This document shows positions 1-64,000 of a DNA stretch of 64,000 bases, piece after piece. Every line of letters starts with the position of its first letter. Within the stretch, counting starts at the first letter, position 1. This stretch comes from an uncultured Gammaproteobacteria bacterium (lineage in GTDB: Bacteria; Patescibacteriota; Patescibacteriia; SBBC01; CAIJZX01). The stretch covers positions 1,923-65,922 of the forward strand of contig CAYNGY010000004.1 of NCBI GenBank assembly GCA_964397195.1. Direction: 5' to 3'. The position numbers and the translations under genes are program-made. The notes under the pieces are model-generated. The model was not told the origin of the DNA and made no database searches. It saw only the letters and a program-made list of their open reading frames with translations.

Positions 1-669
1 GGTGCGGACCGCATGTGCAATCGAAGCCACGATGAGCTGTAACGACTTCGTTGCGTCGTCATTAGCCGGGATTGGGTACGTCAGCCCAGCCGGGTTCACA
101 TTCGTGTCACAGACTGCAACAATCGGAATATGCATGGCTTTCGCTTCATGGATAGCCGTTTTTTCCTGTTTCACATCGATAACAAAAATCGCTTCCGGTA
201 AGTGATCAAGTCCCGCGACTCCGCCGATAAGTTTCTCTAAGCGTTCAATTTCATTCTCGAAAGAGAGTGACTCTTTCTTGGTGTACTTGGCCCATACACC
301 CGTCGCGCGCTCTTCCTTCAAGCGATGTAGTTTCTGGCCAAGCTGACGAACTTGCGAAAAGTTTGTGAATAAGCCGCCGATCCAACGATCGACAATGAAC
401 GGCATGCCGACTTCCTCCGCCGCCGCTCGGACAATATCACGCGCTTGGCGCTTCGTCCCGACAAACAGGATCGAGCCGCCGCGTCCGACGAGGTCGTGCA
501 CAAAAACAGTCGCCTGATCCAAAGCGGCCTTGGTTTTTTCGAGATTAATAATGGAGACGCCGCCACGAGTCGTGAAAATGAACGGATCCATTTTCGGGTG
601 ACGACGACTTTGCTGATGGCCGAAATGAACTCCGGCTTTCAGCATATCGACCAATGAGAGGTCTGACAT
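1..669 (-). CDS. rpsB: 30S ribosomal protein S2 (C-terminus runs off the window start)
   Basis: Minus-strand translation from ATG at 669-667 reads MSDLSLVDMLKAGVHFGHQQSRRHPKMDPFIF...RW.GGLFTN, a typical S2. Absent from the ORF track because it has no in-window stop. Confidence 0.9.
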   Translation of the reverse strand, partial: MSDLSLVDMLKAGVHFGHQQSRRHPKMDPFIFTTRGGVSIINLEKTKAALDQATVFVHDLVGRGGSILFVGTKRQARDIVRAAAEEVGMPFIVDRWIGGLFTNFSQVRQLGQKLHRLKEERATGVWAKYTKKESLSFENEIERLEKLIGGVAGLDHLPEAIFVIDVKQEKTAIHEAKAMHIPIVAVCDTNVNPAGLTYPIPANDDATKSLQLIVASIAHAVRT

Positions 670-808
670 AATTGTACTTCTCCTTATATGTGCCCGGAAA
701 TCGGGCCCGCTACGCTGTTACCATGGCGCGGCTGATGGCCGCGAGGAGGTCTATAAACAGCGTATGTGAGATGAATGAGCGGTCATAGGATACCATAGTC
801 ACCCTGAC

Positions 809-837
809 TTGACAAGCCCGAAAACCGCCCGTATACT
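809..837 (+). promoter_or_regulatory. sigma70-type promoter for rpmE (TTGACA-17-TATACT), near-leaderless
   Basis: TTGACA at 809-814, 17-nt spacer, TATACT at 832-837. ATG of L31 at 848 is only about 4 nt past the predicted TSS. A divergent rpsB promoter overlaps on the minus strand. Confidence 0.5.
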
Positions 838-847
838 GCCACGGCCT

Positions 848-1138
848 ATGAAATCCTCGATTCACCCGAAATATTCACGGTCCGCGACAGTTACCTGTGC
901 CTGTGGCAACACGTTTACGACCGGTTCAACGGTTGAGGATATTCGTGTTGAAGTCTGTTCACGCTGTCACCCGTTCTACACCGGAAAGCAAAATCTCGTC
1001 GACAGCGCTGGCCGGGTGGACCGTTTCAAGAAACTTGTTGAAAAGAGCGGCACCAACGAACACCCCGTTCGAAGTAAGCGCGCCAAGCTCGAAGCAAAAA
1101 AGGCCCGCAAGGTCGCCAAGGCCACCAAAGAAGAATAA
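848..1138 (+). CDS. rpmE: 50S ribosomal protein L31 (Zn-ribbon type, Lys-rich C-terminal extension)
   Basis: MKSSIHPKY...VTCACGNTF...[12 protein letters not shown] motifs. The annotated ORF start at 809 lies inside the -35, so internal M14 was chosen. Confidence 0.85.
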
Positions 1139-1181
1139 CGACACTCGCCCGCCGACCACCGGCGGGATTTGTCTATCACGT

Positions 1182-2255
1182 ATGGTTTTGCCGGATCGCA
1201 CCACCCTAACCACGCAACTTGAAGCCATTGAGGCTGATTTAGCGCGTCTCAGCACCGCCAACGATCAGGCTGCCCTGACCAAGGCATCAAAAAAGCATGC
1301 CGAGATAAGCGCCCTGCTGACCGACATCACCCATCTCGAGACCCTACACCAATCCGTCGATTCAACGCGGCTAACCGCCAATGATGACAGCGACCCGGAA
1401 CTTCAAGCAATGGCGACCGAGGAGTTGCCACGCCTCGAGAAGGAAATGGTTGAGCTGGAGCAAAATATCACCGAGCGCGTCCAGCCGAGCGACCCAAACG
1501 ACGAAAAAGATGTGATCGTCGAAATTCGGGCCGGCGCTGGCGGAGATGAAGCGGCCTTGTTTGCGGCCGAACTGATGCGAATGTACGCCCGCTATGCCGA
1601 ACGCAAAGAGTGGAAAACAAACCTCCTCTCTTCGAGCCACACCGGGATCGGCGGATTAAAAGAAGTCATCTTTGAAATCCACGGCGACCGTGTGTATCGT
1701 CTCATGAAATATGAGAGCGGTGTTCACCGGGTTCAGCGCGTCCCGGAAACAGAAAAAAGCGGTCGCGTTCATACCTCAACGGTGACGGTCGCGGTGGTAC
1801 CAATCGCCGAAGAAGAAGATCTAGTGATTGACCCGAAGGATCTGAAAATTGTGGCCTCAACATCGAGCGGTGCCGGCGGACAGTCGGTCAATACAACCTA
1901 TTCCGCCATCCGCCTGACCCATATCCCGACCGGCATCATGGTTTCGATGCAGGACGAACGATCACAAACCCAAAACAAAATTAAAGCGATGCAAGTTCTG
2001 CGATCCCGTCTGCTCGCTCGGCAAGAAGAAGAACGTCGCGCTCGCGATTCCGCGCTGCGAAAGAGTCAGATTGGCTCCGGCGATCGATCAGAAAAAATTC
2101 GTACCTACAACATCCCCCAAGACCGGGTCACCGACCACCGTATCAAGCTCACCTTGCACACCGTTCCAGCGATTCTTGATGGTGATCTCGATCAATTTAC
2201 GTCCGCCCTGCGAAAGGCTGATCTTGATGGCCAGGCCCCTGCTGACAATTCGTGA
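1182..2255 (+). CDS. prfA: peptide chain release factor 1
   Basis: GGQ motif ([12 protein letters not shown]), RF-1 domain sequence. The long track ORF 897..2255 has a spurious 5' extension overlapping rpmE; start set at MVLPDRTT (ATG 1182). Confidence 0.9.
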
Positions 2256-3069
2256 CCTATTGCGGCACGGCCGGAGCCTCCTCAGCCCGACGATCGCCCA
2301 GTCCGGACCGGAATCACTTGCGCTCCTAGCGACCGCCAGTAAAAAACCGGACACCTGGCTACTAGCCCACGATACCGAAGTGCTTCCACGTAATGCCCGG
2401 CGTACCTTTTTGCGCTGGGTCGGTGACCGCCGACGTGGTAAACCGTTTGCATACCTCGTTGGCTGGCAACCATTTGCCGGTCATCGCATCCGCGTCACAC
2501 CGGCTGTACTCATCCCCCGACCGGCGACCGAGACCTTGGTGGCCGATCTGCTTGCGCGGTACCAAAACCATACACAGCTTCGTGTTCTCGACGTCGGCAC
2601 CGGGAGCGGATGCATTGCCATTGCCATCGCGGCCGCCCAACCAACATGGACCGTCGAGGCGATTGAGCCATCCACCACCGCTCGTGCCGTGGCCACAAAA
2701 AATATTCGTCAGCTCGTCCCTCATCGTGTAAAACTGTTCGCAACGTTCCATCAGGTTCAGCATCATACCTACGACATTATTGTCGCCAACTTGCCATATC
2801 TGACCGCGGCCGAGCGTCGCCACCCCTCGCTTCGGTACGAACCGACGAGCGCCCTCGTTGGCGGTGGACGCGATGGTGGGAATGACATTCGGACGCTTAT
2901 CGGATCTATCGCCCATCCACCGTGTCGAGAACTACTTCTTGAGTGTCTCCCTCGACAATATCGCGCCATTCACAGCATGCTAAAGTCCACCTGGCCTCAC
3001 TACAACATATCCCGCCAAGTTGCCCCGGGCGGGATTGTCATCGGCGTTCGCGCCGCTCGAAAAAATTAG
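2227..3069 (+). CDS. prmC: release factor glutamine N5-methyltransferase PrmC/HemK
   Basis: SAM-MTase motif [16 protein letters not shown] and NLPY variant of the NPPY motif. Overlaps the prfA end, the classic prfA-prmC pair. Confidence 0.85.
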
Positions 3070-4307
3070 TACGTAACCGAGCGATCCGTCGGCACCACTT
3101 CTACCCAAGTCGTACCGCGAGTGAGCGTCACTACGGCACCATCGGCATCGTAGAATTGGGTGCGGTTTGTGGTGGCCTCTTTCTTCCACGTCCCGACGAT
3201 CGTGACCCCATCGTGGAAAATAAGTGCCTTCCCTTGCCCAACCGTCGCCATCTTTAAACGCTGTTTCTCATTCGGATACAGTGTGGTTGGCACATACTGG
3301 ACAATAACATTTTTGGCCGACAAGGCGACTCCGTCTCGAGTCACATGCGCTTCATTCCCATTTTTTCGCGCGTAGACATTATCTTCGCGGTTATAGGTAT
3401 ACGTGACACGGTAGCTGAGCGACGAGAAATTAATAACGATGTCCTTGACGGTCGCCGGTCGATCTGCGAATTCGGACTCATCCGCATAGGCCCAACCGGT
3501 AAATGTACTCTTGGTATTCTTCGCCACCTGAGTCAGAGCCTGGTTAATCGATTGCCCGCTCGTGTACAGGTTATGTGGTGCATAGCGTTTTCGGTCGCGC
3601 CAGAAGTAAGGACTCTTTGTAAATTGATTGAAGTCAACGACCGTTGTTTTGCTCTGCCGTAACAGATCGAGCGCCTGCGGGCTCCCGCCAGCGTGAATAT
3701 AGAGTGGCGCATTGTACTCGCTGGCCCAATCAACAAAATACGGGCGGGCCGAGCGGACCGGACCGATTTCCTTTGGCATATCGGTTGTCGCGAACATCGC
3801 TAAGAACCGAGTAATACCGCCCTCAGCCAGGGCCTCATAGACAACTTTGGCCCGGTCAATGCCCGATGGAGGTCGCGAAGCCGACATGTTCTCAATCATC
3901 ACCGCGGCTAAGGCCGGATTGGTCTCCGCTGCAGTCACCTCAACACCATCGAGAATTCGTGGCGCTAATTCCTCGGCAACATTCGTGTTCACTGGTTCAT
4001 TCGTATTCGTCGGTACTTCTGCTACCGGCTGCGACCAGTACAGATACCCGCCCACGGCGGCTCCCGCTAAGACGACAACACCAAGCACCACCCATACCCA
4101 TACCGGGATACGAGCTTTTGGCTTGGCATCATTTCGAACAATGGAAGGTTTTGGCGTTGCGGTGGGTGTCGAAGGATCCGACGCAACCGGTGAGGCCTTC
4201 TTGCCTCCCTTTTTTACGGGCGGCACTGGTTCAGGCGCAGACTCAGTCGGAAGCGTATCAGGAAACTCAGCCGGCTCGGTAACTTTTTGTCGTTTTGGTT
4301 TTGCCAT
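3066..4307 (-). CDS. DUF3048 (YerB-like) membrane-anchored protein
   Basis: N-terminal Pro/Thr-rich region then a single TM (IPVWVWVVLGVVVLAGAAVGGYLYW), then a globular domain resembling the DUF3048 N/C domains. Convergent with prmC. Confidence 0.5.
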   Translation of the reverse strand: MAKPKRQKVTEPAEFPDTLPTESAPEPVPPVKKGGKKASPVASDPSTPTATPKPSIVRNDAKPKARIPVWVWVVLGVVVLAGAAVGGYLYWSQPVAEVPTNTNEPVNTNVAEELAPRILDGVEVTAAETNPALAAVMIENMSASRPPSGIDRAKVVYEALAEGGITRFLAMFATTDMPKEIGPVRSARPYFVDWASEYNAPLYIHAGGSPQALDLLRQSKTTVVDFNQFTKSPYFWRDRKRYAPHNLYTSGQSINQALTQVAKNTKSTFTGWAYADESEFADRPATVKDIVINFSSLSYRVTYTYNREDNVYARKNGNEAHVTRDGVALSAKNVIVQYVPTTLYPNEKQRLKMATVGQGKALIFHDGVTIVGTWKKEATTNRTQFYDADGAVVTLTRGTTWVEVVPTDRSVTY

Positions 4308-4319
4308 AGGTCGTTGGGA

Positions 4320-5003
4320 TTAGGTCTTTTCAGTGGTTGATTCGGTTCCTTCTTCGGCTGCTTCCTCTTCCTTCCCCTTCTTCTCAACTTCGACCGTGCT
4401 CACATCTTCCTTCACATCGGCACTCAAGGCCTCGAGTTCGGCCTCGCTTCGAGGAGCGGCGACACTCGCGACGACTTCTTCACCGCTAATCATGGCCGTA
4501 ATTCCAGTCGGCAAGACAAGATCCGCGACATGGATTCGATCTTCAAACGTTTTGAGGGCGCTGATATCAACGGCAATGGACGGCACCAAGTCACCTGGCA
4601 AAGCGGTGATTTTCAGTTTATCGAGCGTGCGGATGAGAATACCGCCCTGTTCCTTAACAGCTGGTGATTCCCCAGTAAACTCAAGGTCAACGTCCGCTTC
4701 AATTTTTTCAGTCATGCGCACCTGATAGAAGTCAACGTGCATCACGGTTTGCTTCGTTGGGTGACGCTGGACACCATGGATTAGCACTGCCACTGGTTTT
4801 GCATCATCAACAACTAAATCGACCAAACTGGTCGAACCAGCGGCCTTGTACAGTTTCACAAATTCACCCAGATCAATATCAAGGGTTTGGCTCGTTAAGC
4901 CGTGTCCATAGACAATTGCCGGCACGCGTCGTTCGCGACGCAGGTGATCAACGAGTTTGCCGACAACAGAGCGTCGGCGAGCGGTAAGCACGGGATGGTT
5001 CAT
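4320..5003 (-). CDS. rplY: 50S ribosomal protein L25 / general stress protein Ctc
   Basis: L25 N-domain (VPAIVYGHG...) plus Ctc-type C-domain with an acidic tail. Confidence 0.85.
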   Translation of the reverse strand: MNHPVLTARRRSVVGKLVDHLRRERRVPAIVYGHGLTSQTLDIDLGEFVKLYKAAGSTSLVDLVVDDAKPVAVLIHGVQRHPTKQTVMHVDFYQVRMTEKIEADVDLEFTGESPAVKEQGGILIRTLDKLKITALPGDLVPSIAVDISALKTFEDRIHVADLVLPTGITAMISGEEVVASVAAPRSEAELEALSADVKEDVSTVEVEKKGKEEEAAEEGTESTTEKT

Positions 5004-5041
5004 ACGGTATTCAAGTCAATCAAGGGCAGGTTCCGGTCGGA

Positions 5042-5443
5042 TTACTCCCGCCGAAAAATCTGCATACGGTCCTCGTTCGCAATAAACGCTTCCGAAAAGT
5101 CGATCACATCATCCTCGCTCACTGAGTGTTGATCGCTCCGATCAACGACCTCGGCGGGCGTTAAATCTGTCATCGCGCCAACCGTGCTGACGCCATCAGG
5201 GCGAGCGGTCACAATCGCCAGGGAAGCCGTTCCGCAACGACGGCACTGCAGATAGAGCAAGTGCGCATCGTTTTGGACTGCTAATACGTGGGACTGGACC
5301 GGTTGAAACGCCGACTCACACAACGGACAAGACATAAAGACCGAAGCCTCTGATCCTGACCCTTGCGGGGATGATGCCGGTGACGGGACATTCATAGCAA
5401 ACGAACGTGGCCATACGGTACCACTTGTCCTCGCCCGAGTCAA
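5042..5443 (-). CDS. hypothetical Zn-ribbon protein (CPLC...CRRC); start uncertain (5395 or 5335 likely)
   Basis: Two CxxC pairs and an acidic C-terminus. Sits 4 nt downstream of the rodA stop, so probably co-transcribed. Confidence 0.4.
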   Translation of the reverse strand: MTRARTSGTVWPRSFAMNVPSPASSPQGSGSEASVFMSCPLCESAFQPVQSHVLAVQNDAHLLYLQCRRCGTASLAIVTARPDGVSTVGAMTDLTPAEVVDRSDQHSVSEDDVIDFSEAFIANEDRMQIFRRE

Positions 5444-5447
5444 GTCG

Positions 5448-6563
5448 TTAGGCGGAAAGGCGCGAGGAAAGTCGAATGGAGATGCTTTCCAGTATCCCGA
5501 GGCTCAAAAAACCACCTAATAATGAGCTTCCCCCATAACTCACATACGGCAACGGAATACCGGTCACCGGTAAGACCCCAAGATTCATCCCAATATTTAC
5601 CAGGACATGGATAAAAATCACCCCACCCAAGCCGATGATCAGGTAACCAGTGAACCCATCGACCGCCCGACCGAAGAGTCTGACCAGCCGCAAAAAGTAG
5701 AATCCAAAAAGAATAATCACGGTCCCGCCTCCAAGGAATCCGAGCTCCTCGCTAATCGAAGCAAAGATGAAGTCTGTTTGTCGCTCCGGTAAAAACTCAA
5801 GTTGTGACTGTGGGCCGAGACCAAGCCCTCGACCGAATAACTGACCCGAACCAATCGCGGCTAGCGCCTGTCGAACATTGTAGCCCGCTCCCTGCGGATC
5901 GCTCGCCGGTTGAACAAAAGTGATGATGCGTTTTTTCTGGTAAGGCTTTAGTACCGTCGCCCAACTCAGCGCGCCGACAACTGCCGCAATGCCGAGGAGA
6001 ATAAAGAGATACCGTCGTGGTGTCGGCGAGACTAAGAGCATCATCCCCCACATGCCAAGCATGACAATCGCTGAACCGAAGTCTGGTTGGACCATGACCA
6101 AGACGACCGGTACGGCCACCACCACGCCCGTACGAAAAATAAACATCCAGCTCTGCGCGACGGCCCGTTGATCACTCATGATTTTTGCCAACACAATTGC
6201 CAATATGACTTTCATTACCTCAACCGGCTGGAGTTGGACAAAGCCAAAGGAAAACCAACCCGTCGTCCCCCGGACCGTTTGACCGAACAGTAACACGCCA
6301 ACGAGAAGCGCGTTTCCGACACCGTACAATACCCAGTGTAGCCCGCCAAAAAGTCGATAATCGAGTGTCATCAGGTACAACGCCAGGATCAATCCGGCGG
6401 CGATGAACCCAAGCTGGCGATAGAATGTTAGTCGGTTCGCGGCATCGGCGTTCATGCTAAAACTGAACAAGGCCGCCAAACCGATAAAGGTCAGTAGCAA
6501 AGTGATCGTCAGCACTCCAACGTCCATGCGGCGGACACTCGCGCCGAATCCAAGCGAAGCCAT
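5448..6563 (-). CDS. SEDS-family peptidoglycan glycosyltransferase FtsW/RodA
   Basis: About 10 TM segments and conserved SEDS blocks (GLGxGxQS...LPExxTDFIF, GxxPVTGIPLPFxSYGGSS). Confidence 0.85.
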   Translation of the reverse strand: MASLGFGASVRRMDVGVLTITLLLTFIGLAALFSFSMNADAANRLTFYRQLGFIAAGLILALYLMTLDYRLFGGLHWVLYGVGNALLVGVLLFGQTVRGTTGWFSFGFVQLQPVEVMKVILAIVLAKIMSDQRAVAQSWMFIFRTGVVVAVPVVLVMVQPDFGSAIVMLGMWGMMLLVSPTPRRYLFILLGIAAVVGALSWATVLKPYQKKRIITFVQPASDPQGAGYNVRQALAAIGSGQLFGRGLGLGPQSQLEFLPERQTDFIFASISEELGFLGGGTVIILFGFYFLRLVRLFGRAVDGFTGYLIIGLGGVIFIHVLVNIGMNLGVLPVTGIPLPYVSYGGSSLLGGFLSLGILESISIRLSSRLSA

Positions 6564-6564
6564 G

Positions 6565-7380
6565 TTAGAAGCGGTTCGAGGCGTCGAAGGCGCTGACGGA
6601 TGGTTTTACCTCCACCGTCGAAACGCTCGAAATCGGGTAGGTCCAGCTAGTCCCTATCTTTTTTGTTTCTCGGGATTTCCAGCGGTCAATCACGAGCTCC
6701 TCAACGGCGACAATTCCCTGTGATGAACGAACGATGATCGGCACTCGCACCTGGTAGTAGTTATAAACCGATTCATTCCGAACGGCCGCCTGGACGGCAA
6801 TGGTATCAATACTCGCGCCACGAATGGGAACTTGGGTCCCTGACCATGTCGGCGTCTCGATCGTAAAGCTCGGCAATGGGGTGCGGCTCGTTGACCGAGA
6901 CCATTCTGCCACCACGGCCGAAAGCGTCGGCTGGACATCAGCCGCTAAGGCGATATTCTGGACCATCACCGGACGATCCTCCCCGGGATTCACCCAGGTG
7001 GTCTGAGTTGACGTCGACGTCGATCCTAAGACAAACGTATATTGCACTTTCGCCGCCCCCCAGTCAGCATTTGTATTTTTCAGAAAACCAACAACATCAA
7101 CATGCTGTGCATCACGGCGAATGATCGTCAGATCGTGCACGTTCAGCGTCGTTGGCTGGCCGAGCGCGCGCGGCGAAAATATTGACAAACGCCGTCCAAG
7201 ATCATGAATCCTCGTGGTGATGTGCCCAGCCTGCGCCGTAGCCAGTCCCACCGCCGAAAGGGCCCAAATGCCAGAAATGAAAATAACCATCAGAAGCATA
7301 ATCGCCCACCACCGGCGTAATGTGGCTTTATGACTAACGAACCAATACCCTATTGCCAGCGGAATATCGCGTGAAGGCAT
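6565..7380 (-). CDS. hypothetical membrane-anchored protein (N-terminal TM, large extracytoplasmic domain), in operon with the SEDS gene
   Basis: ORF 6565..7464. Internal start M29 (7380) preferred because the upstream part would overlap the divergent gene starting at 7458. Stop abuts the SEDS start. Confidence 0.45.
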   Translation of the reverse strand: MPSRDIPLAIGYWFVSHKATLRRWWAIMLLMVIFISGIWALSAVGLATAQAGHITTRIHDLGRRLSIFSPRALGQPTTLNVHDLTIIRRDAQHVDVVGFLKNTNADWGAAKVQYTFVLGSTSTSTQTTWVNPGEDRPVMVQNIALAADVQPTLSAVVAEWSRSTSRTPLPSFTIETPTWSGTQVPIRGASIDTIAVQAAVRNESVYNYYQVRVPIIVRSSQGIVAVEELVIDRWKSRETKKIGTSWTYPISSVSTVEVKPSVSAFDASNRF

Positions 7381-7457
7381 GTCAGGAGAGTACCAAAACG
7401 GACCGCTCGTCGCAAGTCGGCGTGACCAACTCCCATCCGATATGGTATGCTGTGGAC

Positions 7458-7763
7458 ATGTCAAAAGACATCCTTTTCATCAGCCTCTCCGTCGCCGCAC
7501 TCGTCGGTACGGCTTTTTGGGTGATTCTACTAGCCGAGATGATTAAGATCTTGCGGTCAGTCGAACGAACCGTCACCGCCTTTGAAACACGGCTGCGCAC
7601 CATTGATGATATTCTTCAGACCCTGCGGGATAAAATTTCTTCTACCCACATCGAATTGGTTGCCTTGGCTCAAGGTGTAAAATCGCTCATTGGATTCTTT
7701 GCGAACCGGCGTTCAGCCCGCCGTTCCAGCACACGCGCATCAGCGCCCGCGGACGACGAATAG
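7458..7763 (+). CDS. small membrane protein (single TM plus coiled-coil, DUF948-like)
   Basis: MSKDILFISLSVAALVGTAFWVILLAEMIK... Directly upstream of dnaE. Confidence 0.5.
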   Translation: MSKDILFISLSVAALVGTAFWVILLAEMIKILRSVERTVTAFETRLRTIDDILQTLRDKISSTHIELVALAQGVKSLIGFFANRRSARRSSTRASAPADDE

Positions 7764-7812
7764 GTCCCGTGGTCGTGATGAAGCTGGTCCCGAGGTTCGG
7801 GATCGTTTACGC

Positions 7813-10800
7813 ATGTCTACATCATTCGTCAATCTCCACGTTCATAGCCACTTTTCGCTGCTCGACGGTCTACCGAAGATCGACGAGTTAGTGACGTGTG
7901 CCAAAGAGCAGGGTGCAACCGCCCTGGCCCTGACTGATCATGGCAACCTGTACGGCGCCATTGAATTTTACCAAAAAGCTACCGCCGCCGGCATCAAGCC
8001 GATTATTGGTGTTGAGATCTATGTTGCCCCAAACAAGCACACCGAAAAACGCCCAAAGGTCGATGAACATGCATACCATCTGACACTACTGGCCGAGAAT
8101 AACACCGGGTATCGCAACCTGATCGCCCTCGTCACCGCCGCTCACCTTGAAGGATTTTACTATAAGCCGCGTGTCGATCACGATCTGCTCGCCAAGCACG
8201 CGGAAGGGGTCATTGCCTTAAGCGGCTGTTTAAAGGGCGAAATTGCTGGTGCGATCCTCTCCGGCCGCGACTCGGAAGCGCGTAAACTAATAGCGTGGTA
8301 TCAGGAAGCATTCGGACCAAAAAACTTTTTTCTTGAGCTCCAGGATCATCCGACGATTCCCGAGCAAGGGAAGCTGAATACCGCTTTAATTGCTTACGGG
8401 CAAGAGCTGGGTATTCCCCTCGTCGCGACCACAGATTCACACTACCTCCGACCCGATGACGCAGAAGCCCAAGACATTCTCCTCTGCATCCACATGAAGC
8501 GACAGATCAGTGACCCTGATCGTCTTTCGATGCGGCATGCTGATTTCTCGCTTCGGCCAGCTGACGACATGATTGCGGCTTTTTCCCATGTTCCAGCAGC
8601 GATTACCAATACGGTCGCTATCGCGGAACGTTGTGACGTCACTATTAAACTTGGACAGGTCCAGCTCCCCCACTATCAGGTCCCGGCTGGCCAGACCGCC
8701 GAACAATACCTGCGACAATTGGCAGAAGAAGGTATCCCGCGACGGTACGGCAGCGAAACACCGGCTGTTCGTGAACGTCTTGAGTATGAACTCTCGGTAA
8801 TCGACAAAACCGGCTTCGCCTCATACTTTTTGATTGTCCAAGATTTTGTGAACTGGTCAAAACAACATGGGATTATCGTCGGCCCTGGTCGCGGCTCGGC
8901 GGCTGGTTCGATCGTGTCATACCTTTTGAATATCACCAACGTCGACCCGATCATGTACGATCTCCTGTTTGAGCGATTTCTCAACCCGGAACGTATCGCC
9001 ATGCCGGATATTGATATTGATTTTGCTGACACGCGTCGAGACGAAGTAATCCGCTATGTTGAATCGCGCTACGGGAAGGACCACGTCGCCCAAATTATCA
9101 CCTTTGGAACCATGGCCGCTCGCGCGGCGATTCGCGACGTTGGTCGGGTACTCGGTTTTCCGTATACCTATTGTGATCGCGTCGCAAAACTGATCCCGAT
9201 GTTTTCGTCACTCTCCCAAGCCTTAGAGCATGTTCCGGAATTGAAAGAGATCTACGAAAACGATGAGGAGGCAAAGCGGCTGATCGATGGCGCCATGAAG
9301 CTCGAGGGCGTCGCGCGTCACGCGTCACGCCACGCCTGCGGCGTGGTCATCACCAAAGACCCGCTGATTGCCAACGTGCCTCTGCAATATGCGGGGCCAG
9401 ATGACGATTCAATTATCTCTCAGTACTCGTTGCATCCGATTGAAGATCTTGGCCTCTTAAAAATGGACTTCCTTGGTCTTTCAAACTTAACGATCCTTGA
9501 GACCTGTCTCCAGATGATTCAAAAGTCGCGCGGCATCACCATCGACTTAGACACCATTCCGCTCGAGGACAAGAAGACGTTCCGCCTCCTCCAACGCGGG
9601 GAAACGACCGGGGTCTTTCAGCTCGAATCGAGTGGCATGAAACGGTATTTACGCGAGCTGAAGCCGACCTCGATCGAAGATATCATCGCTATGGTGGCCT
9701 TATACCGTCCGGGACCGATGGAGCTTATCCCCCAGTTCATTGCCGGGAAACACGGCACCTACAAACCAACCTACCTAGATCCGCGATTGAAACCAATTCT
9801 CGAAAAGACGTACGGCGTAGCCGTCTACCAAGAACAAGTCATGCAAATGGCTCGCGATGTCGCCGGCTTCACCCTTGGCGAAGCAGATGTGCTTCGAAAA
9901 GCCGTCGGAAAAAAGATTATGAAGCTGCTGCAAGAACAGAAGGAGAAATTCGTCGAGGGGGCGGTAAAAAATGGCGTCAAGAAGCTGGCGGCCGAGAAGA
10001 TTTTCGAGTTCATTGAACCATTTGCCCGATACGGATTTAACCGATCCCACGCCGCCTGCTATGCGGTCATAGCCTACCAGACCGCCTACTGCAAAGCTAA
10101 CTATCCAGCCGAGTTCATGGCGGCTCTCCTCACCTCTGACCAACATAACACCGACCGGATAGCGATCGAAATCGAAGAGGCCCGTCGTATGCAACTCGAA
10201 GTGTTGGCACCTGACATCAATCAGAGTGAGGGGTCGTTCACCGTTCACGCCGACGATAAAAAGAAGTTCACCAAAATCCGATTTGGTCTTAACGCAATAA
10301 AAAATGTCGGCGAGCACTTGGTGGAGGCCATCATCGCCGAACGCTCGTCCGGACCGTTTGTCTCGATCGAGGATCTTCTCCGCCGCGTTCAGCACAAGGA
10401 TTTAAATAAGAAGTCACTCGAAAGCTTAATCAAAGTTGGTGCACTTGAAAACTGGGGTGAACGTCAAACACTGCTGACCAATTTACCTGAACTCCTTAAA
10501 TTTGCAAAAACGATATCGGAAGAAATCGCTCGAAAGCAAACTAATCTCTTTGGGGCGCTCCCGGTCGCCTTCTCCCCGACCATCCGTCTCGCGCCGGCTG
10601 AACCGGCGAGTCGCGGCACTCGCAGCCAATGGGAGAAGGACCTGCTAGGGTTTTACCTGACCGATCATCCGTTGAATGAGCACCGTGACGTATTGGCCGG
10701 CCTAACCCTCCCCATTCAAGAAGCTCGAGAAAAACGTGGCCGCGGGATAAAGATCGGCGGACTGATTAGCAGTGTTAAGCGTATTTCCACGAAACGGAAT

Positions 10801-11232
10801 GAATTAATGATGTTCGTCCGCCTCGAGGACCACACCGGATCGGCCGAAGCCGTCATTTTCCCAAAAACCTACGCCGCGACATCAGCCATGTGGGAACCTG
10901 ATCGATTGGTGGTCGTCGAAGGGCAAGCCGATCAACGTGATAGCGAATGGAAAATTCTGGTTGACAAAGTTTGGGACCTAAAAACGCTCGCCGCCCAAAA
11001 GAAACCGGCCAAAAAAATACGGATCCGAGTCGATTTGACCACCGCCACCCCAGCCATTTTTGCCAGTTTACGTGACATATTAGGTCGTTTTCCTGGCCCG
11101 ACACCAGTCGAACTGCATGCAGTGCGTGGGACACAATCCAAGGCTATGCCAACCGAGTTTTCCATCGCCCTTACGCCGGAGGCTCGAGAGCATTTGGAGT
11201 CATTGCTCGGAGAGTGTATCCTACCTGAGTAA
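7813..11232 (+). CDS. dnaE: DNA polymerase III alpha subunit
   Basis: PHP domain (LHVHSHFSLLDG), polIII alpha core, OB-fold C-terminus. 1139 aa from ATG 7813. Confidence 0.95.
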   Translation: MSTSFVNLHVHSHFSLLDGLPKIDELVTCAKEQGATALALTDHGNLYGAIEFYQKATAAGIKPIIGVEIYVAPNKHTEKRPKVDEHAYHLTLLAENNTGYRNLIALVTAAHLEGFYYKPRVDHDLLAKHAEGVIALSGCLKGEIAGAILSGRDSEARKLIAWYQEAFGPKNFFLELQDHPTIPEQGKLNTALIAYGQELGIPLVATTDSHYLRPDDAEAQDILLCIHMKRQISDPDRLSMRHADFSLRPADDMIAAFSHVPAAITNTVAIAERCDVTIKLGQVQLPHYQVPAGQTAEQYLRQLAEEGIPRRYGSETPAVRERLEYELSVIDKTGFASYFLIVQDFVNWSKQHGIIVGPGRGSAAGSIVSYLLNITNVDPIMYDLLFERFLNPERIAMPDIDIDFADTRRDEVIRYVESRYGKDHVAQIITFGTMAARAAIRDVGRVLGFPYTYCDRVAKLIPMFSSLSQALEHVPELKEIYENDEEAKRLIDGAMKLEGVARHASRHACGVVITKDPLIANVPLQYAGPDDDSIISQYSLHPIEDLGLLKMDFLGLSNLTILETCLQMIQKSRGITIDLDTIPLEDKKTFRLLQRGETTGVFQLESSGMKRYLRELKPTSIEDIIAMVALYRPGPMELIPQFIAGKHGTYKPTYLDPRLKPILEKTYGVAVYQEQVMQMARDVAGFTLGEADVLRKAVGKKIMKLLQEQKEKFVEGAVKNGVKKLAAEKIFEFIEPFARYGFNRSHAACYAVIAYQTAYCKANYPAEFMAALLTSDQHNTDRIAIEIEEARRMQLEVLAPDINQSEGSFTVHADDKKKFTKIRFGLNAIKNVGEHLVEAIIAERSSGPFVSIEDLLRRVQHKDLNKKSLESLIKVGALENWGERQTLLTNLPELLKFAKTISEEIARKQTNLFGALPVAFSPTIRLAPAEPASRGTRSQWEKDLLGFYLTDHPLNEHRDVLAGLTLPIQEAREKRGRGIKIGGLISSVKRISTKRNELMMFVRLEDHTGSAEAVIFPKTYAATSAMWEPDRLVVVEGQADQRDSEWKILVDKVWDLKTLAAQKKPAKKIRIRVDLTTATPAIFASLRDILGRFPGPTPVELHAVRGTQSKAMPTEFSIALTPEAREHLESLLGECILPE

Positions 11233-12338
11233 TGCCGCCGCTCACTTCTATCCGACTTCAACGGTCGTTTACTCCCCTCCTCATCGGTTTTCTTATTGTT
11301 GGCGCGTTGATATTTGGAGTGGCGCTCCTGTACACCGACGCCACCACCACCATCACGATCACCCCGCTCCAAAAACAGATCACCACAAGTTTCTCCATTC
11401 CCGTTCAAACTGGCTCTGCGGTTGACGAACAAGCGCTTTCGGCAACCATCGCCAACGAGCCGCTGAAAGCTACCGTCAGTGTCCCCGCCTCCGCTGAGGG
11501 CGAATTAGTTGACGCGCACGCGACCGGTACAATGACCGTTCTTAACACCACGAGCACTGCACAGACACTCGCCGCCACCACTCGCTTTCGTTCCACCGAC
11601 GGTATTATCGTCCGCAGCACAAAACGCGTCGACGTCCCAGGTAAGGGACAGGTCGAGGTACCCGTCATCGCCGACCCCATTGGGGTGAGCGGAAATGTTG
11701 CCGCGGGGAAATTCACCATCGTCGCCCTCTGGCCGGGGTTGCAGGCCAGTATCTACGGACAAACATCAGCCGCTATGACAGGCGGCCAGGTTCGACAAGG
11801 CTCAACCCTCAGCGCGGATGACTTGAACGCGGCGAGTACCAAGGCCCGTGAAGAAATAGCTACAACCTTCGGTACATCCTCCTCGGGAACAATCAAGTTC
11901 GTCACCCCAAAATCGGTCACGACAAATCCGGCGGCAAATAAACCAAGTGATTCGTACGCCGTAACGGTCACCATGACGGGAACCACCGTCACCTATAATC
12001 CGAAGGATCTTGAGTCGTTTGTGCGGACAAAATTGGCAAAGGAAGTCCCCACCGGTTTCTTATTGCAATCATTTGAACAGCCAACCATCACCCAAACTAG
12101 CGATCTAGACCTGACCCTGCGCATCGAGGTCAAAGGCTGGGCCGCTCCTGACACGACGGCTGATATCTTCAACGCCGGACTATTCGCCGGGAAGTCTCGT
12201 TCGACGATTACCCAGCTCCTTCTCGAAACTGAGCGGGTCAAGGCGGTCGTCGTCTCCTTTGCCCCCGGCTGGCAAACAACGGCCCCGAACGATCCACAGC
12301 ATATCCGTATCACCTTTACCGACCCGTCGGCGCCTTGA
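11232..12338 (+). CDS. hypothetical Thr/Ser-rich membrane-anchored protein, translationally coupled to dnaE (TAATG overlap)
   Basis: N-terminal TM (LLIGFLIVGALIFGVALLY), then a low-complexity T/S-rich extracellular region. Confidence 0.5.
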   Translation: MPPLTSIRLQRSFTPLLIGFLIVGALIFGVALLYTDATTTITITPLQKQITTSFSIPVQTGSAVDEQALSATIANEPLKATVSVPASAEGELVDAHATGTMTVLNTTSTAQTLAATTRFRSTDGIIVRSTKRVDVPGKGQVEVPVIADPIGVSGNVAAGKFTIVALWPGLQASIYGQTSAAMTGGQVRQGSTLSADDLNAASTKAREEIATTFGTSSSGTIKFVTPKSVTTNPAANKPSDSYAVTVTMTGTTVTYNPKDLESFVRTKLAKEVPTGFLLQSFEQPTITQTSDLDLTLRIEVKGWAAPDTTADIFNAGLFAGKSRSTITQLLLETERVKAVVVSFAPGWQTTAPNDPQHIRITFTDPSAP

Positions 12339-12354
12339 CTGGCGGCCAAAACCA

Positions 12355-12595
12355 TGGGACAATCGGCACAGAGAGCGCGTTGAACGAACTAGCCTCCCTT
12401 ACCTCGGCCCGACAGGAAGCGTAGACCACGACTGAGAGCCTACGCCGGCAACCGCAAGAGAGCACCACTCGCGAGCGCTACGACAATTCGAAAGTGTCCC
12501 GCCGAGTTCGGGAAAATTGGGTGGAACCGCCCTCCAGAAAAAGGGTCCCAAGCATCAAAAATGATGATTGGTTCTTTATGTATAACCCCACGTCT
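12355..12595 (+). promoter_or_regulatory. putative T-box leader (tRNA-Thr sensing) upstream of thrS
   Basis: TGGGTGGAACCGCC at 12518-12531 matches the T-box core AGGGTGGNACCGCG in 12 of 14 positions. Upstream AGAGAG (about 12369) and GTTGA (about 12380) resemble Stem-I K-turn elements. ACC-A (Thr codon plus purine) at about 12409. No obvious intrinsic terminator, so it may act at translation initiation. Confidence 0.35.
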
Positions 12596-14359
12596 ATGTC
12601 AGCGTCATCCGCAAAAAAACCTTCGATCGAAACAATTCGACATACCCTCGCCCATCTCTTGGCCCATGCGGTCCTTGACGCCTACCCAACGGCGAAACTC
12701 GGCGTTGGTCCGGCGATCGAAAATGGTTTTTACTATGACTTTGAACTCTCGCGCCCGCTGACCGAGGCCGACCTGAAACCACTCGAGAAACGGATGCGCC
12801 ACTTGATCCAGCAAAACCTGGCCCTGACCAGCGTCGCCGCCAACGACCCGACAGTCACAGCGTACATGGCCCACCAGCCTTTTAAACAAGAACTGCAAAA
12901 AGAGTTTCTCGGTGCGGGACAATCCGTGACCTACTACCAAGTTGGAAAATTTATCGACCTCTGTCGTGGCGGCCATGTCGCCACCACACATGAGATTCCC
13001 GTCGACGCCTTTCACTTGAGCCATGTCGCCGGAGCGTACTGGCGCGGCGATGCCACTCGTCCGATGCTCCAACGCATTTATGGACTAGCCTTCGCCACCA
13101 AGGCCGAACTTGACGCCCATATCGCTCGCCAAGCGGAAGCGAAGAAGCGCGATCACAAAATTCTCGGTCCTCAACTGGATCTCTTCACATTCTCCGAACT
13201 CGTCGGCAGTGGATTACCACTCTGGACCCCGCGTGGAACACTCGTCCGTAATCTCCTTGACGCCTACGTCTGGGAACTTCGTTCGGCGGTCGGCTATGAT
13301 CGTGTCGAAATCCCTCACATCACGAAAAAAGATCTGTACGAAAAGAGTGGCCACTGGCAAAAGTTTCAAGATGAACTATTCAAAATCACCACCCGTGAAG
13401 GCCACGTCTTCGCCATGAAACCGATGAATTGCCCGCATCACACCCAGATCTACAATCGTCGACAACATAGCTACCGCGAACTCCCCCAACGCTACGCCAA
13501 CACCACCATGTGCTACCGTGACGAGCAAAGTGGCGAGCTGGCTGGGATTTCCCGCGCCCGCGCCTTCACCCAAGATGATGCGCACGTCTTTTGTCGCGAA
13601 ATGCAGGTCGAAGACGAGATGCGCAAAATTTGGCATATTATCAACGCCTTTTATAAAGCCTCCGGCTTTGCCCTAAAAGTCCGTCTCTCGCTCCATGACC
13701 CGGCCCACATGGAAAAATACCTCGGCGATGAAAAACGATGGGTCGCGGCGGAAAAACAACTTCGTGCCCTCGCCAGAGCAGAAAACGTCCAGGCACCGGA
13801 AGCAATTGGCGAAGCCGCGTTCTATGGTCCGAAAATAGATTTCATGGCCCAAGACTCAATCGGCCGCGAATGGCAAGTCGCGACGATCCAGCTCGACATG
13901 AACCTGCCGGAGCGTTTCGATCTCACGTGTGTCAACGAAAAAGGAGACCACGAACGAATCGTCATGATTCATGCGGCCATTATGGGATCCATCGAGCGCT
14001 TTCTCTCGATCTTGATTGAACACCACGCCGGCGCCTTCCCGCTCTGGCTTTGCCCGGTCCAAGTTCAGATCATCCCCGTCACCACGAAGCACATGGCGAT
14101 CGGCCGAAAATTACAGAAAACCATCGCCGCCGCCGGACTGCGGGTCGTCCTTGATGAATCGAATGACACTGTCGGATACAAAATTCGCCGGGCGGAAAAA
14201 GAAAAGATCCCGTACATGATTGTCGTCGGCGATAAAGAAAAAAGCTTACGTCAAGTCGCTGTCCGTATTCGCGGAAAGCAGGATGTCAAAAAAGTTACAC
14301 TCACCGCCTGGTTGAAACAACTTCAACGTGCCATTGAAAAAAAATCACTCGCACTCTAG
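12596..14359 (+). CDS. thrS: threonyl-tRNA synthetase (lacks the N-terminal TGS domain)
   Basis: Starts in the N2/editing domain (IRHTLAHLLAHAVLDAYPTAKLGVGPAIENGFYYDF), class II motifs, C-terminal anticodon-binding domain. Confidence 0.9.
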   Translation: MSASSAKKPSIETIRHTLAHLLAHAVLDAYPTAKLGVGPAIENGFYYDFELSRPLTEADLKPLEKRMRHLIQQNLALTSVAANDPTVTAYMAHQPFKQELQKEFLGAGQSVTYYQVGKFIDLCRGGHVATTHEIPVDAFHLSHVAGAYWRGDATRPMLQRIYGLAFATKAELDAHIARQAEAKKRDHKILGPQLDLFTFSELVGSGLPLWTPRGTLVRNLLDAYVWELRSAVGYDRVEIPHITKKDLYEKSGHWQKFQDELFKITTREGHVFAMKPMNCPHHTQIYNRRQHSYRELPQRYANTTMCYRDEQSGELAGISRARAFTQDDAHVFCREMQVEDEMRKIWHIINAFYKASGFALKVRLSLHDPAHMEKYLGDEKRWVAAEKQLRALARAENVQAPEAIGEAAFYGPKIDFMAQDSIGREWQVATIQLDMNLPERFDLTCVNEKGDHERIVMIHAAIMGSIERFLSILIEHHAGAFPLWLCPVQVQIIPVTTKHMAIGRKLQKTIAAAGLRVVLDESNDTVGYKIRRAEKEKIPYMIVVGDKEKSLRQVAVRIRGKQDVKKVTLTAWLKQLQRAIEKKSLAL

Positions 14360-15257
14360 GCGCACCATTGTCGTTATCCTGGGCCCGACCTCAAGCGGCA
14401 AATCAGCGCTCGGTATCGCCTTGGCCCGACAATTCAACGGCCTGATTATTTCCGCGGATTCGCGGCAGGTCTACCGCGGACTCAATATTGGTTCCGGCAA
14501 AGTCACCAAGCGAGAACAGCGGCTCGCTCCGCATGTCCTCCTCGATGTCGCCTCACCTCGCCGACAATATTCCGTGGCCCATTTCGTTCGAGATGCACTA
14601 CGCGCAATCAACGCCACCCCAACGACCGTCCCTATCTTTATTGTCGGTGGAACACCCTACTACATCAGCGCCCTACTCGGCGAACAGCAGTTTTCTGATG
14701 TTCCACCAGATCACCACGTCCGTGCCCGCCTAGCCACCAAAACACTCCCCGAACTCCAAAGCGAATTACGACGCCTTGACCCGAAACGGTACCGCACAAT
14801 CGACCGGCTGAACCCTCGTCGTTTGATCCGCGCGATTGAAATCGCCAACGCACATATACCCCCCGAGGGTATGTCTCCGGTCATCGATCGTCGTGATTGG
14901 CGCGTCCTGAAAATTGGACTATCACTCCCCCGTCAAAAACTCTACACCCGCATCGACCGCCGCCTTGATGCGCGTATTCGTCAGGGCATGGTCGCCGAAG
15001 TCCGAGCCCTGCACGAGCGTGGGCTGAGCTGGAAACGTCTTGATGCGTTCGGACTTGAATACCGTTTTATCAGCCGCTTCCTCCGCCATCAATACACCAA
15101 GCCGGAAGCCATCCAATTCCTGAAGGGCGCCATCCACGACTTCACCCGGCGCCAACTGACCTGGTGGCGGAAAGACACCACGATACACTGGATACCCAAA
15201 CCAGACCGCGCTAGCGGCCTCGTTATGCGCTTCCTCCGCGCCTCAGACGCCGAGTGA
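14328..15257 (+). CDS. miaA: tRNA dimethylallyltransferase
   Basis: P-loop GPTSSGKS, IPPtase family. Overlaps the thrS 3' end by 32 nt. Confidence 0.85.
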   Translation: MPLKKNHSHSRRTIVVILGPTSSGKSALGIALARQFNGLIISADSRQVYRGLNIGSGKVTKREQRLAPHVLLDVASPRRQYSVAHFVRDALRAINATPTTVPIFIVGGTPYYISALLGEQQFSDVPPDHHVRARLATKTLPELQSELRRLDPKRYRTIDRLNPRRLIRAIEIANAHIPPEGMSPVIDRRDWRVLKIGLSLPRQKLYTRIDRRLDARIRQGMVAEVRALHERGLSWKRLDAFGLEYRFISRFLRHQYTKPEAIQFLKGAIHDFTRRQLTWWRKDTTIHWIPKPDRASGLVMRFLRASDAE

Positions 15258-16730
15258 CTTTTTGAGAACTTCTAACGCCACCTGCGGGTTGGCCTTGCCT
15301 TTCGATTGCTTCATCACCTGCCCGACGAGAAATTGGACCCCGACGGTTTTTCCCGCCCGAATCTCGGCCACCACTTTTTCATTCGCCGCAATGACGGTCG
15401 TCACAATTTCCTGTAACCCCGAGAGGTCACTCATCTGTTCAAGTCCAAGTTCTTTCACGAGCAAATGCGGACCTTTTTTCGTCAGGCGCATCTGTTCATA
15501 GACGGTTTGTGCCGCCGCAGCATTTATCATTCCCTGTCGAAACATCCAGAGCAATCGCGCCATATCGGCGGCCGGGACACTCAGTCCGTGTGTATCGCGA
15601 TGTTCAACAGAAATTTTATTCAATAACCAGTTGGCAATCGCCCGGCGAATATCATTTCCCGTCTCGGCAAATAATCGCGCCGCTTCCTCGGCCGACAGTT
15701 CGGCTTCAGCGTACGCCCGGTATTCGCTCACCACATCTTCAAAATACGCCGCCAACGCCTTATCACGGACCAAAACATCAGCCTGATCGACGGTCAACCC
15801 ATACTGTTCATGAAAACGAGCGCGTCGATCCGCTGGCAGTTCGGGAATAGCCTGTCGAAGTATATCCAACTCGTCGTTGGTAAGTCGTATGGGCGGAATA
15901 TCCGGCTCCGGAAAATACCGATAATCGGCCTCACCTTCTTTGGTTCGCTGTTCTTTTGTGGTTCCGCTCAATTCATCCCAGCCTCGGGTTGATGACGTCG
16001 TCGGGGCCGACCCTTCTTCCCACAGCGCCGACTGCCGAGATATTTCGTACGTTAACGCCGACTCAAGAGCTTTAAAAGAGTTGATATTCTTAATCTCCGT
16101 TTTCGGGTAGAGCGTCGTCTCGCCGACCGGACGGAGCGAAATGTTTGCATCACAACGCAAATGCCCTTTTTCCATATCGGCATCCGAAACTCCAAGGTAT
16201 CGGGCAATCAATTGTAGCTCTTCGGCGTAGGTCCGTGCTTCGAGCGGCGTACGAAAATCCGGCTCACTCACAATTTCCATCAACGGCGTTCCGGCCCGGT
16301 TGAGATCAACCAGGGAATACTTCTGACCGCTCGGGTGAATCAGTTTTCCGGCGTCTTCTTCAAGGTGGAGTCGATGGATGCGAAACGCCCGCAGTTCGCC
16401 ACCAATCGGAACCGTCACCTTGCCCGCAAAGCCAAACGGCAGATCATATTGGCTGACCTGGTAGCCCTTCGGCAGATCCGGATAGAAATACGATTTACGA
16501 TCAAACTTTGAATCTTGGTTGATGGTACAGCCAAGCGCCAATGAGGTCATCACCGCCCAGTCAATCGCCTGTTTGTTCGGTACCGGCAAGGCGCCCGGCT
16601 GACCGGAGCAGACCGGACAAATTGCCGCATTCGGTGCCTGATCGTCGCGATTATCGCATCGACAAAACATCTTCGACGCGGTTTTCAGTTGCACATGGAC
16701 TTCCAGTCCGATAATGGTTTCCAGTTGCAT
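15243..16730 (-). CDS. gatB: Asp-tRNA(Asn)/Glu-tRNA(Gln) amidotransferase subunit B
   Basis: MQLETIIGLEVHVQLKT..., GatB/YqeY C-terminal domain. Confidence 0.9.
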   Translation of the reverse strand: MQLETIIGLEVHVQLKTASKMFCRCDNRDDQAPNAAICPVCSGQPGALPVPNKQAIDWAVMTSLALGCTINQDSKFDRKSYFYPDLPKGYQVSQYDLPFGFAGKVTVPIGGELRAFRIHRLHLEEDAGKLIHPSGQKYSLVDLNRAGTPLMEIVSEPDFRTPLEARTYAEELQLIARYLGVSDADMEKGHLRCDANISLRPVGETTLYPKTEIKNINSFKALESALTYEISRQSALWEEGSAPTTSSTRGWDELSGTTKEQRTKEGEADYRYFPEPDIPPIRLTNDELDILRQAIPELPADRRARFHEQYGLTVDQADVLVRDKALAAYFEDVVSEYRAYAEAELSAEEAARLFAETGNDIRRAIANWLLNKISVEHRDTHGLSVPAADMARLLWMFRQGMINAAAAQTVYEQMRLTKKGPHLLVKELGLEQMSDLSGLQEIVTTVIAANEKVVAEIRAGKTVGVQFLVGQVMKQSKGKANPQVALEVLKKSLGV

Positions 16731-16756
16731 ATCGTCGATATTCTACCGATTTATCG

Positions 16757-16793
16757 ATAAAAAAGAAAGGGGGCCAGCGTTTCCGCCGGACCC
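16757..16793 (-). terminator. intrinsic terminator closing high-GC cassette 1
   Basis: Minus-strand GGGGTCCGGCG-GAAA-CGCTGGCCCC hairpin (GNRA loop) followed by CTTTCTTTTTT. Confidence 0.55.
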
Positions 16794-16809
16794 CGTGAAT
16801 CGGATGTAC

Positions 16810-17046
16810 CTAGGTTCGGCGTGACTTCTTCCGCCGACGTCGGCGGGTGCGCTTGAGATCGAGTGCCAACCACCGCAAATGTGCATCTCGGCACTCCTGA
16901 CGCGGACAACGCTTCAAGTGCTCCCACGCGCTGAGGCGGACGCCGGGATGTGACGGTCGCCCATTCACCCCGACCGTCGCGGCCGTCTGGCGGGCCAGCG
17001 CGCAGGTGATGCCACGCTGGACATGTCGGGCCTTGACGTTCCGCAT
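16810..17046 (-). CDS. small Arg-rich basic protein (78 aa), translationally coupled to thyX
   Basis: ATG 2 nt after the thyX TGA. High GC3. C-terminal RTRRRRRKKSRRT tail. Confidence 0.45.
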   Translation of the reverse strand: MRNVKARHVQRGITCALARQTAATVGVNGRPSHPGVRLSAWEHLKRCPRQECRDAHLRWLALDLKRTRRRRRKKSRRT

Positions 17047-17048
17047 GG

Positions 17049-17852
17049 TCAGACCTTGACGTGGTCGGTACGGGTGACGAAGGAACCGTCGGGCAGGGCC
17101 ACGAGCGTGTAGTCGCCGAACATACTCGGCGCTTCCCGCTGCATGATCTTCAGCACCGCGACGGCGACCTTGCGGATCTCGACCTCGGCGTGCTCACTGC
17201 CCCGCAGCTCGATGAAGTGTCGCAGAGCCCGCGCATTCGCCGTGACGAAGATCTTGGTCTCCGTCGCGTTGGGTAGGACCGACCGCGCCGCCTGCCGCGC
17301 CATCTTCCGGCGCAACGTCTTGTCGGTCACGTACTGGAACTTCTCCTCGAGACCGGCCACGAGCAGATCGTAGCCACGTCGCGCGGCGTTGATCGCATGG
17401 GCCCAGATCGCGTGAAGCGCCGGGTCGTCCGCGATCACGTCCGGCTCGATGTAGTCGGAATCGCTCTCGTCCACGTACCGCTGAGAAAGCTGCGAATACG
17501 AGAAGTGACGATGGCGGATGAGCTCGTGGGTGAACGAGCGGGACGCGCCGGTGATCAGGAAGTTCCAGACGCCGTGCTCGAGGACCGAACCGTGTCCGAC
17601 CTCGATCAGGTGCGACATGAACTCCCCATTCGTCTTGCGACCTCGGCCGTACGACATGTAGCAGACCCGTCCGGCGATCTCGGCCAGCTTCTCAGCGCCG
17701 ACCTCCGTGTCCGTCTCCCAGGTCATGCCTTCGTCCGCCAGGAACCGTTCGATGTCCTCGTCGCAGGTGACCTGCTTTCCGACGAGAAACACCTTCGGCT
17801 CACGACTGATGGCCAGTGTTCCGGCGTAGTCACGCTCGAGCTTCGTGTCCAT
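17049..17852 (-). CDS. thyX: flavin-dependent thymidylate synthase ThyX
   Basis: ThyX signature RHRHFSYSQLSQRY. Start at MDTKLERDY, preceded by SD GGGAGGA. About 63% GC with strong GC3 bias. Confidence 0.85.
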   Translation of the reverse strand: MDTKLERDYAGTLAISREPKVFLVGKQVTCDEDIERFLADEGMTWETDTEVGAEKLAEIAGRVCYMSYGRGRKTNGEFMSHLIEVGHGSVLEHGVWNFLITGASRSFTHELIRHRHFSYSQLSQRYVDESDSDYIEPDVIADDPALHAIWAHAINAARRGYDLLVAGLEEKFQYVTDKTLRRKMARQAARSVLPNATETKIFVTANARALRHFIELRGSEHAEVEIRKVAVAVLKIMQREAPSMFGDYTLVALPDGSFVTRTDHVKV

Positions 17853-17986
17853 GCATCCTCCCCCAACGGTCATCCGTCGCGCAGGTGGTAGATACTGCCT
17901 GTAAGGGGCAACTACTTCACCCCTCTGTTGTGAAGTCGGGAGTAGCCTAGCAGAACAACGGCTCCCCGGTCAAAGGTACTCGACCA

Positions 17987-18041
17987 AACCTTTTATCATA
18001 ACAACATAAACTGAATTTTTGCTGAAAAAGGTCATTTTTTG
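17987..18041 (-). promoter_or_regulatory. AT-rich internal promoter for thyX (extended -10 TGTTATGAT) with upstream ATCTTAGCCAAAAA element
   Basis: Minus-strand TATGAT at 17992-17987 preceded by TGT. The 14-nt element (plus coords 18028-18041) lies exactly 35 nt upstream of the -10, the same element and spacing as in the atp operon promoter. Confidence 0.4.
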
Positions 18042-18103
18042 GCTAAGATAAAAGGAGTCCCCGGACCGCTGTCGCGGCCCAGGGAAGATTCGGATGTGCA
18101 TGA

Positions 18104-18802
18104 TCAGCGTCGCCGGCGCTTGGCCTGTGCCAGGGCCGCGTGGATGAGCTGAGAGGTCTCATTCCAGTCCTCCGGGAGCTCATAGCACGTGTCGCACCGG
18201 GCTTCGTAGGTGATTCCGGCGTTGTTGTACTTCGGGGTGTCCGGCAGGAAGACCGGGTGGAAGCGCGGAACCGGCTGGCCGAACTCGAGTCGCTGCGGAT
18301 ACTCCGCGCCCCAGCGTTCGCACTTCTTACAGCGGGCCTCGAGGAATTCCCGCTGGCCGGGCACCGCGATCAGGTTCGCCATCAACGGGAATGGGACCCC
18401 GCGGAAGTCGACCGGTAACCCGGACAGGAAGAGATTACGACCGGATCGTCGGACGGCCGCCAGCATCTCGAATGCGGCATCTGGCCCCTCGCGAAACGTC
18501 TGCGCGAACTGGACCTCGTCGAAGAAGATGTTCAGCGCATTCGATCGCAGGATATAGCGAGCCATCTGGGTCAGGCTCGACACCGGGATGGTTTCCGGAT
18601 ACTGCGCCTGGATACGACTCTTCACGCCGACCACGGTACGCATCGCCATCCGTGGCTGGAAGAACAAGACCCCGGACCGTTGGTTGGCCGGATCACGCGC
18701 CAGCCCGATCAGTCGGGTGGTTTTACCGGCGGTCATGTTGGCCACGATGATGCGCTGATCACCGAGGGTGTGAGACCGCAACGTTGGGAAGTCCAGCTTC
18801 AT
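18104..18802 (-). CDS. tdk: thymidine kinase
   Basis: P-loop NMTAGKTT, DEVQF, DFRG, and a C-terminal CKKC...CDTC zinc ribbon, all matching TK1-type Tdk. SD GAGGTG 7 nt before ATG 18802. Confidence 0.8.
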   Translation of the reverse strand: MKLDFPTLRSHTLGDQRIIVANMTAGKTTRLIGLARDPANQRSGVLFFQPRMAMRTVVGVKSRIQAQYPETIPVSSLTQMARYILRSNALNIFFDEVQFAQTFREGPDAAFEMLAAVRRSGRNLFLSGLPVDFRGVPFPLMANLIAVPGQREFLEARCKKCERWGAEYPQRLEFGQPVPRFHPVFLPDTPKYNNAGITYEARCDTCYELPEDWNETSQLIHAALAQAKRRRR

Positions 18803-18845
18803 AGTGCACCTCACAGAGAAGGACGGTCAGGGACGGACGGCTATG

Positions 18846-18874
18846 ACCCTATCAAATCCCCTCAGTCTGGTCAA
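18846..18874 (-). promoter_or_regulatory. promoter P3 of high-GC cassette 1 (TTGACC-17-TAGGGT with GGGGATTTGA block)
   Basis: Minus strand TTGACCagactgaGGGGATTTGATAGGGT. Same architecture as P1 (29321) and P2 (51738). Confidence 0.5.
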
Positions 18875-18940
18875 CGCAAAGACTATATCGATCTGTCGAG
18901 TGACACCCAATACGCATGTCAGCCGAAATGTCACTCAAAC

Positions 18941-18970
18941 AAAAACAAAAACGCCCAACGGGCGTTTTTG
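18941..18970. terminator. bidirectional intrinsic terminator downstream of rplA
   Basis: AAAAACAAAAACGCCCAACGGGCGTTTTTG: a 5-bp GC stem flanked by an A-tract and a T-tract. Confidence 0.7.
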
Positions 18971-18983
18971 TGACGATCAGATA

Positions 18984-19661
18984 CTAGGCGGCGATTTTGA
19001 TCCCCGGCCCCATCGAACTAGTCAGGGTCACCGAAGCCAAATATGTTCCCTTCGTTTCCGCTGGCTTGGCTTTCTTGACTGCCTCGAGGAACGCTTCAGC
19101 ATTCGCTTGAATTTGCTCTGCCGAAAATGAGGCCTTCCCAATGATTTGGTGGAGGTTACCCGTTGTATCAGAACGGAAGCTGATTTTTCCGCCGTTCAAG
19201 GCTGTCACCATCGCCGCCGGATCGGCCGTGACGGTTTCGTTCTTTGGGTTCGGCATCAGCCCTTTTGTCCCGAGCGTCTTTGCAATCGGGGCGAGACTTT
19301 TCATCATATCCGGAGTCGCCAAAACGATGTCGAAATTCGTCCGATTCGTTTTTTTGATCTCGGCGATCAAATCGTCGTCACCCACGACCGCAGCTCCGGC
19401 CTCGGTTGCGGCTTTCGCCACGGCGCCCTTCGCAAACACCGCAATGGTCAGCTTCTTCCCGGTCCCGTGCGGCAACGATGCCGTGGCGCGAACCAGCTGC
19501 TCGGCTTTCGTCGGGTCAACACCGAGTCGCACGTGCATTTCGATGCTCGAATCAAACTTGGTGGTCGCGGTCTGTTTCACCAAGGCGACCGCTTCAGTGA
19601 GCGGATAAACCTTCTCCGCCTCGATCAGGCCGTAGGCGGCTTTATAGCGCTTGCTACGCAT
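18984..19661 (-). CDS. rplA: 50S ribosomal protein L1
   Basis: Full-length L1 homolog (…TKFDSSIEMHVRLGVDP…). Confidence 0.9.
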   Translation of the reverse strand: MRSKRYKAAYGLIEAEKVYPLTEAVALVKQTATTKFDSSIEMHVRLGVDPTKAEQLVRATASLPHGTGKKLTIAVFAKGAVAKAATEAGAAVVGDDDLIAEIKKTNRTNFDIVLATPDMMKSLAPIAKTLGTKGLMPNPKNETVTADPAAMVTALNGGKISFRSDTTGNLHQIIGKASFSAEQIQANAEAFLEAVKKAKPAETKGTYLASVTLTSSMGPGIKIAA

Positions 19662-19738
19662 ATCTGTGTCCTTTCGTGGTACAAGCCCCGCCTTCGTGCT
19701 CCATGCACTCCGGCGGGTCCCACAAATAGTGAATAAAC

Positions 19739-20704
19739 TTACGAAATTGGTTGGCCCGTTGGGACGGGTGGTTTTTGGGTTTCCTTACGAATCCGAGCGA
19801 AATGGTACCAGAAGAGCGGAATACCGACAAGGACCAACGGAATCGTGGTGGCGAGGTCGTTCGCTGTCGCCCCAGTATTCGAGTTTTGACGATCGCGATA
19901 GGTCTGCCAGTCTTTCTTCCAAGCCTTGGCCACCGCCACGTCATCCGCCGTAAACCCGCAATTTTTTTCACAGGCGATGACGCTATCAGGCAAGGCGGTC
20001 TCAGTATACAACCCGCCGACGGTTGGAATTGGCATGGTGTTCTTGTTGGCCGTATCAACCTTCAGCGCAACATTGAGAACGGTATTGATCAGCATCGCGC
20101 CGCCCACCACCGCCGTCACCAATCCGGCAAATGCCACGCCGTAGTAGTAGACCGAACGCAATGGCGATGGTTTTGGATGGACAGCGTACTCCTCGGCCGC
20201 GCCCTTGTTCATCCAGTTGATGAAGAGTAGGTAAAGCGGGAGAGCGATAATCAGAATCGCGAGTGCCCCCGCAATCGCCCGACGAGTTTGAATGGAGTAG
20301 GTACTCGTCGACTGCCAGTTCGCATAGGATGTCTTCAGATCGGCAAATGACTGCTTGTCAGCCGCCGTCATTTCGCAATCCGTCGTACAGGCATACGGTT
20401 GTGACGATTGGAATTTCGTATCGGTTGGATTGCCGGTCAGATAAAACGTTGGCGGCGTATTGTAGCGCTGGTTGTATTCCTTCGCCGTCGGCAAGACCGT
20501 TTCCTTCAGCCCAATGACAAGCAATGAGACGAGCGACCCGATGGTCATGACCAACATCAGCAACGAGACGATCGTATAGAACGCCTGTCGATAGCCGTAT
20601 TTCCGCTCCTGACGCATGTCTTGGACAATCGCGACCGCCACCAAGGCTAAGACGCCGACGCCCGCCACCATCATGAGCGGCCCGATGAATGAAAGTGTAT
20701 CCAT
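19739..20704 (-). CDS. polytopic membrane protein with an internally duplicated C-x3-C-x-[MF]TA[AD]D...W[QK] module, inserted between rplK and rplA
   Basis: Five predicted TM helices. Two loops carry ACTTDCEMTAADKQSFADLKTSYANWQ and ACEKNCGFTADDVAVAKAWKKDWQ respectively. Confidence 0.5.
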   Translation of the reverse strand: MDTLSFIGPLMMVAGVGVLALVAVAIVQDMRQERKYGYRQAFYTIVSLLMLVMTIGSLVSLLVIGLKETVLPTAKEYNQRYNTPPTFYLTGNPTDTKFQSSQPYACTTDCEMTAADKQSFADLKTSYANWQSTSTYSIQTRRAIAGALAILIIALPLYLLFINWMNKGAAEEYAVHPKPSPLRSVYYYGVAFAGLVTAVVGGAMLINTVLNVALKVDTANKNTMPIPTVGGLYTETALPDSVIACEKNCGFTADDVAVAKAWKKDWQTYRDRQNSNTGATANDLATTIPLVLVGIPLFWYHFARIRKETQKPPVPTGQPIS

Positions 20705-20731
20705 ACTGTCCCCCTCCTAGTTATATGGTAA

Positions 20732-21157
20732 TTACCCTTCGATCGTGATACCCATGTTGCGGGCCGTGCCTTCAATGATTCGCATCGCCCCGGCTAAATC
20801 TTTAGCGTTCAGGTCAGGCATCTTCTTTTCCGCAATTTCCTGGACTTGTGCTTTGGTCACTTTTCCGACCTTCGTCCGTAGCGGATCGGCGCTCCCTTTT
20901 TCAATCTTCGCCGCTTTCTTTAGTAGCTCGGAAGCCGGCGCGGTTTTCAGGATAAACGAATACGTGCGGTCCTCAAAAACAGTCAGCTCAACCGGCGTGA
21001 CTTCGCCCATTCGATCTTGCGTTGCATCGTTAAAACGCTTGACGAATTCCGCAATATTCAAGCCATGGGGCCCAAGGGCCGTTCCGACTGGCGGAGCCGG
21101 CGTGGCTTTGCCACCCGGAATTTGGAGTTTGATAACGAGTTTGATCTTCTTAGCCAT
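20732..21157 (-). CDS. rplK: 50S ribosomal protein L11
   Basis: [29 protein letters not shown]... typical L11. Confidence 0.9.
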
Positions 21158-21213
21158 ACAGATGTGAAATGAGGGAGTTGTCCGTCATGAGAAGCGCATG
21201 ACACACAACATGA

Positions 21214-21759
21214 TTAAACTTTCTTGATTTGAAGGAAATCGAGTTCCACCGGAGTTTCGCGTCCGAACATCGACACCAACACTTTGACCTTGCCGCGACC
21301 TTCGTCAACTTCCGCCACTTTTCCTTCAAAGTCTTTAAACGGACCGTCAACGATTCGCACCGGGCTACCGGCTTCAACGTCAATCTTGTATTTCGGCTCT
21401 TCCACACCCATCCGTTGCATCAAGGCCTTCACTTCCTCCTCGGAAATCGGGGTTGGCGTTGTACCTGAACCGACGAATCCGGTCACGTTCGGCGTATTAC
21501 GCACAACGTACCACGAGTCGTCAGTCACGATCATTTCTACCAAGACGTACCCGGGGAAAAGTTTCTCGGTGATAATCTTGCGCTTACCGTTCTTAATGCG
21601 AATCCGGTTTTCTGTTGGAATCAGCACCGTGAAGATCTTATCCTCCATGTCCATGGATTCGATACGTTGACGGAGGTTACGGGCCACGTTTTCTTCATAC
21701 CCGGAGTAGGTGTGAAGGACGTACCAGCGCTTTCCCTGTTGGAGAACTTGTTTGGCCAT
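21214..21759 (-). CDS. nusG: transcription termination/antitermination factor NusG
   Basis: NGN plus KOW domains (WYVLHTYSGYE..., GPFKDFEGKV). Confidence 0.9.
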   Translation of the reverse strand: MAKQVLQQGKRWYVLHTYSGYEENVARNLRQRIESMDMEDKIFTVLIPTENRIRIKNGKRKIITEKLFPGYVLVEMIVTDDSWYVVRNTPNVTGFVGSGTTPTPISEEEVKALMQRMGVEEPKYKIDVEAGSPVRIVDGPFKDFEGKVAEVDEGRGKVKVLVSMFGRETPVELDFLQIKKV

Positions 21760-21760
21760 G

Positions 21761-21949
21761 TTACTTCAGAATAACGTTCTGGAAAATATAGCTAAAAAGG
21801 AGGTCACATAACCCGAGAAACACCGCCACAAAGAGACTAATCCCAATCACGAGGAGGGTGTTATTTCGAGTTTCCAGCCATCGCGGCCAGCTGACTTTCC
21901 GGAGTTCCTCGAATGATTCGCGGAAGTACCGGCTTAATGATGTTGCCAT
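21761..21949 (-). CDS. secE: preprotein translocase subunit SecE
   Basis: 62 aa, single TM, F.ELRKVSWP motif. Immediately upstream of nusG. Confidence 0.85.
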   Translation of the reverse strand: MATSLSRYFRESFEELRKVSWPRWLETRNNTLLVIGISLFVAVFLGLCDLLFSYIFQNVILK

Positions 21950-21954
21950 AGTAA

Positions 21955-21981
21955 CTCACTTCGAAAAGGCCCTCGGGGCCT
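21955..21981 (-). terminator. intrinsic terminator after the M3 peptidase gene
   Basis: AGGCCC-TCG-GGGCCT hairpin followed on the minus strand by TTTTCGAAG. Confidence 0.45.
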
Positions 21982-22017
21982 CAACAGACCGAAGCATACC
22001 ATGTGGATTTCGGCCTG

Positions 22018-24051
22018 TCAACGTCCCCGGAGGCCGTAATGGCGCTCCAGGGGCCCCAAATCCGGCCCATGCCCCTTCAAGGCGCGAAAAGACGCCTCGC
22101 CAGTCCGACTGCCACCCACCGCCAAGATTTCCTGACGGTACCGACGACCTAATGCCGCCCAATGCTGCGGGTGGCCCCGTAACGGGGCAAAGGCATCAAT
22201 GGCTAATACTTCGGCCCACAGGTATGAGTAATACCCAGCATAGTACCCGTCACTAAAAATGTGACTGAAAGAATTGGGGAACCGATTCGTGCGCGACCAC
22301 GGAACGACACTGTAGTCGCGAAGAATCTGGTGCCAGAGTGTCGTTGCCACTCGGGCCGTAGGTTTTGTCTGTTGGTACAACCGAAGATCGTAGAGCGCAA
22401 ACTGCGTTTGGCGCAAAACGCGCATGGCCGCCATGTACCGTTGCGAGGCCAAGAGTTTTTTTCGCAGATCTGCCGGGAGTTTTTTCGCTCCCGACCGCGC
22501 AAACGTATCCCAAACCGTCGGTTCCCACGCAAACTGCTCAAACCACTGGCTCGGAAGTTCAATCACGTCCCACTCAACACCGTTCATACCGTCAACACCG
22601 GCCACCAGCGAGTCGCTCAGCAAGTGGTGCAAGGCGTGACCGAATTCATGGAACAACTCGGCAACCTCGCTATGGTTCAACCATGTTTCTCCGTTACGAT
22701 CGGGCGCCGGAAGGTTACAGACGATATAGGCCGCACCCGAGTGTAGCTTACCTCGCACCACGCGTCGTGGACGATCCTGGTTCATCCAGGCCCCACCGCG
22801 TTTCTCCGGACGACCGTGGAGGTCCAAGAGGATCTCGCCGCGCTTCCCCTGACGATCGCGGACTGATGCCATCATCAGGCCACGCCGATATCCGTTCGCC
22901 CACGGCGAAATCGTCATCGTCACCCCAAAGACCCGCTCAGCGGTTTTTGCTAATCCGGCTAAAACGGCGCGCATCGGGAAATACTGACGTAAGGCTTCGG
23001 CGGTAATACTGAAACGCTCATGACGGAACCGTTCCGCTACATAATCAACATCCCACGGTTGGAGTTTCGACAGGCCGATCCGAGCGCCATATCGGGACAA
23101 GGCTTGAAATTCAGCTGCGGCCGCTTTTTTTGACCGATGCGCTAAGCGAGTGATGAGGCGTGTCGCGCGTTCAGGGCGCTTCGCCATTCGATCGGCTAAA
23201 CGAGAATGGGCGTACGTGGGGTACCCAAGCAGTCGCGCCATCGCCTGTCGTTCTCGGAGGAGCTGTAAAATAATCGACGCGGTACTCATGGATCGAGGTC
23301 CAAGCTCCGAGGCAACAGCAATCGATTGCTGGTACAGCCGCTCGCGGAGTGACCGGGACGTCGCCGTACGCATCACCACCCCAGATTCGGCCCGACGAAT
23401 AGAAAATCGCCAGCCGGGAAATCCTTGACGTTTCGCTCGCTGCTTGGCGACACGGATAATATCATTTGGAATCCCGTCTAACTCACCGACGTCCGTTACA
23501 TCAACGACGACGGCATTCGTCGCATCAAGTAACCGCTGACTGAAGACCGAACGTAAATTCGCCACAGATCGAAAATGTTTTTCGAGTTTCCGTTTCTTGC
23601 TGGGTGGCAATCCCGCCCCGGCCATATACTGGCAAAAAATCATCCGTTTTAGGGCCCGGCGCTGCACCACCGATAGCCCCGACGTCCGCAGCAAGGCCTC
23701 TCGACGCGCCAACAGGCGTGTCGATTGTTGCTCTCGGGTTGTAAGTTTTGTCATCTCGCGATCACCAAACGTATTGATCTGTTTCCATCGCGGGGCATTT
23801 TCCGTTTGGAAAAAATGATGGCACCGATTCCAATACACCGTCAGTTCATCGTCAACGTTTTGGAACGGTACCACCGTATTTTCCCACGTCGGTTGGGCCG
23901 TATCACCTTCGACAGCCGTGATCACTTTTTTCCAGGCCGTCAGAATTGACTGCAGATGCGACAAAATCTTGGTCGGCTGCTGATGAAACAGCGACACCAT
24001 ATCACCCCAGCTCGGATCGATCGACGGCGTCTTAGACACGCCGTTCTTCAA
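22018..24051 (-). CDS. M3-family zinc metallopeptidase (oligopeptidase A/Dcp-like)
   Basis: HEFGHALHH (HExxH) in an M3 thimet-oligopeptidase context, 677 aa. Confidence 0.75.
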   Translation of the reverse strand: MKNGVSKTPSIDPSWGDMVSLFHQQPTKILSHLQSILTAWKKVITAVEGDTAQPTWENTVVPFQNVDDELTVYWNRCHHFFQTENAPRWKQINTFGDREMTKLTTREQQSTRLLARREALLRTSGLSVVQRRALKRMIFCQYMAGAGLPPSKKRKLEKHFRSVANLRSVFSQRLLDATNAVVVDVTDVGELDGIPNDIIRVAKQRAKRQGFPGWRFSIRRAESGVVMRTATSRSLRERLYQQSIAVASELGPRSMSTASIILQLLRERQAMARLLGYPTYAHSRLADRMAKRPERATRLITRLAHRSKKAAAAEFQALSRYGARIGLSKLQPWDVDYVAERFRHERFSITAEALRQYFPMRAVLAGLAKTAERVFGVTMTISPWANGYRRGLMMASVRDRQGKRGEILLDLHGRPEKRGGAWMNQDRPRRVVRGKLHSGAAYIVCNLPAPDRNGETWLNHSEVAELFHEFGHALHHLLSDSLVAGVDGMNGVEWDVIELPSQWFEQFAWEPTVWDTFARSGAKKLPADLRKKLLASQRYMAAMRVLRQTQFALYDLRLYQQTKPTARVATTLWHQILRDYSVVPWSRTNRFPNSFSHIFSDGYYAGYYSYLWAEVLAIDAFAPLRGHPQHWAALGRRYRQEILAVGGSRTGEASFRALKGHGPDLGPLERHYGLRGR

Positions 24052-25162
24052 AACGGAAGGTCACCATCGCCAGCCCAACCAGAATCACCGACCAACCCAT
24101 CATCCAGTACAAATCACCGGCAATGGCACCAATGCCGGCGCCATTTGCCATGACTTCCCGCAAACCGTGAGTCAGGTATTGGAGAGGTAAATAGTGCACA
24201 ATATGTTGCAGCCACGACGGCATCCCGTCGGTTGGGAAGAACGTGCCACCCAAAAATAACATCGGAAAAACGACGAGGTTCGCTATGGCCGGTACAGATT
24301 CGACAGTATTGGCGAGACCGGAAATGGTAAAACCTAAACCCAAGAACATAATGCTGCCGAGGAGAGCAACGAGCGCGACCAGCCACAACGACCCGTAGAT
24401 ATGCGTATGAAGTAGCCAGACACCAACCGACGTTAGGATCGCTGACTGGACCAAGGCCACAATCAACCGCGTCAAGACTTGGGCGGTCACAAACTGCTGC
24501 GGCTTCATCGGCGTCGCCAACAGACGTTTGAGTATCCCTTTTTCTTTGTAATCGGCAAAAACAAACGCCACCGAAAATACCGCCATCTGCATCAGGGCCA
24601 TACCGACAATACCCGGGAGCAAGAAATCAATGTATTTCGTTGACCGGACGCTCACCTCTTCGGCCCTCAGCGCAAAAAGCTGTGGTGCCCGGGTCATGGC
24701 CAATGTCGTCTTATCGAGGATTTGGTTCATGATGATTTCCACCATCTTGGCCTGCTGCAACTGCCCGACATTCTCCAACACGGTGACTGTCTTTGTGGAA
24801 ACTTGCTGGAGGTTTGCCGCCGACGGTCCGGATGGGATCAAATCGTTCGGGATGAGCAAAACGGCGGCTAATGTGTTCTTCTTGAGCGCGGTCCGGAGCG
24901 ACGCCTCTGTGTCCATGGTCACAGAAATATTCGGCGCCTGCTTCAATTGATCGATAAACTGTTGCGTGCCAGCATTCGGTTCCGCCGCCACAATGCCAAT
25001 CTTCGTTGGGACCACCTTATCGAATCCGACGAACCCAAAAATCGTCATGATCACCAAGGGCATGAACAGCGTAAAAAACAACGACTGTTTATTGCGCACG
25101 AACATCTTCATCGTTGAAATCGTCAGCGCTAGGGTGGTGTTCATCGCCATGGGTTTCGCCAT
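24032..25162 (-). CDS. ABC-2 type transporter permease
   Basis: Six TM segments and an ABC-2 family pattern. Follows the ATPase gene. Confidence 0.75.
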   Translation of the reverse strand: MAKPMAMNTTLALTISTMKMFVRNKQSLFFTLFMPLVIMTIFGFVGFDKVVPTKIGIVAAEPNAGTQQFIDQLKQAPNISVTMDTEASLRTALKKNTLAAVLLIPNDLIPSGPSAANLQQVSTKTVTVLENVGQLQQAKMVEIIMNQILDKTTLAMTRAPQLFALRAEEVSVRSTKYIDFLLPGIVGMALMQMAVFSVAFVFADYKEKGILKRLLATPMKPQQFVTAQVLTRLIVALVQSAILTSVGVWLLHTHIYGSLWLVALVALLGSIMFLGLGFTISGLANTVESVPAIANLVVFPMLFLGGTFFPTDGMPSWLQHIVHYLPLQYLTHGLREVMANGAGIGAIAGDLYWMMGWSVILVGLAMVTFRFEERRV

Positions 25163-25163
25163 A

Positions 25164-26090
25164 CTATTCGCGTAAACTACGACCGGTCAGTTTCAGGAAC
25201 ACATCTTCGAGCGTCGCCTGATGGAGCTGTAAATCGAAGATAGAAAATCCATGTTGGACTTCATAGCTGAAGAGCGCCGGGAGTGTCTTCTCCGGATCAT
25301 TTGTGAGTATCCGATAGGCGTGATCATCACGATCAACCTTTTCCGCACCCGGAAGCGACGCCATCACGCCGTCGGCCGGATGGGCGGTCACATGAAATTC
25401 AACCGTCGAACCAATGTCGGCCAACTTCAATAATTCCGCCGGTGTCCCGAGGGCGATGATTTTTGCGTGGTCCATAATGGCAATCCGGTCACACAACACC
25501 TCGGCTTCTTCCATATAGTGCGTCGTCAGGATAATCGTCTTCCCCTGCTTTTTAATGTCATGGATCAGGTCCCACAAATTCCGTCGCGCCTGCGGATCAA
25601 GGCCGGTTGTGGGTTCATCTAAATAGATCGCCTTAGGGTCATTGACCAGCGCCACGGCGATCGATAAGCGTTGTTTCTGACCGCCGGAAAGTTCTTTGAC
25701 CTGACGTTTGGCTTTTTCTTCGAGCTGGACTTGGCGCAAGAGCGCCATCGGCTCAACCCGTCGTCCGTACAACGCCCCAAAGGTCGTCAGTAATTCAGTC
25801 AGACTCAGGCCATCGAAAAAAGATGAGGCCTGTAATTGAACACCAATCAGGTGTTTGACAGCGTTCGTGTGACGCTGAACATCGAGTCCATCAAAGGTCA
25901 CCTGTCCGGAGGTAATTGGCTTCAATCCTTCAAGCATCTCCAAGGTAGTCGTCTTTCCAGCCCCATTCGGCCCGAGAATGCCAAAGGTTTCGCCACGTCG
26001 CACAGCGAAGGAAATCGCATCAACCGCGACTAGGTCGCCGTACTGTTTCGTCAGTTTCTGCGCTTCAATAATCGTATCCATACCGCCCAC
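25164..26090 (-). CDS. ABC transporter ATP-binding protein
   Basis: Walker A GPNGAGKTT, signature LSGGQKQR, Walker B. Confidence 0.9.
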   Translation of the reverse strand: MGGMDTIIEAQKLTKQYGDLVAVDAISFAVRRGETFGILGPNGAGKTTTLEMLEGLKPITSGQVTFDGLDVQRHTNAVKHLIGVQLQASSFFDGLSLTELLTTFGALYGRRVEPMALLRQVQLEEKAKRQVKELSGGQKQRLSIAVALVNDPKAIYLDEPTTGLDPQARRNLWDLIHDIKKQGKTIILTTHYMEEAEVLCDRIAIMDHAKIIALGTPAELLKLADIGSTVEFHVTAHPADGVMASLPGAEKVDRDDHAYRILTNDPEKTLPALFSYEVQHGFSIFDLQLHQATLEDVFLKLTGRSLRE

Positions 26091-26155
26091 ATCCTAGCAC
26101 ATCAGCGGCCTTCCCCGCAACCACTTTTTACGCAAAAAAGGCCGCCTAGGTTGCC

Positions 26156-26668
26156 CTAGACGGTGTCATCGAAGCGGTACAACGTGGCACTGCGGTAAAC
26201 ATCAGCGACAGACCGCCACGCTTCCCAGACCGATGACGGGATCTGGTAGCAGAGCGGGTTTGGACCATGACCGTTGGTCACGCCCAGGTCACGGGCGATG
26301 TGCTCTCGCGCTTCCGGGGTCCGAACAAAGAGTGACAACGCACCATCCGGCGGAAGCACCAGCGAGATTCGCTTCGCCCAATTCGGGGACACACGAATGG
26401 CCAGATTTCCGGCTAGATAGAGCGTCAGGTAGACGCCGTGAACGCGACACAGTTCGCCGACTTGCCCAACCGTCATGTCCGCTGGAAGATCCGTATTCGG
26501 GATCATCGTCGAAGCCGTCGTCCCATGCACGAGAATGTGCGGCTGTACATTGGGTGCCACTAAGCCAAGTTGTCCTAGTGTCAGATCCGATGACAGATCG
26601 GAAATCGTGTGACGACTGATCGTTTCCGCCACGAGATGCGCAAACTCCGCTGGCGTCCATGCCGCCAT
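26156..26668 (-). CDS. hypothetical protein (170 aa), first gene of the ABC-transporter/M3 peptidase operon
   Basis: ORF with typical codon usage; no recognisable motif. Confidence 0.4.
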   Translation of the reverse strand: MAAWTPAEFAHLVAETISRHTISDLSSDLTLGQLGLVAPNVQPHILVHGTTASTMIPNTDLPADMTVGQVGELCRVHGVYLTLYLAGNLAIRVSPNWAKRISLVLPPDGALSLFVRTPEAREHIARDLGVTNGHGPNPLCYQIPSSVWEAWRSVADVYRSATLYRFDDTV

Positions 26669-26700
26669 CGTCGCTCACCTCCTTTAAGGTACGAGAAAGA

Positions 26701-26913
26701 TTATTGCGAGAGAATACTGTCGATATTGTAGGACTTCAATAACGTCGGCAAGACAATCGCAATTCCGATCAACGGAATCACGGCGAAAGCCACCGTCAGG
26801 ATAATCGTCCATAAAAACATCGTCCGAGCGGAATGGGCCACGCGATAGGTAGCATCAACTTTTTGCTCGAGTACCGTCAGACGTGAATTGAGTTCCGGAT
26901 CCATATCTGGCAC
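26701..26913 (-). CDS. small membrane protein (70 aa)
   Basis: Single TM helix. Adjacent to the next small TM ORF and gyrB. Confidence 0.4.
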   Translation of the reverse strand: MPDMDPELNSRLTVLEQKVDATYRVAHSARTMFLWTIILTVAFAVIPLIGIAIVLPTLLKSYNIDSILSQ

Positions 26914-26914
26914 T

Positions 26915-27163
26915 CTAGCACAGATACGAAGAACCGACGACCGAGAGGTGTAGCTGCTCAGCCGGCCCCGGAATCAAGACAATCAGCCAGCCCACTAAGG
27001 ATAAAATCAGAACCACCAAGGTTAATGCGGCATACCATCGATACGATTGCTCGGCCGCGGGTCGACGAACCGACTGGGATGCATACCACCACAAAAAGAC
27101 CACGCACACACCGATCACCACTGGCAGTCCCCAGCGGAGCGTCGTGAGAATCGTGGTGGCCAT
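26915..27163 (-). CDS. small membrane protein (82 aa, 2 TM)
   Basis: Start 2 nt after the gyrB stop. Confidence 0.4.
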   Translation of the reverse strand: MATTILTTLRWGLPVVIGVCVVFLWWYASQSVRRPAAEQSYRWYAALTLVVLILSLVGWLIVLIPGPAEQLHLSVVGSSYLC

Positions 27164-27164
27164 C

Positions 27165-29276
<2,112 letters not shown>

Positions 29277-29320
29277 CTAAGAATAGCATAAAAGCCCCCG
29301 ACCCGCCAAGCCGTCTCGAC

Positions 29321-29349
29321 TTGACAATCCGGCCATTTTATGATAGTGT
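29321..29349 (+). promoter_or_regulatory. promoter P1 (TTGACA-17-TAGTGT), a copy of the cassette promoter family
   Basis: cTTGACAatCCGGccaTTTtATGATAGTGT aligns with P2 and P3. Confidence 0.5.
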
Positions 29350-29385
29350 CGCGACCGTCCCACCACGTCCACCCGGAGGCTCGTC

Positions 29386-29595
29386 ATGGCCAAGCAAACG
29401 GACACGGCGGCCATGATGGCTACCGCGGATGGGAAGACGGAACTTCCAAGAGAAACCATGCACCCGCTGACGCGCGCCAGGCGCCGTCACCAGGCCGTTA
29501 TGCACCGGCCCGACTCGTCTCTAGCCGCACTGCAGACGCTGCTCCATCAGTGGCACTCCAGTCGTACTGGAACGGATCACCACGGCGCCAATTAA
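29386..29595 (+). other. small ORF (69 aa) or cis-antisense sRNA in a high-GC mini-cassette
   Basis: SD GGAGG 6 nt upstream of the ATG. About 63% GC. Antisense to the 3' end of the 460-aa gene. The predicted peptide is low-complexity, so coding status is uncertain. Confidence 0.3.
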
Positions 29596-30880
29596 CACGC
29601 GCCGCATGCACAAACCCGGGGTCGGCGACCACGAGTTCGCTCGGTCGCCGCCTCCCCCGCCCCTGTGGCACCTCAACTGCACGGGCGGATTTTTGTTCCA
29701 AGAGTCTTTCCAGATGAGCAACCAACGCTACATGATCGACTAAAAACTCCTCTGGTGCCTGACGCTCCTGAAGAACACTGACCTGTTCCCGCAATTGCGT
29801 GAGTAACGCCGCCGGGATTTGCTGTTCCCAGAGATAATCTTTTCGCCAGTCTTCAACTTCGGGTACACCGACTTTTGCCGCTGGGCCAACAGTATCGGCC
29901 GCGCGTTCTAAATAATATCGATTCGACATGGTTTTTATTCGATCTCGGGTGACTGCGAAAACAACTCTAATTCCAGTAGTGTTTTTTGGGACATCGGCGG
30001 TATCGTATTTTGAGGTGACAAATGGATTTGCGACCGAATAGTGCAGCTTCTCTGCTAATGAAGGCAGGCTCCCGGAAACAGTAAAATCTGTCGCTAGACG
30101 AATCTTTCGACTCTGTGCATCATTGGTAACCGGCAATTTAATACTGACCCAGCCATCAAAATGTTGGAGAACATCCGAATGCTCATTTGTAGGACTAACC
30201 TGAACCTCAGTGTTATCACCAAGGGCTTGTGAATCAGCTAACTGTTGGAAGAACGACAGTTCGAGTTGTTCGTTCTCACGCATTTCTTCCTTACTAATCT
30301 CGTGAGTAAGGCCACCTTGAAACTCTCTATAAGTCTTTTCTCGAACCATATCAAGACTCTCCGCATCTCGTTCAGAGAAAGTTATTGGCTCACCATCCGG
30401 CCCATGTGTCGCCCGTGTATTCCAAGATATTTGGTCAAGTTGTCCTTGCCGTGTCGCCTCTGCCTCAAGCTGAACCCCAATCTCTCGTTCTCGTTCCGCC
30501 ATTGCCGCCGCCTGATGCGCGAATCGAGCCTCGACTTCTCGGGCCTGCCATAGGCTAAACTTTTTTTCCTGTTCGCGAATATTCCAAATGTAATCCCGGT
30601 CGGTCAGCGCCTTGATTCTTGGCTTCTTTAGCGTGCCATCGAGAATGAGCTTTCTCCGATATGCCTCAGCTATATCGTCCGTTGTTTGCGCCTCGGTAAA
30701 CCCAGCCGCTCGTTCTTGCTCGACCAATGCCGATTCAAATGATCGTATGGCCTGCATTCGAGCATCACCTGCCATACTCTCAATGGAGAGTAAAAACTCC
30801 TGCACCGCCTCGGGCGTGGTCAGAACCGTATCTGACGCGACTGGTTCAGTTTCAGTGGCGAATTCCTCTTCAGTGCTCAT
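29498..30880 (-). CDS. hypothetical soluble coiled-coil protein (460 aa), ATGA-coupled to pheT
   Basis: No TM segments and a central Glu/Arg-rich coiled coil. The last 80 or so codons lie in the high-GC mini-cassette and may be a read-through extension. Confidence 0.5.
   Translation of the reverse strand: MSTEEEFATETEPVASDTVLTTPEAVQEFLLSIESMAGDARMQAIRSFESALVEQERAAGFTEAQTTDDIAEAYRRKLILDGTLKKPRIKALTDRDYIWNIREQEKKFSLWQAREVEARFAHQAAAMAEREREIGVQLEAEATRQGQLDQISWNTRATHGPDGEPITFSERDAESLDMVREKTYREFQGGLTHEISKEEMRENEQLELSFFQQLADSQALGDNTEVQVSPTNEHSDVLQHFDGWVSIKLPVTNDAQSRKIRLATDFTVSGSLPSLAEKLHYSVANPFVTSKYDTADVPKNTTGIRVVFAVTRDRIKTMSNRYYLERAADTVGPAAKVGVPEVEDWRKDYLWEQQIPAALLTQLREQVSVLQERQAPEEFLVDHVALVAHLERLLEQKSARAVEVPQGRGRRRPSELVVADPGFVHAARVNWRRGDPFQYDWSATDGAASAVRLETSRAGA
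29623..29695 (+). terminator. tandem hairpins plus T-tract ending the P1 transcript
   Basis: GGCGACCACGAGTTCGCTCGGTCGCC hairpin, then CCGCCC...GGGCGG followed by ATTTTTGTT. Confidence 0.4.
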
Positions 30881-33120
30881 GAACGCTCAACGACTCGCAT
30901 TGATGCTAAGGTCGTGATAACTTTTTTCATCGCCCGATCAACCTCGTCTTTCGTCAGGGTGCGAGATGCATCTTGAAAAACCAAGCGTAAGGTCATTCCG
31001 CGTTGTCCGGCGTCGCGAATCGCATCAATCGCCGTCACATCGGCCAATGACGCTATTTGGGCCTGCAATAATCGTTCACGAGCCGCCCGGAAAGTCAGAT
31101 CCGCCGGCATCGTGACCGCAACATCGCGAATAATGTCCGGGTGCTCTGACGGCGGGATAAACACCCGTGGTCGCCGCGATGTCAGAATCTCCCGACAGCC
31201 TATTTCAGCCCAAGCGAGTCGGCGTCCTTTATTTTCCATGGTCAGAATCTGCGGCACGGCATTCGTCCCCATAGCCGTCATGAATTCATGAACGACCCCT
31301 AAGATAGCCCATTCCGGAGCGAGCGTCGGCGATTCTTTGCGTGCCACCCCGATCATCACTTTCCAGGGCTGGCGCGTTTCAACGTCGCCCTGTCCAGACT
31401 CAAAAACGCGACCGACTTCGAACAGATACGCATCCTCCCCCGCATCAGACGCGCGCACCAGTGCGTTACGCATCGCCGGCCCCAGACTTCGTCGCAAGAA
31501 TTGCTGGGTTTTATCGAGTGGATTCGCCACGGTTACATGATCGCCGCCAACACTGGACGCATCCGCGTGACTGTAGTAGGAATGGGTAATCATTTCGGAA
31601 AAACCCATCGCCGCTAACGTGTCACGAATATCGTCGCCAAGGTGCACGATTGCGGGCAACGCCTCCGGTACCGACGCGACCGACGGCATCACTCGCACTA
31701 CACCCGCATACCCAACCACTTTCCCAATATCATCGAGAATATCCTCTGGACCGCGAACATCAATTCGCCAAGCCGGCACCTTGAGTCGCCACGTTTTCCC
31801 CGTCGCTGCTGTCGTGAAGCCAAGCTGTTGCAGGATTCGCTTCGCCCGCGGGAGTGGTACCGATACGCCAAGGCGCGGCAACCACACCGCCGTATCAAAC
31901 GGTACCGATGCGGTCGATACTTTTTGTTTTCCGACCACGGTCAGGGCCCCAATGGTCACCCGCGAATCAAGCGTGACCATTAAGGCCGCCGTCGCCTCAC
32001 TCACTTCCGTTGGCAAACTTGACCAGAGTCCCCGCTCAAAACGCTTCGATGACTCACTGCCCAGACCAAGCCGACGCGCCGTTCGACGAATCGAGATCGG
32101 ATCAAATATCGCCGCCTCGAGAATGACATCGGTCGTTGTTTCCGTCACTTCGGCTCGCTGGCCACCCATCACTCCCGCAATCGCCACCGGTCCCTGGTCA
32201 TCGGCAATCACCAGCGTCTCCGGCGTCAGCAATCGATCGACACTATCAATCGTCACGATGTGTTCACCCGTCTGCGCCAGCCTGACTACGAGGCTCCCGA
32301 CCACCTTGGCCGCATCAAAGGCATGGAGCGGCTGACCGTACTCAAGCATCATATAATTCGTCACATCAACCATGACGTGAATTGGACGCATCCCCATTGC
32401 CTGGAGTCGTTTCTGCATCCAGAGCGGTGATTGACCGTGCGGGATATTCCGAATATACCGCGCTGTGTACTGCGGACAACCGGCGGAGGTTTTTACCGAC
32501 ACCCGCGGACCTTTTTCCCGGCTGGCCGCCCGGACCTTCTTTACCACTGGTATCACCAGCTGCCGATCAAGAATAGCGCTCGTCTCGCGTGCTAGTCCGC
32601 GAACAGACAGCAGATCGGCTCGATTTGATGGGACCGCGATTTCCATCACCACATCATCAAAACCCATGACGGTCGCAAAGTCGGCACCAACCGGTGCGTC
32701 CGGCGCAAGCACAAGTATACCGGAGTGATCCGAACCGAGGCCTAATTCATCAAGCGCACAGAGCATGCCGTTCGACACCACCCCACGAATCGGACGCGAG
32801 GCAATCGTCACGCCGTTCGGCAGTGTCGTGCCGAGTGTCGCCACCGCCACGCGTTGCCCAATCGCGATGTTCGGCGCACCGCACACAATTTCTTCCGGTT
32901 GACCGGCGGGACGGAGCCGGACCATGGCCAATCGTAATTTATCCGCCTGCGGGTGCGGTCGAATCGCAGTAATCTCTCCGACCACAACCCCATCGAATGC
33001 GTGACGACGATCCTCAATATTCTCCACTTCCAATCCATGCATCGTCAATAACTCCGGCAGCGCTTCCGCGGTCGGAAGTTTCGGGATATACGATCGTAAC
33101 CAAGAATAGGAGAGTCGCAT
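30877..33120 (-). CDS. pheT: phenylalanyl-tRNA synthetase beta subunit
   Basis: tRNA-binding, B3/B4, B5 and class II-like catalytic-like domains. Confidence 0.9.
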   Translation of the reverse strand: MRLSYSWLRSYIPKLPTAEALPELLTMHGLEVENIEDRRHAFDGVVVGEITAIRPHPQADKLRLAMVRLRPAGQPEEIVCGAPNIAIGQRVAVATLGTTLPNGVTIASRPIRGVVSNGMLCALDELGLGSDHSGILVLAPDAPVGADFATVMGFDDVVMEIAVPSNRADLLSVRGLARETSAILDRQLVIPVVKKVRAASREKGPRVSVKTSAGCPQYTARYIRNIPHGQSPLWMQKRLQAMGMRPIHVMVDVTNYMMLEYGQPLHAFDAAKVVGSLVVRLAQTGEHIVTIDSVDRLLTPETLVIADDQGPVAIAGVMGGQRAEVTETTTDVILEAAIFDPISIRRTARRLGLGSESSKRFERGLWSSLPTEVSEATAALMVTLDSRVTIGALTVVGKQKVSTASVPFDTAVWLPRLGVSVPLPRAKRILQQLGFTTAATGKTWRLKVPAWRIDVRGPEDILDDIGKVVGYAGVVRVMPSVASVPEALPAIVHLGDDIRDTLAAMGFSEMITHSYYSHADASSVGGDHVTVANPLDKTQQFLRRSLGPAMRNALVRASDAGEDAYLFEVGRVFESGQGDVETRQPWKVMIGVARKESPTLAPEWAILGVVHEFMTAMGTNAVPQILTMENKGRRLAWAEIGCREILTSRRPRVFIPPSEHPDIIRDVAVTMPADLTFRAARERLLQAQIASLADVTAIDAIRDAGQRGMTLRLVFQDASRTLTKDEVDRAMKKVITTLASMRVVERS

Positions 33121-33121
33121 A

Positions 33122-34123
33122 TTAGAATCGTTGGATCAAACGCGGATCACCGCCATAAAAGACCCGGACATCGTGAACACCGTATTCCAGCATCGCCAAC
33201 CGATCGAGTCCCATACCAAAGGCAAAACCTTGCCAGTGCGACGGCGAGCGCCCCATCGCTTTGATCACGTTCGGATGAACCAAGCCAGCACCCAAAAGTT
33301 CCATCCATCGCGGTTTCTGACCCGGCGCTTCGTACCACACATCCAATTCCATCCCCGGCTCAACGAATGGAAAAAAGCTTGGCCGGACTCGGGTTCGGGC
33401 CGTCGGGAAAAGGCGATGAATGAATAATTCCAACGTCGCAATCAGGTGCCCCATCGTCACCTGATGGTCAACAAAAACTCCATCACATTGCATAAACATG
33501 GATTCGTGGGTCGCATCCGTCGCTTCGTTCCGATATACCTTCCCGATTTCGACATACCGCACCGGCGCATCCGACGGCGCGTGATGCTTGAGAGCACGAA
33601 GTTGCACGGTCGACGAGTGGGTTCGCAAAACGAGGCGCGGTTCGTTTTTGATAAAAAACGTATCTTGAATATCACGAGCCGGATGGTCCTTTGGTACGTT
33701 CAGTCCATCAAAGTTATACCATTCGTCCTCAAGTTCCGGGCCGTCGTGGACGGCGTAGCCGAGACTTTGCCAAATCATGCGCACCCGACGGGCGTAGGCC
33801 GTCAACGGATGGAGTCGGCCCCGCTTCCACGGCGCGCCCGGGAGCGTCAGGTCAAACTGCATGTCCGGTGTATGGATCGCCCGGCGATGTGTCTCAATCG
33901 CTTGGGTCAGCGTTCGTTTCGCCGCGTTTAATCGGTCCCCGGCTACCCGCCTAATCGACGGCGGCAATTCGCTTAATCCAGAAAATCGTGCGTTCAAAAG
34001 ACCGTTGCGCCCGAGGTACTTCGTCGACAATCCTTCAATGTCAGCCAAGCTGGTAGTCGCATGAACCGCCTGCAAGGCCGATTGTAATTCCGCATCAAGA
34101 CCGAGGAGTGGATCGTTACTCAT
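33122..34123 (-). CDS. pheS: phenylalanyl-tRNA synthetase alpha subunit
   Basis: Class II motifs (FMQCDGVFVD, ...GAGLVHPNV). Confidence 0.9.
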   Translation of the reverse strand: MSNDPLLGLDAELQSALQAVHATTSLADIEGLSTKYLGRNGLLNARFSGLSELPPSIRRVAGDRLNAAKRTLTQAIETHRRAIHTPDMQFDLTLPGAPWKRGRLHPLTAYARRVRMIWQSLGYAVHDGPELEDEWYNFDGLNVPKDHPARDIQDTFFIKNEPRLVLRTHSSTVQLRALKHHAPSDAPVRYVEIGKVYRNEATDATHESMFMQCDGVFVDHQVTMGHLIATLELFIHRLFPTARTRVRPSFFPFVEPGMELDVWYEAPGQKPRWMELLGAGLVHPNVIKAMGRSPSHWQGFAFGMGLDRLAMLEYGVHDVRVFYGGDPRLIQRF

Positions 34124-34529
34124 GGGACATCACGTATGAATGTTCTGACTGGTGACGCGCTTGACCGGCCTGGAAGAACGCTTCAATTCCTACCGCCACC
34201 ACAAATGCCAAACCACCGGTCCAGACGCTCAGTAAACTGCCTGCCTGGAGTCCCAAAAAAACAACTGTCAACGTGCTGAGATTCACCGCCTGCCGAGCGG
34301 CCACGGCCATTTGGCGGTACGGAATCGTCTGACGCTCAAAAAGATGGCGCGCGAGGAAACCAATAATCGTCGCCGTCCCGAGGATCGCCAACCACAGACT
34401 CGAAAAAAAGAGGGTCGGGGCGATGCCACGGCTCGATTCCGGGTTGATTTGCCATAGCACCACAACCCACGTACCCCAGGACAATGCGGTGCCAATAGCG
34501 CTGAGCACAAGAAATCGAACAACCGTCAT
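34116..34529 (-). CDS. small 4-TM membrane protein, first gene of the pheST operon (leaderless)
   Basis: Overlaps the pheS start by 8 nt. ATG lies 8 nt after the TATAAT -10. Confidence 0.5.
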   Translation of the reverse strand: MTVVRFLVLSAIGTALSWGTWVVVLWQINPESSRGIAPTLFFSSLWLAILGTATIIGFLARHLFERQTIPYRQMAVAARQAVNLSTLTVVFLGLQAGSLLSVWTGGLAFVVAVGIEAFFQAGQARHQSEHSYVMSHE

Positions 34530-34537
34530 ACCGCATG

Positions 34538-34566
34538 ATTATACTGATTTTTCCAGCAATCGGCAA
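34538..34566 (-). promoter_or_regulatory. promoter of the pheST operon (TTGCCG-17-TATAAT)
   Basis: Minus strand TTGCCGattgctggaaaaatcagTATAAT, then 8 nt to the ATG (leaderless). Confidence 0.5.
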
Positions 34567-34624
34567 CATGCCGACCGACCTTGACGACGGCGTCCTGTTT
34601 CGGCAGGATACGTTCATCACAGGC

Positions 34625-34752
34625 AGCAGGGTGTCCGAACGGTATGGACTGGTCTCAGCCCCCAGAACCCAGAGGAGAGGAGGAAGCCGATGGACTCCTT
34701 GATCGGCATCCAAGAGTGCCTCTGGTTGCGGGTTCGAATCCCGCCCCTGCTG
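34625..34752 (+). ncRNA. tRNA-like element (canonical T-arm and acceptor stem, type-II-like D- and V-arms, aberrant middle): degenerate or insert-containing tRNA, or a tRNA-like RNA
   Basis: GCGGG-TTCGAAT-CCCGC T-arm at 34728-34744. Acceptor 3' strand CCCTGCT with discriminator G at 34752. The only complementary 5' strand, AGCAGGG, is at 34625-31. D-arm-like TCC-GAACGGTAT-GGA follows. V-arm-like CCAAGAG-TGC-CTCTGG at 34710-25. Total 128 nt, too long for a normal tRNA. Confidence 0.3.
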
Positions 34753-34974
34753 CCGAAATCGCACATCGCACGCTTCACCCTACCTGTGCCGGCCCGGAAC
34801 CGTCTCGGTCGGGAAGTTCCGAGGGGCCCCGAGTCGCGTCTCTGGGCCGGCACCTTCCGTGGGCCATGTTCGTTGCTGAACGTGGCTCGCTTTTTTTATT
34901 CCGTAAAAATCCTAGCAAACACCGGCCCATGCAAACGAAACTGAAAAAATGCTGAACGAGTTATCAACACCCAA

Positions 34975-35210
34975 CAACCGTTTGGTTTTTCCTCCGAGCG
35001 TAACAGTTAACGACTCAATTCGGCGGCGAGTGATAGCGAGCCGTACCGAGACAAGAGCGGTCGGTCGGACAGCGCAGACGTCAAACTTGCTTTGCGGCTC
35101 GCGATGCCCGACCGACACACAAGAGGGAAAAGGAGGCAGCGAAGCCCCGCTCCGTCCGGAGCGATGGGCGTCAGCGTCGGAAGGAAAAACCGTCTGGTTT
35201 TTCCTCCGAG
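34975..35210 (+). repeat. two direct copies of AACCGT[TC]TGGTTTTTCCTCCGAGC 211 bp apart, flanking a long imperfect hairpin
   Basis: Copies at about 34975-34999 and 35186-35210 (24 of 25 identical). Between them, GTCGGTCGG...CCGACCGAC can pair. Confidence 0.5.
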
Positions 35211-38144
35211 CTACACCGCCCGAAATTCGCAGATGTCCTTGAAGTCGCAGTACTTACAAATCATCTCATTCGGGGTCGGTCGGAAGTCGCCACGCTGAAT
35301 ACCAGCCACCGTATCGCGAACCCAATCAAGTGCCCCGGCCGCGTCTTTCTCGCTCGGCGTCATCGTCCGCGATTCATTTTCATCAATGAAGTAATACTCG
35401 AGCTCCTGGACATCACCGTCAAGGATGTGCGGATCTTTCACTGCCAGGGTATATATCAATAACTGGTATTTGTCGTCACGTTCAAACTTCTCTTTTACCT
35501 TTCCTGTTTTGTAATCCACAATCTTGACCAACGGTTTTTTTGTATGCGCGTCCACTCCAATCTGATCAATCCGATCAATCGCGCCGGTAATCACAAACTC
35601 ATCGATCTTCAAATTGAACACCTGTTCTAACCGCAAAACGTTCGGCCGGGCACTGATGGTCTTTTCATACCACCCTTCGAGCGCCGCCTTCCCTTTCACG
35701 TAGTATTCCTGTCGCTGTTTCTTTGACTGATACCACTCGTCAATGAACGACTGCTCGTACATGGTTAAGAGCTCCGGCAGTGTTACATCCTTTCCGCCAT
35801 CCGCCTGGCGGGCTTTCTGGAGGGAAAAGAAGTTAAAAAGCGTTTTATGAATCGATGATCCATATGATAACGCATGACTCCCTTTTTTCGGAATCTGGAG
35901 TACGAAGGCGTAGCGGTATTTCCAAGGACAATCATTATACGTCGACAGTTTCGTGAAGCTAAAAGACTTTTCACGCGTCAGGTACGCCGCGACTTCCTGT
36001 TTCTCCACCGCGGTCGGAATAAAATCACGTATCGGCAACGGCGGTTTCTTCTCGGCCGCGACCGGTGGCGCCAACAGTTGTAACTCGTACATGAATGGAG
36101 ACGGTTTTTTACGCCGCGTCCCGCCGTAATCTTCGGCCAACGTGAAAAATACACCATCACGCGCCCGGGTAATCGCCACGTACATCAACCGCCGCTCTTC
36201 TTGGACATGCGCATCGCCGCTCGGTAAGTGCTCACGAATGAGCGCGTCGGGCACCGGGATCGCATCCGCCCGATTCATTCCCGGGAATCGCTGTTCAACA
36301 ACATTACCGATAAAAACATACGGAAACTCCAAGCCCTTGGCTGAGTGAATGGTCATGATCTTGATCGTTTCCGGCCCGCTCTCAAGATCACGCTCGAGGG
36401 CTCCCGCATCACCGGAGTCAGTGACATGGTCGATGTATTGGAGAAAGGCCCGAACGGTAGCTGGACGTTCGCCGTGCTGAAATGTTTCGATTGCTTTGAA
36501 AAACTGCCTGAGGTACGAGGCGTTCTGATGCGTCTGCGCCGACTCATCTTTCGTCATTGTCTTGAGATATCCCGAGTCATTCAAAAACTGAAGCGCCACC
36601 TCGCCAACCGGCTTTGATTGTGCCGACTGGGCGTGCTGGTGTATACCGTCAAGCAATCGGGCTACCCCGGCGCGCACCGCGTCCGTTACTGTCAGATCAT
36701 CAAGGTGTTGGAGTTGCTCGAAGAGTGACCGCGTTTTCTTTTTGGCCATATGGCTCAACTCGATAACAGCATCATGATCGATCCCCCAGATCGGCATGGC
36801 AACCACACGGTACATCGCCGCCGCTTCATGGTAATTGTCGAGCAGTCGCAGGTAGGCCAAAATATCAAGCACCACCGGCTTCGTAAAGAGTCCGCGGGCG
36901 GCGAAAAAGGTGTACGGGAATCCGCGTCGCTCAAACTCCTGTAGAAAAATCTGGGCGTGGTCATTGGCACGGACCAAGACGCAAAAGGCATCCCACTTCA
37001 CCTCGGGATTTTGTGCCCGAATAGCCTCGATTTTTTCCGCCACCGCTCGCGCCTCGGCTTCCTGCGTTTCCTGATGGAAGACCTGGATTTCACCGGCGCC
37101 TAGACGCTGGGCCTGGAGTTGTTTTGAAATCTGGAGCCCACCGAGATCGCTCACTTTCGCTTCCAAGCGGTCTGGATTATTTTGCTGGATAAAATGGTAG
37201 GCGGCATCCAAAATTGATTGCTTCGTCCGATAGTTCTTGGTCAGGACCACCACTTCCGCCTCCGGAAAATCTTTCTTAAACGCTAAAATATTCGAGACCG
37301 ACGCCCCACGAAATTTATAGATCGACTGGTCATCATCACCCACGACCGTCAGATTATTGCGCGGCGCCGCCAGACGCTTAATCAACTCAAACTGCGCCCA
37401 GTTGGTATCCTGAAACTCGTCGACCAAAACATATTGGAATTGCTGTTGATACTGTTTGAGAATTGCCGGGCGTTCACGCAGAAGCCGCAGTGTATAGAGA
37501 ATCAGATCGCCGAAATCAAGGGCGTTATTATCGAGCAAGAGCTGATTATAGGTCGCATAGGCTCTCGCCAGCTCCATAATCCGATCCGCCTCAGCTCGAT
37601 CTTCCTCGCTCTTCTTCGTTTTTCCTTTACCAAGCTTCTTGGCGTGGTCGAGATACTCTACCGGCGAAATATCCTCGTCTTTCAGGCGCGAAAAATGCTT
37701 GACTAGGGCCGAGATAAACTTCGTCGGGTTCCCCAATGGTCGGTAATAATCAAGTTCGAACTCGTCGAGGTGCTCACGAATCAACAGCCACTGATCGGTC
37801 TGCGACAGCAACCGAAAATCATTCGACAGGCCGATATCAAGCGCGTGACGTTCAAGGAGTCGCTGACCGAAGCCATGGAACGTCATCACCCATAAATCAA
37901 CATATCCATACGGTAAAATTTTCTCGACCCGCTCCTGCATTTCCCCGGCCGCTTTGTCGGTAAAGGTTAAGGCCAGGATGTTGTCCGATGGAATCTGTTC
38001 GTGCATGATCAGGTGGGCGATGCGCTCCGTTACGACCGTCGTTTTTCCGGTGCCCGCGCCCGCCACAATCAATAATGGGCCTTGGCCATGCTGGATGGCG
38101 GCGCGTTGTTCGGTATTGACGGTGTCCGGAATTTGGCCTGGCAT
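35211..38144 (-). CDS. UvrD/PcrA-family helicase fused to a C-terminal RecB-family (PD-(D/E)xK, Cys-cluster) nuclease domain
   Basis: Walker A GAGTGKT and UvrD motifs. C-terminus DYKTGKV...YQLLIYTLAV...CKYCDFKDIC resembles AddA/AdnAB nuclease domains. Confidence 0.75.
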   Translation of the reverse strand: MPGQIPDTVNTEQRAAIQHGQGPLLIVAGAGTGKTTVVTERIAHLIMHEQIPSDNILALTFTDKAAGEMQERVEKILPYGYVDLWVMTFHGFGQRLLERHALDIGLSNDFRLLSQTDQWLLIREHLDEFELDYYRPLGNPTKFISALVKHFSRLKDEDISPVEYLDHAKKLGKGKTKKSEEDRAEADRIMELARAYATYNQLLLDNNALDFGDLILYTLRLLRERPAILKQYQQQFQYVLVDEFQDTNWAQFELIKRLAAPRNNLTVVGDDDQSIYKFRGASVSNILAFKKDFPEAEVVVLTKNYRTKQSILDAAYHFIQQNNPDRLEAKVSDLGGLQISKQLQAQRLGAGEIQVFHQETQEAEARAVAEKIEAIRAQNPEVKWDAFCVLVRANDHAQIFLQEFERRGFPYTFFAARGLFTKPVVLDILAYLRLLDNYHEAAAMYRVVAMPIWGIDHDAVIELSHMAKKKTRSLFEQLQHLDDLTVTDAVRAGVARLLDGIHQHAQSAQSKPVGEVALQFLNDSGYLKTMTKDESAQTHQNASYLRQFFKAIETFQHGERPATVRAFLQYIDHVTDSGDAGALERDLESGPETIKIMTIHSAKGLEFPYVFIGNVVEQRFPGMNRADAIPVPDALIREHLPSGDAHVQEERRLMYVAITRARDGVFFTLAEDYGGTRRKKPSPFMYELQLLAPPVAAEKKPPLPIRDFIPTAVEKQEVAAYLTREKSFSFTKLSTYNDCPWKYRYAFVLQIPKKGSHALSYGSSIHKTLFNFFSLQKARQADGGKDVTLPELLTMYEQSFIDEWYQSKKQRQEYYVKGKAALEGWYEKTISARPNVLRLEQVFNLKIDEFVITGAIDRIDQIGVDAHTKKPLVKIVDYKTGKVKEKFERDDKYQLLIYTLAVKDPHILDGDVQELEYYFIDENESRTMTPSEKDAAGALDWVRDTVAGIQRGDFRPTPNEMICKYCDFKDICEFRAV

Positions 38145-38150
38145 GGAATA

Positions 38151-38765
38151 TTATCCTCGCTGTTGGCTAATCATAATTGCTCTCCCAGTGTATCCACCTA
38201 TAAACTCCTTAATGGGAATTGGACGCGCCACCCAGTTTTGTTCCTCGATCTTTGATGTGTGATGGAGATAGAGGTGCGTCACAACCCCATGATCGAATCT
38301 GTACCCAACCACCACCGCCAGATGACCACCATATTTTTTCCAAAAAAAGAGTTGCTCTTTGAGCGTCTTCGTATTCTGCAAAGCCCATTTAATCGAAACG
38401 ATGGGGAGTCGATTTTGATCAATCGCCGCACGGAGTTCCTCCACACCAACAGGCTTCGCCGCCGCCAAGCATCCGTATTCGGTAGCAATGGCACATAATC
38501 CCTGATGACTCCAGCCATGCTGGTCGGTATACGCATGAAGTCGAAGGCCTGTCTGCAGGAGATCCTGAAACAACACATCGCGATGGAGCAAGAATTCAAA
38601 TGTCATTTGTAGGCACAAAATCCCACAACACGACTTCTGCCAATATTCGGCATCGTCCCGACTCGTAAAACCTAGCCGTGACCACACATCAAGATCCCAG
38701 TGCTGAGTATGGAACGGCACTGACAGCACCCGTTCTGGGACAGGCTCGGTTGTTGGCATTGTCAT
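38151..38765 (-). CDS. peptidase C39-like domain protein (papain-fold Cys/His)
   Basis: LSVPFHTQ...SCCGILCLQM and GGHLAVVVGY resemble the Peptidase_C39_2 family. No signal peptide. Confidence 0.5.
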   Translation of the reverse strand: MTMPTTEPVPERVLSVPFHTQHWDLDVWSRLGFTSRDDAEYWQKSCCGILCLQMTFEFLLHRDVLFQDLLQTGLRLHAYTDQHGWSHQGLCAIATEYGCLAAAKPVGVEELRAAIDQNRLPIVSIKWALQNTKTLKEQLFFWKKYGGHLAVVVGYRFDHGVVTHLYLHHTSKIEEQNWVARPIPIKEFIGGYTGRAIMISQQRG

Positions 38766-38772
38766 GACCAGC

Positions 38773-39366
38773 CTATTCTAGCACAGCCAGACCCCGGAGT
38801 AACCCGCCGACTCGTTCCTCAGCATCAAGCTCTTGTATCCGCAGAGCGATATAGCCTCGATCCACCGTTGGGTGATGTTTCAGAAAGTCCTTAATGTCCT
38901 GTACATCAAATTTTCCGAACGAATCGTCCCGCTGCAAAAGCGCTTTCGCTAGAATTACATCTTCGGGCGCGAGCAACCAGATATCCTGATCTTCATATTG
39001 CACAGCCTGTCGATGAGCGATTTGGAGCGGCGTCAACGACAGCGGATATGTCTTCCCCGCGACCGTCAGGACGAGATGACTGGTCAGTTGAATATCATAG
39101 TCGCCAAGTGGGTGTGAGTTTCGGACCGTCTCAATCGCCGACCGATAGGGCACAGACGCGATCCCAAATAACTGATCAATCCGATCGTGGTCTTCGTCGC
39201 GAACAAAGAGATCAAGATCGCCGGGTTGACGGGCATTCCCATGCACGAAAAAACAGGCACTACCACTGAGCGCCCATGGTATTCCGGCCTCATGTAACTG
39301 GGCTACGACCGTTACAAACGAAGGGAAGAGTTGGTCAAGTAGGTGGAGACGCTGGGTATCAATCAT
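38773..39366 (-). CDS. nucleotidyltransferase (Pol-beta superfamily) domain protein
   Basis: ALSGSACFFVHGNARQPGDLDLFV matches the minimal NTase motif [GS]x9-13Dx[DE]. Confidence 0.55.
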   Translation of the reverse strand: MIDTQRLHLLDQLFPSFVTVVAQLHEAGIPWALSGSACFFVHGNARQPGDLDLFVRDEDHDRIDQLFGIASVPYRSAIETVRNSHPLGDYDIQLTSHLVLTVAGKTYPLSLTPLQIAHRQAVQYEDQDIWLLAPEDVILAKALLQRDDSFGKFDVQDIKDFLKHHPTVDRGYIALRIQELDAEERVGGLLRGLAVLE

Positions 39367-39498
39367 GTCCGTAGTATACCCTACCTAGGCCACCCTACAG
39401 AAGGTGCCCTGGATCTCAGCGTCCCTCTGACCTCAAACCGGTTTCTTTCCACGACAACAATGCCCGCCATATCAGCGAGTCGCAACATAAACACTTCC

Positions 39499-40452
39499 TC
39501 AGGTCCGCGCCGCCGGTTTTCGGGCGATTACGTTAAAATGCCAGTTCAACAGATGGAGTCCCGGCACCATTCTGAGCACCTCATCAATCCGTGATAAGAC
39601 ATGGTCCATCGTTCGCCATGTCGCCAACGGTTTATGTCGCAGGCGACCGAGAAAACGCGTCAACTGTTCATTGACCGAACCGAGGTATTTAATCCGTCGA
39701 ACATCTTCAATCTGAAGTCCCGCCGTGGCAAATGTGGTTCGAATTAACGGTAGTGTATACCCTTCGGTCGTGTCATCGGCCACCGAGTTATGTTGCCGGT
39801 CGCGATTGGCGCGAATGAAGTTCTTCAACGGACGCAACCAGCGATACATGGTTCGATATGGCCACTGCGCCGGCTCAATTCCCCAGATCACGAGGCCACC
39901 GGGTTTGACGACACGAGCAAATTCTTGTAAGGCGGCGGCTTGATTCGGAAGATGGTGAAATGAGGCGGCAATAAAGGCGGCGTCGAAACTGTTATCGGCA
40001 AACGGCATGTGCTCCGCGTCAGCGACAGCAAACCGCATGTGCTCACCAAGCGGTGTGCCCGAAGCTAACCATCGCGACTTCGCCACTGAGACCGGAGAAA
40101 TATCGAATGAGGTTACGAATTTATTGGCCGCGGCAATTTCAATTCCATCAGCCCGCGTCCCGCAGGCCACTTCCAGCACGGCGGCACCATCTGGCAGTTG
40201 CCGCATTGGGTTTAGGAAGTGCCAGTGAAATGACGAGTTCCGTCCGCGTAACGACCGCGGCGGCGCCGTCCGTGAGATCTCATCGTGAAAAGCCTGCTCC
40301 TCACCTTTAAACGCATCCAAACCTGAGGCGATCAAGATGGGCAAGCCGTCCTGAACAGGATACATCTTTCCACAACCGGTACACACCCACATCTCGCCGT
40401 CCTGACGGATCGGTTGGTGGCAGGCGGGACAGGCAAATGATGGATGACTCAT
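39499..40452 (-). CDS. class I SAM-dependent methyltransferase with N-terminal Trm112-like zinc ribbon
   Basis: CPACHQ...CTGCGKMYPVQDGLPILI then VLEVACGTRADGIE (motif I). Confidence 0.7.
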   Translation of the reverse strand: MSHPSFACPACHQPIRQDGEMWVCTGCGKMYPVQDGLPILIASGLDAFKGEEQAFHDEISRTAPPRSLRGRNSSFHWHFLNPMRQLPDGAAVLEVACGTRADGIEIAAANKFVTSFDISPVSVAKSRWLASGTPLGEHMRFAVADAEHMPFADNSFDAAFIAASFHHLPNQAAALQEFARVVKPGGLVIWGIEPAQWPYRTMYRWLRPLKNFIRANRDRQHNSVADDTTEGYTLPLIRTTFATAGLQIEDVRRIKYLGSVNEQLTRFLGRLRHKPLATWRTMDHVLSRIDEVLRMVPGLHLLNWHFNVIARKPAART

Positions 40453-40521
40453 GATCGTGAAGAAAGTGGAGTGAACGTAATCGAGGACTGCACCGTACCA
40501 CTCGCCCTATCCGGCGTCAAT

Positions 40522-40980
40522 TTAGTCTTTTCGTACCCCCTCGTATGGCAGTCCGTGATGGCCATGATGCTTATGTTTCCGAACGACATGGAGACGGGCT
40601 AGATCGCGTTCAAGTTTCGCGGCCATTCCAGCGTACTCGACATGCTCATGGGTAAGTTCAGACTTCAACTGCTCGGCACGAGCAATCGCATCATGAACCC
40701 GTTGTTCATCTATCTCGGCAATATGTTCCGCGGTATCCGCCAAGACCACGAGTTTGTCAGGATGGACCTCAAGAAACCCGCCACCGATTGCGAACGGTTC
40801 TTCACGGCCATCCGACAAATGAATCATCAGTTCTCCCGCTTTCAAGGTGGTCGCAATCGGCATGTGATGTGGTAAAACCGTAATCTGACCATCAATCGTC
40901 GGCACGGTCATGCCAGCCACATCCGCATGATAGACTTCGCGAACCGGCGTAATGATGCTGAGAGAGATAGTGCTAGTCAT
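40522..40980 (-). CDS. atpC: F-type ATP synthase epsilon subunit
   Basis: Beta-sandwich N-domain plus C-terminal helices. His-rich tail. Confidence 0.85.
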   Translation of the reverse strand: MTSTISLSIITPVREVYHADVAGMTVPTIDGQITVLPHHMPIATTLKAGELMIHLSDGREEPFAIGGGFLEVHPDKLVVLADTAEHIAEIDEQRVHDAIARAEQLKSELTHEHVEYAGMAAKLERDLARLHVVRKHKHHGHHGLPYEGVRKD

Positions 40981-41173
40981 CGCGCCACGCGTGAATATCC
41001 TTCATCGCAAACGAACGCTCAACATTTTTTTCAACGTCCATGGCGTCAAGGAGCCACTGCGGTTCCGGATGCCACGGTGTTGAAGCAAAACGCATGGATC
41101 GCGGCACAATGCGACGTTCGTGTCGCTCGCCGCGATGGTTTGTATAATCGATGCTGACGATATGATCGTCCAT
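40973..41173 (-). CDS. conserved-looking small ORF (66 aa) between atpD and atpC
   Basis: ATG 4 nt after the atpD TAA, in the same frame (TAA-TAT-ATG). Stop overlaps the atpC ATG (ATGACTAG). Normal codon usage. Fills an otherwise atypical 200-bp gap. Confidence 0.45.
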   Translation of the reverse strand: MDDHIVSIDYTNHRGERHERRIVPRSMRFASTPWHPEPQWLLDAMDVEKNVERSFAMKDIHAWRDD

Positions 41174-41176
41174 ATA

Positions 41177-42574
<1,398 letters not shown>

Positions 42575-43507
42575 CTAGCCTTCTAAAGCCGCCCGGCTGG
42601 CGGAAATTTCCGCCAAGTCCTGGGTAATGGCCGCCTGGCGGGCTTGGTTAAAGGTCAACGTTAAGTCGTCAATGAGTTCTTCGGCGGCATCCGAGGCGTT
42701 CCGCATCGCCAACATCCGCGCCGCATGCTCCGAAGCGTTTGTTTCCAGCACGGCCCGGAAGATCTGCATCTCCACCAGCCGCGGGAGCAGTGTTTCCAAG
42801 ACCGTATCGGCGTTTGGCTCAAATGCATATTCAAATGTCCGTTCCTCAGCCGCTTCTTCCGCCAAGACCTGTTCACGCTCACCGCGATCAAAGAGTCCGA
42901 GATGGTTCTCTTGTAAGTCAATCGGCGTCAGCGGCAGTATTTGCCGGACCCGCGGCTTTTGTACCAGCGATGAAACGTAGTCGACATAGGCGACGACGAC
43001 CTGATCATACTTCCCGGCCACGAAGCCATCAATCGCCATCTTCGCGACTGGACGAACATGGATACTATCGGTCACGACATCGTCTTTCACAAACTCAGCG
43101 GCCACGTCGTGGTGGAATTGCGTATGGAGACTACGACCTTTTGTCCCAAGGAGCATCACCGACGGCGTCACGACTTGGCCCGGTAAGGCTCGCAGATACC
43201 CATCGACCGCGGACAACAACTGTGAATTCAACGACCCGACAAAGCCGCGGTTCGACGAAACGACGATCACCGCCACATTCGCCACCGGACTCGTTTTTCG
43301 CAGCAAGGGATGTTTGCTCGCGTCGGTCCGCTTCGCCACATTCACCAACATTTCCCAAGCCGCGTTGGTATACGGTCGACTCGACAACACCGCCTGCGTT
43401 GCCTTACGCATTTTCACGCTGGAGACAAGCTCCATCGCCTTCGTAATCTTGCGCGTACTACCAATCGACCGAATGCGCCGCTTAATCTCGCCAGTAGAAA
43501 CGCTCAT
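42575..43507 (-). CDS. atpG: F-type ATP synthase gamma subunit
   Basis: Start at [14 protein letters not shown] (ATG 43507), adjacent to the atpA stop. The track ORF has a spurious 5' extension. Confidence 0.9.
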
Positions 43508-45000
43508 GCCCAGGTTGCCACAAAGTCGGTAATAATCTGCTTCAACTGCGCCTCGAGCTCCGGCGTTAAATCTTTGGCAACAATCAATGAATCCATCCAA
43601 ACGCTCCCGACACCATCAAGATGGGCTCGGAAAGCGTCTTGAAAGGCCACGAGCTTTTCTGGATCGACGGCATCAAGTAACCCATTCGTCACCGCGTACA
43701 GAATGGCAACCTGCTGCGGCACCGCCAGCGGTTGGTACTGACCCTGCTTCAAAATTTCCGTCATCCGGCGTCCCCGTTCAAGCTGTTGTTTTGTGGCGGC
43801 GTCGAGATCGGAGCCAAACTGGGCAAATCCGGCCAATTCGCGATATTGTGCCAAGGCGATTCGAAGTTTCCCCGCCACTTTCTTCATCGCTTTCGTTTGA
43901 GCGGCCGAGCCGACACGAGACACCGACAACCCCACGTTCAGCGCCGGTCGAATACCTTGGTAGAACAAGTCCGATTCAAGATAAATCTGTCCATCCGTAA
44001 TCGAAATAACATTGGTCGGAATATACGCTGAGACGTCTCCGGCCTGTGTTTCAATGATTGGCAACGCCGTCATCGATCCACCTCCCGCTTCTGGATTCAA
44101 TCGCGCCGAACGCTCGAGCAGACGGGAATGGGCGTAAAAAATGTCGCCCGGATACGCTTCGCGTCCCGGCGGTCGCCGCAGGAGGAGCGAAACTTGACGA
44201 TAGGCCCAGGCGTGCTTGGAAAGATCATCAAATACGACCAGGACGTCTTTCCCTTGCGCCATGAAATATTCACCGATCGCACACCCGCTATACGGCGCTA
44301 GATATGAGAGCGCCGCCGGATCGGAGGCTCCGGCCAATACGACCGTCGTATAGTCCATAGCCCCAACTTCCTGAAGCTTAGCGACAATGCGCGCCACTTT
44401 TGATTCTTTCTGCCCGATGGCCACATAGATACAGATAACGTCTTGGCCCTTTTGGTTAATAATCGTATCAACGGCAATTGCCGTTTTGCCGGTTTGCCGG
44501 TCACCGATAATTAATTCGCGCTGTCCGCGTCCGATCGGAATCATCGCGTCAATCGCTTTAATCCCGGTTTGGAGCGGGACCGTCACCGACTGTCGGGTAA
44601 TGACTCCCGGGGCAATCTTTTCCACCGGCATCATCATCTCCGCCACCACGGCGCCCCGACCATCCAGGGCTTCACCGAGCGGATTCACCACCCGGCCAAT
44701 CACCCCGGCACCGGTCGGAACTTGTAAAATATTTCCGGTCGCCGTCACCCGCTGGCCCTGACGCACCGCGGCTGCGTCACCCAGAATCATGACCCCAACG
44801 GTGTCCTCCTCAAGGTTCAAGGCGACACCGTTCGTCCCGTCTTCAAAGGCGACCATCTCTGATGATCGTACATGCTTCAAACCGCTGACGCGGGCGATTC
44901 CGTCACCAACCTCAAGCACCGTACCAACCTCGGTCACGGTCGCCGAAGTCTTGGCGGTTGTAAGTTCTTTTGCTAATGCGTCAACGAGTGATTCGGGCAT
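43504..45000 (-). CDS. atpA: F-type ATP synthase alpha subunit
   Basis: Walker A GDRQTGKT, typical alpha subunit. Confidence 0.95.
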
Positions 45001-45003
45001 ACG

Positions 45004-45384
45004 TTATGCGTGAAAAAGAAGTGATTGTTGTAGTTGTCGTAAACGACCGTCTAAACTGGCGTCGATGCGACGATCATCGACAATAACCGCCACGCCCCGT
45101 CGAAGTTCCGGTCGGATCACGACCGTCACATCGGTTTTTGTAAGCTGATCGGCCAGGGCATCCGCCGCACGCGGCGTCGCGGCTTCAATTGTTACCCGAC
45201 GTCGGCCCCGACGAGCTGATTCGATATTTCGCAGATGTTCGAGCACTCGCGGCATGAGGCGCATCGCCCGATCGCGTCGGAGGCGATGGAGGATACGTGG
45301 CGCTATCTGCGCCACCGATGCTTTCGGCGCCGTCAAGGCCATATCGATGGCCATCGCATACTGGCGAGCGCTCAGCCGTTTCAT
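45004..45384 (-). CDS. atpH: F-type ATP synthase delta subunit, short form (126 aa, lacks most of the N-terminal domain)
   Basis: Matches only the OSCP/delta C-terminal region. ATGA overlap with atpF. Confidence 0.7.
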   Translation of the reverse strand: MKRLSARQYAMAIDMALTAPKASVAQIAPRILHRLRRDRAMRLMPRVLEHLRNIESARRGRRRVTIEAATPRAADALADQLTKTDVTVVIRPELRRGVAVIVDDRRIDASLDGRLRQLQQSLLFHA

Positions 45385-45887
45385 GATTTCGATGATAATT
45401 CTTCAAGCGCCTCACGCGCCGACTGCGTCTCAAAGGCCTTTCCGGATTTCTTCTCGATCACCAAGCCAGCGGCTTGCACCACGAGGGTCGCTAGGTCTTT
45501 CTTCGCTTCCGAGATCATGGCGGTTCGTTCACGACGAAGTTCGGCGCGAGCTTCCGACATCACCTTCTCAGCGTCGGTTTTCGCGTCGGCCACCAGCCGC
45601 TCGCGCATCACCTGGGCCTCGGCTCGCGCCGCCACTAAGATATCACCTGCTTCGCGGCGGGCTTGGGTCGCAATGTCTTTATGTTGGGCCTCGGCGCCGG
45701 CCAAGGCTTCGCGAGTGGCTTTTTCCTGATCAACAGTTTTGGCCGCTAAGGCCCGACGAGCATCGAGCACTTTCAAAATTGGGGCGAACGCGAATTTTCG
45801 CAGCACCCACAAAACGATCAGGAACGTGACGATATTCGCCACGAGGAGTTTCCAGTCGATTCCGAGTTTATGAATAAGTTCCCCCAT
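45381..45887 (-). CDS. atpF: F-type ATP synthase subunit b
   Basis: N-terminal TM then a long Ala/Glu/Arg-rich helix. Confidence 0.85.
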   Translation of the reverse strand: MGELIHKLGIDWKLLVANIVTFLIVLWVLRKFAFAPILKVLDARRALAAKTVDQEKATREALAGAEAQHKDIATQARREAGDILVAARAEAQVMRERLVADAKTDAEKVMSEARAELRRERTAMISEAKKDLATLVVQAAGLVIEKKSGKAFETQSAREALEELSSKS

Positions 45888-45898
45888 CGGGTGTCGGA

Positions 45899-46898
<1,000 letters not shown>

Positions 46899-46900
46899 GA

Positions 46901-47158
46901 TTATTGTTTCTTCGGTGTCTCTTTTTCAAGATCACGAAGGAGTTGAGAAAATTTTCGAACGAGGAAAACGGTCGTCACGAGGACGGCCATGGCCATCCCG
47001 CCCAAGAAGAGCCACGGCGTGGTACCAAACCGGCGATCGAGCCAGCGACCACCGAGGCCGAAGAGGAGAAGCGGAATGACGATCAGATACCCCAGCTCGA
47101 AGACCAATCCGAGGGCTACCCAATATGGTCGACGCGGGGTGTCAGGTTGGGTCTTCAT
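46901..47158 (-). CDS. atpI: AtpI/AtpZ-like small membrane protein (85 aa)
   Basis: Internal start MKTQPD... of track ORF 46901..47398; two TM helices; leads the atp operon. Confidence 0.6.
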   Translation of the reverse strand: MKTQPDTPRRPYWVALGLVFELGYLIVIPLLLFGLGGRWLDRRFGTTPWLFLGGMAMAVLVTTVFLVRKFSQLLRDLEKETPKKQ

Positions 47159-47198
47159 GGTGCATTCACATCTTTCATCCACAATCAAAAGCGCCGAG

Positions 47199-47253
47199 AG
47201 TATACTCGTTTTTCGCGAAATGCTCAAGACTGGGAAAACTTTTTGGCTAAGAT
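47199..47253 (-). promoter_or_regulatory. atp operon promoter (TTGAGC-17-TATACT) with upstream ATCTTAGCCAAAAA element
   Basis: -10 at 47204-47199 and -35 at 47227-47222 (minus). The 14-nt element at plus 47240-47253 lies 35 nt upstream of the -10, identical to the thyX promoter. Confidence 0.5.
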
Positions 47254-47277
47254 TAGCGAATCTTCGCAAATCACACC

Positions 47278-47305
47278 TTGACACTCCTGGTAAAAGGCAT
47301 AGTCT
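47278..47305 (+). promoter_or_regulatory. promoter of high-GC cassette 2 (TTGACA-16-TAGTCT)
   Basis: The track ORF 'start' (TTG 47278) is actually the -35 hexamer. Confidence 0.4.
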
Positions 47306-47340
47306 TCCGCCACCAATCGCACCACCCCTGCCACCCGAGC

Positions 47341-47874
47341 ATGGAGGTCGCCGTGGCCAAACACCACCGCCAAAAGCAAGCCACCCCGCGGGGAACAATC
47401 GACGAGCAGGAACTCCGCGCCGCCCAAGCCGCCTACGGCCGAAGCAACGAGGAGCGTGTCTTGTACCTGCTCGAACGGCACATTTCCAACGCCACCCATC
47501 GCCCGCCGTGGCTCGTCTCGATTCGACGCGCCACCGAGGAAGAAGACGTGCTCGGGATCGACCTTGTCGCTATCACCGTCGACAGCCCGAACGTCTACAT
47601 CCAGATCAAGAGCAGTGAGAGCTTTAGGAAGATCCATATCGACAAGGGTCGGAAGCTCTGGCGCGCCGGCGCGACGGTCCACATCACCGGCGTCATGATC
47701 GCCAATCATGCCCTGACGGACAAGAAGATCATCGGCCGCGGTATGGCGACGATCAGCCGCGTCTATCGCACCGTCAAGAACCTCGGCTCGAACATCATGC
47801 CGTCGTACCGTCACACGGGCGACGATATCACCGACTGTGACCACCACCCGGTCAACACCCCGGAGGTCCCATGA
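47341..47874 (+). CDS. NERD-domain (nuclease-related) protein, high-GC cassette 2
   Basis: GRSNEERVLYLLERH...EDVLGIDLVAITVDSPNVYIQIKSSE matches the NERD pattern GxxxE...L...EIDhhhh...hhIEVK. About 62% GC. No SD. Confidence 0.45.
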   Translation: MEVAVAKHHRQKQATPRGTIDEQELRAAQAAYGRSNEERVLYLLERHISNATHRPPWLVSIRRATEEEDVLGIDLVAITVDSPNVYIQIKSSESFRKIHIDKGRKLWRAGATVHITGVMIANHALTDKKIIGRGMATISRVYRTVKNLGSNIMPSYRHTGDDITDCDHHPVNTPEVP

Positions 47875-48017
47875 CCAAGCCGATCAACGTCGACTACGAG
47901 CATGAGGCACTGCGGTACGGCTGGATCCAGCGCCTCAAGGACCTGCTGACCCTCCCCTTCGCCGTCCTCGGCTTCATCTTCGTCTGGCTGTACGAGAAGA
48001 TCACTGGCGGCGACTGA
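47871..48017 (+). CDS. 48-aa single-TM peptide, ATGA-coupled to the NERD gene (not in the ORF track, under 60 aa)
   Basis: MTKPINVDYEHEALRYGWIQRLKDLLTLPFAVLGFIFVWLYEKITGGD. High GC3. Confidence 0.4.
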   Translation: MTKPINVDYEHEALRYGWIQRLKDLLTLPFAVLGFIFVWLYEKITGGD

Positions 48018-48041
48018 ACCGCCTACGCACATCCCTACCCC

Positions 48042-48095
48042 CCCCGGCTCACCACCGGGGCGGTTTTTCTTAATGAGAGCACCTCTCAGTAAGTG
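48042..48095 (+). repeat. terminator-plus-palindrome module, copy A
   Basis: CCCCGG-ctcaccac-CGGGG-CGG-TTTTT then CTTAATGAGAG-cac-CTCTCAGTAAG. About 85% identical to copy B. Confidence 0.6.
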
Positions 48096-48162
48096 ACTGC
48101 CGACCACGGAGCAGCTAGCTTTCCCATCCAGAACAATTCCTATGTCCGAAAATAGTATGCGG

Positions 48163-48405
48163 TCACTCCAAACGATCAACGCGTGTAGCGAGCTCATTAA
48201 ATTCAAAGCGATAGACCATTTGGTCCTGACGAAGCTCGATATGCTCGAGTGTGGTCTCAATCTTGTTCAACCGAAGGCTGACCTGGTCAAAGCCGGTTTT
48301 TGTGGCCGCCGCTAATGTATCGATGGTCGACTCGAGGCGTTCGAGACGCGTATCGACCCTCTGAATAATGGTAGTGAACATTTCCGGGGTGAGTTCTTCG
48401 GACAT
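48163..48405 (-). CDS. hypothetical 80-aa coiled-coil protein
   Basis: Heptad-rich (RLERLESTIDTL...LRLNKIETTLEHIELRQD). Own promoter TTGACA-16-TACGAT and SD GAAGAGG. Normal GC. Confidence 0.5.
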   Translation of the reverse strand: MSEELTPEMFTTIIQRVDTRLERLESTIDTLAAATKTGFDQVSLRLNKIETTLEHIELRQDQMVYRFEFNELATRVDRLE

Positions 48406-48512
48406 ACGGCCTCTTCAGCCAAGCCCAACATACGTTTTTATCGTAACGTCGGAGGTTATCCTGTCAAGAAGGGGTCGTTTTCTATATGAGGCTAACTCAC
48501 ATTAAACCGTCA

Positions 48513-48562
48513 CCGCCCTACGGGGCGGTTTTTTCCTTACTGAGAGTTCCTCTCAGTAAGAA
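48513..48562 (+). repeat. terminator-plus-palindrome module, copy B
   Basis: CCGCCC-tac-GGGCGG-TTTTTT then CTTACTGAGAG-ttc-CTCTCAGTAAG, a perfect 11-bp inverted repeat. Ends 2 nt before the nudix stop. Confidence 0.6.
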
Positions 48563-49051
48563 CTATGCGAGCTGGTCCGGTTTTTCGTGCAACTCCTGGC
48601 GCAAAATCTGCGCCGTGTACTCCGGCGTTGTCGGGCGGTCGTAATGGAACTGCCCAACAAAATCCTTGTTTGCAAGAAACATCGGCATCCAATACGCATC
48701 AGCCGCCCACATTTCTTTCAATGGCACCTCATGTTCACTAAACCACATCGGCCTCATTTCGTCGGTCTCACGTGGCGTGCCACGAAACTTCGTCACTCGA
48801 AAAACATGCGCCTCGCGGATCGTCGGCTCCGATTCGAACGTGAAGGTTAAAACACCAACTTCCTTCATCTCAACTACCTCCACTCCGGCTTCTTCCTGAA
48901 GCTCACGCTTGGCCGCCGCCACAATAGATTCATTCAACTCAACCTTGCCACCAAACCCATTCCACTTCCCCGCGCCGAATCCGCGCTTCTTCATCCCTAA
49001 CAACACCCGGCCATCCTGGTCGATGATCGCGATGGTCAGGAGTTTTTTCAT
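48563..49051 (-). CDS. NUDIX hydrolase (MutT-like)
   Basis: Nudix box GKWNGFGGKVELNESIVAAAKRELQEEAG. Confidence 0.85.
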   Translation of the reverse strand: MKKLLTIAIIDQDGRVLLGMKKRGFGAGKWNGFGGKVELNESIVAAAKRELQEEAGVEVVEMKEVGVLTFTFESEPTIREAHVFRVTKFRGTPRETDEMRPMWFSEHEVPLKEMWAADAYWMPMFLANKDFVGQFHYDRPTTPEYTAQILRQELHEKPDQLA

Positions 49052-49056
49052 GCGGA

Positions 49057-50097
49057 CTATTCGTTTTGATTCGGCTTCTCGATCTGCATCGGCTCCACCG
49101 TCGATTCAATATCCGCCACCTTCATCACGTCTTTCTCGACTTTCGCAAATTCTTTGTAGGCGATGTTATATTGATTGACGGTCGTACCGAGCGAGTTACC
49201 GAGTTTCGCCATATACGCATCGTACGACTGCAGGTGCTTGGCGAGGACTTCGACGTTCTTGCGAATTTCTTTTGCCGACTCCTCAATTTGCATAGCTCGC
49301 AAACCCTGGAGCACCGTTTGCAGATAGGCGAAGAACGAAGTCGGCGAAACGATAATGACGTGCTTTTCTTTAAAGGCGTAATCGATCAGATCGCGCGACG
49401 AAACACCGGCCGCCCCGACTTTATTCACCAGCAGATCATAATAGATACCCTCGGCCGGAATAAACATAAACGCGAAGTCCATGGTATTCTCCGCCGGGCG
49501 GATATATTTTGACGTCTCGTCAATCCGATTCTTTAAATCCTGTTTAAACGTCTTCTCAACCGCATCATGATCGGCTCCCGGCCCAAGCTCCGCCAAACGG
49601 TTGTAGTTTTCTAAACTAAACTTTGCGTCGACCGGGATAATTTTTTCCTGAATGAAAATTGCTGCATCAACGATTTCCCCGTCCTTAAATTTATACTGCA
49701 ACTTGTAATTCTTCGGCGGGAGCACGTTTTTTAGGACCGTTTCCAAATAGTATTCCCCGAGTACCCCGCGCTGCTTGGGATTCTTGAGTGTATCCTGCAG
49801 TTTTTGTAGTTGATCGGCAAAGGAAACCACCTGACGATTCGTCTCGTCGAGTTTCGTCAAGCGCTCGGTCACATCGCGCACAATCTTGGCGCTCTCCCCT
49901 AACTGAGACTGAATCGACTTCTGCATCGATTCGCCCTGACGGTCCATCCGATCGTGGATCTGCTTCAGGTCTTCTTTCAACATCAAAAACGAGGCCGAAT
50001 CGTCCGGCTTCTGCATCTTCTTCATCGCCTGGGCCTGAAACCACATTACCAGGCCGAAACCGACCACCACGAGAATAATGATAATCCATGTTTCCAT
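49057..50097 (-). CDS. rmuC: DNA recombination protein RmuC
   Basis: N-terminal TM, coiled coil, RmuC domain (IIPVDAKFSLENYNRL...). Confidence 0.75.
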   Translation of the reverse strand: METWIIIILVVVGFGLVMWFQAQAMKKMQKPDDSASFLMLKEDLKQIHDRMDRQGESMQKSIQSQLGESAKIVRDVTERLTKLDETNRQVVSFADQLQKLQDTLKNPKQRGVLGEYYLETVLKNVLPPKNYKLQYKFKDGEIVDAAIFIQEKIIPVDAKFSLENYNRLAELGPGADHDAVEKTFKQDLKNRIDETSKYIRPAENTMDFAFMFIPAEGIYYDLLVNKVGAAGVSSRDLIDYAFKEKHVIIVSPTSFFAYLQTVLQGLRAMQIEESAKEIRKNVEVLAKHLQSYDAYMAKLGNSLGTTVNQYNIAYKEFAKVEKDVMKVADIESTVEPMQIEKPNQNE

Positions 50098-50170
50098 GGC
50101 GGTATCCTAGCATGAGCGTCAGGAATGGCAAAACCGTGCTGGTCAACACTTCGAGACGGTCTTTTCCTGA

Positions 50171-50214
50171 AAACAAAACGCGGGTGGCGCTGGGATCGAA
50201 CCAGCACCACCCGC
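50171..50214 (-). terminator. intrinsic terminator of high-GC cassette 3; 14-bp stem with a T-loop-like TTCGATC loop
   Basis: Minus strand GCGGGTGGTGCTGG-TTCGATC-CCAGCGCCACCCGC followed by GTTTTGTTTT. Looks like a tRNA acceptor/T-arm minihelix. Confidence 0.6.
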
Positions 50215-50226
50215 AACGGGGAACAG

Positions 50227-51675
50227 CTACTTCTTCGCGTGAAGCGTGAACGGGACATCGACCACGACGTTCGCCGAGGTCCGGCGGCCGTTCGTGGGTT
50301 CGACCCGCGCTTCGAGGGTGATCGTTGCCAGCGGCAGCGCCACGGCGATGTGGCCATCGATCCGCTGGGTGAACCCACCGCGCGGGGCGTAGCGCACGGG
50401 TTCGAGCCCGCCGCCGAACGTCACCGCGCCATGAGTGTACTGCGCGTCGAGCACCGCACCTTCGGCCAGCGTCAGCCGATGCGTGCGATACGTGAAGACC
50501 ATCGCCCCGAGATCGACCCCGTGACCGGACCAGGCCAGCTTCGCCATCGGTCCGACGTAGGGGTGGACGCCGTCCGGCTTGACGAGCGTCCCGAGCGATC
50601 CACCGACATTCAGCGCCATCGCCGGGTGGGAGAGAAGGTCATAGCGCCCGAACAGGTCGAGCGCACTGCCGTCGGCCATCACCGTCGGATTGACGAGCGT
50701 CCGCCCGCCATCGAAGGTGTAGCCGTACATCGAGCCTCGACCGAAGGCCCACTCGCCCGCCGTCAGGGAGACGGTGTGCGGCGCGGCCACGGCCAGGGTG
50801 AAACCGAACGTCACGAACAGCGCGACGAAGGCGGACAGCAGGACAGCGAAGCGGGACATGCGGCTCTCCTTGAGAGTGGGCGGTGCACGCCCACGAGTGA
50901 TTGATCGTGACGGTGCCGTCACGACCCTCGTGACTGCACCACTGATACCGAGAACGAGCAGAAACACGACCGCCCAGTGCATTGCCGGCGGGAGTTCAGC
51001 CGTCTCGGGTGAAACAGGTGATGCACTCTGACACTGCGTCGAAGCCGTGATCTGCGTCTGCGTCGTCGGGAGGAGCACGGTGGGTGCTTTCCCGATTGTC
51101 AGCACAGACAGTAGCCCGAGCAAGATCAGTAGGTACGGGAACACGAGCATCACCCCCCAGGCCACGCCGCCGCCGATTCCGATCGACGATAGCGTCTTAG
51201 CCAACAGGAGGTACCAACGCCCATGGACCATGCCATACGCATCCAAGTATCCCGGACCCCACTGGCGGTTATGAGGATCGCGGTTGAAGTATCCCGACAT
51301 GCCGGCCGATCCGTAGGCCGTCCATGCCTGGCTCATCAACTCGTCGGTCACCCATTCCTTGCGCACGTGCGTCGAGGCCTTTGTGCCGCCTCCTACCCAG
51401 CGATGCGTCAGGTCGACAAGAATGGCCGGGAAATCGGCATGGTAAACGGTCGGATTCTCCGCCACCAACGCCATCGCCTTGTTCCAGTCTCGCCAGAACT
51501 CGTCCGGGTTTTGCGGATCGAGCAGACCAATCTGCGCCATCGTCCGGCTATGCAACGCACCGTCAGCGACGATCGTCCGCAAGTCGGCCTGAGCCCAGAT
51601 CAGTACCAGCGTGATTACAACACCTCCGATCAAGACCGGAGGACGTAACCAAATGTTGCGCTTCAGAAGAATCAC
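50227..51675 (-). CDS. hypothetical polytopic membrane protein (about 483 aa), high-GC cassette 3
   Basis: About 65% GC. The track start (ATG 51747) lies inside the promoter -10. Preferred start is GTG 51675 after SD AAAAGGGGG. Five or more TM helices, then a C-terminal secreted-type domain. Confidence 0.5.
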   Translation of the reverse strand: MILLKRNIWLRPPVLIGGVVITLVLIWAQADLRTIVADGALHSRTMAQIGLLDPQNPDEFWRDWNKAMALVAENPTVYHADFPAILVDLTHRWVGGGTKASTHVRKEWVTDELMSQAWTAYGSAGMSGYFNRDPHNRQWGPGYLDAYGMVHGRWYLLLAKTLSSIGIGGGVAWGVMLVFPYLLILLGLLSVLTIGKAPTVLLPTTQTQITASTQCQSASPVSPETAELPPAMHWAVVFLLVLGISGAVTRVVTAPSRSITRGRAPPTLKESRMSRFAVLLSAFVALFVTFGFTLAVAAPHTVSLTAGEWAFGRGSMYGYTFDGGRTLVNPTVMADGSALDLFGRYDLLSHPAMALNVGGSLGTLVKPDGVHPYVGPMAKLAWSGHGVDLGAMVFTYRTHRLTLAEGAVLDAQYTHGAVTFGGGLEPVRYAPRGGFTQRIDGHIAVALPLATITLEARVEPTNGRRTSANVVVDVPFTLHAKK

Positions 51676-51737
51676 CCCCTTTTCGCGCGAAGATGATCCG
51701 GCGAGAATGCCGGATGTATGCAAATGTGCGACCCCGC

Positions 51738-51766
51738 AAACTATCATAAATCCCCGGTTTTGTCAA
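51738..51766 (-). promoter_or_regulatory. promoter P2 (TTGACA-17-TAGTTT with CCGGGGATTTATGA block)
   Basis: Minus strand cTTGACAaaaCCGGGGATTTATGATAGTTT. Nearly identical to P1 and P3. Confidence 0.5.
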
Positions 51767-51803
51767 GACCGGGCGCTAGAAGCTGACCGAATTGAACGGT
51801 GTA

Positions 51804-52607
51804 CTACGCGTCAGCCGGCAGGCGAAAGAACCGTTTGGCGTTATCGGTGGTTATCTTCGCCACTTCATCCACACTGATCCCACGAACGTCCGCTACCGCC
51901 TGCGCCACCCTTTCCACCCACGCCGGCTCATTCCGTTTCCCTCGATTCGGTACGGGCGCAAGAAATGGCGCATCCGTTTCCACCATCAGTCGATCAAGCG
52001 GCATGTTTTTCACGACCTCCTGGAGTGATTCACTTTTTGGAAAGGTCAAAATACCGGTCACAGAAATCCAGCCTCCGAGATCGAGGAACGGTTGGGCATC
52101 AGCCCAGGTTCCCCCAAAACAGTGCATCACAAACGGCACTCCACCATGACGGCGCAAAATCACTGCGGCGTTTTCGTACGCTTCGGTTGAGCCGTTCTTG
52201 TCGCGGCAGTGAATAATAAGCGGGAGTCGCGCTTCTTTTGCCACGAGAATATGTTGCTCGAAAACGTCCGCTTGCACGTCACGCGTTTCAAGATCATAGG
52301 CTTCCAATCGATAGTAGTCCAGGCCGGTCTCACCAATACCGACAATCTTTTTACTGCCGAGTAACGCTTCGAGATGTTTCGGCGAAATATCACCAACCGT
52401 TTCGTCAGTTGGGTGCACCCCAATGGCCGCATAGACCGGTGTATTCGGATACTGCTCGGCCAGCCGAACACCGGCCAACGAATCTTCTAGATTAGTCCCA
52501 ATGGCAATCAGACCGATCCCGGCGTCGAGCGACCGCGTGATCATCTCGGCGCGATCGGCATCGTATTCCCCCATCTGGGGGTGGCAATGAGTATCAATCA
52601 GTCTCAT
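51804..52607 (-). CDS. tatD: TatD-family metal-dependent hydrolase/DNase
   Basis: MRLIDTHCHPQM... HxH motif. Start at internal M31 of the track ORF. Confidence 0.8.
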   Translation of the reverse strand: MRLIDTHCHPQMGEYDADRAEMITRSLDAGIGLIAIGTNLEDSLAGVRLAEQYPNTPVYAAIGVHPTDETVGDISPKHLEALLGSKKIVGIGETGLDYYRLEAYDLETRDVQADVFEQHILVAKEARLPLIIHCRDKNGSTEAYENAAVILRRHGGVPFVMHCFGGTWADAQPFLDLGGWISVTGILTFPKSESLQEVVKNMPLDRLMVETDAPFLAPVPNRGKRNEPAWVERVAQAVADVRGISVDEVAKITTDNAKRFFRLPADA

Positions 52608-52774
52608 GGACACAGGATAAATGAGGAACGCAAAAAAGTCGAATTCAAAAAAAATGACGATGGCTAACATTAGCCACGAATCGGAATAATTCAGCATTTC
52701 TTCAGTTTCAGAATCTATACTAACAGGTTGCCCCCGCGCATCTCGTTATACCCACGTTCCGCCGAACCAACAAC

Positions 52775-52877
52775 GCGGCCGGCACCTGTTTGAGGCGCGG
52801 GCCGTGGTTGGCCCGCGACGAGTCTGCCGGCCGCATGAATCTTCTTGGTTCTTCTTCTGTTCAAGCAGAAGAAGAAC
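52775..52877. other. highly structured intergenic region: nested GC hairpin plus a 12-bp perfect inverted repeat
   Basis: GCGGCCGGCA...TGCCGGCCGC with inner GCGCGGGCC/GGCCCGCG. Then GTTCTTCTTCTG-ttcaag-CAGAAGAAGAAC at 52848-52877. Neither has a T-tract. Confidence 0.4.
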
Positions 52878-52918
52878 GCCCCTCCGGCAGGAGAGCCACC
52901 CACACTGCTCAAGGAAAT

Positions 52919-53527
52919 CTACAACGGCAAATTCTGATTGAGAATTCCGGAGTCCTTCACCGCGTTGATCGTTTTTAACGTCCCATTCACATCAAGATTC
53001 TTCGGGAAAAAGGTGTCGAGGGCTTTTTGTGATTCCTTCAGCGCTTTCGGTAAGAACGGTACGAGCCAGGCCGAAATACCGAGTAAGAACGGAACCATGA
53101 AGGAGTGGTGGAGCGAGGTAGCCCAGCCTTCGGGAATCGGCAGTCGATTGACGAATTGTAGAATCAGTCCGAGAAAGATTGCGCCTTCGAGAAATCCGAA
53201 AATGGCGCCGCCAAATCGATTGACCATTTTTAAGCCGGGTACGATAGCGATGATGTTGAACAATTTATTGACGAACCAGACGATGATCGCTACAGCGCGC
53301 GTGGCCAAAAAGAAAATAACGATAAAGGCGGCAACTTTTCCTACCAGTTCATTGCCACCAACAATCGGCTGGACCGCGGGCGCGAGTCCTTCATACCACC
53401 GCGAGGCCACAAACGACCCAATAATTAAACCAAAGACGCCGCCGATTGACGAGATCAGTCCCGCCGTAAACCCACCCCAGACATAGGAGAAGAGGGCGAG
53501 AATAAGGATGAGATCGAGCCAAGACAT
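52919..53527 (-). CDS. cvpA: CvpA-family membrane protein
   Basis: Four TM segments, colicin V production protein family pattern. Confidence 0.7.
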   Translation of the reverse strand: MSWLDLILILALFSYVWGGFTAGLISSIGGVFGLIIGSFVASRWYEGLAPAVQPIVGGNELVGKVAAFIVIFFLATRAVAIIVWFVNKLFNIIAIVPGLKMVNRFGGAIFGFLEGAIFLGLILQFVNRLPIPEGWATSLHHSFMVPFLLGISAWLVPFLPKALKESQKALDTFFPKNLDVNGTLKTINAVKDSGILNQNLPL

Positions 53528-53554
53528 GTTGATAGTGTACTCCGCGACCCGAAC

Positions 53555-54301
53555 TTACTCAAGTTTTGGGCCGAGGGCCATGCCGCCGTCAACCGACCAG
53601 ACGGCGCCGGTCACGTAACTCGCTTGGTTCGAGACGAGGAATGACACCACATTGGCCACTTCGCTCACCTTCCCAATTCGTTGCATTGGCACCCGTTTCA
53701 CAAAGTAGTCCGTGTACTCGGTTCGATTCTGGAAGAATTTGTCGGAGATACCGGTCGTGACGGGACCCGGACAGACGGCGTTCACGCGGACGTTCTTTTC
53801 AGCGCCCTGCACAGCCCAAGATTTGGTCAACATAATCACCGCCGCTTTCGAGGCACTGTAGACCGCAACATCGTATTCAGGCATCAACCCGGCCACCGAG
53901 GAAATGTTGACGATCGTACCGGCCGTTTTAACGAGCGACTTCCACGCATGCTTAGTCATTACCACGGTACCCCGAACATTCGTGTCCATAATCTCGTCAT
54001 ACTTTTTCATGTCGAGTGAGCCGACTCCTTCTTCAACCAGGGCGATCCCAGCGTTGTTCACAACGGCATCAATTCGGCCCCACATCCGAACCGTGGCGGC
54101 CACCACACGTTTTGCATCCTTTTCCTCCCGCACATCACACGGCACAAACAGTGCGGCTCGACCAAGTCTTTTCGCGGCCGCGAGACCTGCGTCTTTGTTC
54201 CGATTTGCTAGGACAACTCGATACCCGTCCGCCACTAGTCGCTCGGCAATCCCAAAACCAATACCGTGCGATCCGCCGGTAACGATGGCTACTTTTTTCA
54301 T
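53555..54301 (-). CDS. SDR-family oxidoreductase
   Basis: TGGSHGIG Rossmann motif, catalytic YxxxK (YSASKAA). Start at MKKVAIVTGG. Confidence 0.85.
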   Translation of the reverse strand: MKKVAIVTGGSHGIGFGIAERLVADGYRVVLANRNKDAGLAAAKRLGRAALFVPCDVREEKDAKRVVAATVRMWGRIDAVVNNAGIALVEEGVGSLDMKKYDEIMDTNVRGTVVMTKHAWKSLVKTAGTIVNISSVAGLMPEYDVAVYSASKAAVIMLTKSWAVQGAEKNVRVNAVCPGPVTTGISDKFFQNRTEYTDYFVKRVPMQRIGKVSEVANVVSFLVSNQASYVTGAVWSVDGGMALGPKLE

Positions 54302-54476
54302 ATGGGTGAGCGTGAGTTGATACGGATAGTATACGGCAGACACCTCAAAAAACAAAGTTGTCACGCCTTTTTCGACTCGGCCACTCCATCCACAACCCCA
54401 GACATATCTCCGAATGGATGGAGGTGCTACCATCTTGATCGGTAGCCGCTTCGATATTGATTAACCGCTAAAGACT

Positions 54477-54854
54477 ATGGCCATTCCCCACCGACTCCAT
54501 ATCGCCGCCATACTGACCACGCTGGTACTCATCGGCGCGGGGTGCAACGCAAAAACCGCGACCACTGAACGGACCGTCAACACCGGAGCAAATAATACTG
54601 CCACGGTCACCACCATTAGCATCAATGATTTTGCGTTTAATCCGAAAAATATCGAAGTGAAAGTTGGCACGACTGTTTCGTGGACGAATGACGACAGTGC
54701 TTCACACATCATCGTCGGCGATAGCGGTGGGCCGAACAGCTCCACCCTCGCGACCGGTGACACCTACGCCTATACCTTCAATACGGCCGGATCATTCCCA
54801 TATCACTGTGGGATTCATTCAATGATGACCGGAACGGTCACCGTCACCCAGTAG
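54477..54854 (+). CDS. cupredoxin (type-1 blue copper) lipoprotein
   Basis: Lipobox LIGAGC. Cu ligands H...YHCGIHSMM (Cys-His-Met) in an amicyanin/plastocyanin-like beta-sandwich. Confidence 0.7.
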   Translation: MAIPHRLHIAAILTTLVLIGAGCNAKTATTERTVNTGANNTATVTTISINDFAFNPKNIEVKVGTTVSWTNDDSASHIIVGDSGGPNSSTLATGDTYAYTFNTAGSFPYHCGIHSMMTGTVTVTQ

Positions 54855-54922
54855 TATCCACCGCGACGGCCTATCCGACGCCAGATATACGACCACGCAC
54901 TTCGTCTGCTATAGTGGTATAA

Positions 54923-55651
54923 ATGAAACATCTTCCCGTGTATATGGCGGCCCTGGTCCTGGCGTGCACCGGTGTTTTTCTGGTGGCGTCGCGTCCCGAC
55001 CATCCGAGTAACTCGAATACGACCAACACTGCCACGTTGAACGCCAATGCGGTCAGCTCCGCGCCGATGGCAAATACGACCCCGGAGCCACTCAACACGA
55101 ATACATCTCCCCCGCTCAACACGAATTCCACCAACCCATCACCCGCCGTCGTCGAACCAATCGCGAACTTTGCGACGCGAGTGACAAAAAAACCGTTCGG
55201 CATCTACATCACCCCAAAAACGTCGCCCATTCAGCCCGAAAAATTCACTGGCTATCACACCGGCGCTGATGCTGAAACGACCGCTGCCGAAGCTGACCAG
55301 AATACTCCCATCTTTGCGATTGCCAGTGGCAGCGTTGTGTTCGCCGACCACGTCAACGGCTACGGCGGCGTCATGATCATCAAACACACCATCGGCGGGA
55401 AAAAACTGTTATCGCTCTACGGCCATCTTCGAATCTCGTCCTTCACGGTGACGGTTGGCAAGACAGTTACCCCCGGGCAACGACTCGCATATCTCGGCAC
55501 CGGCTTTTCAAGCGAAACCGATCACGAACGAAAACATTTGCACTTTGGCCTCATCAACGGCTGGACGATAACCTACAAAGGCTACGTGACGACGAAAAGC
55601 GCACTATCATCATGGATGAACCCTGCCAGCTGGCTGGCCGCTCATGAATAA
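54923..55651 (+). CDS. M23-family peptidase (LytM-like)
   Basis: Signal/TM then M23 motifs (HTGADA..., GHLHFG). Confidence 0.75.
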   Translation: MKHLPVYMAALVLACTGVFLVASRPDHPSNSNTTNTATLNANAVSSAPMANTTPEPLNTNTSPPLNTNSTNPSPAVVEPIANFATRVTKKPFGIYITPKTSPIQPEKFTGYHTGADAETTAAEADQNTPIFAIASGSVVFADHVNGYGGVMIIKHTIGGKKLLSLYGHLRISSFTVTVGKTVTPGQRLAYLGTGFSSETDHERKHLHFGLINGWTITYKGYVTTKSALSSWMNPASWLAAHE

Positions 55652-55666
55652 AGCGACGGACCGGTT

Positions 55667-57079
55667 TTAGGCAACCCGCGGAAACAGTGGTTCGGCTTTT
55701 TTCACCGGCTGATTCAGCGAGGTCTGAATTTTTTCGGCGGTCTCCGGCATGAATGGCACGAGCAATGTCGCAATATCAGCCAAGGCATTGGCTAATGAGG
55801 CCAACAATGGCCGCACGTCCTCCCCGGCCTTGGCCATCTTCCACGGCGCCGCATCATCAATTTTCTTATTCGCCACCGTCACCAGATCCCAAACAATCCG
55901 CAACGCTTCATCATACCGGTAAGCCGCAATGGCTTCCATATACCCCGCGGGGGTATCCGCCATCACCCGCGTAAACGTTCCGTCACAATACTTTTCCACC
56001 ATATTCGTCACTCGGGACACGAGGTTCCCGAGTCCATTTGCCAGATCTGATGTATACACCTCTTTCAATCGTTCAACGGTAAAATCACTGTCTTCGAACG
56101 GGCTGACGTACCGAGCTAAATAGTACCGCACAGCGTCGGTACCAAACTCCGCGACCATGGCAAACGGGTCAATCACATTCCCCAACGACTTGCTCATTTT
56201 TTGTCCGCCGCTAGTAATAAACCCATGTATCACGATCTGCTCTGACGGCGCAATATCTGCCGACAAAAGCATCGCCTGCCACATGGCCGACTGCTGACGG
56301 AGGTTATCCTTTCCGGCAAACTGCACTGACGGCCACCAATCAGAGAACTGTTTCTCGGGCCAGCCGAGGCAGGAAATGTAGTTCACCAGCGCATCAAACC
56401 AGACATACATGACCTGCACGTCATCCCCCGGCACCGGAATACCCCATGGCATCTTCTCCTTGATGCGCGAGACGCTAAAATCCTGCAGACCACCTTCGAC
56501 AAACGTCCGGATTTCATTTAAGCGCCACGACGGGACCACAAACGCCGGCCGCTCACTATAGAGTTTTAAGAGCGGCTCTTGATATTTCGAAAACCGAAAG
56601 AAATAGTTCTCTTCCTCAATGAGCTCAATGGGAAGGTTTGGGTGAATCGCACATGTGCCATTAACTAACTCCGATTCGGTTTTCTCTAATTCGCAGCCGC
56701 TACAATACTTCACCCGATATTGCTTCTTGTAAATATCACCGTTTGCGGCACAACGATTCCAAAATTCCTGAGCCGCCGCCACATGGCGTTGGTCGGTTGT
56801 GCGAATAAAGGAATTGTACGACAGATTGAGCGCGGCCTTAAGCCGATCGAATTTGGCCGCGTACTCATCGACATACGCTTGTGGTTCTTTCCCCGCCTCG
56901 AGGGCCTGACGGTAGATCTTCACTCCATGTTCATCGGTGCCGGTATTGAAAAAAACATCCTCCCCGCGTTGCCGGGCCGCCCGGGCGACAATATCCGCCT
57001 GAATAATCTCTAAGGCGAACCCTATATGCGGATCGGAATTGACGTATGGAAGGGTGGTAGTCAGTGAAAGTCTTTTCAT
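55667..57079 (-). CDS. metG: methionyl-tRNA synthetase (short form)
   Basis: KMSKS motif and Zn knuckle CSGCE...C. Confidence 0.9.
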   Translation of the reverse strand: MKRLSLTTTLPYVNSDPHIGFALEIIQADIVARAARQRGEDVFFNTGTDEHGVKIYRQALEAGKEPQAYVDEYAAKFDRLKAALNLSYNSFIRTTDQRHVAAAQEFWNRCAANGDIYKKQYRVKYCSGCELEKTESELVNGTCAIHPNLPIELIEEENYFFRFSKYQEPLLKLYSERPAFVVPSWRLNEIRTFVEGGLQDFSVSRIKEKMPWGIPVPGDDVQVMYVWFDALVNYISCLGWPEKQFSDWWPSVQFAGKDNLRQQSAMWQAMLLSADIAPSEQIVIHGFITSGGQKMSKSLGNVIDPFAMVAEFGTDAVRYYLARYVSPFEDSDFTVERLKEVYTSDLANGLGNLVSRVTNMVEKYCDGTFTRVMADTPAGYMEAIAAYRYDEALRIVWDLVTVANKKIDDAAPWKMAKAGEDVRPLLASLANALADIATLLVPFMPETAEKIQTSLNQPVKKAEPLFPRVA

Positions 57080-57750
57080 GAGATAGTGCTTACTATAATC
57101 ACGATTTCCCCTCGCACTTCGTCGGGGTGGTCAATGAAATGCTGACGAACTGCGGTCAAAGTGCCGCGAATTACAGACTCGTGAATCTTGGTCAGCTCAC
57201 GACAGACAGCGGCCAGGCGGAGTGGTTGCGCCGCTTGCAAAGCATCAAGTGTTTTCAATAGCCGGTGCGGAGATTCGTACAGTACCACCGTTTCCTCAGT
57301 TTCGGCAATACGACGAAAAAGTGTTTCTCGCCCCTTCTTATGGGGTAAAAAGCCGAGGAATTGAAAGTGATCGGCCGGAAATCCGCAGATCGAAAGAGCC
57401 GCCGCGACGGCTGACGGACCCGGAATAGCAACAACCTCGATACCGCGCTCATGGGCCATCGCCACCAGCCTTCCCCCGGGGTCGGCCACGTTCGGCGTCC
57501 CGGCGTCACTGACGTACGCCCCTTCTCCTAGCTCAACAATCTGCGCTAAGACCGCCCCGAGCTTCTCATCCGTGGAGTGTTGATGCAAGGAAATCGTCCG
57601 GCCGACGGCCGTCAAGCCAACGAGAATCTTATGTGTCACTCGGGTATCCTCACAAAGAATAATCGGCACGGACGATAAAATACGCGCCGCCCGTGGCGTC
57701 AGGTCTTCACGATTCCCAATCGGCGTACCAACAACGTAGAGCCGCGCCAT
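57076..57750 (-). CDS. rsmI: 16S rRNA (cytidine1402-2'-O)-methyltransferase
   Basis: Tetrapyrrole-methylase fold, LYVVGTPIGN...CEDTR. ATGA overlap with metG. Confidence 0.8.
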   Translation of the reverse strand: MARLYVVGTPIGNREDLTPRAARILSSVPIILCEDTRVTHKILVGLTAVGRTISLHQHSTDEKLGAVLAQIVELGEGAYVSDAGTPNVADPGGRLVAMAHERGIEVVAIPGPSAVAAALSICGFPADHFQFLGFLPHKKGRETLFRRIAETEETVVLYESPHRLLKTLDALQAAQPLRLAAVCRELTKIHESVIRGTLTAVRQHFIDHPDEVRGEIVIIVSTIS

Positions 57751-57759
57751 GAAAATACC

Positions 57760-58827
57760 TTAAGCGTTGTCTACTTCGAGACGATTGTCTTTATCTTCGC
57801 GCTCCTGCAGAAAGTCCTCGAGGAAAGTCGTCACGATAATCATCGTCGGAACCGCCAGAATGACGCCAGCCACCCCGGCCAGTTTTGCCCCAACCAGTAA
57901 GGCCACGATCACCAGTACCGGATTTAAACCGGTGGTCTTTGACATGACCCGCGGCACTAAGAAATGGTTTTCTAACTGCTGAATACCAACGTACATCAGC
58001 ATCACCCAGACGGCGAAGATCGGATCACCGTTCCACGCCCCACCGGAGAGCGCCACTAAGATTGCCGGAATCGCACCGATGAACGGACCAACGGCCGGGA
58101 TCAACTCCGTGATACCGGCGATCAGCGCCAGCACAAACGCATAATCAACGCGCATGATCAGCAATCCGACGAGGGTCACCGCAAAAATGATAAAGCCGAG
58201 CAGCAATTGTCCGCGCAACCACATCCCCAATCGTTCCTCAATGCGATTAAACAACTGCACAAGGTACGGACGATATTTGACCGGTGCCAAATCAACGGCG
58301 ATTCGCTTCATGCCCTTCTCCTCCATAGTCATGTAGAAGGTCATGACGATAACCCCGAAGAACGCGAAGAGGCCGCCAAAGAATCCAAAGACCCGGCTAA
58401 AGAGCCCGGATGTCAGATTCCCGAGCGACTGCGTCACCGTCTCTAGGCCCTTCTGTAAACTATTCACAATCGTCGTATCTTCCACCGACTTGAAGGCGCT
58501 AAAGGCACGGTCGTAGAGCGTTGGGATTTGTCGTGCGAACTGCTCGAGCTGAGAAACGACAATCGGGACGATTAACATGATCACCAGGGTCACCACCGCC
58601 AGCAACAGAATATAGATGATAGCCAACCCAAAACCGCGGGGAATCCCCCGTCGCTCCAAGGCGGTAATCGACGGGTCAATCGCCGCCGCCAAGACCAGCG
58701 AGATGAACACGAGGAACAAGATGTCGGCAATCGACCGCACAAACAACACACCGAAAACAATGACCAAAACCTTCAACATGGTCTGCATCGAGATTTCGAT
58801 GGCGAGTGGGCGGCGTGATTGTTCCAT
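57760..58827 (-). CDS. AI-2E family transporter (PerM/UPF0118)
   Basis: Eight TM segments and the family pattern. Confidence 0.7.
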   Translation of the reverse strand: MEQSRRPLAIEISMQTMLKVLVIVFGVLFVRSIADILFLVFISLVLAAAIDPSITALERRGIPRGFGLAIIYILLLAVVTLVIMLIVPIVVSQLEQFARQIPTLYDRAFSAFKSVEDTTIVNSLQKGLETVTQSLGNLTSGLFSRVFGFFGGLFAFFGVIVMTFYMTMEEKGMKRIAVDLAPVKYRPYLVQLFNRIEERLGMWLRGQLLLGFIIFAVTLVGLLIMRVDYAFVLALIAGITELIPAVGPFIGAIPAILVALSGGAWNGDPIFAVWVMLMYVGIQQLENHFLVPRVMSKTTGLNPVLVIVALLVGAKLAGVAGVILAVPTMIIVTTFLEDFLQEREDKDNRLEVDNA

Positions 58828-58863
58828 AGCCTATAGAATACTCCCCTTTTTTCTGACGGGCAA

Positions 58864-60141
58864 CTACGCCGACCGGCCGCGGAGAATCGCCGCCAATGGC
58901 GCGGTTGGCATCTTCGGCGCAATCAAGGCTAAACGTCCGGCCCCCGGCCGAAAGAGTGATGCCGCAACTCGCCGGACATCCTCCGCCGTGACCTTCATGA
59001 TCCGAGCCACATGAGCCGCCGGTGCCTCCGTGCGCTTACCAAACAGTGCTTGGCGGCCATACCAGCCGGCTAGATTCTCGCCATCTTCGTAGGCCAATAC
59101 CGTCCGACCGCGAATATACTCTTTCGCACGATGGAGTTCTTCCGCACTGACCGCCGACGTCGTCGTCTGTCGTAGTTCCTTCATGATAACTCGCAAAGCT
59201 TCCGGCACGCGCTTCACTTCGAGCCCGGCCTGAACAGCAAAGACACCGGTATCTTCATACGGATGCGCCCCGGCACCGATCGAATACGCCAAACCCCGTT
59301 TCTCGCGCACTTCGATGAATAATCGTGAGCTCATGTTCCCACCCAGAATAACCGACAGCACACTCAACGCACCCATGTCCGGATGATTATACGGCAACGA
59401 TCGAAAACCGAGCGCGAGTTGCGCTTGTTGGAGGTCTTTGACGATTAAACGAACGGCGGGCGTTGGGTGTGGGCGGAAGGTCGGAAATGGCTTGCCGGTT
59501 CCACGACGATGTATCCCACCAAAATGTTTTCGTACAAGCGGCATCGTCGACGGTTTCATCCGGCCGGCGACAATCACCCACATTGCGCGATTTCGATAGT
59601 ACGCGTCGCGATAGGTAATCAGGTCGGCCCGGGTGATTCGAGCAATCGTCGACGCCGGACCGGTAATATTTCGTCCTAATGGGTGACCGGCGCCAAACAA
59701 GGCCAGCTCACACTCATCATCAATACCCATGACCGGATTCTCGGCGTACATTTTGATCTCTTCGATAATCACCCCACGTTCGCGATCAATTTCCGCCTGA
59801 TCAAAACGTGCGTGCTGGACAATGTCGCCGAGCATATCAACGGCCAGCTCCGTATGATCGGCGTGGGCTTTGACATAGTATCCGGTGTAATCTTTGGCCG
59901 TAAAGGCGTTATACGAAGCACCGATTCCATCCAGCTCTTTGGAAATATCGAGCGACGTCGGACGCCGGGTCGTGCCCTTAAACATCAGGTGCTCGATAAA
60001 ATGCGATGCGCCGCTGACACGTGCCGACTCATACCGCGATCCGACTTTTACCATCACCAAAACCGTCACCGCCTGCGTATCGTGAAGCGGAACCGTCACG
60101 ACGCGGACGCCGTTCGGAAGTGTCGTCAGGTGATGCGTCAT
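58864..60141 (-). CDS. M16-family zinc peptidase (insulinase-like)
   Basis: Inverted zinc motif HFIEH...E. Confidence 0.8.
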   Translation of the reverse strand: MTHHLTTLPNGVRVVTVPLHDTQAVTVLVMVKVGSRYESARVSGASHFIEHLMFKGTTRRPTSLDISKELDGIGASYNAFTAKDYTGYYVKAHADHTELAVDMLGDIVQHARFDQAEIDRERGVIIEEIKMYAENPVMGIDDECELALFGAGHPLGRNITGPASTIARITRADLITYRDAYYRNRAMWVIVAGRMKPSTMPLVRKHFGGIHRRGTGKPFPTFRPHPTPAVRLIVKDLQQAQLALGFRSLPYNHPDMGALSVLSVILGGNMSSRLFIEVREKRGLAYSIGAGAHPYEDTGVFAVQAGLEVKRVPEALRVIMKELRQTTTSAVSAEELHRAKEYIRGRTVLAYEDGENLAGWYGRQALFGKRTEAPAAHVARIMKVTAEDVRRVAASLFRPGAGRLALIAPKMPTAPLAAILRGRSA

Positions 60142-60848
60142 TCGCTTTCGCTCGTCACCACAAATGCTTTCTTGGTTGAGGTCAGATAGGCACTCAAACT
60201 ATATGTCTGGCCATCAGAAACGTACCCATAGTAGTAATTTGGGAAATCCGGATCGATCTTTTCATAGTACGTTCCGCCGTAAAACTCCTTCATTGCAGTA
60301 TAGAACAGATCGTCCGACGTTCGGTTGAGTTTGATCTGTTGTCCATCCGTCGACGGGTACTCCTGCCGAATCACGTAGTACGAGTTTAAGGCGTACTGCA
60401 AATCAATCAAATCCTGCTGACGGATAACATCCGACATGGTCAACGATTTATCAACCAGGGTCAATAAGTTCGCCTGCTTAATCGTTTGTAATTGCGCTTG
60501 CGTTGTCGCGTCGATCTTTCCGGCATCGCCCGACGTAAAAATGTTTGTATTCAGGATACTCGTATTGGTCGATGTATTCGTATTCTTATTCGTCGCCACG
60601 TTTGTGTTCTTATTGACGGACGTGTTGGTCGAACTGTTTACATTCGTGACGATCTTGGCATTAGAATAGACTCTGGTGTTCGTATTCTGATTCTCAAAAC
60701 TCGGCGCCTCTTTTATACCGATGGCAATCCCGACGGTCACCCCGACCACAAAAATGACCGGGTACAGCAACCAGGAGATAACTTGCGACGGAACTGGATG
60801 TTTTTTTGCGCCCGGGAGGGCTTGGTCCGGGTCAACGAGAATAGCCAT
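60138..60848 (-). CDS. hypothetical membrane-anchored protein with Asn/Thr-rich low-complexity region
   Basis: N-terminal TM, NTNTSTNTS repeats. ATGA overlap with the M16 gene. Promoter with extended -10 TGGTATACT upstream. Confidence 0.5.
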   Translation of the reverse strand: MAILVDPDQALPGAKKHPVPSQVISWLLYPVIFVVGVTVGIAIGIKEAPSFENQNTNTRVYSNAKIVTNVNSSTNTSVNKNTNVATNKNTNTSTNTSILNTNIFTSGDAGKIDATTQAQLQTIKQANLLTLVDKSLTMSDVIRQQDLIDLQYALNSYYVIRQEYPSTDGQQIKLNRTSDDLFYTAMKEFYGGTYYEKIDPDFPNYYYGYVSDGQTYSLSAYLTSTKKAFVVTSESE

Positions 60849-60922
60849 AGTGTTTGTGTTCTAAAGGCCCTCTGAGTATACCACAAAACTCGGCAAGCGA
60901 AACTTCAGGCGACCTGTGGAGC

Positions 60923-62284
60923 CTATCCCAGCCGTTCCCGCAGATACGCCACCAAATCGTGGCTGTCGACGACCTCTTGCTCCATCGTATCGCGATGACG
61001 GATAGTCACGGTGCCCTGTGGGCGTTTTCCGCCCTCCACAGATTCGAAATCAACGGTGATACAGAATGGCGTACCGATCTCATCTTGGCGACGATACCGA
61101 CGACCAATCGAGCCGGTCTCATCGTACATCGTCGTCCAGTGCTTGCGGAGGTCCTGCGTGATTTCATGAGCCAATTTCTGCAGTTCCGGCTTTTTGGAAA
61201 GCGGCAAAACAGCGGCTTTAACGGGCGCAATGGCCGGATGGAGATGAAGCACGATCTCTTCCTCTTTGACGCTCTCAGTCGTCGTTGATCGTCCCCCGCT
61301 TACCACATCATAGGCGTCGAGCAAAAACGCCAGCGCCACTCGATCAACGCCCAGCGATGGCTCAATAACATACGGCACTTGTTTCACATTATCGTCATCA
61401 CCGATGGAAACCGCGAAGGCCTGTTCATCACCGCGCGCAAATTTTCCATGCTGGCGGAGATCATAATCTCCACGGTTCGCAATCCCCCATAGTTCTGACC
61501 AGCCGTCCCCAAACGGAAAGGCGAACAAGATGTCAGTGGTTGCCTTCGAGTAATGCGCCAGCTCTGCTTTCGGATATTCGTGAAGTTTAATACTCGAGCT
61601 TTTTATGCCGTGATTCAATAACCATTGTCGACTACGCTCAACCCACTCCGAGAAGAACTTGTCAGCCTCGGCCGGCGGCACAAAATATTCCATTTCCATT
61701 TGCTCGAATTCACGTGATCGAAAAACGAAATTACCCGGCGTGATTTCGTTACGGAACGCCTTGCCGATCTGCGCAATGCCGAACGGTAACTTCATGCGCA
61801 TCGTTTCGCGCACGTTTTCGAAATTCACAAAAATATTCTGACAGGTTTCCCCGCGGAGGTAGGCCAAGCTCCCGGCATCTTCGACCGGTCCGACGCTCGT
61901 CCGAAACATCACATTAAATCGACGTGGATCCGTCAATTCACCGCCACAATCCGGGCATTTCGAAAGTTTCGCCCCGTCATCACGAAAACGATGGTGGCAT
62001 TTTTTACATTCGACTAGCATGTCCACCATGTTCGCAACATGCCCGCTCGCCTCCCAGACTTTCGGATTGGTAATGATGGAGCCGTCAATCCCAACTACAT
62101 CGTCCCACAGCAACACAAACTCTTTCCACCAGGCGGCCTTAATGTTTTCCTTCAGTTTATGGCCGAGCGGACCCCAATCCCAAAAACCCCCAAACCCGCC
62201 GTAAATCTCGGCTGACGGGAATACAAAGCCCCGCCGTTTACAGAGATTCACAATCCGATCCATCTGGGTCATGTCCTTAGGCAT
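60923..62284 (-). CDS. glyQS: glycyl-tRNA synthetase (alpha2 type)
   Basis: Class II motifs and anticodon-binding domain. Start at MPKDMTQMDRIV (ATG 62284). Confidence 0.9.
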   Translation of the reverse strand: MPKDMTQMDRIVNLCKRRGFVFPSAEIYGGFGGFWDWGPLGHKLKENIKAAWWKEFVLLWDDVVGIDGSIITNPKVWEASGHVANMVDMLVECKKCHHRFRDDGAKLSKCPDCGGELTDPRRFNVMFRTSVGPVEDAGSLAYLRGETCQNIFVNFENVRETMRMKLPFGIAQIGKAFRNEITPGNFVFRSREFEQMEMEYFVPPAEADKFFSEWVERSRQWLLNHGIKSSSIKLHEYPKAELAHYSKATTDILFAFPFGDGWSELWGIANRGDYDLRQHGKFARGDEQAFAVSIGDDDNVKQVPYVIEPSLGVDRVALAFLLDAYDVVSGGRSTTTESVKEEEIVLHLHPAIAPVKAAVLPLSKKPELQKLAHEITQDLRKHWTTMYDETGSIGRRYRRQDEIGTPFCITVDFESVEGGKRPQGTVTIRHRDTMEQEVVDSHDLVAYLRERLG

Positions 62285-62388
62285 ATGGCCCAGTCTACCA
62301 GTCAAACGCTCGAAATTCAAGGGCAAACAATACCCTAACTGTCGTGATCGGACCCGCCACACCACTCAGCCCTACCCGAGCGCCAGGC

Positions 62389-64000
62389 TTATGCCCCTAG
62401 GTTTGATGCCTTTTCGACCCGAATGACGCCGCCGGCTTCCAACACCGCCACATCGCGTCGACCAATTTTTCCTTCGAGCAACTGCTTGGCCAAGGCGTTA
62501 TCGACATGATCTTGGACAGCCCGACGTAACGGCCGCGCCCCAAATAGCGGATCAAAACCAATCTGCGCTAATTCGTGAATCGCTTCCGGCGTCGCCTGCA
62601 AGGTGATTCCTTTCTCTTTCATCCGGGTCCCAATTTGCGCCACCATCATCGTCACAATTTTTTCCACCTCGTCCTGATTGAGCGGTGTAAACAGAATGAT
62701 CCCGTCAAAACGGTTGAGAAACTCGGGACGGAAATACTGTTGTAGAACATCTTGAACCATCTCGGTTTTTATATGCGCCAGATCGACTCCGGCCCGCAGC
62801 TGAGTTTGAATATGTTGCGTACCGGCATTCGAGGTAGCAATCAAAATCACATTTGTAAAATCAATCGTTCTCCCCGCCGCATCGGTCATCCGACCATCGT
62901 CCATGACCTGCAGGAAAACATTCAGAATATCCGGATGGGCTTTTTCTAATTCATCTAACAAGACTAACGTATATGGATGCTCTCGTACCGCATCGGTAAA
63001 ATATCCGCCCCGTTCACTCCCAGATGATCCCAAGAGTCGACTAATACTAGCCACATCTTGATATTCAGACATATCGAGGCGAATCATCGACGATTCCGAG
63101 CCGAAAAATACTTCGGCCACGGTCTTGGCAAGTTCTGTTTTTCCAACCCCGGTCGGTCCGAGGAACAACAAGTTCGCGATCGGCCGTTTCGGATCACGCA
63201 GTTCGGTTCGAGCCCGACGAAGCGCATCCGCCACCGCATTGACCGCTTCAACCTGGCCAACCACTCGCTCATGCATCAGTGATTCCAGATGCAGAAGCTT
63301 CCCCTGCTCCGAGGCGGTCATATCCGTCACCGCCACATTGGTCTGCTCGCTCACCAGTTGAGCCACATGCTCACCAGTGACCAATGCATGCCGACCGGAT
63401 TTTTTCGCCAAAACCGCCGCCTCTTCCAGTAAATCGAGGGCTGAACCCGGTAATGTCTTTTGATGCATGAACCTCCGCGCAAGGCTGACCGCACGGTCGA
63501 GCGCCTGAAAAGTAAAGTAGACACCGTAGGTATGTTCGAGCGGCCCAACGCGCGACTGAAGGACTCGAACGGCCTGAGCCGCATCGAGTTCGTTCAAATC
63601 TAACTTCTCAAATGATGACGGGATAACCCCACGCTCTAGGTAGCGTCGATACGCTGAAGACGTCGTGGTGGCCACGACGATAACTGACCGACGGCCTGCA
63701 GCATCGGCGATAATTTGCGCGGCATCGAGGCCCTCGCTTCCCGCTGTTGATGCGCCAACGAGTTGATCAAAATTTTCAATCGCCAAAACAATATTCCCGG
63801 CGTGCGACAACTCCACCAGCACGGTCTGCAATCGTTCTTCGAGTTGTCCGGCTCCGCCAGCACCCGCCACAATCGCCGCCGCCGAAAGCGCCACCAGTCG
63901 TTTGTCTTGGAGCATCTCCGGCACATCCTCAGACGCCATACGTTCCGCCAGTGCCTGGAGGATACTCGTTTTTCCGACGCCACTATCGCCAACAATCAAT
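62389..64000 (-). CDS. ClpC/ClpA-like AAA+ ATPase (two NBDs; N-terminal part beyond window end)
   Basis: Two Walker A motifs (GDSGVGKT, GPTGVGKT), sensor and arginine-finger regions. Confidence 0.85.
   Translation of the reverse strand, partial: LIVGDSGVGKTSILQALAERMASEDVPEMLQDKRLVALSAAAIVAGAGGAGQLEERLQTVLVELSHAGNIVLAIENFDQLVGASTAGSEGLDAAQIIADAAGRRSVIVVATTTSSAYRRYLERGVIPSSFEKLDLNELDAAQAVRVLQSRVGPLEHTYGVYFTFQALDRAVSLARRFMHQKTLPGSALDLLEEAAVLAKKSGRHALVTGEHVAQLVSEQTNVAVTDMTASEQGKLLHLESLMHERVVGQVEAVNAVADALRRARTELRDPKRPIANLLFLGPTGVGKTELAKTVAEVFFGSESSMIRLDMSEYQDVASISRLLGSSGSERGGYFTDAVREHPYTLVLLDELEKAHPDILNVFLQVMDDGRMTDAAGRTIDFTNVILIATSNAGTQHIQTQLRAGVDLAHIKTEMVQDVLQQYFRPEFLNRFDGIILFTPLNQDEVEKIVTMMVAQIGTRMKEKGITLQATPEAIHELAQIGFDPLFGARPLRRAVQDHVDNALAKQLLEGKIGRRDVAVLEAGGVIRVEKASNLGA

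Follow-up and report, generated by a model that had tools for sequence, protein, structure and literature searches.

Between rplA and gatB, on the minus strand, lie three open reading frames in the order tdk, thyX and orf78, whose GC content is well above the mean of the window, i.e. the whole 64,000-nucleotide stretch of DNA analysed here. This raises the question of whether they entered the genome together as a foreign module or have separate histories. The preliminary description of the locus favoured joint arrival: a horizontally acquired thymidylate module of the phage or actinophage type, domesticated later. The present analysis points to another answer, which is considered probable: the frames would belong to a conserved dTMP/dTTP cassette of the rplA-gatB interval that turns over in place, tdk being native and thyX an import that replaced a resident thyX.

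Gene content, composition and transcription signals of the locus

Judged by RplA, the host is a Kerfeldbacteria-like CPR genome, its best match (a Ca. Kerfeldbacteria MAG) being at most 75 % identical. The upstream anchor of the interval is rplA, encoding ribosomal protein L1 (18984..19661, minus strand; Pfam Ribosomal_L1, E=7e-57) and the downstream anchor is gatB (15243..16730, minus strand; Pfam GatB_N, E=9e-112). Between them, also on the minus strand, are tdk for a divergent TK1-type thymidine kinase of 232 aa (18104..18802; recognized by Pfam TK and predicted fold), thyX for a flavin-dependent thymidylate synthase of 267 aa (17049..17852; TIGR02170 and Thy1 PF02511) and orf78, an Arg-rich frame of 78 aa whose reality is uncertain (16810..17046; called from its open frame and position). 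The gene positions as first read, and the identities and motifs of tdk and thyX, were confirmed by Pfam and the translations. The likely start of tdk is the ATG at 18802, as in P0121, the longest ORF beginning with GTG at 18814; that of thyX is the ATG at 17852, as in P0001, with a GGAGGA Shine-Dalgarno sequence ahead of it. The start of orf78 does lie 2 nt past the thyX stop (TGAccATG).

The high GC content and strong third-position GC (GC3) first attributed to all three ORFs were borne out by computation against the window. The GC content of tdk, thyX and orf78 is 63.0, 63.5 and 66.7 %, respectively, in comparison to a window mean of 54.4 %. Their GC3 values are 0.81, about 0.85-0.86 and 0.75, versus 0.60 +/- 0.055 for the 49 other ORFs, which gives z-scores of 3.7 for tdk, 4.5 for thyX and 2.6 for orf78. 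The tdk-thyX spacer, its span corrected here to 17853-18103, had been called AT-rich; this holds for a 71-nt core with 30 % GC (17990-18060, within the AT-richer leader 17853..18057, minus strand, delimited by sequence and composition), but not for the spacer overall, which has 50 % GC. Since the spacer is similar in composition to the rest of the intergenic sequence at this locus, the later domestication that had been read from it is a needless assumption.

The three genes had also been described as a single transcription unit running from a promoter P3 to a GNRA-loop terminator. The intrinsic terminator after rplA (18945..18971, minus strand), already recognized in that description, is strong: it consists of an A-tract, a 12-bp perfect stem and a T-tract, was called by the terminator scan, folds with z=-2.8 and was also found as the 12-nt perfect inverted repeat I15. 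The candidate tdk promoter P3 (18840..18874, minus strand; TTGACC, 17 nt, TGaTAGGGT) was read by eye, and the thyX leader holds, besides GGAGGA, an extended -10-like match, TGtTATGAT. A consensus scan of 16600-19100 called no sigma-70-like promoter, which leaves P3 and the spacer promoter as eye-matches under the scan threshold.

A stable hairpin (18058..18085, minus strand) lies 18 nt past the tdk stop. Its stem of 12 bp, 9 of them GC, is followed by CUCCUUUUAU, a weak U-tract; its folding energy is -25.8 kcal/mol (z=-3.6), none of 200 shuffled sequences folded equally well, and the terminator scan matched it. This hairpin is likely a terminator, possibly a leaky one, parting tdk from thyX. 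Because of it the single unit is unsupported, and tdk and thyX-orf78 probably constitute two transcription units. The GNRA-loop terminator claimed downstream of orf78 is present as a GAAA-loop hairpin with a U-tract (16759..16794, minus strand; a fold with a 10-pair stem and one bulge, then UUUCUUUUUU), though the strict scan made no call there; it is the predicted terminator of the thyX-orf78 unit, just ahead of the gatB start. A search of the leaders against Rfam gave no match at gathering level, the terminator hairpin alone producing, at E<=1, a sub-threshold match to an sRNA (BjrC68, 22 bits versus 39), and the thyX leader/spacer folded no better than its shuffles (z=0.18).

The rplA-gatB slot and its thymidine kinase

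The rplA context is syntenic in all 80 loci compared, and the order secE-nusG-rplK-DUF5671-rplA ... gatB-miaA-thrS is common to the relatives. The slot counts are based on the 44 loci in which gatB follows downstream of rplA: 43 carry one or more dTMP/dTTP genes in the gap, in varying combinations, and tmk is there in 42 of the 44 but not in the slot of the window. The repertoire comprises tmk, thyX (in three forms) or thyA+folA, tdk, dut, dcd and the dCMP deaminase gene; Pfam analysis of 20 proteins from relatives confirmed tmk, short and long Thy1, ThyA, DHFR, TK, dUTPase, DCD and dCMP deaminase. The order rplA-tdk-(tmk)-thyX-small ORF-gatB recurs in L011, L012, L089, L090 and L091, and tdk and thyX share the slot in about five relatives (L010, L011, L012, L074, L089, L090). 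The reading of the genes as an inserted island is at odds with this conservation of the rplA...gatB arrangement. No remnants of tmk, thyA, folA, dut, dcd or a long ThyX were detected in the spacer, orf78 or the window (E<0.1).

It is the gap itself, in Kerfeldbacteria-like genomes and in many other Patescibacteria, that would constitute the fixed address of the cassette, with gene content changing by replacement in place and with tmk, the usual companion, missing here. Should tmk be missing from the whole genome, this would bear on the dTTP supply of the symbiont. The cassette resembles thyA-folA and other dNTP-synthesis clusters in grouping dCMP deaminase or dcd, dut, thy, tmk and tdk, and differs from them in that, over a broad sampling of Patescibacteria, a gene for a ribosomal protein and gatB bracket it. 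No description of an rplA-dTMP genes-gatB neighbourhood was found in the literature searched. Such an address offers a natural series for the study of non-orthologous and xenologous displacement in minimal genomes.

The thymidine kinase (TK) encoded in the slot is a divergent one. It matches TK PF00265 with E=1.5e-14 (54.6 bits versus a cut-off of 20.6), scores under all three NCBIfam equivalog cut-offs (best 68.5 versus 183) and displays the DFRG motif and two CxxC pairs, CKKC and CDTC. In its AF2 model (pLDDT 86) an alpha/beta P-loop domain is joined to a predicted Zn-binding lasso domain with two Cys pairs, and the best Foldseek matches are all thymidine kinases, with 1xx6 at the top (TM 0.88). 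The predicted fold is thus that of the TK1-type kinases of C. acetobutylicum (1xx6), B. cereus (2ja1) and man (TK1, 1xbt), with which the protein shares the P-loop Lys-Thr, the catalytic Glu of DE.QF (here DEVQF), GLP.DFRG, the Arg of the D-x-R segment, and the four-Cys lasso domain. Unlike them, it has a P-loop of the form AxxxxGKT, the first Walker A Gly being replaced by Ala; its whole clade has Ala or Ser in place of the canonical Asp of D-x-R, two positions ahead of that Arg; the lasso carries a longer insert, PQRLEFGxPVPxxHPxFLxDT, and there is an extra C-terminal helix. Its identity to TK1-type kinases is only 22-27 %. The enzyme is predicted to serve the salvage route, converting thymidine and ATP to dTMP.

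Also unlike the TK1-type kinases at large, the clade is tiny and restricted to one genomic slot. HMMER, run exhaustively against 1.84 billion representatives, returned only 8 matches at E<=1e-30, a profile search of 5.8 billion clusters again 8, and a scan of JGI metagenomes for further loci one short contig alone. Every member with visible context sits in the rplA-gatB slot of a Kerfeldbacteria-like genome, straight after rplA or rplA-tmk in L011, L012, L089, L090 and L091, and L004 has tmk-TK. The ranks of TK identity roughly track those of RplA and GatB. Since all clade members with visible context share the slot, tdk is, on comparative grounds, best read as lineage-native and not imported, and a very rare TK1-like clade appears confined to this address.

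Two observations count against a native tdk. Its GC3 excess (z=3.7) is as strong as that of the imported thyX, which is awkward because such an excess should have faded from a gene resident for long, and the nearest relatives by RplA (L006-L009) have no tdk, so that its vertical descent is unproven. The excess recurs, however, in the cassette of L011, L089 and L091 and is therefore no proof of a recent tdk transfer; it may be a property of the cassette itself. Taken on its own, the GC3 anomaly would misclassify a native tdk as foreign.

The same figures bear on an unlikely alternative, in which the whole cassette was swapped within CPR by homologous recombination at the rplA/gatB flanks, the source being a higher-GC Kerfeldbacterium that had already gained the Eisenbacteria-like thyX and lost tmk. 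It would account for the single compositional offset of tdk, thyX and orf78 with sharp drops at both intergenic borders, and the conserved flanks are suitable recombination substrates. The TK gene of L004, which lies on a 61 %-GC contig, has a GC3 of 0.82, and the raised GC3 of the L011, L089 and L091 cassettes relative to their flanks is what lateral spread would yield. Against it, no donor was seen, no TK more than 50 % identical being present among 15 billion proteins; the TK ranks roughly follow the host markers, and in composition the spacer, like both intergenic regions, resembles the host. The present data hardly separate this model from turnover in place with a native tdk.

Rather improbable is a further variant in which the gap is a recombination-prone address with repeated in-place swaps of dTTP genes, the latest of which removed tmk from this genome. 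Such swaps would have drawn on ThyA+FolA and on ThyX proteins of three architectures and several lineages, tdk and tmk having come and gone, and recombination, as GC-biased gene conversion or as serial lateral spread, would have left the raised GC3 of the cassette as its footprint. After the loss of tmk, the TK clade with its altered active site might also phosphorylate dTMP, or the host of the symbiont might supply dTDP/dTTP.

ThyX and its high-GC relatives

The identity of ThyX is clear: the protein matches Thy1 PF02511 with E=1.3e-55 (188.6 bits versus a cut-off of 24.8), scores 174 bits in TIGR02170 against an equivalog cut-off of 87.9, and shows the signature RHRxxSxxxxSxR as RHRHFSYSQLSQRY in its translation. 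It aligns over the full length with mycobacterial and corynebacterial ThyX (PDB 3gwc/2af6 of M. tuberculosis, E=4e-67 for 3gwc, and 3fnn/3ge9), sharing the signature and the ARQAAR..LPNATET and SEHA.VEIR blocks; the stretch of M. tuberculosis ThyX aligned with RHRHFSYSQLSQR does not differ from it. It is predicted to serve the de novo route, from dUMP, CH2-H4folate and NADPH to dTMP. Unlike its mycobacterial-type counterparts, it comes from a CPR genome and is closest (84 %) to proteins of Ca. Eisenbacteria-like high-GC bacteria. An actinobacterial source is disfavoured: the subfamily includes mycobacterial ThyX, yet the one label available for the donors is not Actinobacteria.

The closest sequences, L001-L003, are 84 % identical in aa and 82.5 % in nt, the nt similarity being limited to the thyX CDS (17049-17804). 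The best 120 ThyX matches are 74-84 % identical and about 265 aa long (263-289). The close homologs come from free-living non-CPR bacteria of 70-73 % GC, one of them labelled Ca. Eisenbacteria, and the donor taxon is named from this single NCBI label and the gene context: four donor-clade loci share XdhC / NTP-transferase / LOG / kynureninase / ThyX, followed by FdhD. In a neighbour-joining tree of the best 120 matches only, a sample with ascertainment bias, the window ThyX is nested several nodes deep in the high-GC clade and the slot ThyX of L012 lies outside. With the slot copies of L011, L089 and L090 the window ThyX shares only 37-39 % identity, with that of L012 67 %.

Further traces of transfer are found in the gene itself. 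Among 67 synonymous codon differences from L001, 26 third positions went from GC to AT and 1 from AT to GC, and the donor GC3 is 0.91-0.97 versus 0.86 in the window. This bias indicates GC-to-AT amelioration of an imported allele, which would now be at its beginning. The stop codon, TGA, is donor-like, whereas the CCATG that follows resembles the relatives and matches that of L011. At its N-terminus the protein has 14-16 residues with no relationship to the donor sequences, and no remnants of the donor neighbours FdhD and kynureninase were detected in the spacer, orf78 or the window (E<0.1). From its relatives and codon usage, thyX is judged to be a true xenolog from an unrelated high-GC bacterium, i.e. 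an allele of a free-living Ca. Eisenbacteria-like lineage that would have displaced the resident thyX. The claim of horizontal acquisition thus stands for thyX, with its 84 % match nested in a 70-73 % GC non-CPR clade, but neither for tdk, whose nearest homologs lie within the host lineage, nor for the module as an island.

As a kind of event this is ordinary, lateral transfer and non-orthologous displacement of thymidylate synthases being well documented (Stern et al. 2010, PMC2826268), and thyA transfer into groundwater Patescibacteria has been reported (PMC12455944). As in those cases, a foreign gene takes the place of a thymidylate synthase, and the relatives alternate ThyA+FolA with several ThyX types. 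Unlike in those cases, all replacements fall at one chromosomal address, rplA-gatB, and the exchange is a xenologous one of ThyX for ThyX with an identifiable donor clade.

Joint arrival of tdk, thyX and orf78 from a phage, actinophage or actinobacterium, with later domestication by a host-style promoter, is very improbable. In its favour, the three ORFs are alike in composition (about 63-67 % GC, high GC3), the ThyX subfamily is that of the mycobacterial enzyme, and ThyX is common in actinophages, 1673 phage records giving a match. The best phage ThyX is, however, only 38-45 % identical among GenBank phages and 57-58 % in IMG/VR, compared with 84 % for bacteria, and TK matches 2 GenBank phage records, at about 31 % over half of the protein. 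With distant matches only in both collections and PHROG matches of the generic family kind, phage origin was rejected; the closest relatives of the supposed phage pair are bacterial, those of TK occurring nowhere but in this slot in CPR genomes related to the host. The nt similarity to the donors stays within the thyX CDS. Among the marks of an island, the deviating composition is seen for all three ORFs and nearest homologs outside the host lineage are seen for thyX but not for tdk, orf78 being an orphan; the slot is filled in nearly all relatives. The window holds no tRNA, the borders have no convincing repeats (only short ones at chance level) and no mobility genes, and the neighbours are rplA and gatB.

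It is highly improbable that the 265-aa ThyX is ancestral in Kerfeldbacteria and was passed from there to the high-GC bacteria: the window and the Kerfeldbacteria-like L012 do carry the subtype in the same slot, but in one multiple alignment the two copies resemble each other less (67 %) than each resembles sequences of the high-GC clade (82 and 74 %, respectively), this clade comprises over 120 clusters and has its own stable gene neighbourhood, the substitution bias of the window copy runs from GC to AT, and the other slot ThyX proteins of the relatives are just 31-49 % identical to one another. Equally hard to credit is an assembly or binning artefact, the thyX piece stemming from some co-occurring organism of high GC through a chimeric join, as the abrupt GC jump and the abundance of the donors in the environment might suggest, given that an independent Logan assembly (L005, SRR12487045) has identical rplA-tdk-spacer-thyX junctions (100 % over 1902 nt), thyX is partly ameliorated and only 82.5 % identical in nt to the nearest donor, host genes lie on either side of it on one 80-kb contig, and thyX has the same position in relatives.

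The small frame downstream of thyX

In the replacement of a resident thyX favoured here, orf78 would fill the spot of a small ORF of the relatives. It has no match in Pfam, NCBIfam or PHROG and forms a singleton cluster in the protein collection (NCBI source). Judged by GC1/2/3 pattern, this frame is the most coding-like, but a second one is open too. By position it corresponds to the small Cys-motif ORF between thyX and gatB in L011, L012 and L089, a family with the motif TCxxA ... G[DN]RP ... SAxHVxxCxCxxC, of which orf78 misses the middle Cys. BLASTP against the 78-aa ORF of L089 gave no match, and the similarity to the family is weak (hhalign E=0.49; Smith-Waterman versus shuffles P=0.003-0.01). 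The stop-CCATG junction ahead of orf78 is the same as in L011.

Thymidylate genes between rplA and gatB

On the minus strand of the window secE, nusG and rplK are followed by a gene for a DUF5671 membrane protein (19739-20704), rplA (18984-19661), a thymidine kinase (TK)-family ORF designated tdk (18104-18814; Pfam PF00265, E=1.5e-14), a Thy1-family ORF designated thyX (17049-17873; PF02511, E=1.3e-55), a 78-aa ORF, orf78 (16810-17046), and gatB (15243-16730). The miaA gene and then thrS lie beyond gatB on the plus strand. In the public gene calls both tdk and thyX start at internal ATG codons, 18802 (232 aa, protein P0121) and 17852 (267 aa, P0001), respectively, each preceded by a Shine-Dalgarno-like purine run. 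As an artefact check a separate Logan assembly of run SRR12487045 (L005) was used; it was 100 % identical from secE through rplA and tdk, across the tdk-thyX spacer and into thyX, of which it covers the first 550 nt.

The best RplA relatives (75-58 % identity) come from MAGs labelled Candidatus Kerfeldbacteria or Patescibacteria, and NCBI taxonomy places Kerfeldbacteria within the Parcubacteria group. Many MAGs titled 'uncultured Gammaproteobacteria bacterium' (loci L007, L008, L011 and others) have CPR gene order and an RplA 60-74 % identical to that of Kerfeldbacteria; these titles are evidently wrong. The DUF5671 insertion between rplK and rplA is kept in most Kerfeldbacteria-like loci.

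The relatives share the order nusG-rplK-(DUF5671)-rplA, a gap of 0.9-8.6 kb, gatB and, on the opposite strand, miaA and thrS. The content of the gap was read in two ways, by Pfam scans of 20 gap proteins and by a tblastn panel derived from these and run on all loci. The scans identified thymidylate kinase (encoded by tmk), ThyX, ThyA with DHFR, TK, dUTPase, dCTP deaminase, dCMP deaminase and a small dNMP-kinase-like P-loop protein. ThyX occurred in a short form of about 270-320 aa and a long form of about 540 aa with two Thy1 stretches. According to the tblastn panel, at least one dTMP-pathway gene was present in the gap in 43 of the 44 loci having rplA and a downstream gatB, and tmk in 42; a long ThyX was found in about 17 of these loci, a short ThyX in 6, ThyA in 16 and TK in 10. 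The rplA-gatB gap is therefore a conserved address of dTTP-synthesis genes, the content of which differs even among close relatives: tmk with two ThyX in L006, tmk with a long ThyX in L007-L009, tmk-thyA-folA in L015, tdk-tmk-thyX in L011, L089 and L090, and tmk-tdk-thyX in L012. The preliminary description read the three ORFs as an acquired island wedged in at this point; insertion at an unrelated site is a wrong reading, as the same gap carries dTMP-pathway genes in these relatives. The window lacks tmk both in the slot and in all 64 kb. In L011, L089 and L090 this gene lies between tdk and thyX, and no recognisable remnant was found in the 251-bp tdk-thyX spacer of the window. Likewise, no thyA, folA, dut, dcd or dCMP deaminase gene was found in the slot or the 64-kb window. 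The literature search, which was not exhaustive, returned no description of an rplA-dTMP genes-gatB neighbourhood or of the TK clade described below.

Compared with the window ThrS (12494-14359), the ThrS proteins of L006-L012, L089 and L090 fell into two identity classes (65-73 % and 50-53 %). The class was not predicted by RplA identity, which suggests that this neighbourhood also contains xenologous thrS genes. A gene at 11232-12338 (plus strand) with a Baseplate_J-like domain (PF04865), odd for a non-phage context, adjoins dnaE and thrS, and a PF04865 gene is also found beside thrS in L090 (17425-18100).

Origin of thyX

The window ThyX scored above the TIGR02170 equivalog cut-off and aligned end to end with Mycobacterium tuberculosis ThyX (E=4e-67), and it retains the complete signature motif. 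Its best 120 database matches were 74-84 % identical and about 265 aa long (263-289 aa). The four matches examined in context (84, 80, 79 and 77 % identity) were all on contigs of 70-73 % GC with a common XdhC/NTP-transferase/LOG/kynureninase/ThyX neighbourhood, accompanied in three by a GntR-aminotransferase gene and in three by FdhD after thyX; TonB (L001) and two-component and MFS genes (L086, L087) were found nearby. These carriers, referred to as donors, are free-living, non-CPR bacteria, and NCBI assigns one ThyX cluster of the donor clade to Ca. Eisenbacteria. Neighbour joining placed the window ThyX several nodes deep inside this high-GC clade. Among Kerfeldbacteria, L012 alone has a further ThyX of the subtype; it was outside the best 120 matches, being 67 % identical to the window protein and up to 74 % to clade members. 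The slot ThyX proteins of L011, L089 and L090 showed 37-39 % identity to the window ThyX and 31-49 % among themselves.

Nucleotide similarity to the donors (82.5 %) was confined to the coding region 17049-17804. Synonymous codons differed from those of L001 in 67 cases; in 26 of these the donor has GC where the window has AT, and in 1 the reverse applies. In this comparison GC3 was 0.86 in the window thyX against 0.91-0.97 in the donors. Both are as predicted for a gene that was imported from a high-GC source and has since ameliorated. ThyX is a xenolog. The horizontal acquisition proposed earlier holds for thyX, with a bacterial donor; the phage source does not, phage ThyX being far more distant (38-45 % identity for GenBank phages, 57-58 % for IMG/VR). 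Lateral transfer and non-orthologous displacement have textbook examples in the thymidylate synthases (Stern et al. 2010, PMC2826268), and a 2025 study reported that groundwater Patescibacteria acquired thyA from other community members (PMC12455944). The locus is a fresh instance of this known phenomenon, to which the comparative slot pattern adds modestly.

Native thymidine kinase and base composition of the cassette

A word-indexed search of 5.8 billion clusters with the window TK returned, apart from the query, a single relative at 47 % identity. When 1.84 billion representatives were searched exhaustively with HMMER, 8 proteins passed E<=1e-30 and 33 passed E<=1e-10, a level around which canonical TKs score. 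A TK-clade profile search retrieved 8 proteins, and JGI metagenomes provided one more short contig. Several remote homologs (P0138, P0140, P0192), 441-453 aa long, contain two TK units in tandem. The predicted structure was confident (pLDDT 86), with bacterial and human TK1-type kinases as its best matches (TM up to 0.88). The P-loop Lys-Thr, the Glu of DE.QF, GLP.DFRG and the four lasso cysteines are retained as in canonical TK1-type enzymes, but identity to solved TKs is 22-27 %, NCBIfam equivalog cut-offs were missed, and the Asp of the canonical D-x-R segment is replaced by Ala, as in the rest of the clade.

All clade members with readable surroundings were found in the same slot, directly after rplA in L011, L089, L090 and L091, after rplA-tmk in L012 and after tmk in L004, a 61 %-GC contig. 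TK identities to the window (50, 47, 39 and 35 % for L089, L011, L012 and L090) roughly follow those of RplA (70, 67, 63 and 69 %) and GatB (69, 67, 65 and 67 %). Phage TKs gave 2 matching records, about 31 % identical over half the length. tdk is native to this lineage; the acquisition reading, right for thyX, is wrong for tdk.

The high GC and GC3 reported earlier for the three ORFs were confirmed, the offset from the rest of the window being real: GC is 63.0 % in tdk, 63.5 % in thyX and 66.7 % in orf78 against 54.4 % in the window, and GC3 is 0.81, 0.85 and 0.75 against 0.604 +/- 0.055 in 49 other ORFs (z=3.7, 4.5 and 2.6). The cassettes of L011, L089, L091 and L004 also exceed their own rplA/gatB flanks by 0.1-0.25 in the GC3 of tdk, tmk and thyX: TK 0.78, tmk 0.72 and ThyX 0.84 against RplA 0.62 and GatB 0.55 in L011, TK 0.78 and ThyX 0.77 against 0.57 and 0.51 in L089, and TK 0.72 against 0.57 in L091; little or no excess was seen in L012 and L090. 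Since the orthologous cassettes of relatives are GC3-rich too, the GC3 evidence for import does not extend from thyX to tdk. The main rival explanation is exchange of the whole cassette. At TK identities of no more than 35-50 %, synonymous substitutions have long reached saturation, and the common excess cannot be the residue of one recent transfer; it reflects either an equilibrium specific to the locus or a cassette that has repeatedly spread laterally within the lineage. Candidate causes are biased gene conversion, selection and serial lateral spread.

The strongest compositional outlier outside the cassette, a 506-aa ORF at 50227-51747 (minus strand; 63 % GC, GC3 0.77) with no Pfam domain, may be another acquired gene.

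Transcription units and orf78

A perfect 12-bp hairpin flanked by A- and T-tracts (18945-18971) follows rplA, and a GAAA-loop hairpin with a U-tract (about 16759-16794) follows orf78. A further hairpin of 12 pairs, 9 of them GC, absent from the preliminary description, is located 18 nt past the tdk stop (18058-18085; -25.8 kcal/mol, z=-3.6, no shuffle folding as well), with a short U-run next to it and an AT-rich stretch with a TGtTATGAT match directly downstream. No promoter was called in a consensus scan of 16600-19100, and the leaders matched no Rfam family. The observation in that description is sound except for the single operon, against which the stable hairpin between tdk and thyX argues; the arrangement is closer to that of two units, tdk and thyX-orf78, separated by a possibly leaky terminator, than to that of one operon.

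orf78 starts two bases after the thyX stop. It has no Pfam match and is an orphan, forming a cluster of its own that came into the collection from the NCBI source. Of the frames in the region, that of orf78 shows the GC1/GC2/GC3 pattern most typical of coding DNA, but one other frame likewise remains open over the whole length. In tdk-bearing relatives the stretch from thyX to gatB contains one or two small ORFs of 59-78 aa (L011, 13210-13437; L012, 13285-13464; two copies in L089, 4333-4515 and 4534-4770). This family has no Pfam matches on record and shares the motif TCxxA ... GDRP ... SAHVxxCxCxxC, with which orf78 is co-linear (ITCALA ... NGRP ... SAWEHLKRCPRQEC), the match being weak (hhalign E=0.49, shuffle P 0.003-0.01). 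The junction reads TGA-CC-ATG in the window and TAG-CC-ATG in L011, and CCA follows the thyX stop also in L012 and L089; in the donors GC or GT stands at this place. The CC common to the window and its relatives hints that the thyX stop may be the 3' breakpoint of the replacement and that orf78 is possibly a degenerate resident small ORF and not donor DNA.

Follow-up and report, generated by a model that had tools for sequence, protein, structure and literature searches.

Within a window of 64 kb, the whole stretch of DNA analysed here, from an uncultured bacterium of the CPR (Patescibacteria), three promoter-like sequences (P1, P2 and P3) share one architecture, and each stands upstream of a GC-rich unit. 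How did three separate units come by such similar promoters? The first-pass annotation proposed one promoter reused by phage moron-like cassettes, supplied by a common donor or mobilisation mechanism, or else answering to a common regulator. The comparisons with related genomes described below indicate that P1–P3 are probably three independent, vertically inherited promoters of the standard type of the host.

Sequence likeness of P1–P3

All three sequences occur letter for letter at the positions given in Table 1. In the window, the pattern TTGACM-N17-TAGKKT matches P1, P2 and P3 only, against 0.02 matches expected, a figure that is circular because the pattern was written from these very sites. 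The block said to be embedded in all three is weaker than described. GGGGATTT is present in both P2 and P3; P1 lacks GGGG, and P3 fits the GGGGATTT..GATAG of P2 only through a 2-nt gap. With up to 3 mismatches allowed, GGGGATTTNTGATAG finds P2 alone among the three. Over the 19 unconstrained positions, the ungapped identity is 11 for P1–P2, 9 for P2–P3 and 7 for P1–P3. Ranked against every promoter pair of the clade, these pairs fall in the highest 2.2%, 8% and 27%, respectively. The spacer likeness of P1–P3 is inside the spread of promoter pairs generally.

Table 1. Positions of promoters, genes and RNA elements in the window.
Feature	Position	Strand	Description
thyX unit 3' tail	16759..17048	-	GC 0.63; 78-codon ORF 17046-16810; terminator hairpin about 16794-16769 + U-tract, -21.2 kcal/mol
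thyX (flavin-dependent thymidylate synthase)	17049..17873	-	Pfam Thy1; GC3 0.85
thyX own promoter	17944..17973	-	TTGACC-18-TGCTAGGCT
tdk intrinsic terminator	18058..18085	-	12-bp stem, -25.8 kcal/mol, z -4.3
tdk (thymidine kinase, 232 aa)	18104..18802	-	Pfam TK; GC3 0.81
P3 promoter	18846..18874	-	TTGACC-17-TAGGGT, TG at -15/-14; serves tdk only
Control promoter	5415..5443	-	same architecture as P1–P3; precedes ordinary-GC small ORF + L25 gene (L25 operon)
Control promoter	21993..22021	-	TTGACA-17, TGGTATGCT; precedes ordinary-GC secE-nusG-rplK
Control promoter	40492..40520	-	same architecture as P1–P3; precedes ordinary-GC methyltransferase gene
Probable gyrB promoter	29280..29309	-	TTGGCG-18-TGCTATTCT, divergent from P1; relaxed consensus scan
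P1 promoter	29321..29349	+	TTGACA-17-TAGTGT, extended -10 (TATGATAGTGT); back to back with gyrB promoter
69-codon ORF behind P1	29386..29595	+	SD GGAGG, 6 nt, ATG
p483 intrinsic terminator	50179..50215	-	-31.3 kcal/mol, z -6.0
p483 ORF (483 aa)	50227..51675	-	N-terminal helical membrane part, RAPP, internal SD, ATG, signal peptide, predicted 12-strand beta-barrel
p483 internal junction	50857..50889	-	RAPP codons 50889-50878; SD-like AAGGAG 50871-50866; ATG 50859-50857
p483 leader	51676..51731	-	covarying hairpin CCGGC...GCCGG, then UCAUCUUC, predicted to be able to pair with SD GGGGGUGA
P2 promoter	51738..51766	-	TTGACA-17-TAGTTT, TATG upstream of -10

The promoter consensus of the lineage

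The lineage promoter consensus consists of TTGACA (-35), a spacer of 17 bp whose 3' end is rich in T, and TGnTAnnnT. A strict scan of the window for TTGAC-N15-TGnTAnnnT yields 6 matches against 0.05 expected, and half of these are the control promoters, which precede ordinary-GC genes. Matches in a relaxed consensus scan of the window precede gyrB, rmuC and thyX. About 59 additional strict matches are found in 1.3 Mb from relatives, bringing the number to 66 in 1.35 Mb (the window, its duplicate contigs and the relatives), compared with about 3 expected by our own arithmetic for 10 fixed bases. TAG-type -10 boxes in relatives have miscellaneous genes downstream and show no association with genes of high GC3 (mean z 0.04, n = 8, vs 0.28, n = 26). 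The motif thus precedes ordinary-GC host genes in the window and shows no GC3 link in relatives, the outcome that the first-pass annotation had itself named as speaking against its proposal. The clade-wide promoter profile has A at positions 6–8 and T at positions 17–19, the positions common to P1 and P2, and the T-tract is a general trait of the clade's spacers. The likeness of P1–P3 probably arises from this, since all three fit the lineage consensus almost perfectly.

The core architecture (-35, 17-bp spacer, extended -10 and -10) is broadly kept across bacteria, including the only CPR species whose start sites have been mapped (PMC12641261). P1–P3 share with the extended -10 sigma-70/SigA promoters of E. 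coli and Gram-positive bacteria ('TGn' or TRTG -16 region) the TTGACA, the 17-bp spacer, the TG one base before TAnnnT and the T-rich stretch preceding TG. TATG-A-TAG..T in P1 and P2 fits the TRTG -16 region. However, those promoters have TATAAT, whereas the putative promoters P1–P3 have TAGTGT, TAGTTT and TAGGGT. The clade often has TAG at positions -12 to -10 (in 20 of the 66 strict matches).

We infer the promoter activity and start sites of P1–P3 from these sequence features. The genome is that of a Kerfeldbacteria-like member of the Patescibacteria, and its housekeeping sigma factor, of the sigma-70 type (group 1), would recognise the three sites. The lineage consensus would often have A's directly after TTGACA and TAG as a common variant of the -10 box. 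P1 would serve a small ORF or an antisense RNA transcribed away from gyrB, P2 the p483 gene with its conserved SD-sequestering leader, and P3 tdk in the conserved rplA-gatB thymidylate locus. Neither a shared donor nor a mobile promoter nor a dedicated regulator would have to be invoked, and the high GC of the units would be a matter apart from promoter likeness.

A common regulator would instead make GGGGATTT and TGATAG an operator or promoter subclass of a small regulon, for example in nucleoside salvage (tdk and a possible channel protein). TGATAG is confined to P1–P3 in the 64-kb window. The L003 orthologue of P2 retains GGG(G)ATTT (as GGGATTT), and GGGG..TGATAG occurs in the L010 tmk promoter. 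Additionally, the barrel predicted for p483 is similar to channels of 12 strands, among them the nucleoside channel Tsx. However, the block is not kept in other p483 orthologues, being CCCGATTTT in L119 and CCCTATTTT in L121 and absent from L124–L126. P1 does not have it, the T-tract and the TAG-type boxes are distributed in the clade as described above, and no regulator gene lies nearby. This makes shared regulation improbable.

Conservation of the promoters in relatives

For each of the three, relatives have an orthologous promoter at the corresponding gene, which speaks against the idea of one reused promoter. In L010 and L014, a P1-type promoter occupies the strand opposite gyrB at 77–78 nt from the gyrB start, as P1 does. 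The SD/start context GGAGG-N-CGTC-RTG of the 69-codon ORF is kept in both genomes, but the peptide has no similarity to its L010/L014 counterparts. The 3' part of the ORF is antisense to the end of a 460-aa gene (29498-30880, -). An orthologous promoter and leader precede every p483 homologue examined (L003, L119, L121, L124–L127 and L129). The promoters of tdk orthologues read TTGACA-17-TAGGGT in L004 and TTGACG-17-TAAGAT in L010.

The thymidylate locus and an imported thyX

The conserved gene order is pheT-gyrB...nusG-rplK-DUF5671-rplA-[tdk/tmk/thyX/thyA-folA]-gatB-miaA-thrS. Both tdk and thyX belong to the thymidylate locus between rplA and gatB, a slot whose gene content varies among relatives. 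They had been taken as a single cassette behind P3, but P3 does not serve thyX: the two genes are separated by the tdk terminator, and a promoter of its own precedes thyX. The nearest relatives of tdk are only Kerfeldbacteria-like tdk (45–48% identity).

Lateral transfer and non-orthologous displacement are known for thymidylate synthases (thyX vs thyA). The thyX of the window is 84% identical in amino acids to P0021, whose contig has 73% GC and also carries TonB and CO-dehydrogenase genes, and only 38–42% identical to native Kerfeldbacteria thyX. Judged by this affinity, thyX is demonstrably foreign, a xenologue whose source is a clade of high-GC bacteria. The foreign origin suggested for the cassettes therefore stands for thyX, with a bacterial and not a phage donor, but thyX is not driven by P1–P3. 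The upstream DNA of the donor-type locus has no P1–P3-like promoter, and the thyX promoter of the window is host-type. In relatives, the same slot holds thyX of another type, a thyX of 540 aa or thyA-folA. The resident thyX would have been replaced by a copy from a bacterium of about 73% GC, now partly ameliorated. As in known displacements, the window thyX nests with another clade and slot content varies; here the replacement is inside a conserved CPR-genome locus, with the incoming gene behind a host-type promoter.

Composition and origin of the units

The deviant composition first noted is borne out. GC/GC3 is 0.635/0.851 for thyX, 0.630/0.806 for tdk, 0.632/0.767 for p483 and 0.63/0.71 (from 210 nt only) for the 69-codon ORF, and all four are real GC3 outliers; GC3 is 0.46–0.72 for all remaining window genes. 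The units were also described as autonomous. Each has its own promoter and leader, and tdk, thyX and p483 have their own terminators, but a search for a terminator of the P1 unit found none. Orthologues of tdk and p483 are GC3-elevated in several relatives, which is not easily explained by a single old transfer. For the high GC of tdk, p483 and the small ORF, we prefer to infer older or unsampled transfers into an often-turning-over locus. In the window, the units richest in GC3 stand behind the thyX promoter and all three promoters of the TGATAG type, and the TGGTAY type precedes ordinary genes. This link is post hoc, rests on small numbers, and is one that we cannot fully explain.

If stand-alone genes with foreign or atypical codon usage were selected for strong consensus promoters, with the sequences arising independently, an association of promoter quality with GC-rich genes would be genuine. 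All four GC3-outlier units have their own near-consensus promoter, three with their own terminator, and thyX joins a host-type promoter to a foreign coding sequence. However, promoters before ordinary genes are equally good, relatives show no GC3 association, and the conservation of P1 and P2 in deep relatives shows that these two are old. Convergent selection is thus unlikely.

Least probable are moron-like cassettes with a promoter from one donor or mobilisation mechanism, a reading already largely refuted. The units resemble phage morons in standing alone with their own promoters (and terminators for tdk, thyX and p483) and in deviant, GC-rich composition; thyX is truly foreign, the content of the rplA-gatB slot changes between relatives, and the p483 unit (promoter, leader, gene and terminator) lies in different genomic surroundings in each of the relatives examined, as expected of something movable. 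However, Pfam and repeat searches of the window found no phage genes, integrase, transposase or flanking repeats, and the P1–P3 units lie outside any prophage, flanked by housekeeping genes in conserved order. Neither tdk nor p483 has close phage relatives, and thyX has only 57–58% IMG/VR matches. Unlike morons, the promoters and genes occupy the same places in relatives, and the promoters match a host consensus that also serves ordinary genes. The sole proven import, thyX, is not behind P1–P3, and its donor-type locus has no such promoter upstream.

The p483 unit

In an RNAalifold alignment of 7 family leaders, the p483 leader has 13 pairs, 5 of them with compensatory changes; it matches no Rfam family. 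The hairpin of the p483 terminator was considered as a tRNA and rejected.

The p483 protein has no Pfam match. In an AlphaFold model, residues 300–476 form a 12-strand antiparallel barrel, and Foldseek relates this barrel to KdgM (TM 0.73, target-normalised), NanC, OmpG and Tsx (E about 1e-6). p483 shares with these 12-strand outer-membrane channels the predicted barrel fold and a preceding signal peptide. However, it is only 8–13% identical to the fold-search matches and has no C-terminal aromatic residue. The host lineage is generally regarded as lacking an outer membrane.

R-[A/G]-P-P is invariant within the otherwise variable linker of the p483 family. By analogy with the RAPP/RGPP arrest peptides (ApdA, ApdP and the RQH family; PMC10951233, PMC10987492, PMC12992588), it may be a ribosome-arrest-type motif, as a stalling candidate only. 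Unlike those short peptides, the upstream protein has about 270 aa and, in the window as in most members, continues in frame into the downstream protein, what is encoded downstream is a predicted beta-barrel and not Sec/YidC machinery, and the internal SD would lie inside the expected footprint of the stalled ribosome. As in the arrest peptides, the motif follows membrane segments and lies 3–5 codons before the SD/start codon of the next unit. In L127 and L129, the RAPP spot is the junction of two separate genes corresponding to the p483 halves, and the upstream ORF likewise stops 8–13 codons past the motif.

A host promoter consensus probably accounts for the likeness of P1, P2 and P3

Judged from their sequences, P1, P2 and P3, which precede a 69-codon ORF, the membrane-protein gene p483 and tdk, respectively, are independent strong housekeeping promoters of this Patescibacteria genome, and their likeness is that of a consensus. 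The first-pass annotation had read them as one promoter reused in front of phage 'moron' cassettes, implying one donor or mobilisation mechanism, or a common regulator. That observation is real but over-read. The three promoter sequences it quoted are present verbatim, and they have sigma-70 features, namely -35 boxes TTGACA or TTGACC, a 17-bp spacer, -10 boxes TAGTGT, TAGTTT or TAGGGT, and an extended -10 element (TGATAG) in each. The -10 boxes lie 36-62 nt from the start codons, which are preceded by Shine-Dalgarno (SD) sequences (GGAGG, GAGGTG or GGGGGTGA). The pattern TTGACM-N17-TAGKKT matches P1-P3 alone in the window (0.02 expected), but this figure is circular because the pattern was built from P1-P3 themselves. 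The 'embedded block' proposed to unite them is weaker than claimed: GGGGATTTNTGATAG, with up to three mismatches, recovers P2 alone among the three, P1 carries CCATTTTATGATAG, and aligning the P3 block to that of P2 requires a 2-nt gap.

The pattern TTGAC-N15-TGnTAnnnT has six matches in the window (0.05 expected). The three matches besides P1-P3 precede genes of ordinary GC (secE-nusG-rplK, a small ORF with L25, and a methyltransferase), and with slightly looser criteria the thyX, gyrB, and rmuC promoters are matched as well. The strict pattern occurs 66 times in 1.35 Mb (the window, duplicate contigs, and 80 related loci), where about three would be expected by our arithmetic from ten fixed bases; a TAG -10 box is found in 20 of the 66. 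The supposed tie of TAG-type promoters to genes rich in third-codon-position GC (GC3) does not extend to relatives, in which the mean GC3 z of genes behind them is 0.04 (n = 8), compared with 0.28 (n = 26) behind other promoters (Mann-Whitney p = 0.37). This is the outcome that the first-pass annotation had itself set against its reading.

Strict sites are A-rich just 3' of the -35 box and T-rich at positions 17-19, just 5' of the TG, and these are the positions common to P1 and P2. Over the 19 unconstrained positions, P1 and P2 agree at 11, P2 and P3 at 9, and P1 and P3 at 7, which places the pairs in the top 2.2%, 8%, and 27% of all clade promoter pairs, respectively. The likeness of P1-P3 is ordinary, and that of P1 and P2 is mildly high among the 15 possible window pairs. 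Core promoter architecture is broadly conserved across bacteria, one CPR species included (PMC12641261). Near-identical promoter strings in a small genome can thus simply reflect a host consensus that several sites fit well, and the gain is a working promoter consensus for a Patescibacteria lineage. A second look-alike group in the window, and a further set before nusG in relatives, were also noted (see the table); both are further signs that near-identical promoters recur in the clade.

Comparison of related loci indicates that P1, P2, and P3 are all old and that each belongs with one gene. The distance from P1 to the gyrB start, which it precedes on the other strand, is 77 nt. Two relatives (L010 and L014) have TTGACA-17-TAGGTT promoters 78 nt from gyrB, each followed by a conserved GGAGG-N-CGTC-RTG start context, contrary to the expectation that the cassettes would be missing from this position in relatives. 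The peptide of the 69-codon ORF (GC 0.63) has no similarity to that of the equivalent L010 ORF. Because the downstream peptides are unrelated between genomes, the P1 product may be a small protein that evolves fast, or else an antisense RNA against the 3' end of a convergent gene. This gene, which overlaps the ORF or transcript begun at P1, encodes a 460-aa protein that has no Pfam match, the lowest GC3 of the window (0.46), and a 25%-identical counterpart at the same place in L010.

For P3, the promoters of tdk orthologues read TTGACA-17-TAGGGT in L004 and TTGACG-17-TAAGAT in L010. For P2, a TTGACA-17-TAnnnT promoter precedes every member of the p483 family examined. The genomic neighborhoods of these members all differ while the promoter stays, so the P2-type promoter belongs to the p483 gene. 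The -10 region of the p483 promoter in L121, TGATAGGGT, is identical to that of P3, which indicates that such matches recur by consensus. A hairpin around the P2 -35 box (CCCGGT...ACCGGG followed by GGGGATTT) was considered as a tatD terminator and rejected, since it folds no more stably than shuffled controls do (z -0.17).

Phage and mobile-element origins

The moron and common-donor reading is not supported overall. All annotated genes of the 64-kb window are housekeeping or metabolic, and synteny is kept with 80 relatives, which argues against a moron within a phage or prophage. Pfam annotation gives an unbroken housekeeping run (prfB, L25, ftsW, dnaE, thrS, miaA, gatB, L1, L11, nusG, gyrB, pheST, the ATP synthase operon, rmuC, tatD, metG, proS, and clpB), with no integrase, transposase, or phage gene among the annotations. 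Like phage morons, window units have their own promoter and terminator and an odd composition, but they stand outside a prophage. The autonomy claimed for them is also incomplete: terminators were found for the tdk, p483, and thyX units but not for the P1 unit. The p483 protein has no match among viral contigs or GenBank phages. Viral contigs likewise gave no match to tdk, and its only matches among GenBank phages, from two Bacillus phages, are 31-32% identical across half of the protein.

A mobile-promoter or integron origin finds no flanking repeats and no integrase or transposase Pfam domain in the window; searches for direct or inverted repeats around tdk-thyX returned chance-level matches only. 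The p483 family keeps its promoter and leader, which counts against a phage moron. Among 185,579 species genomes, the best rplA relatives (up to 75% identity) come from 'Candidatus Kerfeldbacteria' and other Patescibacteria MAGs. The rplA-tdk-thyX and tatD-p483-rmuC junctions are also found in an independent Logan assembly, evidence against a chimeric assembly. Rfam has no match for the window or for three relatives. Between rplK (L11) and rplA (L1) lies a gene for a 321-aa DUF5671 membrane protein, which most Kerfeldbacteria-like relatives keep at this position.

Coordinates and content of features in the window and in related loci (L numbers)
Feature	Position (strand)	Content
P1	29321-29349 (+)	promoter of 69-codon ORF
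P2	51766-51738 (-)	promoter of p483
P3	18874-18846 (-)	promoter of tdk
Second look-alike promoters	5415-5443 (-); 40492-40520 (-)	TTGACG/T..GGGCGAG..TGGTACNGT
Sites before nusG in relatives	L020:333; L024:2778; L039:1818 (+)	TTGACGCC-CCATAGGC-GAGTGGTACAGT
460-aa protein gene	29498-30880 (-)	
DUF5671 gene	19739-20704 (-)	
rplA-gatB interval	window 16731-18874; L004-L014; L073	thymidylate metabolism
rplA-gatB slot, window		tdk, thyX
rplA-gatB slot, L010		tdk, tmk, thyX
rplA-gatB slot, L011		tmk, tdk, thyX
rplA-gatB slot, L004		tdk, tmk
rplA-gatB slot, L005		tmk, two thyX copies
rplA-gatB slot, L006-L008		tmk, long thyX
rplA-gatB slot, L014		tmk, thyA, folA
tdk terminator	18085-18058	
thyX promoter	17973-17944	TTGACC-18-TGCTAGGCT
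78-codon ORF	16810-17046 (-)	
-10-like box before gatB	16731-16760 (-)	TAGAAT
tmk leader	L005:6515-6650; L006:2880-3015; L007:10670-10795; L008:5505-5650; L010:11478-11670	CCAAGAA-N-GGAGGGC-loop-GCCCTTTGACAA
p483	50227-51675 (-)	
p483 leader	window 51676-51731 (-); L003:370-445; L119:2240-2336; L121:5900-6000; L124; L125; L126	
RAPP-SD-start region	window 50857-50889 (-); L127:3001-4382; L129:3001-4415	
p483 terminator	50179-50215 (-)	loop and stem contain GGTTCGATCC

The thymidylate slot and the origin of thyX

The rplA-gatB interval is a conserved thymidylate-metabolism locus of variable content. In relatives this slot is not empty, as an insertion would predict, but filled by tdk, tmk, and thyX-type genes; the repertoire comprises tdk, tmk, two thyX types, a 540-aa thyX, or thyA with folA. 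P3 was said to serve a tdk-thyX cassette. It cannot drive thyX because the tdk terminator intervenes and thyX owns a promoter.

The horizontal transfer proposed for the cassettes is borne out for thyX only, a gene that is not behind any of P1-P3. Hundreds of 265-aa proteins are 76-84% identical to window thyX. Among them is P0021 (84%), whose contig has a GC content of 73% and also carries genes for CO-dehydrogenase, TonB, and FdhD; another is annotated as Candidatus Eisenbacteria. These two are 83% identical to each other, and window thyX therefore falls within the diversity of that clade. By comparison, its identity to the thyX of close relatives, including L010 and L005, is 38-42%, whereas rplA is 66-75% identical to that of the L010 and L005 genomes. 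The GC3 of window thyX (0.85) is intermediate between that of the donor type (0.97) and the host median (about 0.60), and synonymous differences run 27 times from donor GC to window AT and once in reverse. DNA upstream of donor-type thyX lacks a comparable promoter. The best reading of these features is that a bacterial xenologue has taken the place of the resident thyX, where it would now be under a host-type promoter. The case for transfer rests on protein identity and on nesting in the donor clade. The 82.5% nucleotide identity between window thyX and its 73%-GC homologue is poor evidence that the transfer was recent and did not serve as a clock, since composition by itself makes GC3-saturated genes share codons. 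A viral source was rejected, as viral thyX matches reach only 57-58% identity and have nothing else in common with the window. This is a clear example of a CPR genome acquiring a thymidylate synthase gene from a high-GC bacterium, in a conserved thymidylate locus whose content turns over between relatives.

A GC-rich tail of 260 nt follows thyX before the terminator, and no similarity was found between the DNA downstream of thyX and the donor locus. The tail contains a GC-rich 78-codon ORF that overlaps the thyX stop codon (TGAccATG) and ends in the very basic sequence RRRRRKKSRR. Ahead of gatB, a -10-like box ends 9 nt before the ATG with no SD visible, and the mRNA from which gatB is translated may be leaderless or nearly so. 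In relatives, a conserved hairpin motif with a variable loop and a partly variable stem lies directly 3' of the -10 box of the tmk gene that follows rplA. This tmk leader, a candidate cis-regulatory RNA, matches nothing in Rfam at E up to 1, and its motif is not present in the window, whose slot has no tmk.

High GC3 of tdk and p483

The deviant composition reported for the units is confirmed, with GC3 of 0.851 for thyX, 0.806 for tdk, and 0.767 for p483 against 0.46-0.72 for all other window genes. The three genes have a common third-position profile (A3 below 0.1, T3 0.10-0.14). Neither tdk nor p483 was found to be closer to a distant lineage than to relatives, and the only detectable tdk relatives are Kerfeldbacteria-like (45-56% identity), while p483 has none outside its own small family. 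The GC3 of tdk is also raised in L010 (0.78, locus median 0.58) and L004 (0.69, neighboring genes 0.36-0.57). Among p483 homologues, those of L003, L119, and L124-L126 have raised GC3 and that of L121 does not, and the thymidylate genes of L005, L011, L014, and L073 show no elevation. Expression-linked codon bias is an unlikely cause, given that ribosomal-protein and ATP-synthase genes are not GC3-rich. Because GC3 is patchy and slot content turns over, repeated or older transfers from unsampled sources are tentatively favored for tdk and p483.

The p483 unit

The p483 family is unannotated and very rare, and joins a RAPP/RGPP arrest-type motif with a predicted, internally initiated beta-barrel. 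An exhaustive profile search of 1.84 billion clusters found 16 representatives. Scans of metagenome contigs and of viral contigs yielded no further homologue, and all members with known context are on Patescibacteria-like contigs. In every member examined, the promoter is followed by a leader with a covarying hairpin that shows compensatory changes, and then by a conserved UCAUCUUC-like stretch that can pair with the strong SD, GGGGGUGA, ahead of the start codon. The leader matches no Rfam family.

Within the protein, an R-[A/G]-P-P motif (window residues 263-266) is conserved in an otherwise variable linker. R263, P265, and P266 are invariant and residue 264 is A or G in all 14 aligned members. 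Across the clade, R[AG]PP occurs three times in 368,000 residues (6.2 expected), and p483 contributes one of these occurrences. An SD-like AAGGAG, CAGGAG, or GGAGG lies 3-5 codons past the motif, its nucleotides kept even where the amino acids differ, and is followed by ATG or GTG and a typical signal peptide. In L127 and L129, two separate genes meet here, overlapping by 22 nt or by ATGA: the upstream ORF stops 8-13 codons past RAPP, and a 195-196-aa gene begins at that ATG. In the window and most other members, both parts form one continuous ORF, in which the nucleotides of the internal SD and ATG are conserved.

An AlphaFold prediction that drew on 14 sequences has an N-terminal helical membrane part and a confident 12-strand barrel (residues 300-476, pLDDT about 80-90). 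Foldseek matches the barrel to KdgM, NanC, OmpG, Tsx, and intimin-type barrels (E about 1e-6, TM up to 0.73). The predicted 12-strand antiparallel barrel preceded by a signal peptide resembles KdgM/NanC-type channels in predicted fold but not in sequence-family membership: the C-terminal part has no Pfam match and is 8-13% identical to its Foldseek matches.

Among ribosome-arrest cores, RAPP and RGPP are the most robust pair; proteomes are depleted of both, and they typically lie at the C-terminal end of a small protein, membrane-bound or secreted, that is encoded ahead of a regulated gene (PMC12992588, PMC10987492, PMC10951233). The motif is likewise near the C-terminus of the upstream ORF in L127 and L129, whereas window p483 is fused in frame with the downstream part. 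These features suggest arrest-peptide-type control of an internally initiated barrel protein, with the caveat that a stalled ribosome would be expected to cover the internal SD. A RAPP-type arrest regulator for CPR bacteria is not described in the same papers (PMC12992588, PMC10987492, PMC10951233).

Tentatively, and with more doubt than confidence, the P2 unit could be an expression module with two layers of control, through which a CPR bacterium makes a secreted 12-strand beta-barrel. The conserved leader would sequester the first SD of p483. RAPP/RGPP would then close a membrane 'sensor' of about 265 aa, 3-5 codons before the internal SD, start codon, and signal peptide. The barrel, a separate gene in some relatives, would be made from the internal start under nascent-chain stalling control. 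Sequestration of the internal SD by the RAPP codons was also considered: the two regions pair in single-sequence folds of several members, but RNAalifold gave no consensus structure. If the module is real, RAPP-type regulation would extend to Patescibacteria and to an outer-membrane-like channel, in a lineage that is not known to have an outer membrane. In that case the barrel might be inserted into the membrane of a host cell, or have a role in taking up nutrients or nucleosides.

The p483 terminator contains the tRNA T-arm consensus in its loop and stem. Its reading as a tRNA-like attachment site was discarded, as ARAGORN and Rfam detected no tRNA or tRNA fragment. The start codon of p483 is apparently CTG or GTG in the window and ATG or TTG in relatives.

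Follow-up and report, generated by a model that had tools for sequence, protein, structure and literature searches.

In the window, that is, the whole 64-kb stretch of DNA that was analysed, the gene for a 460-residue protein (here gene X, on the minus strand) lies between pheT and gyrB, and its 3′ end is met from the opposite strand by a small unit made up of a predicted promoter, a Shine-Dalgarno (SD) sequence, an open reading frame (ORF) of 69 codons and a pair of GC-rich hairpins. A first-pass annotation of this DNA had picked out the promoter, SD, ORF and terminator hairpins as a self-contained plus-strand unit, convergent with and antisense to the 3′ end of the 460-residue gene, and all of these parts are indeed present. 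They lie opposite the last 81 codons of X, in the GC-rich patch that the annotation had also remarked on (61.9% GC over 29321-29740 and 65.5% over 29350-29700, against 54.4% for the whole window). The features, with the grounds for calling them, are as follows.

29281..29309, minus strand: likely gyrB promoter (inferred from direct reading)
29321..29349, plus strand: predicted sigma-70-type promoter of the small gene (direct reading, pattern enrichment, positional conservation)
29321-29326, plus strand: -35 box TTGACA, followed by a 17-nt spacer
29341-29342, plus strand: TG of an extended -10
29344-29349, plus strand: -10 box TAGTGT
29375-29379, plus strand: SD sequence GGAGG, 6 nt upstream of the ATG at 29386
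29386..29595, plus strand: small protein gene, 69 aa (MAKQTD...HHGAN), with its stop codon at 29593-29595 included (ORF list, family alignment, leave-one-out profile, codon usage)
29596..29656, plus strand: 3′ UTR of the small gene, including GC hairpin 1 (about 29617-29658)
29657..29697, plus strand: intrinsic-terminator-like hairpin 2 (29657-29688) followed by A-TTTTTGTT (29689-29697), within X codons about 395-408
29498..30880, minus strand: gene X, 460 aa, between pheT and gyrB (ORF list, phmmer homologs, AlphaFold2 model)
29591..29629, minus strand: codons for X residues 418-430, with the C-terminal helix motif VADPGFVHAARV (alignments, pLDDT)
29498..29595, both coding sequences (CDSs): CDS-on-CDS overlap of 98 nt

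Predicted promoters and gene order at the X loci

The predicted promoter of the small gene, TTGACA-N17-(TG)n-TAGTGT, is 36 nt upstream of the ATG, and the spacing of its hexamers is within the sigma-70 range (16-18 nt). The pattern exceeds chance: the window holds 4 instances of the strict form TTGACA-N17-TAnnnT where 0.29 are expected, and none of 100 shuffles reached 4. Moreover, TTGAC[AT]-N17-TA[GC]nnT is found at the equivalent place in all eight of the other X loci, and a purine-rich SD stands 5-8 nt upstream of the start codon in each of the seven others that were tabulated. A generic consensus scanner flagged neither the small-gene promoter nor its terminator, owing to its own hexamer and loop rules, and returned near-chance numbers of sites across the region. 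This scanner result is what can be said for the notion that nothing functional lies here, and that a promoter-like site, an ORF and hairpins have come together by accident in a GC-rich spacer upstream of gyrB. We consider that very improbable, since all the features occur together, in the same relative positions, at nine loci that have diverged beyond DNA alignment, and since a profile of the small gene matches the window frame at E=3.5e-7 (see below).

On the other strand, back-to-back with the predicted small-gene promoter, is a putative gyrB promoter with TTGGCG as its -35 (29309-29304), a 17-nt spacer, TATTCT as its -10 (29286-29281) and TGC before the -10. The gyrB-side motif TGCTAnnnTTAGCG(T/C)AAA is common to most relatives; locus L083 is one base off and L084 is without the TTAGCG part. 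When metagenomes were scanned with the gyrB-leader DNA pattern, no contig was found beyond the one already known; the contig of the window can also be assembled from run SRR12487045. A minus-strand 5′ leader or riboswitch of gyrB was considered as a separate candidate and rejected: its fold is no better than that of shuffles (z=-1.3), there is no Rfam match, and the frame under selection is on the plus strand.

The order pheT, X, opposite-strand small gene, gyrB was found in all nine X loci that were fetched, and this layout is kept down to 20% identity of X, where the DNA between loci is too diverged to align and the features nevertheless recur at the same relative positions. The overlap of the two CDSs, 98 nt in the window, is 41-98 nt in the 8 tabulated loci, and gene calls put it at 68 nt in L088 as well. 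In the window it sets X residues 429-460 opposite residues 38-69 of the small protein, which hold the conserved PDSSLAALQTLL helix; the terminator lies about 100 nt deeper in X than the CDS overlap. None of the nine X loci is without the small-gene unit, and among the 83 X-less gyrB loci that were fetched, which include the close relatives L082, L084 and L092, neither the X profile nor the small-gene profile has a match. Judging from these loci, X and the small gene are a pair that would be ancestral to the X family and that is confined to the pheT-gyrB slot of a Kerfeldbacteria-like branch of Patescibacteria. From this strict co-occurrence we infer that the two proteins work together.

Gene X and the insertion question

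A word-indexed protein search with X recovered X alone, and an exhaustive phmmer search was required; against 1.84 billion representatives, it found 11 homologs of X, 7 of which align to query residues 425-434. A metagenome scan with the four closest X sequences gave no relatives, and neither X nor its neighbours have any real match in Pfam, NCBIfam, PADLOC, PHROGs or PDB sequences. With 12 distant homologs, the alignment of X extends to about residue 430, and in the resulting 13-sequence alignment D420 and F423 of the motif VADPGFVHAARV are invariant. The AlphaFold2 model of X (pLDDT 80) has a confident helix at 421-430 (pLDDT about 90), preceded by a disordered linker at 402-414 and followed by a disordered tail at 434-460, with pLDDT below 50 from residue 434. 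That tail is unconserved as well as predicted to be disordered, and it is only these last 27 or so residues that look like a tolerated extension.

These results bear directly on one of the two explanations offered in the first-pass annotation, namely that X had been hit near its 3′ end by an autonomous mini-cassette and now read on into foreign sequence, with homology expected to stop near residue 380. There is a jump in GC from 49% in the body of X to 65% in its tail, as an insertion might be expected to leave, and the unconserved, disordered last 27 residues are in keeping with it. However, the ortholog alignment that the annotation had itself proposed carries homology to about 430, well inside the GC-rich patch, and includes the helix at 421-430 with its two invariant residues; for the sequence up to that point the idea of a foreign read-through tail is refuted, and most of the supposedly foreign C-terminal region turns out to be conserved. 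Nor does the cassette behave as a newcomer, since the same layout is seen at every fetched X locus, down to 20% X identity, and the pair keeps constantly to the pheT-gyrB slot. By blastn, the element has no copies or repeats in the window or in 80 gyrB loci, and it has no match among plasmids and phages. We regard an insertion as hardly tenable.

The 69-residue protein

Counterparts of the small ORF lie antisense at the 3′ end of X in six other loci (L083, L085, L086, L087, L088 and L089), and their alignment reveals common motifs: (A/P)KDG in a basic, disordered N-terminus and, after it, two helices joined by a PD turn, of which the second carries PD(S/P)SLAxLxxL. Identity is low, at 17-34% between the window protein and the other members, and BLASTP of the window peptide against the L083 peptide alone is not significant (E=0.81); the homology becomes clear only with more members. 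A leave-one-out profile built from the six other loci and searched against 16,785 six-frame segments recovers the window frame at the E value given above, the next match being at 0.42. Five of the six clear relatives are 67-71 aa long and that of L087 is 99 aa. The family is very small: its clear members number seven, and a search of 5.8 billion proteins yielded a single addition. L091 and L093 have basic small ORFs in the right place, of 56 and 50 aa respectively, which fall below profile significance (E=3.1 for L093, no match for L091); they may be counterparts, by position only.

Selection acts in the small-gene frame. Between L086 and L089, the 50 codons outside X have 14 synonymous and 12 non-synonymous changes, which gives pN/pS of 0.32 in the small-gene frame against 1.2-2.6 in the other frames (binomial p=0.004), the exception being the mirror frame, which has 4 stops; the test is of a single pair with 26 substitutions. 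Selection on X is no explanation for the conserved motif in L085, where that motif falls clear of X. The small-gene frame also has the best codon-usage score among the six. AlphaFold2 gives a disordered basic N-terminus and helices at 27-39 and 44-65, amphipathic or polar (pLDDT 68, pTM 0.30). The protein is already present, called and nameless, in NCBI and Logan sources (P0134), and it has no sequence match in Pfam, NCBIfam, PHROGs, PADLOC or PDB. Taken together, the alignments and substitutions identify the 69-aa ORF as what appears to be a conserved small protein under purifying selection in its own frame.

From this perspective, the second explanation in the first-pass annotation, that an RNA function was as likely as a protein and that the unit might be a cis-antisense RNA of type I toxin-antitoxin-like geometry, does not fare well. 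In its strict form it would make the unit a cis-antisense sRNA some 340 nt long with no coding role, its 69-codon ORF being a by-product of high GC. A GC-rich patch open in several frames (ORFs of 125, 69, 66, 60 and 55 aa) and a biased peptide composition could be read that way, and the plus-strand fold has z=-2.4. Against this, even loci too diverged for DNA alignment share the peptide motifs, the reading frame, the start codon and the SD, the excess of synonymous change is confined to the small-gene frame, and that same frame has the top codon-usage score. Rfam gave no match at gathering score anywhere in the 64 kb and, with thresholds relaxed, only noise at E >= 1 (E up to 10) in 29150-29850, and ARAGORN found neither tRNA nor tmRNA. 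The likeness to type I toxin-antitoxin loci goes no further than the antisense position of a small ORF relative to the transcript next to it: the product of the ORF is hydrophilic and basic, has no membrane helix and, unlike type I toxins, is no membrane toxin; it has no match to known toxin families; and both partners are protein-coding, the one opposite being the gene for a conserved 460-aa protein and not a small RNA. There is, in our estimation, little chance that the unit is non-coding.

The putative terminator within X, the overlap and their possible meaning

The stretch at 29657-29697 is a stable GC-rich hairpin with a U-rich tract directly after it on the transcribed (plus) strand. Hairpin 2, with the pairing CCGCCC.CUGUG/loop/CUGCA.GGGCGG, has a folding energy of -18 kcal/mol (z=-2.6 relative to dinucleotide shuffles). 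A hairpin and T-run stand at the homologous position of X in all nine loci, at -16 to -19.5 kcal/mol, and z was -2.6 or lower for 6 of the 7 distinct hairpins folded (that of L093 was left out of the shuffle comparison). In each case the hairpin and T-run are placed just after the LLEQ(R)K motif of X, inside X codons, and in all tabulated loci 74-104 nt separate the small-gene stop from the T-run. The stems vary by locus (CCGCCC, GCCCGC, CCUCCGCC, CCGCGGAG, CCUCUGCGC, CCUCCUCACGCG, CCUCCG, CCUCAC), and part of the shared CCUC...GAGG stem could mirror the (D/N)L...E(V/E) residues of X and not selection on the hairpin. On the X strand there is no T-run after the hairpin; the putative terminator is thus one-directional. 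The 3′ UTR between (29596..29656) is antisense to codons of the conserved C-terminal motif of X.

The comparison of loci demonstrates conservation of both predicted proteins, of the small-gene frame, and of the putative promoter, SD, terminator and overlap layout. The simplest reading, to which we assign a probability of roughly 80%, is that the plus-strand unit is a real gene for a 69-aa protein, convergent with and terminating inside an intact X, and that the two form an ancestral, lineage-specific pair. The small gene would be transcribed from its own sigma-70-type promoter, back-to-back with that of gyrB, and its transcription would run convergently into the 3′ end of X until stopped by an intrinsic terminator lying within the X reading frame. 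The U-run is antisense to the codons of the conserved LLEQ(R)K with which the last long helix of X closes, and the hairpin is encoded by codons of the disordered linker after that helix. X itself is intact, continuing through the linker into the conserved C-terminal helix and then an unconserved, disordered tail opposite the conserved second helix of the small protein. With the two transcripts bound to overlap, each could in addition exert antisense control over the other.

Whether the overlap does more than bring two genes together is where a dual function enters, as a supplement to the convergent-pair reading and not a replacement for it. The mRNA of the small gene might also act as a cis-antisense RNA, pairing with the X (pheST-X-gyrB) transcript through its 3′ UTR together with the final 98 nt of its coding sequence, such that convergent transcription or cleavage of the duplex by RNase III opposes X against the small protein, and possibly against gyrB read-through. 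At 9/9 loci the two CDSs overlap and the putative terminator falls inside X, and the length of the 3′ UTR hardly varies (74-104 nt); this suggests that the overlap as such is preserved. The X strand showed no strong terminator downstream of X, so transcripts of X probably cross the whole small gene. On the other hand, in genomes as compact as those of Patescibacteria the overlap may be no more than an economy of space, the fold of the plus strand beats shuffles by only a small margin (z=-2.4), and no RNA family matches. One transcript may, as a lesser effect, act on the other in cis through antisense pairing; the full dual-function proposal we hold to be somewhat doubtful.

On the convergent-pair reading, what had been suspected to be an insertion or an sRNA is instead a clear instance of two convergent genes that overlap and that form an ancestral pair. 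Two uncharacterised protein families of Patescibacteria are thereby defined, X and a partner of about 70 aa, always together between pheT and gyrB. The putative terminator falls within a disordered linker of the protein encoded opposite and keeps its structure as its sequence changes, which makes it a neat case in nature of a single stretch of DNA answering to both coding and RNA-structure constraint. For organisms beyond culture, the locus would also supply usable examples of a promoter, an SD and a terminator. The result is modest and lineage-restricted, and it rests on sequence.

With respect to known systems, the small protein resembles the class of small basic helical-hairpin “hypothetical proteins” in its disordered Arg/Lys/Pro-rich N-terminus and two helices, and differs in being strictly tied to X and to the pheT-gyrB slot. 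The X model has an alpha-beta-beta-beta-alpha-beta core that may recall the PD-(D/E)XK nuclease fold, and residues E207, D236, D242, D265 and K278 are invariant; X is without a sequence-family match, and the possible likeness comes from the model core and from Foldseek top matches (MspJI, AspBHI and SPARDA nuclease domains) that are all non-significant (E >= 0.6, TM about 0.15). A bolder proposal, which we put forward as unlikely though worth stating, is that X and the small basic protein make up an undescribed two-component module of Patescibacteria, possibly a nuclease-like enzyme with its partner or inhibitor, with expression hard-wired by the tail-to-tail overlap and the linker-encoded terminator kept by compensatory changes, all in dual-use sequence next to gyrB.

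The nearest parallel for the overlap is the excludon, reportedly a concept of Sesto et al. 2012. Convergent genes whose 3′ UTRs overlap are documented to give rise to regulatory antisense RNA, which RNase III processes (PMC7821165). As in excludons (PMC7821165), convergent protein genes here have transcripts that are bound to overlap, so that the 3′ part of one mRNA is antisense to the CDS of the other, with scope for RNase III processing or transcriptional interference; the sequence-level overlap of convergent units by which excludons are recognised was found at all nine loci. The hairpin, for its part, is like rho-independent terminators in having a GC-rich stem-loop of 6-13 bp and an immediate T-rich run in one orientation only, and unlike them in that its T-run is interrupted (TTTTTGTT) and that it lies inside the coding sequence of the opposite strand. 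What sets this locus apart from described excludons is that the overlap of X and the small gene includes 98 nt of CDS on CDS, and that the putative terminator is embedded in the disordered-linker codons of the partner across a whole protein family.

Features of the pheT–gyrB interval

The small gene lies among three minus-strand genes in a row, pheT, X and gyrB, in a window of 54% GC from a Patescibacteria genome whose GyrB has its nearest named relatives in "Candidatus Kerfeldbacteria". The first-pass annotation had described a promoter, a Shine-Dalgarno (SD) sequence, an ORF, two GC-rich hairpins and a T-run antisense to the 3' end of X. Each of these is present in the sequence, and its observation is thus confirmed, while its interpretation, an inserted cassette or an antisense RNA, finds support only in part. 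The plus-strand features below were read from the sequence and the minus-strand genes from the ORF listing.

29321-29326, plus strand: -35 element, TTGACA
29341-29349, plus strand: TG-n-TAGTGT, after a 17-nt spacer
29375-29379, plus strand: SD sequence, GGAGG
29386-29595, plus strand: 69-codon ORF, ATG start at 29386
about 29617-29658, plus strand: first GC hairpin
29657-29688, plus strand: second hairpin, then A-TTTTTGTT
27165-29243, minus strand: gyrB
29498-30880, minus strand: X, 460 aa, no known family
30877-33120, minus strand: pheT

GC content is 61.9% at 29321-29740 and 65.5% at 29350-29700, compared with 49% for the body of X and 54.4% for the window. The second hairpin has a folding energy of -18 kcal/mol (z=-2.6), and the plus strand of 29350-29700 folds somewhat above shuffles (z=-2.4), with the minus strand of the same region no better than shuffles (z=-1.3). 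The window contains 4 matches to the strict promoter pattern where 0.29 would be expected, the other TTGACA-N17-TAnnnT sites being at 809-837 (plus), 21993-22021 (minus) and 51738-51766 (minus). The last of these has TTTATGATAGT in common with the small gene's promoter and lies where a 506-aa membrane-protein ORF (50227-51747) begins, an ORF that spans most of the 64% GC kilobase 50001-51000; another GC-rich kilobase is 17001-18000 (62%). The likely gyrB promoter and leader (29270-29309, minus) carries the motif TGCTAnnnTTAGCG(T/C)AAA, common to most relatives examined, with one base different in locus L083 and the TTAGCG part missing from locus L084. Its -35 box is only 11 nt from that of the small gene, so that the two promoters stand back-to-back and divergent. 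Long ORFs are almost all on the minus strand in the 20 kb checked (20000-40000), cumulative GC skew falls steadily along 1-64000, and neither tRNAs nor Rfam families at gathering score were found in the whole 64 kb window.

Coding character of the small ORF

The best-supported reading is of a small protein gene that would be transcribed divergently from gyrB, run convergently into X and end at an intrinsic terminator encoded in the disordered linker of X. We compared loci that encode relatives of GyrB or homologs of X. In every X-homolog locus (L083, L085, L086, L087, L088, L089, L091 and L093, with the window), the order is the same: pheT, X, an opposite-strand small ORF and gyrB. For the window and five further loci, the small ORF was already among the gene-caller predictions; for L085, where it starts with GTG, and L087, where it starts with TTG and encodes 99 aa, we re-derived it by hand from the SD position. 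Seven of the peptides, aligned, have in common a basic N-terminus, an (A/P)KDG motif, a (P/A)D(P/S)SLAxLxxL motif and an ARRR-like tail. The motif reads HQAVMHRPDSSLAALQTLL in the window and HREVMHQPDPSLATLQSL in L085, where it falls outside X and is thus not explicable by selection on X.

Three further tests support, at the level of sequence, a coding gene. First, a leave-one-out profile of the six non-window peptides, run against six-frame translations of the window and all other loci (16,785 segments), recovers exactly window 29347-29592 (plus) at E=3.5e-7, the next match being at E=0.42. Second, the only closely related pair, L086 and L089, differs in the 50 codons outside X by 14 synonymous and 12 non-synonymous substitutions (pN/pS 0.32, binomial p=0.004), with other frames at 1.2-2.6 except for the mirror frame, which has four stops. 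Third, among the six frames, that of the window ORF scores best for codon usage. Against these three results, a purely non-coding RNA is very improbable. The AlphaFold2 model, of moderate confidence (pLDDT 68), has a disordered N-terminus and helices at 27-39 and 44-65 meeting at a PD turn. In L091 and L093, the small ORF at the equivalent position encodes a basic peptide (56 aa and 50 aa, respectively) with no significant similarity to the small-protein profile. The family is very small: a profile search of 5.8 billion proteins returned only these members and one protein designated P0138, and there was no Pfam, NCBIfam, PHROGs or PADLOC match.

The C-terminal end of X and the predicted embedded terminator

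A word-indexed protein search with X matched only X itself, and exhaustive phmmer against 1.84 billion representatives gave 11 homologs (19-32% identity in alignment), 7 of which align as far as query residues 425-434. In a 13-sequence alignment, residues 417-429, VVADPGFVHAARV, match AVADREFVHQARV, RIADPKFVHEARV and YRLxDxxFIRSA, with D420 and F423 invariant. The AlphaFold2 model (mean pLDDT 80, pTM 0.66) has a long helix with its last residue at 400, a disordered linker at 402-414, a confident helix at 421-430 and a disordered end at 434-460. Since homology and model both cover this end, the GC-rich hairpin region 29617-29697 is genuine X coding sequence. The proposal that the tail is foreign read-through, with homology expected to stop around residue 380, therefore fails for the conserved part; the final 27 or so residues alone, indeed unconserved, behave like a tolerated extension, and tails beyond the motif in the homologs vary in length without conservation. 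Elsewhere in X, invariant E207, D236, D242, D265 and K278 lie in a predicted alpha-beta-beta-beta-alpha-beta core, preceded by a predicted 64-residue helix (94-157), and the top Foldseek matches, all non-significant, are PD-(D/E)XK nucleases (MspJI, AspBHI, SPARDA). Taken together, they are at most a lead towards an enzymatic function.

The DNA of the X loci has diverged beyond alignment, and the layout recurs. The promoter TTGAC[AT]-N17-TA[GC]nnT is kept in 9 of 9, as is a hairpin of -16 to -19.5 kcal/mol with an immediate T-rich run; that all this is a chance feature is scarcely credible. Across eight tabulated loci, the SD lies 5-8 nt upstream of the start codon, the coding sequences overlap by 41-98 nt, and 74-104 nt separate the small gene's stop from the T-run. 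L088 stands outside this table, with an extra gene between promoter and small ORF and a 68-nt overlap by gene calls. In every case the T-run is antisense to the (L)LEQ(R)K codons of X, with the hairpin in the stretch of linker codons that comes directly after. Of seven distinct hairpins folded, six reach z <= -2.6, the exception being L091 with its short 6-bp stem. Stem sequences vary among loci with pairing kept, which argues that the hairpin structure itself is maintained, although part of the recurrent CCUC...GAGG could be due to the DL...EV residues of X itself. Read on the X strand, the hairpin has no T-run after it, and thus the predicted terminator can act on the small gene only.

Within the overlap, what is conserved and structured in one protein is opposite what is unconstrained in the other: the disordered tail of X faces the second helix of the small protein, and the conserved helix of X faces the 3' UTR of the small gene. 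Transcripts of X probably extend across the small gene, whose own mRNA would terminate within X; hence an excludon-like antisense effect (PMC7821165) is a plausible, if tentative, extra layer on the protein gene.

Co-occurrence and the question of insertion

Neither the X profile nor the small-protein profile has a match in 83 gyrB loci without X, including three close relatives, L082, L092 and L084. Such strict co-occurrence suggests that X and the small protein act together. The slot holds a 240-aa gene and an antisense 121/122-aa gene in L082 (4737-5842; DUF3232 match) and L092 (2722-3833), and a kinase-like gene in L084 (4831-5571). The pheT-gyrB slot is thus a variable hotspot among relatives; in L088 (4443-4817), X and the small gene are joined by a homolog (124 aa) of the 121-aa gene, in the same antisense operon as the small gene. 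In L093, four palindromic repeat copies, CCAGCTCTAAC...GTTAGAGCTGG, like a miniature repeat element, are inserted in the interval that separates gyrB from the promoter of the small gene (2230-2480). An origin of the small gene as a cassette that landed in X is highly unlikely, since the order is the same in all X loci, the 83 loci without X have no match to it, the window has no other copy, and no plasmid or phage match was found.

What stands out in the small gene and X is a conserved stretch of apparent dual use, as predicted terminator and protein linker. The system, with its two uncharacterised protein families, is a lineage-restricted case of a known arrangement, that of convergent overlapping genes with an embedded terminator.

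Follow-up and report, generated by a model that had tools for sequence, protein, structure and literature searches.

Results

Organization of the atp locus

The window, by which we mean the whole stretch of DNA analyzed (64 kb; 64,000 nucleotides), carries on its minus strand an atp operon in the order AtpZ/AtpI-like gene, atpB, atpE, atpF, atpH, atpA, atpG, atpD, ORF66, and atpC. ORF66 (positions 40973 to 41173; 66 aa, 8.0 kDa, pI 5.9) encodes a stand-alone WYL-like domain protein and is a member of the family phrog_3715. The preceding gene, atpD (41177 to 42568, minus strand; F1 beta, 463 aa; Pfam ATP-synt_ab, E = 2e-72), ends with a TAA stop at 41179 to 41177, followed by a spacer of 3 nt (TAT, 41174 to 41176) and, in the same frame, by the ATG of ORF66 at 41173. 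The TAG of ORF66 lies at 40973, and its end overlaps atpC by 8 nt (ATGACTAG, 40973 to 40980), with the atpC ATG (40980) inside the overlap. The gene that follows, atpC (40522 to 40980, minus strand; 152 aa), encodes F1 epsilon (Pfam ATP-synt_DE_N, E = 2e-23; ATP-synt_DE, E = 5e-5), which carries a His-rich extension (…RKHKHHGHHGLPYEGVRKD) past the usual two-helix C-terminal domain (window positions 40522 to 40575). These coordinates confirmed the preliminary description, in which a 66-codon ORF had been placed between atpD and atpC, in frame with the former and overlapping the start codon of the latter.

The upstream remainder of the operon (42575 to 47398, minus strand), from the AtpZ/AtpI-like gene to atpG, was assigned from gene order and junctions. 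PF09527 (ATPase_gene1, AtpZ/AtpI-like) was matched with an E value of 4.5e-9 in the ORF at 46904 to 47398 (minus strand), upstream of atpB; the domain corresponds to residues 96 to 140 of this TTG-started ORF, and an internal ATG (MKTQPD…) is probably its real start. A segment of 3,452 bp spanning atpG, atpD, ORF66, and atpC was recovered at 100% identity from run SRR12487045 in an independent assembly by Logan (L007), and the arrangement is therefore not a mis-join or an assembly artifact. Alignments of AtpC with its homologues begin at residues 1 to 5, and ATG 40980 is therefore the true start of atpC.

No Shine-Dalgarno motif was found before any gene of the atp operon (upstream regions, window positions 40981 to 47150), so that arguments from ribosome-binding sites are uninformative here. 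Within the same positions, the atp junctions consist mostly of ATGA overlaps or spacers of 2 to 11 nt, which suggests termination-reinitiation coupling or Shine-Dalgarno-independent initiation in this host. A promoter and terminator scan of positions 40200 to 42700 gave nothing exceeding shuffled expectation, and visual inspection of the borders of ORF66 revealed neither direct repeats nor any other scar of an insertion. Judged from its position, with coupling at both ends, ORF66 is almost certainly transcribed together with atpD and atpC and coupled to both in translation, which upholds the earlier proposal that it is expressed together with the ATP synthase genes.

The shared frame, with one sense codon (TAT) from the atpD stop to the ATG of ORF66, had also been taken to permit read-through of the atpD TAA and thereby a beta subunit extended at its C terminus. 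Two genes share a frame by chance in one case in three, and the same geometry was found at atpH-atpA (stop, 3 nt, ATG) and at atpG-atpD (stop, 6 nt, ATG); hence, the in-frame spacing of ORF66, earlier regarded as distinctive, is not a special signal. The stop context of atpD is TAA-T, and TAA followed by T is the strongest (most efficient) termination context in Escherichia coli. AtpD was full length in comparison with its homologues, and its C-terminal end coincides with theirs. Furthermore, ORF66 has an ATG of its own, and its homologues are free-standing proteins of 47 to 93 aa. With these findings, a read-through product is most improbable.

ORF66 is a conserved protein-coding gene

The codon usage of ORF66 was host-like, with a CAI-like score of 0.826 versus a mean of 0.782 (standard deviation, 0.061) for 49 reference ORFs, a GC content of 0.527, and a GC3 of 0.567, and both alternative frames had lower CAI-like scores; the ordinary codon usage ascribed to it earlier was thus borne out. 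A codon-level comparison of the family revealed purifying selection (pN of 0.19 to 0.31 versus pS of 0.70 to 1.1, the latter mostly saturated), the lack of which would have spoken against the gene. In comparisons with measurable dS, dN/dS was 0.05 to 0.13, and loci L116 and L121 differed by a pN of 0.06 and a pS of 0.82. In an alignment of 28 sequences, the invariant positions of the family (R20, P24, H35, W40, A44, D46, R53, and A56) were all kept in ORF66, as was every one of 12 near-invariant positions, and the segments YTNHRGE, WHPEPQW, and FAMKDI displayed strong family-specific conservation. ORF66 is thus a real, conserved protein-coding gene.

Elsewhere in the window, three long ORFs (17049 to 17873, 18104 to 18814, and 50227 to 51747, all on the minus strand) were compositional outliers, with a GC content of 0.63 and a GC3 of 0.77 to 0.85; the GC content of the window is 0.54, and GC3 is typically about 0.6. 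They may be of foreign origin or may be spurious ORFs in antisense orientation.

Family membership

The preliminary description had assigned ORF66 to no recognized family. This did not hold: ORF66 matched phrog_3715, a phage family of unknown function, over residues 3 to 61 (E = 3.3e-19, 70.4 bits) and, weakly, the Pfam WYL domain (PF13280; 17.2 bits, E = 0.005, under the gathering cutoff of 21.8). A homologue with a tandem duplication of the domain (P0029, 139 aa) scored 23.6 bits with PF13280, and precomputed PF13280 matches were present on several homologues. PADLOC returned a weak match to a CRISPR-associated WYL protein (E = 0.004), and no NCBIfam model matched ORF66. A word-indexed search retrieved 28 homologues (47 to 93 aa, 45 to 71% identity), and an exhaustive search of 1.8 billion proteins clustered at 50% identity retrieved 3,877 cluster representatives at an E value of ≤1e-3, of which 1,107 were at ≤1e-10; these include tandem copies and fusions with other domains. 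No paralogue of ORF66 was detected within the 64-kb window.

Among the longer family members, the domain was fused to a NUDIX hydrolase in P0140 (217 aa) and to a CYTH-like phosphatase in an Aeromonas phage D3 protein (BFVD A0A514TV53, 504 aa), two fusions that further tie the family to nucleotide-handling enzymes. It also formed the C-terminal part of proteins of approximately 320 aa (P0134, P0146, and P0155; 319 to 335 aa) that had no Pfam match.

Residues 30 to 46 of ORF66 (STPWHPEPQWLLDAMD, window positions 41066 to 41086) resemble the repeat motif of OAA-family lectins (sAPWHPGGxWvlGxRD), and whole-sequence E values, summed over the repeats, went down to 6e-6. Homology to these lectins (BOA 4gk9, PFA 4fbo, and MBHA 4fbr) was considered and rejected: the matches covered 12 to 30 residues only, each with a per-stretch E value of >1, the family profile match was weaker (E = 0.007), and there was no lectin fold, with no lectin among the top 50 Foldseek matches of the ORF66 model. 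The motif is probably coincidental or convergent.

Predicted fold and ligand surface

The AlphaFold2 model of ORF66, built on the 28-sequence alignment, was confident (pLDDT 94.1) and contained five beta strands (residues 6 to 11, 17 to 30, 39 to 46, 51 to 56, and 60 to 65). The structure check that had been proposed for the 66-aa protein thus gave a clear answer: in a Foldseek search of the PDB, all top 31 matches were WYL domains (query-normalized TM scores of 0.65 to 0.79, root mean square deviations of 1.8 to 3.7 Å), among them those of BrxR (7qfz and 7t8k), PafBC (6sj9 and 9fnd), CapW (7tb5 and 9c5g), and DriD (7tzv and 8tp8). In BFVD, a collection of predicted viral structures, the best matches were phage proteins that are annotated as WYL domain containing or are uncharacterized (TM scores up to 0.94). 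A giant-virus member in the same collection, V9SDX8 of Tunisvirus fontaine2 (Marseilleviridae, with amoebae as hosts; 40% identity, TM score of 0.89), extends the reach of the family beyond bacteriophages.

In the predicted model, ORF66 is a stand-alone WYL-fold barrel, in which W40-L41-L42 is the WYL motif. It has the five-stranded Sm/SH3-like barrel of the WYL domains of BrxR, CapW, PafBC, and DriD and shares with BrxR and CapW the elements R-x-x-x-P (beta2; R20...P24), W-x-L (beta3; W40-L41-L42), and R-x-F (beta4; R53-x-F55), all of which were invariant or nearly so across the 28 sequences. JGI names the homologues of ORF66 YafY/COG2378. Unlike the wHTH-WYL-WCX regulators of that name, however, the 66-aa ORF66 consists of the barrel only, without a winged helix-turn-helix (HTH) and without a WCX domain, an architecture that excludes a role as a transcription factor.

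WYL domains serve as modules for ligand sensing (PMC10693628, PMC11662680). In Rhizobium leguminosarum CapW, single-stranded DNA (ssDNA) is contacted by S144, R164, R168, and R184 (PMC11662680). By profile alignment and strand positions, these correspond to N12, Q39, D43, and D59 in ORF66, a mapping that is by inference near a 6-residue insertion (PWHPEP) which, unlike in characterized WYL sensors, lies ahead of the WYL strand. Since the arginines through which CapW contacts ssDNA are replaced in the ORF66 family, ssDNA is not to be assumed as its ligand. As read from these alignments, the ligand surface of ORF66 is predicted to be remodeled compared to those of characterized WYL sensors, and its ligand may differ from those of characterized WYL regulators.

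The atpD-atpC junction in related genomes

With AtpD as the query, we retrieved 80 related atp loci from 185,579 species genomes. The AtpD protein of the window shared 69 to 78% identity with its counterparts in metagenome-assembled genomes (MAGs) of Patescibacteria and other bacteria; the closest matches (74 to 78% identity) were from MAGs of Magasanikbacteria and other Patescibacteria, and the best among the 185,579 species genomes had 78% identity. These matches make a CPR (Patescibacteria) bacterium the probable source of the window. A scan of metagenome contigs with AtpC for closer relatives gave no match. In most of the 80 loci, the distance between atpD and atpC was −13 to +30 nt, so that the earlier statement that the beta and epsilon genes normally abut held for most relatives; it did not hold for about 10 loci, mostly labeled Patescibacteria, in which the two genes are roughly 100 to 1,250 bp apart. 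Five of the gapped loci hold unrelated genes or ORFs at this junction: a 107-aa membrane protein (L016:3956-4279), three reverse-strand genes for carbonic anhydrase-like, glyoxalase-like, and coiled-coil proteins (L026:3874-5100), a PD-(D/E)XK (PDDEXK_3) gene (L040:4141-4569), and, in two Saccharibacteria, one (L053:3866-4084) or two (L085:3863-4314) small ORFs, tightly coupled and without an assigned family. The atpD-atpC junction in Patescibacteria thus appears, from these gene layouts, to be a recurrent landing site. We found no description of such inserts in Patescibacteria in the literature.

A homologue of ORF66, which the preliminary description had suggested be sought as the same insertion in related atp operons, was present in none of the 80 loci. 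Conversely, we collected 120 loci with members of the family (18 by exact-protein look-up, 22 from IMG/VR, and 80 from metagenomes), and none of these contained any of eight atp genes (tblastn, E ≤ 1e-4). Within the data searched, the atp location of a family member is unique to this genome.

These results bear on a functional tie to ATP synthase, in essence the earlier reading of the location of the gene. In such a view, ORF66 would be a lineage-specific F1Fo accessory subunit or regulator, e.g., an inhibitor at beta and epsilon, perhaps sensing adenine nucleotides via its barrel. Such a role would suit a gene with host-like codon usage that lies between those for beta and epsilon and is tightly coupled at both ends, and it could draw on the ligand sensing of the WYL fold (PMC10693628, PMC11662680) and on the nucleotide-handling enzymes that the family accompanies. 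However, the absence of the gene from 80 of 80 related operons and of atp genes from the 120 family loci speaks against it, as does the success of the family in phages, which lack an ATP synthase. Moreover, since unrelated genes occupy the same junction in other Patescibacteria, position at this junction is by itself uninformative on function. A role in ATP synthase is thus distinctly improbable, and a functional tie was not supported. Small extra genes do occur in atp operons, such as atpI/atpZ and the cyanobacterial atp1/CGL160 homologue (PMC4383579), and ORF66 resembles them in being small, non-core, and embedded in the operon, with which it is almost certainly cotranscribed. In contrast to these clade-conserved membrane proteins, which are linked to assembly, ORF66 is soluble and found in one lineage, with a probable phage or cassette origin, and an AtpZ/AtpI-like gene is already present ahead of atpB in the window.

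Tolerance of assorted inserts at this junction in relatives is also what would be expected if ORF66 were a functionless passenger, i.e., left over from an earlier insertion and tolerated since translation of atpC is undisturbed, and the single occurrence of ORF66, without a partner gene, would fit as well. Yet the reading frame is intact, all invariant and near-invariant residues of the family are kept, the AlphaFold2 model is confident, and the composition is fully host-like, which indicates long residence without decay. We consider it improbable that ORF66 is such a remnant; it is an intact, selected, and host-ameliorated member of its family.

Copies in phages

By tblastn, the family was detected in about 300 deposited phage genomes, including those of 182 Escherichia phages (rV5-like and phiEco32-like), as well as Salmonella phage 7-11, Cronobacter phage GAP52, Bacillus phage CP-51, and Rhizobium T4-like, Aeromonas, and Campylobacter phages; 22 IMG/VR contigs also carried a member. 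These copies are annotated as hypothetical and occasionally as WYL domain protein. They are solo small ORFs, usually with a 4-nt overlap with a neighbor, in early, replication, or nucleotide metabolism modules. Their neighbors encode ThyX, DHFR, dCMP deaminase, NT5C, MazG/PRA-PH, NUDIX, and dGTP diphosphohydrolase-type proteins, along with PolA, DnaB, UvsX, ligase, EndoVII, capsid, and integrase proteins, and no fixed neighbor was found among the loci examined.

ORF66 was 33 to 57% identical to phrog_3715 proteins of phages (Salmonella 7-11, rV5, phiEco32, Rhizobium RHph_TM30, Bacillus CP-51, and Aeromonas LAh_9), with a near-identical predicted structure (TM score up to 0.94); it is also as small as they are and packed just as tightly between adjacent genes. 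The phage copies lie in phage replication and nucleotide metabolism modules, whereas ORF66 lies in a cellular housekeeping operon. Literature searches yielded nothing on stand-alone WYL miniproteins of phages.

A cassette with a dCTP deaminase-like gene

Downstream sequence of 400 nt or more was available for 100 family loci. In 25 of these, the WYL-like gene was followed, on the same strand and after 0 to 28 nt, by a gene for a dCTP deaminase (DCD)-like protein; of the 11 loci whose family member was most similar to ORF66 (67 to 71% identity), 8 carried this partner. Examples are L116:1108-2369, L117:1052-2298, and L122:149-1372; the cassette was also found in L123, L124, L127, L129 to L131, L135, L139, L144, L145, L149, L158, L159, L163, L186, and others. 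The partner is 330 to 350 aa long; a dCTP deaminase domain (TIGR02274, 117.7 bits versus a cutoff of 92.8; Pfam DCD, E = 1e-31) occupies residues 1 to 183, and a helical C-terminal region of approximately 150 residues includes two hydrophobic segments. It matched no PADLOC model.

The cassette resides in host DNA of 32 to 64% GC with variable flanks, which include ychF, ABC-2 transporters, IS110/DDE transposases, TIR, STAND NTPase, AbiEii-like AAA, and HerA genes. To judge by these neighbors, its settings look like cellular, mobile, defense-island-like DNA. Nucleotide depletion by dCTP deaminases is an antiphage defense (PMC13276650). The closest relatives of ORF66 resemble that system in being paired with an enzyme of the dCTP deaminase family in defense-island-like contexts; they differ from it in that the cassette partner combines a DCD/dUTPase-like fold with a hydrophobic C-terminal tail and has a candidate defense role only. 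No description of a WYL and dCTP deaminase pair was found in the literature, and the pair of WYL-like and DCD-like genes is a candidate for an undescribed defense or toxin-antidote module.

ORF66 differs from these paired relatives in that it has no partner: the gene directly downstream is atpC rather than a DCD-like gene, and a tblastn search of the 64-kb window for DCD homologues was negative.

At L118:276-867, and also in L119 and L120, the gene that comes after, and overlaps, one of the closest homologues of ORF66 (P0002, 70% identity) encodes a GIY-YIG nuclease and not a DCD-like protein. This suggests that the small WYL-like gene is able to travel with homing endonuclease-like elements.

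Discussion

The gene between atpD and atpC is a further member of a known, uncharacterized family (WYL fold, phrog_3715) at an unusual location. The family itself is a divergent WYL subfamily with two usual settings, namely, solo genes of phages and the cassette of a WYL-like and a DCD-like gene, and neither is the setting of ORF66. In our judgment, ORF66 is likely to be an orphan mobile WYL-like gene and not a component of ATP synthase. It would have been acquired horizontally, either from a phage or from a cassette, and kept as a partnerless orphan between atpD and atpC of a probable Patescibacteria (CPR) chromosome. Since the gene is part of the atp transcript, with start/stop coupling on either side, its expression would be passive, with the atp operon serving only as a supply of constitutive expression. 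Its product may bind a nucleotide-like or single-stranded nucleic acid ligand, a DCD-type enzyme, or both, and would thus be a sensor or a neutralizing partner rather than a part of ATP synthase.

A more specific version of events can be drawn from the gene pairings, in which the WYL-like protein of the cassette would sense or neutralize, and thereby restrain, the DCD-like effector of an undescribed nucleotide depletion or toxin-antidote pair. The solo genes of phages would then be counterdefense mimics, and the atp copy would be a domesticated antidote that gives constitutive protection against genomic or incoming effectors. The pair is conserved, with a spacing of 0 to 28 nt and the small gene first, and the partner accompanies 8 of the 11 closest relatives of ORF66 in defense-island-like neighborhoods; solo copies are found in many virulent phages, and ORF66 is in an operon that is needed constitutively. 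The order of the two genes, however, would also suit a sensor, a regulator, or merely a cofactor, the DCD-like protein had no PADLOC match, and no homologue of it occurs in the 64 kb of the window. We hold it rather unlikely that ORF66 is an antidote of this kind, and an orphan mobile gene is the reading that we prefer.

For ATP synthase, the outcome is deflationary, with support for neither a new subunit nor a beta subunit extended by read-through. What remains at the locus is a mobile small gene at a junction that is often used for cargo by Patescibacteria. The remaining value of the finding, i.e., the remodeled WYL surface and the cassette, lies largely outside the window. A very large and strongly conserved family, which comprises about 3,900 clusters when grouped at 50% identity and has members in model phages such as rV5, phiEco32, 7-11, and CP-51, has the WYL fold with what is predicted to be a redesigned ligand surface. 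The cassette pair is a candidate for a new module, either of nucleotide depletion immunity or of the toxin-antidote type, that phage genes would mimic. Within the atp operon, ORF66 offers a natural example of an orphan component under selection.
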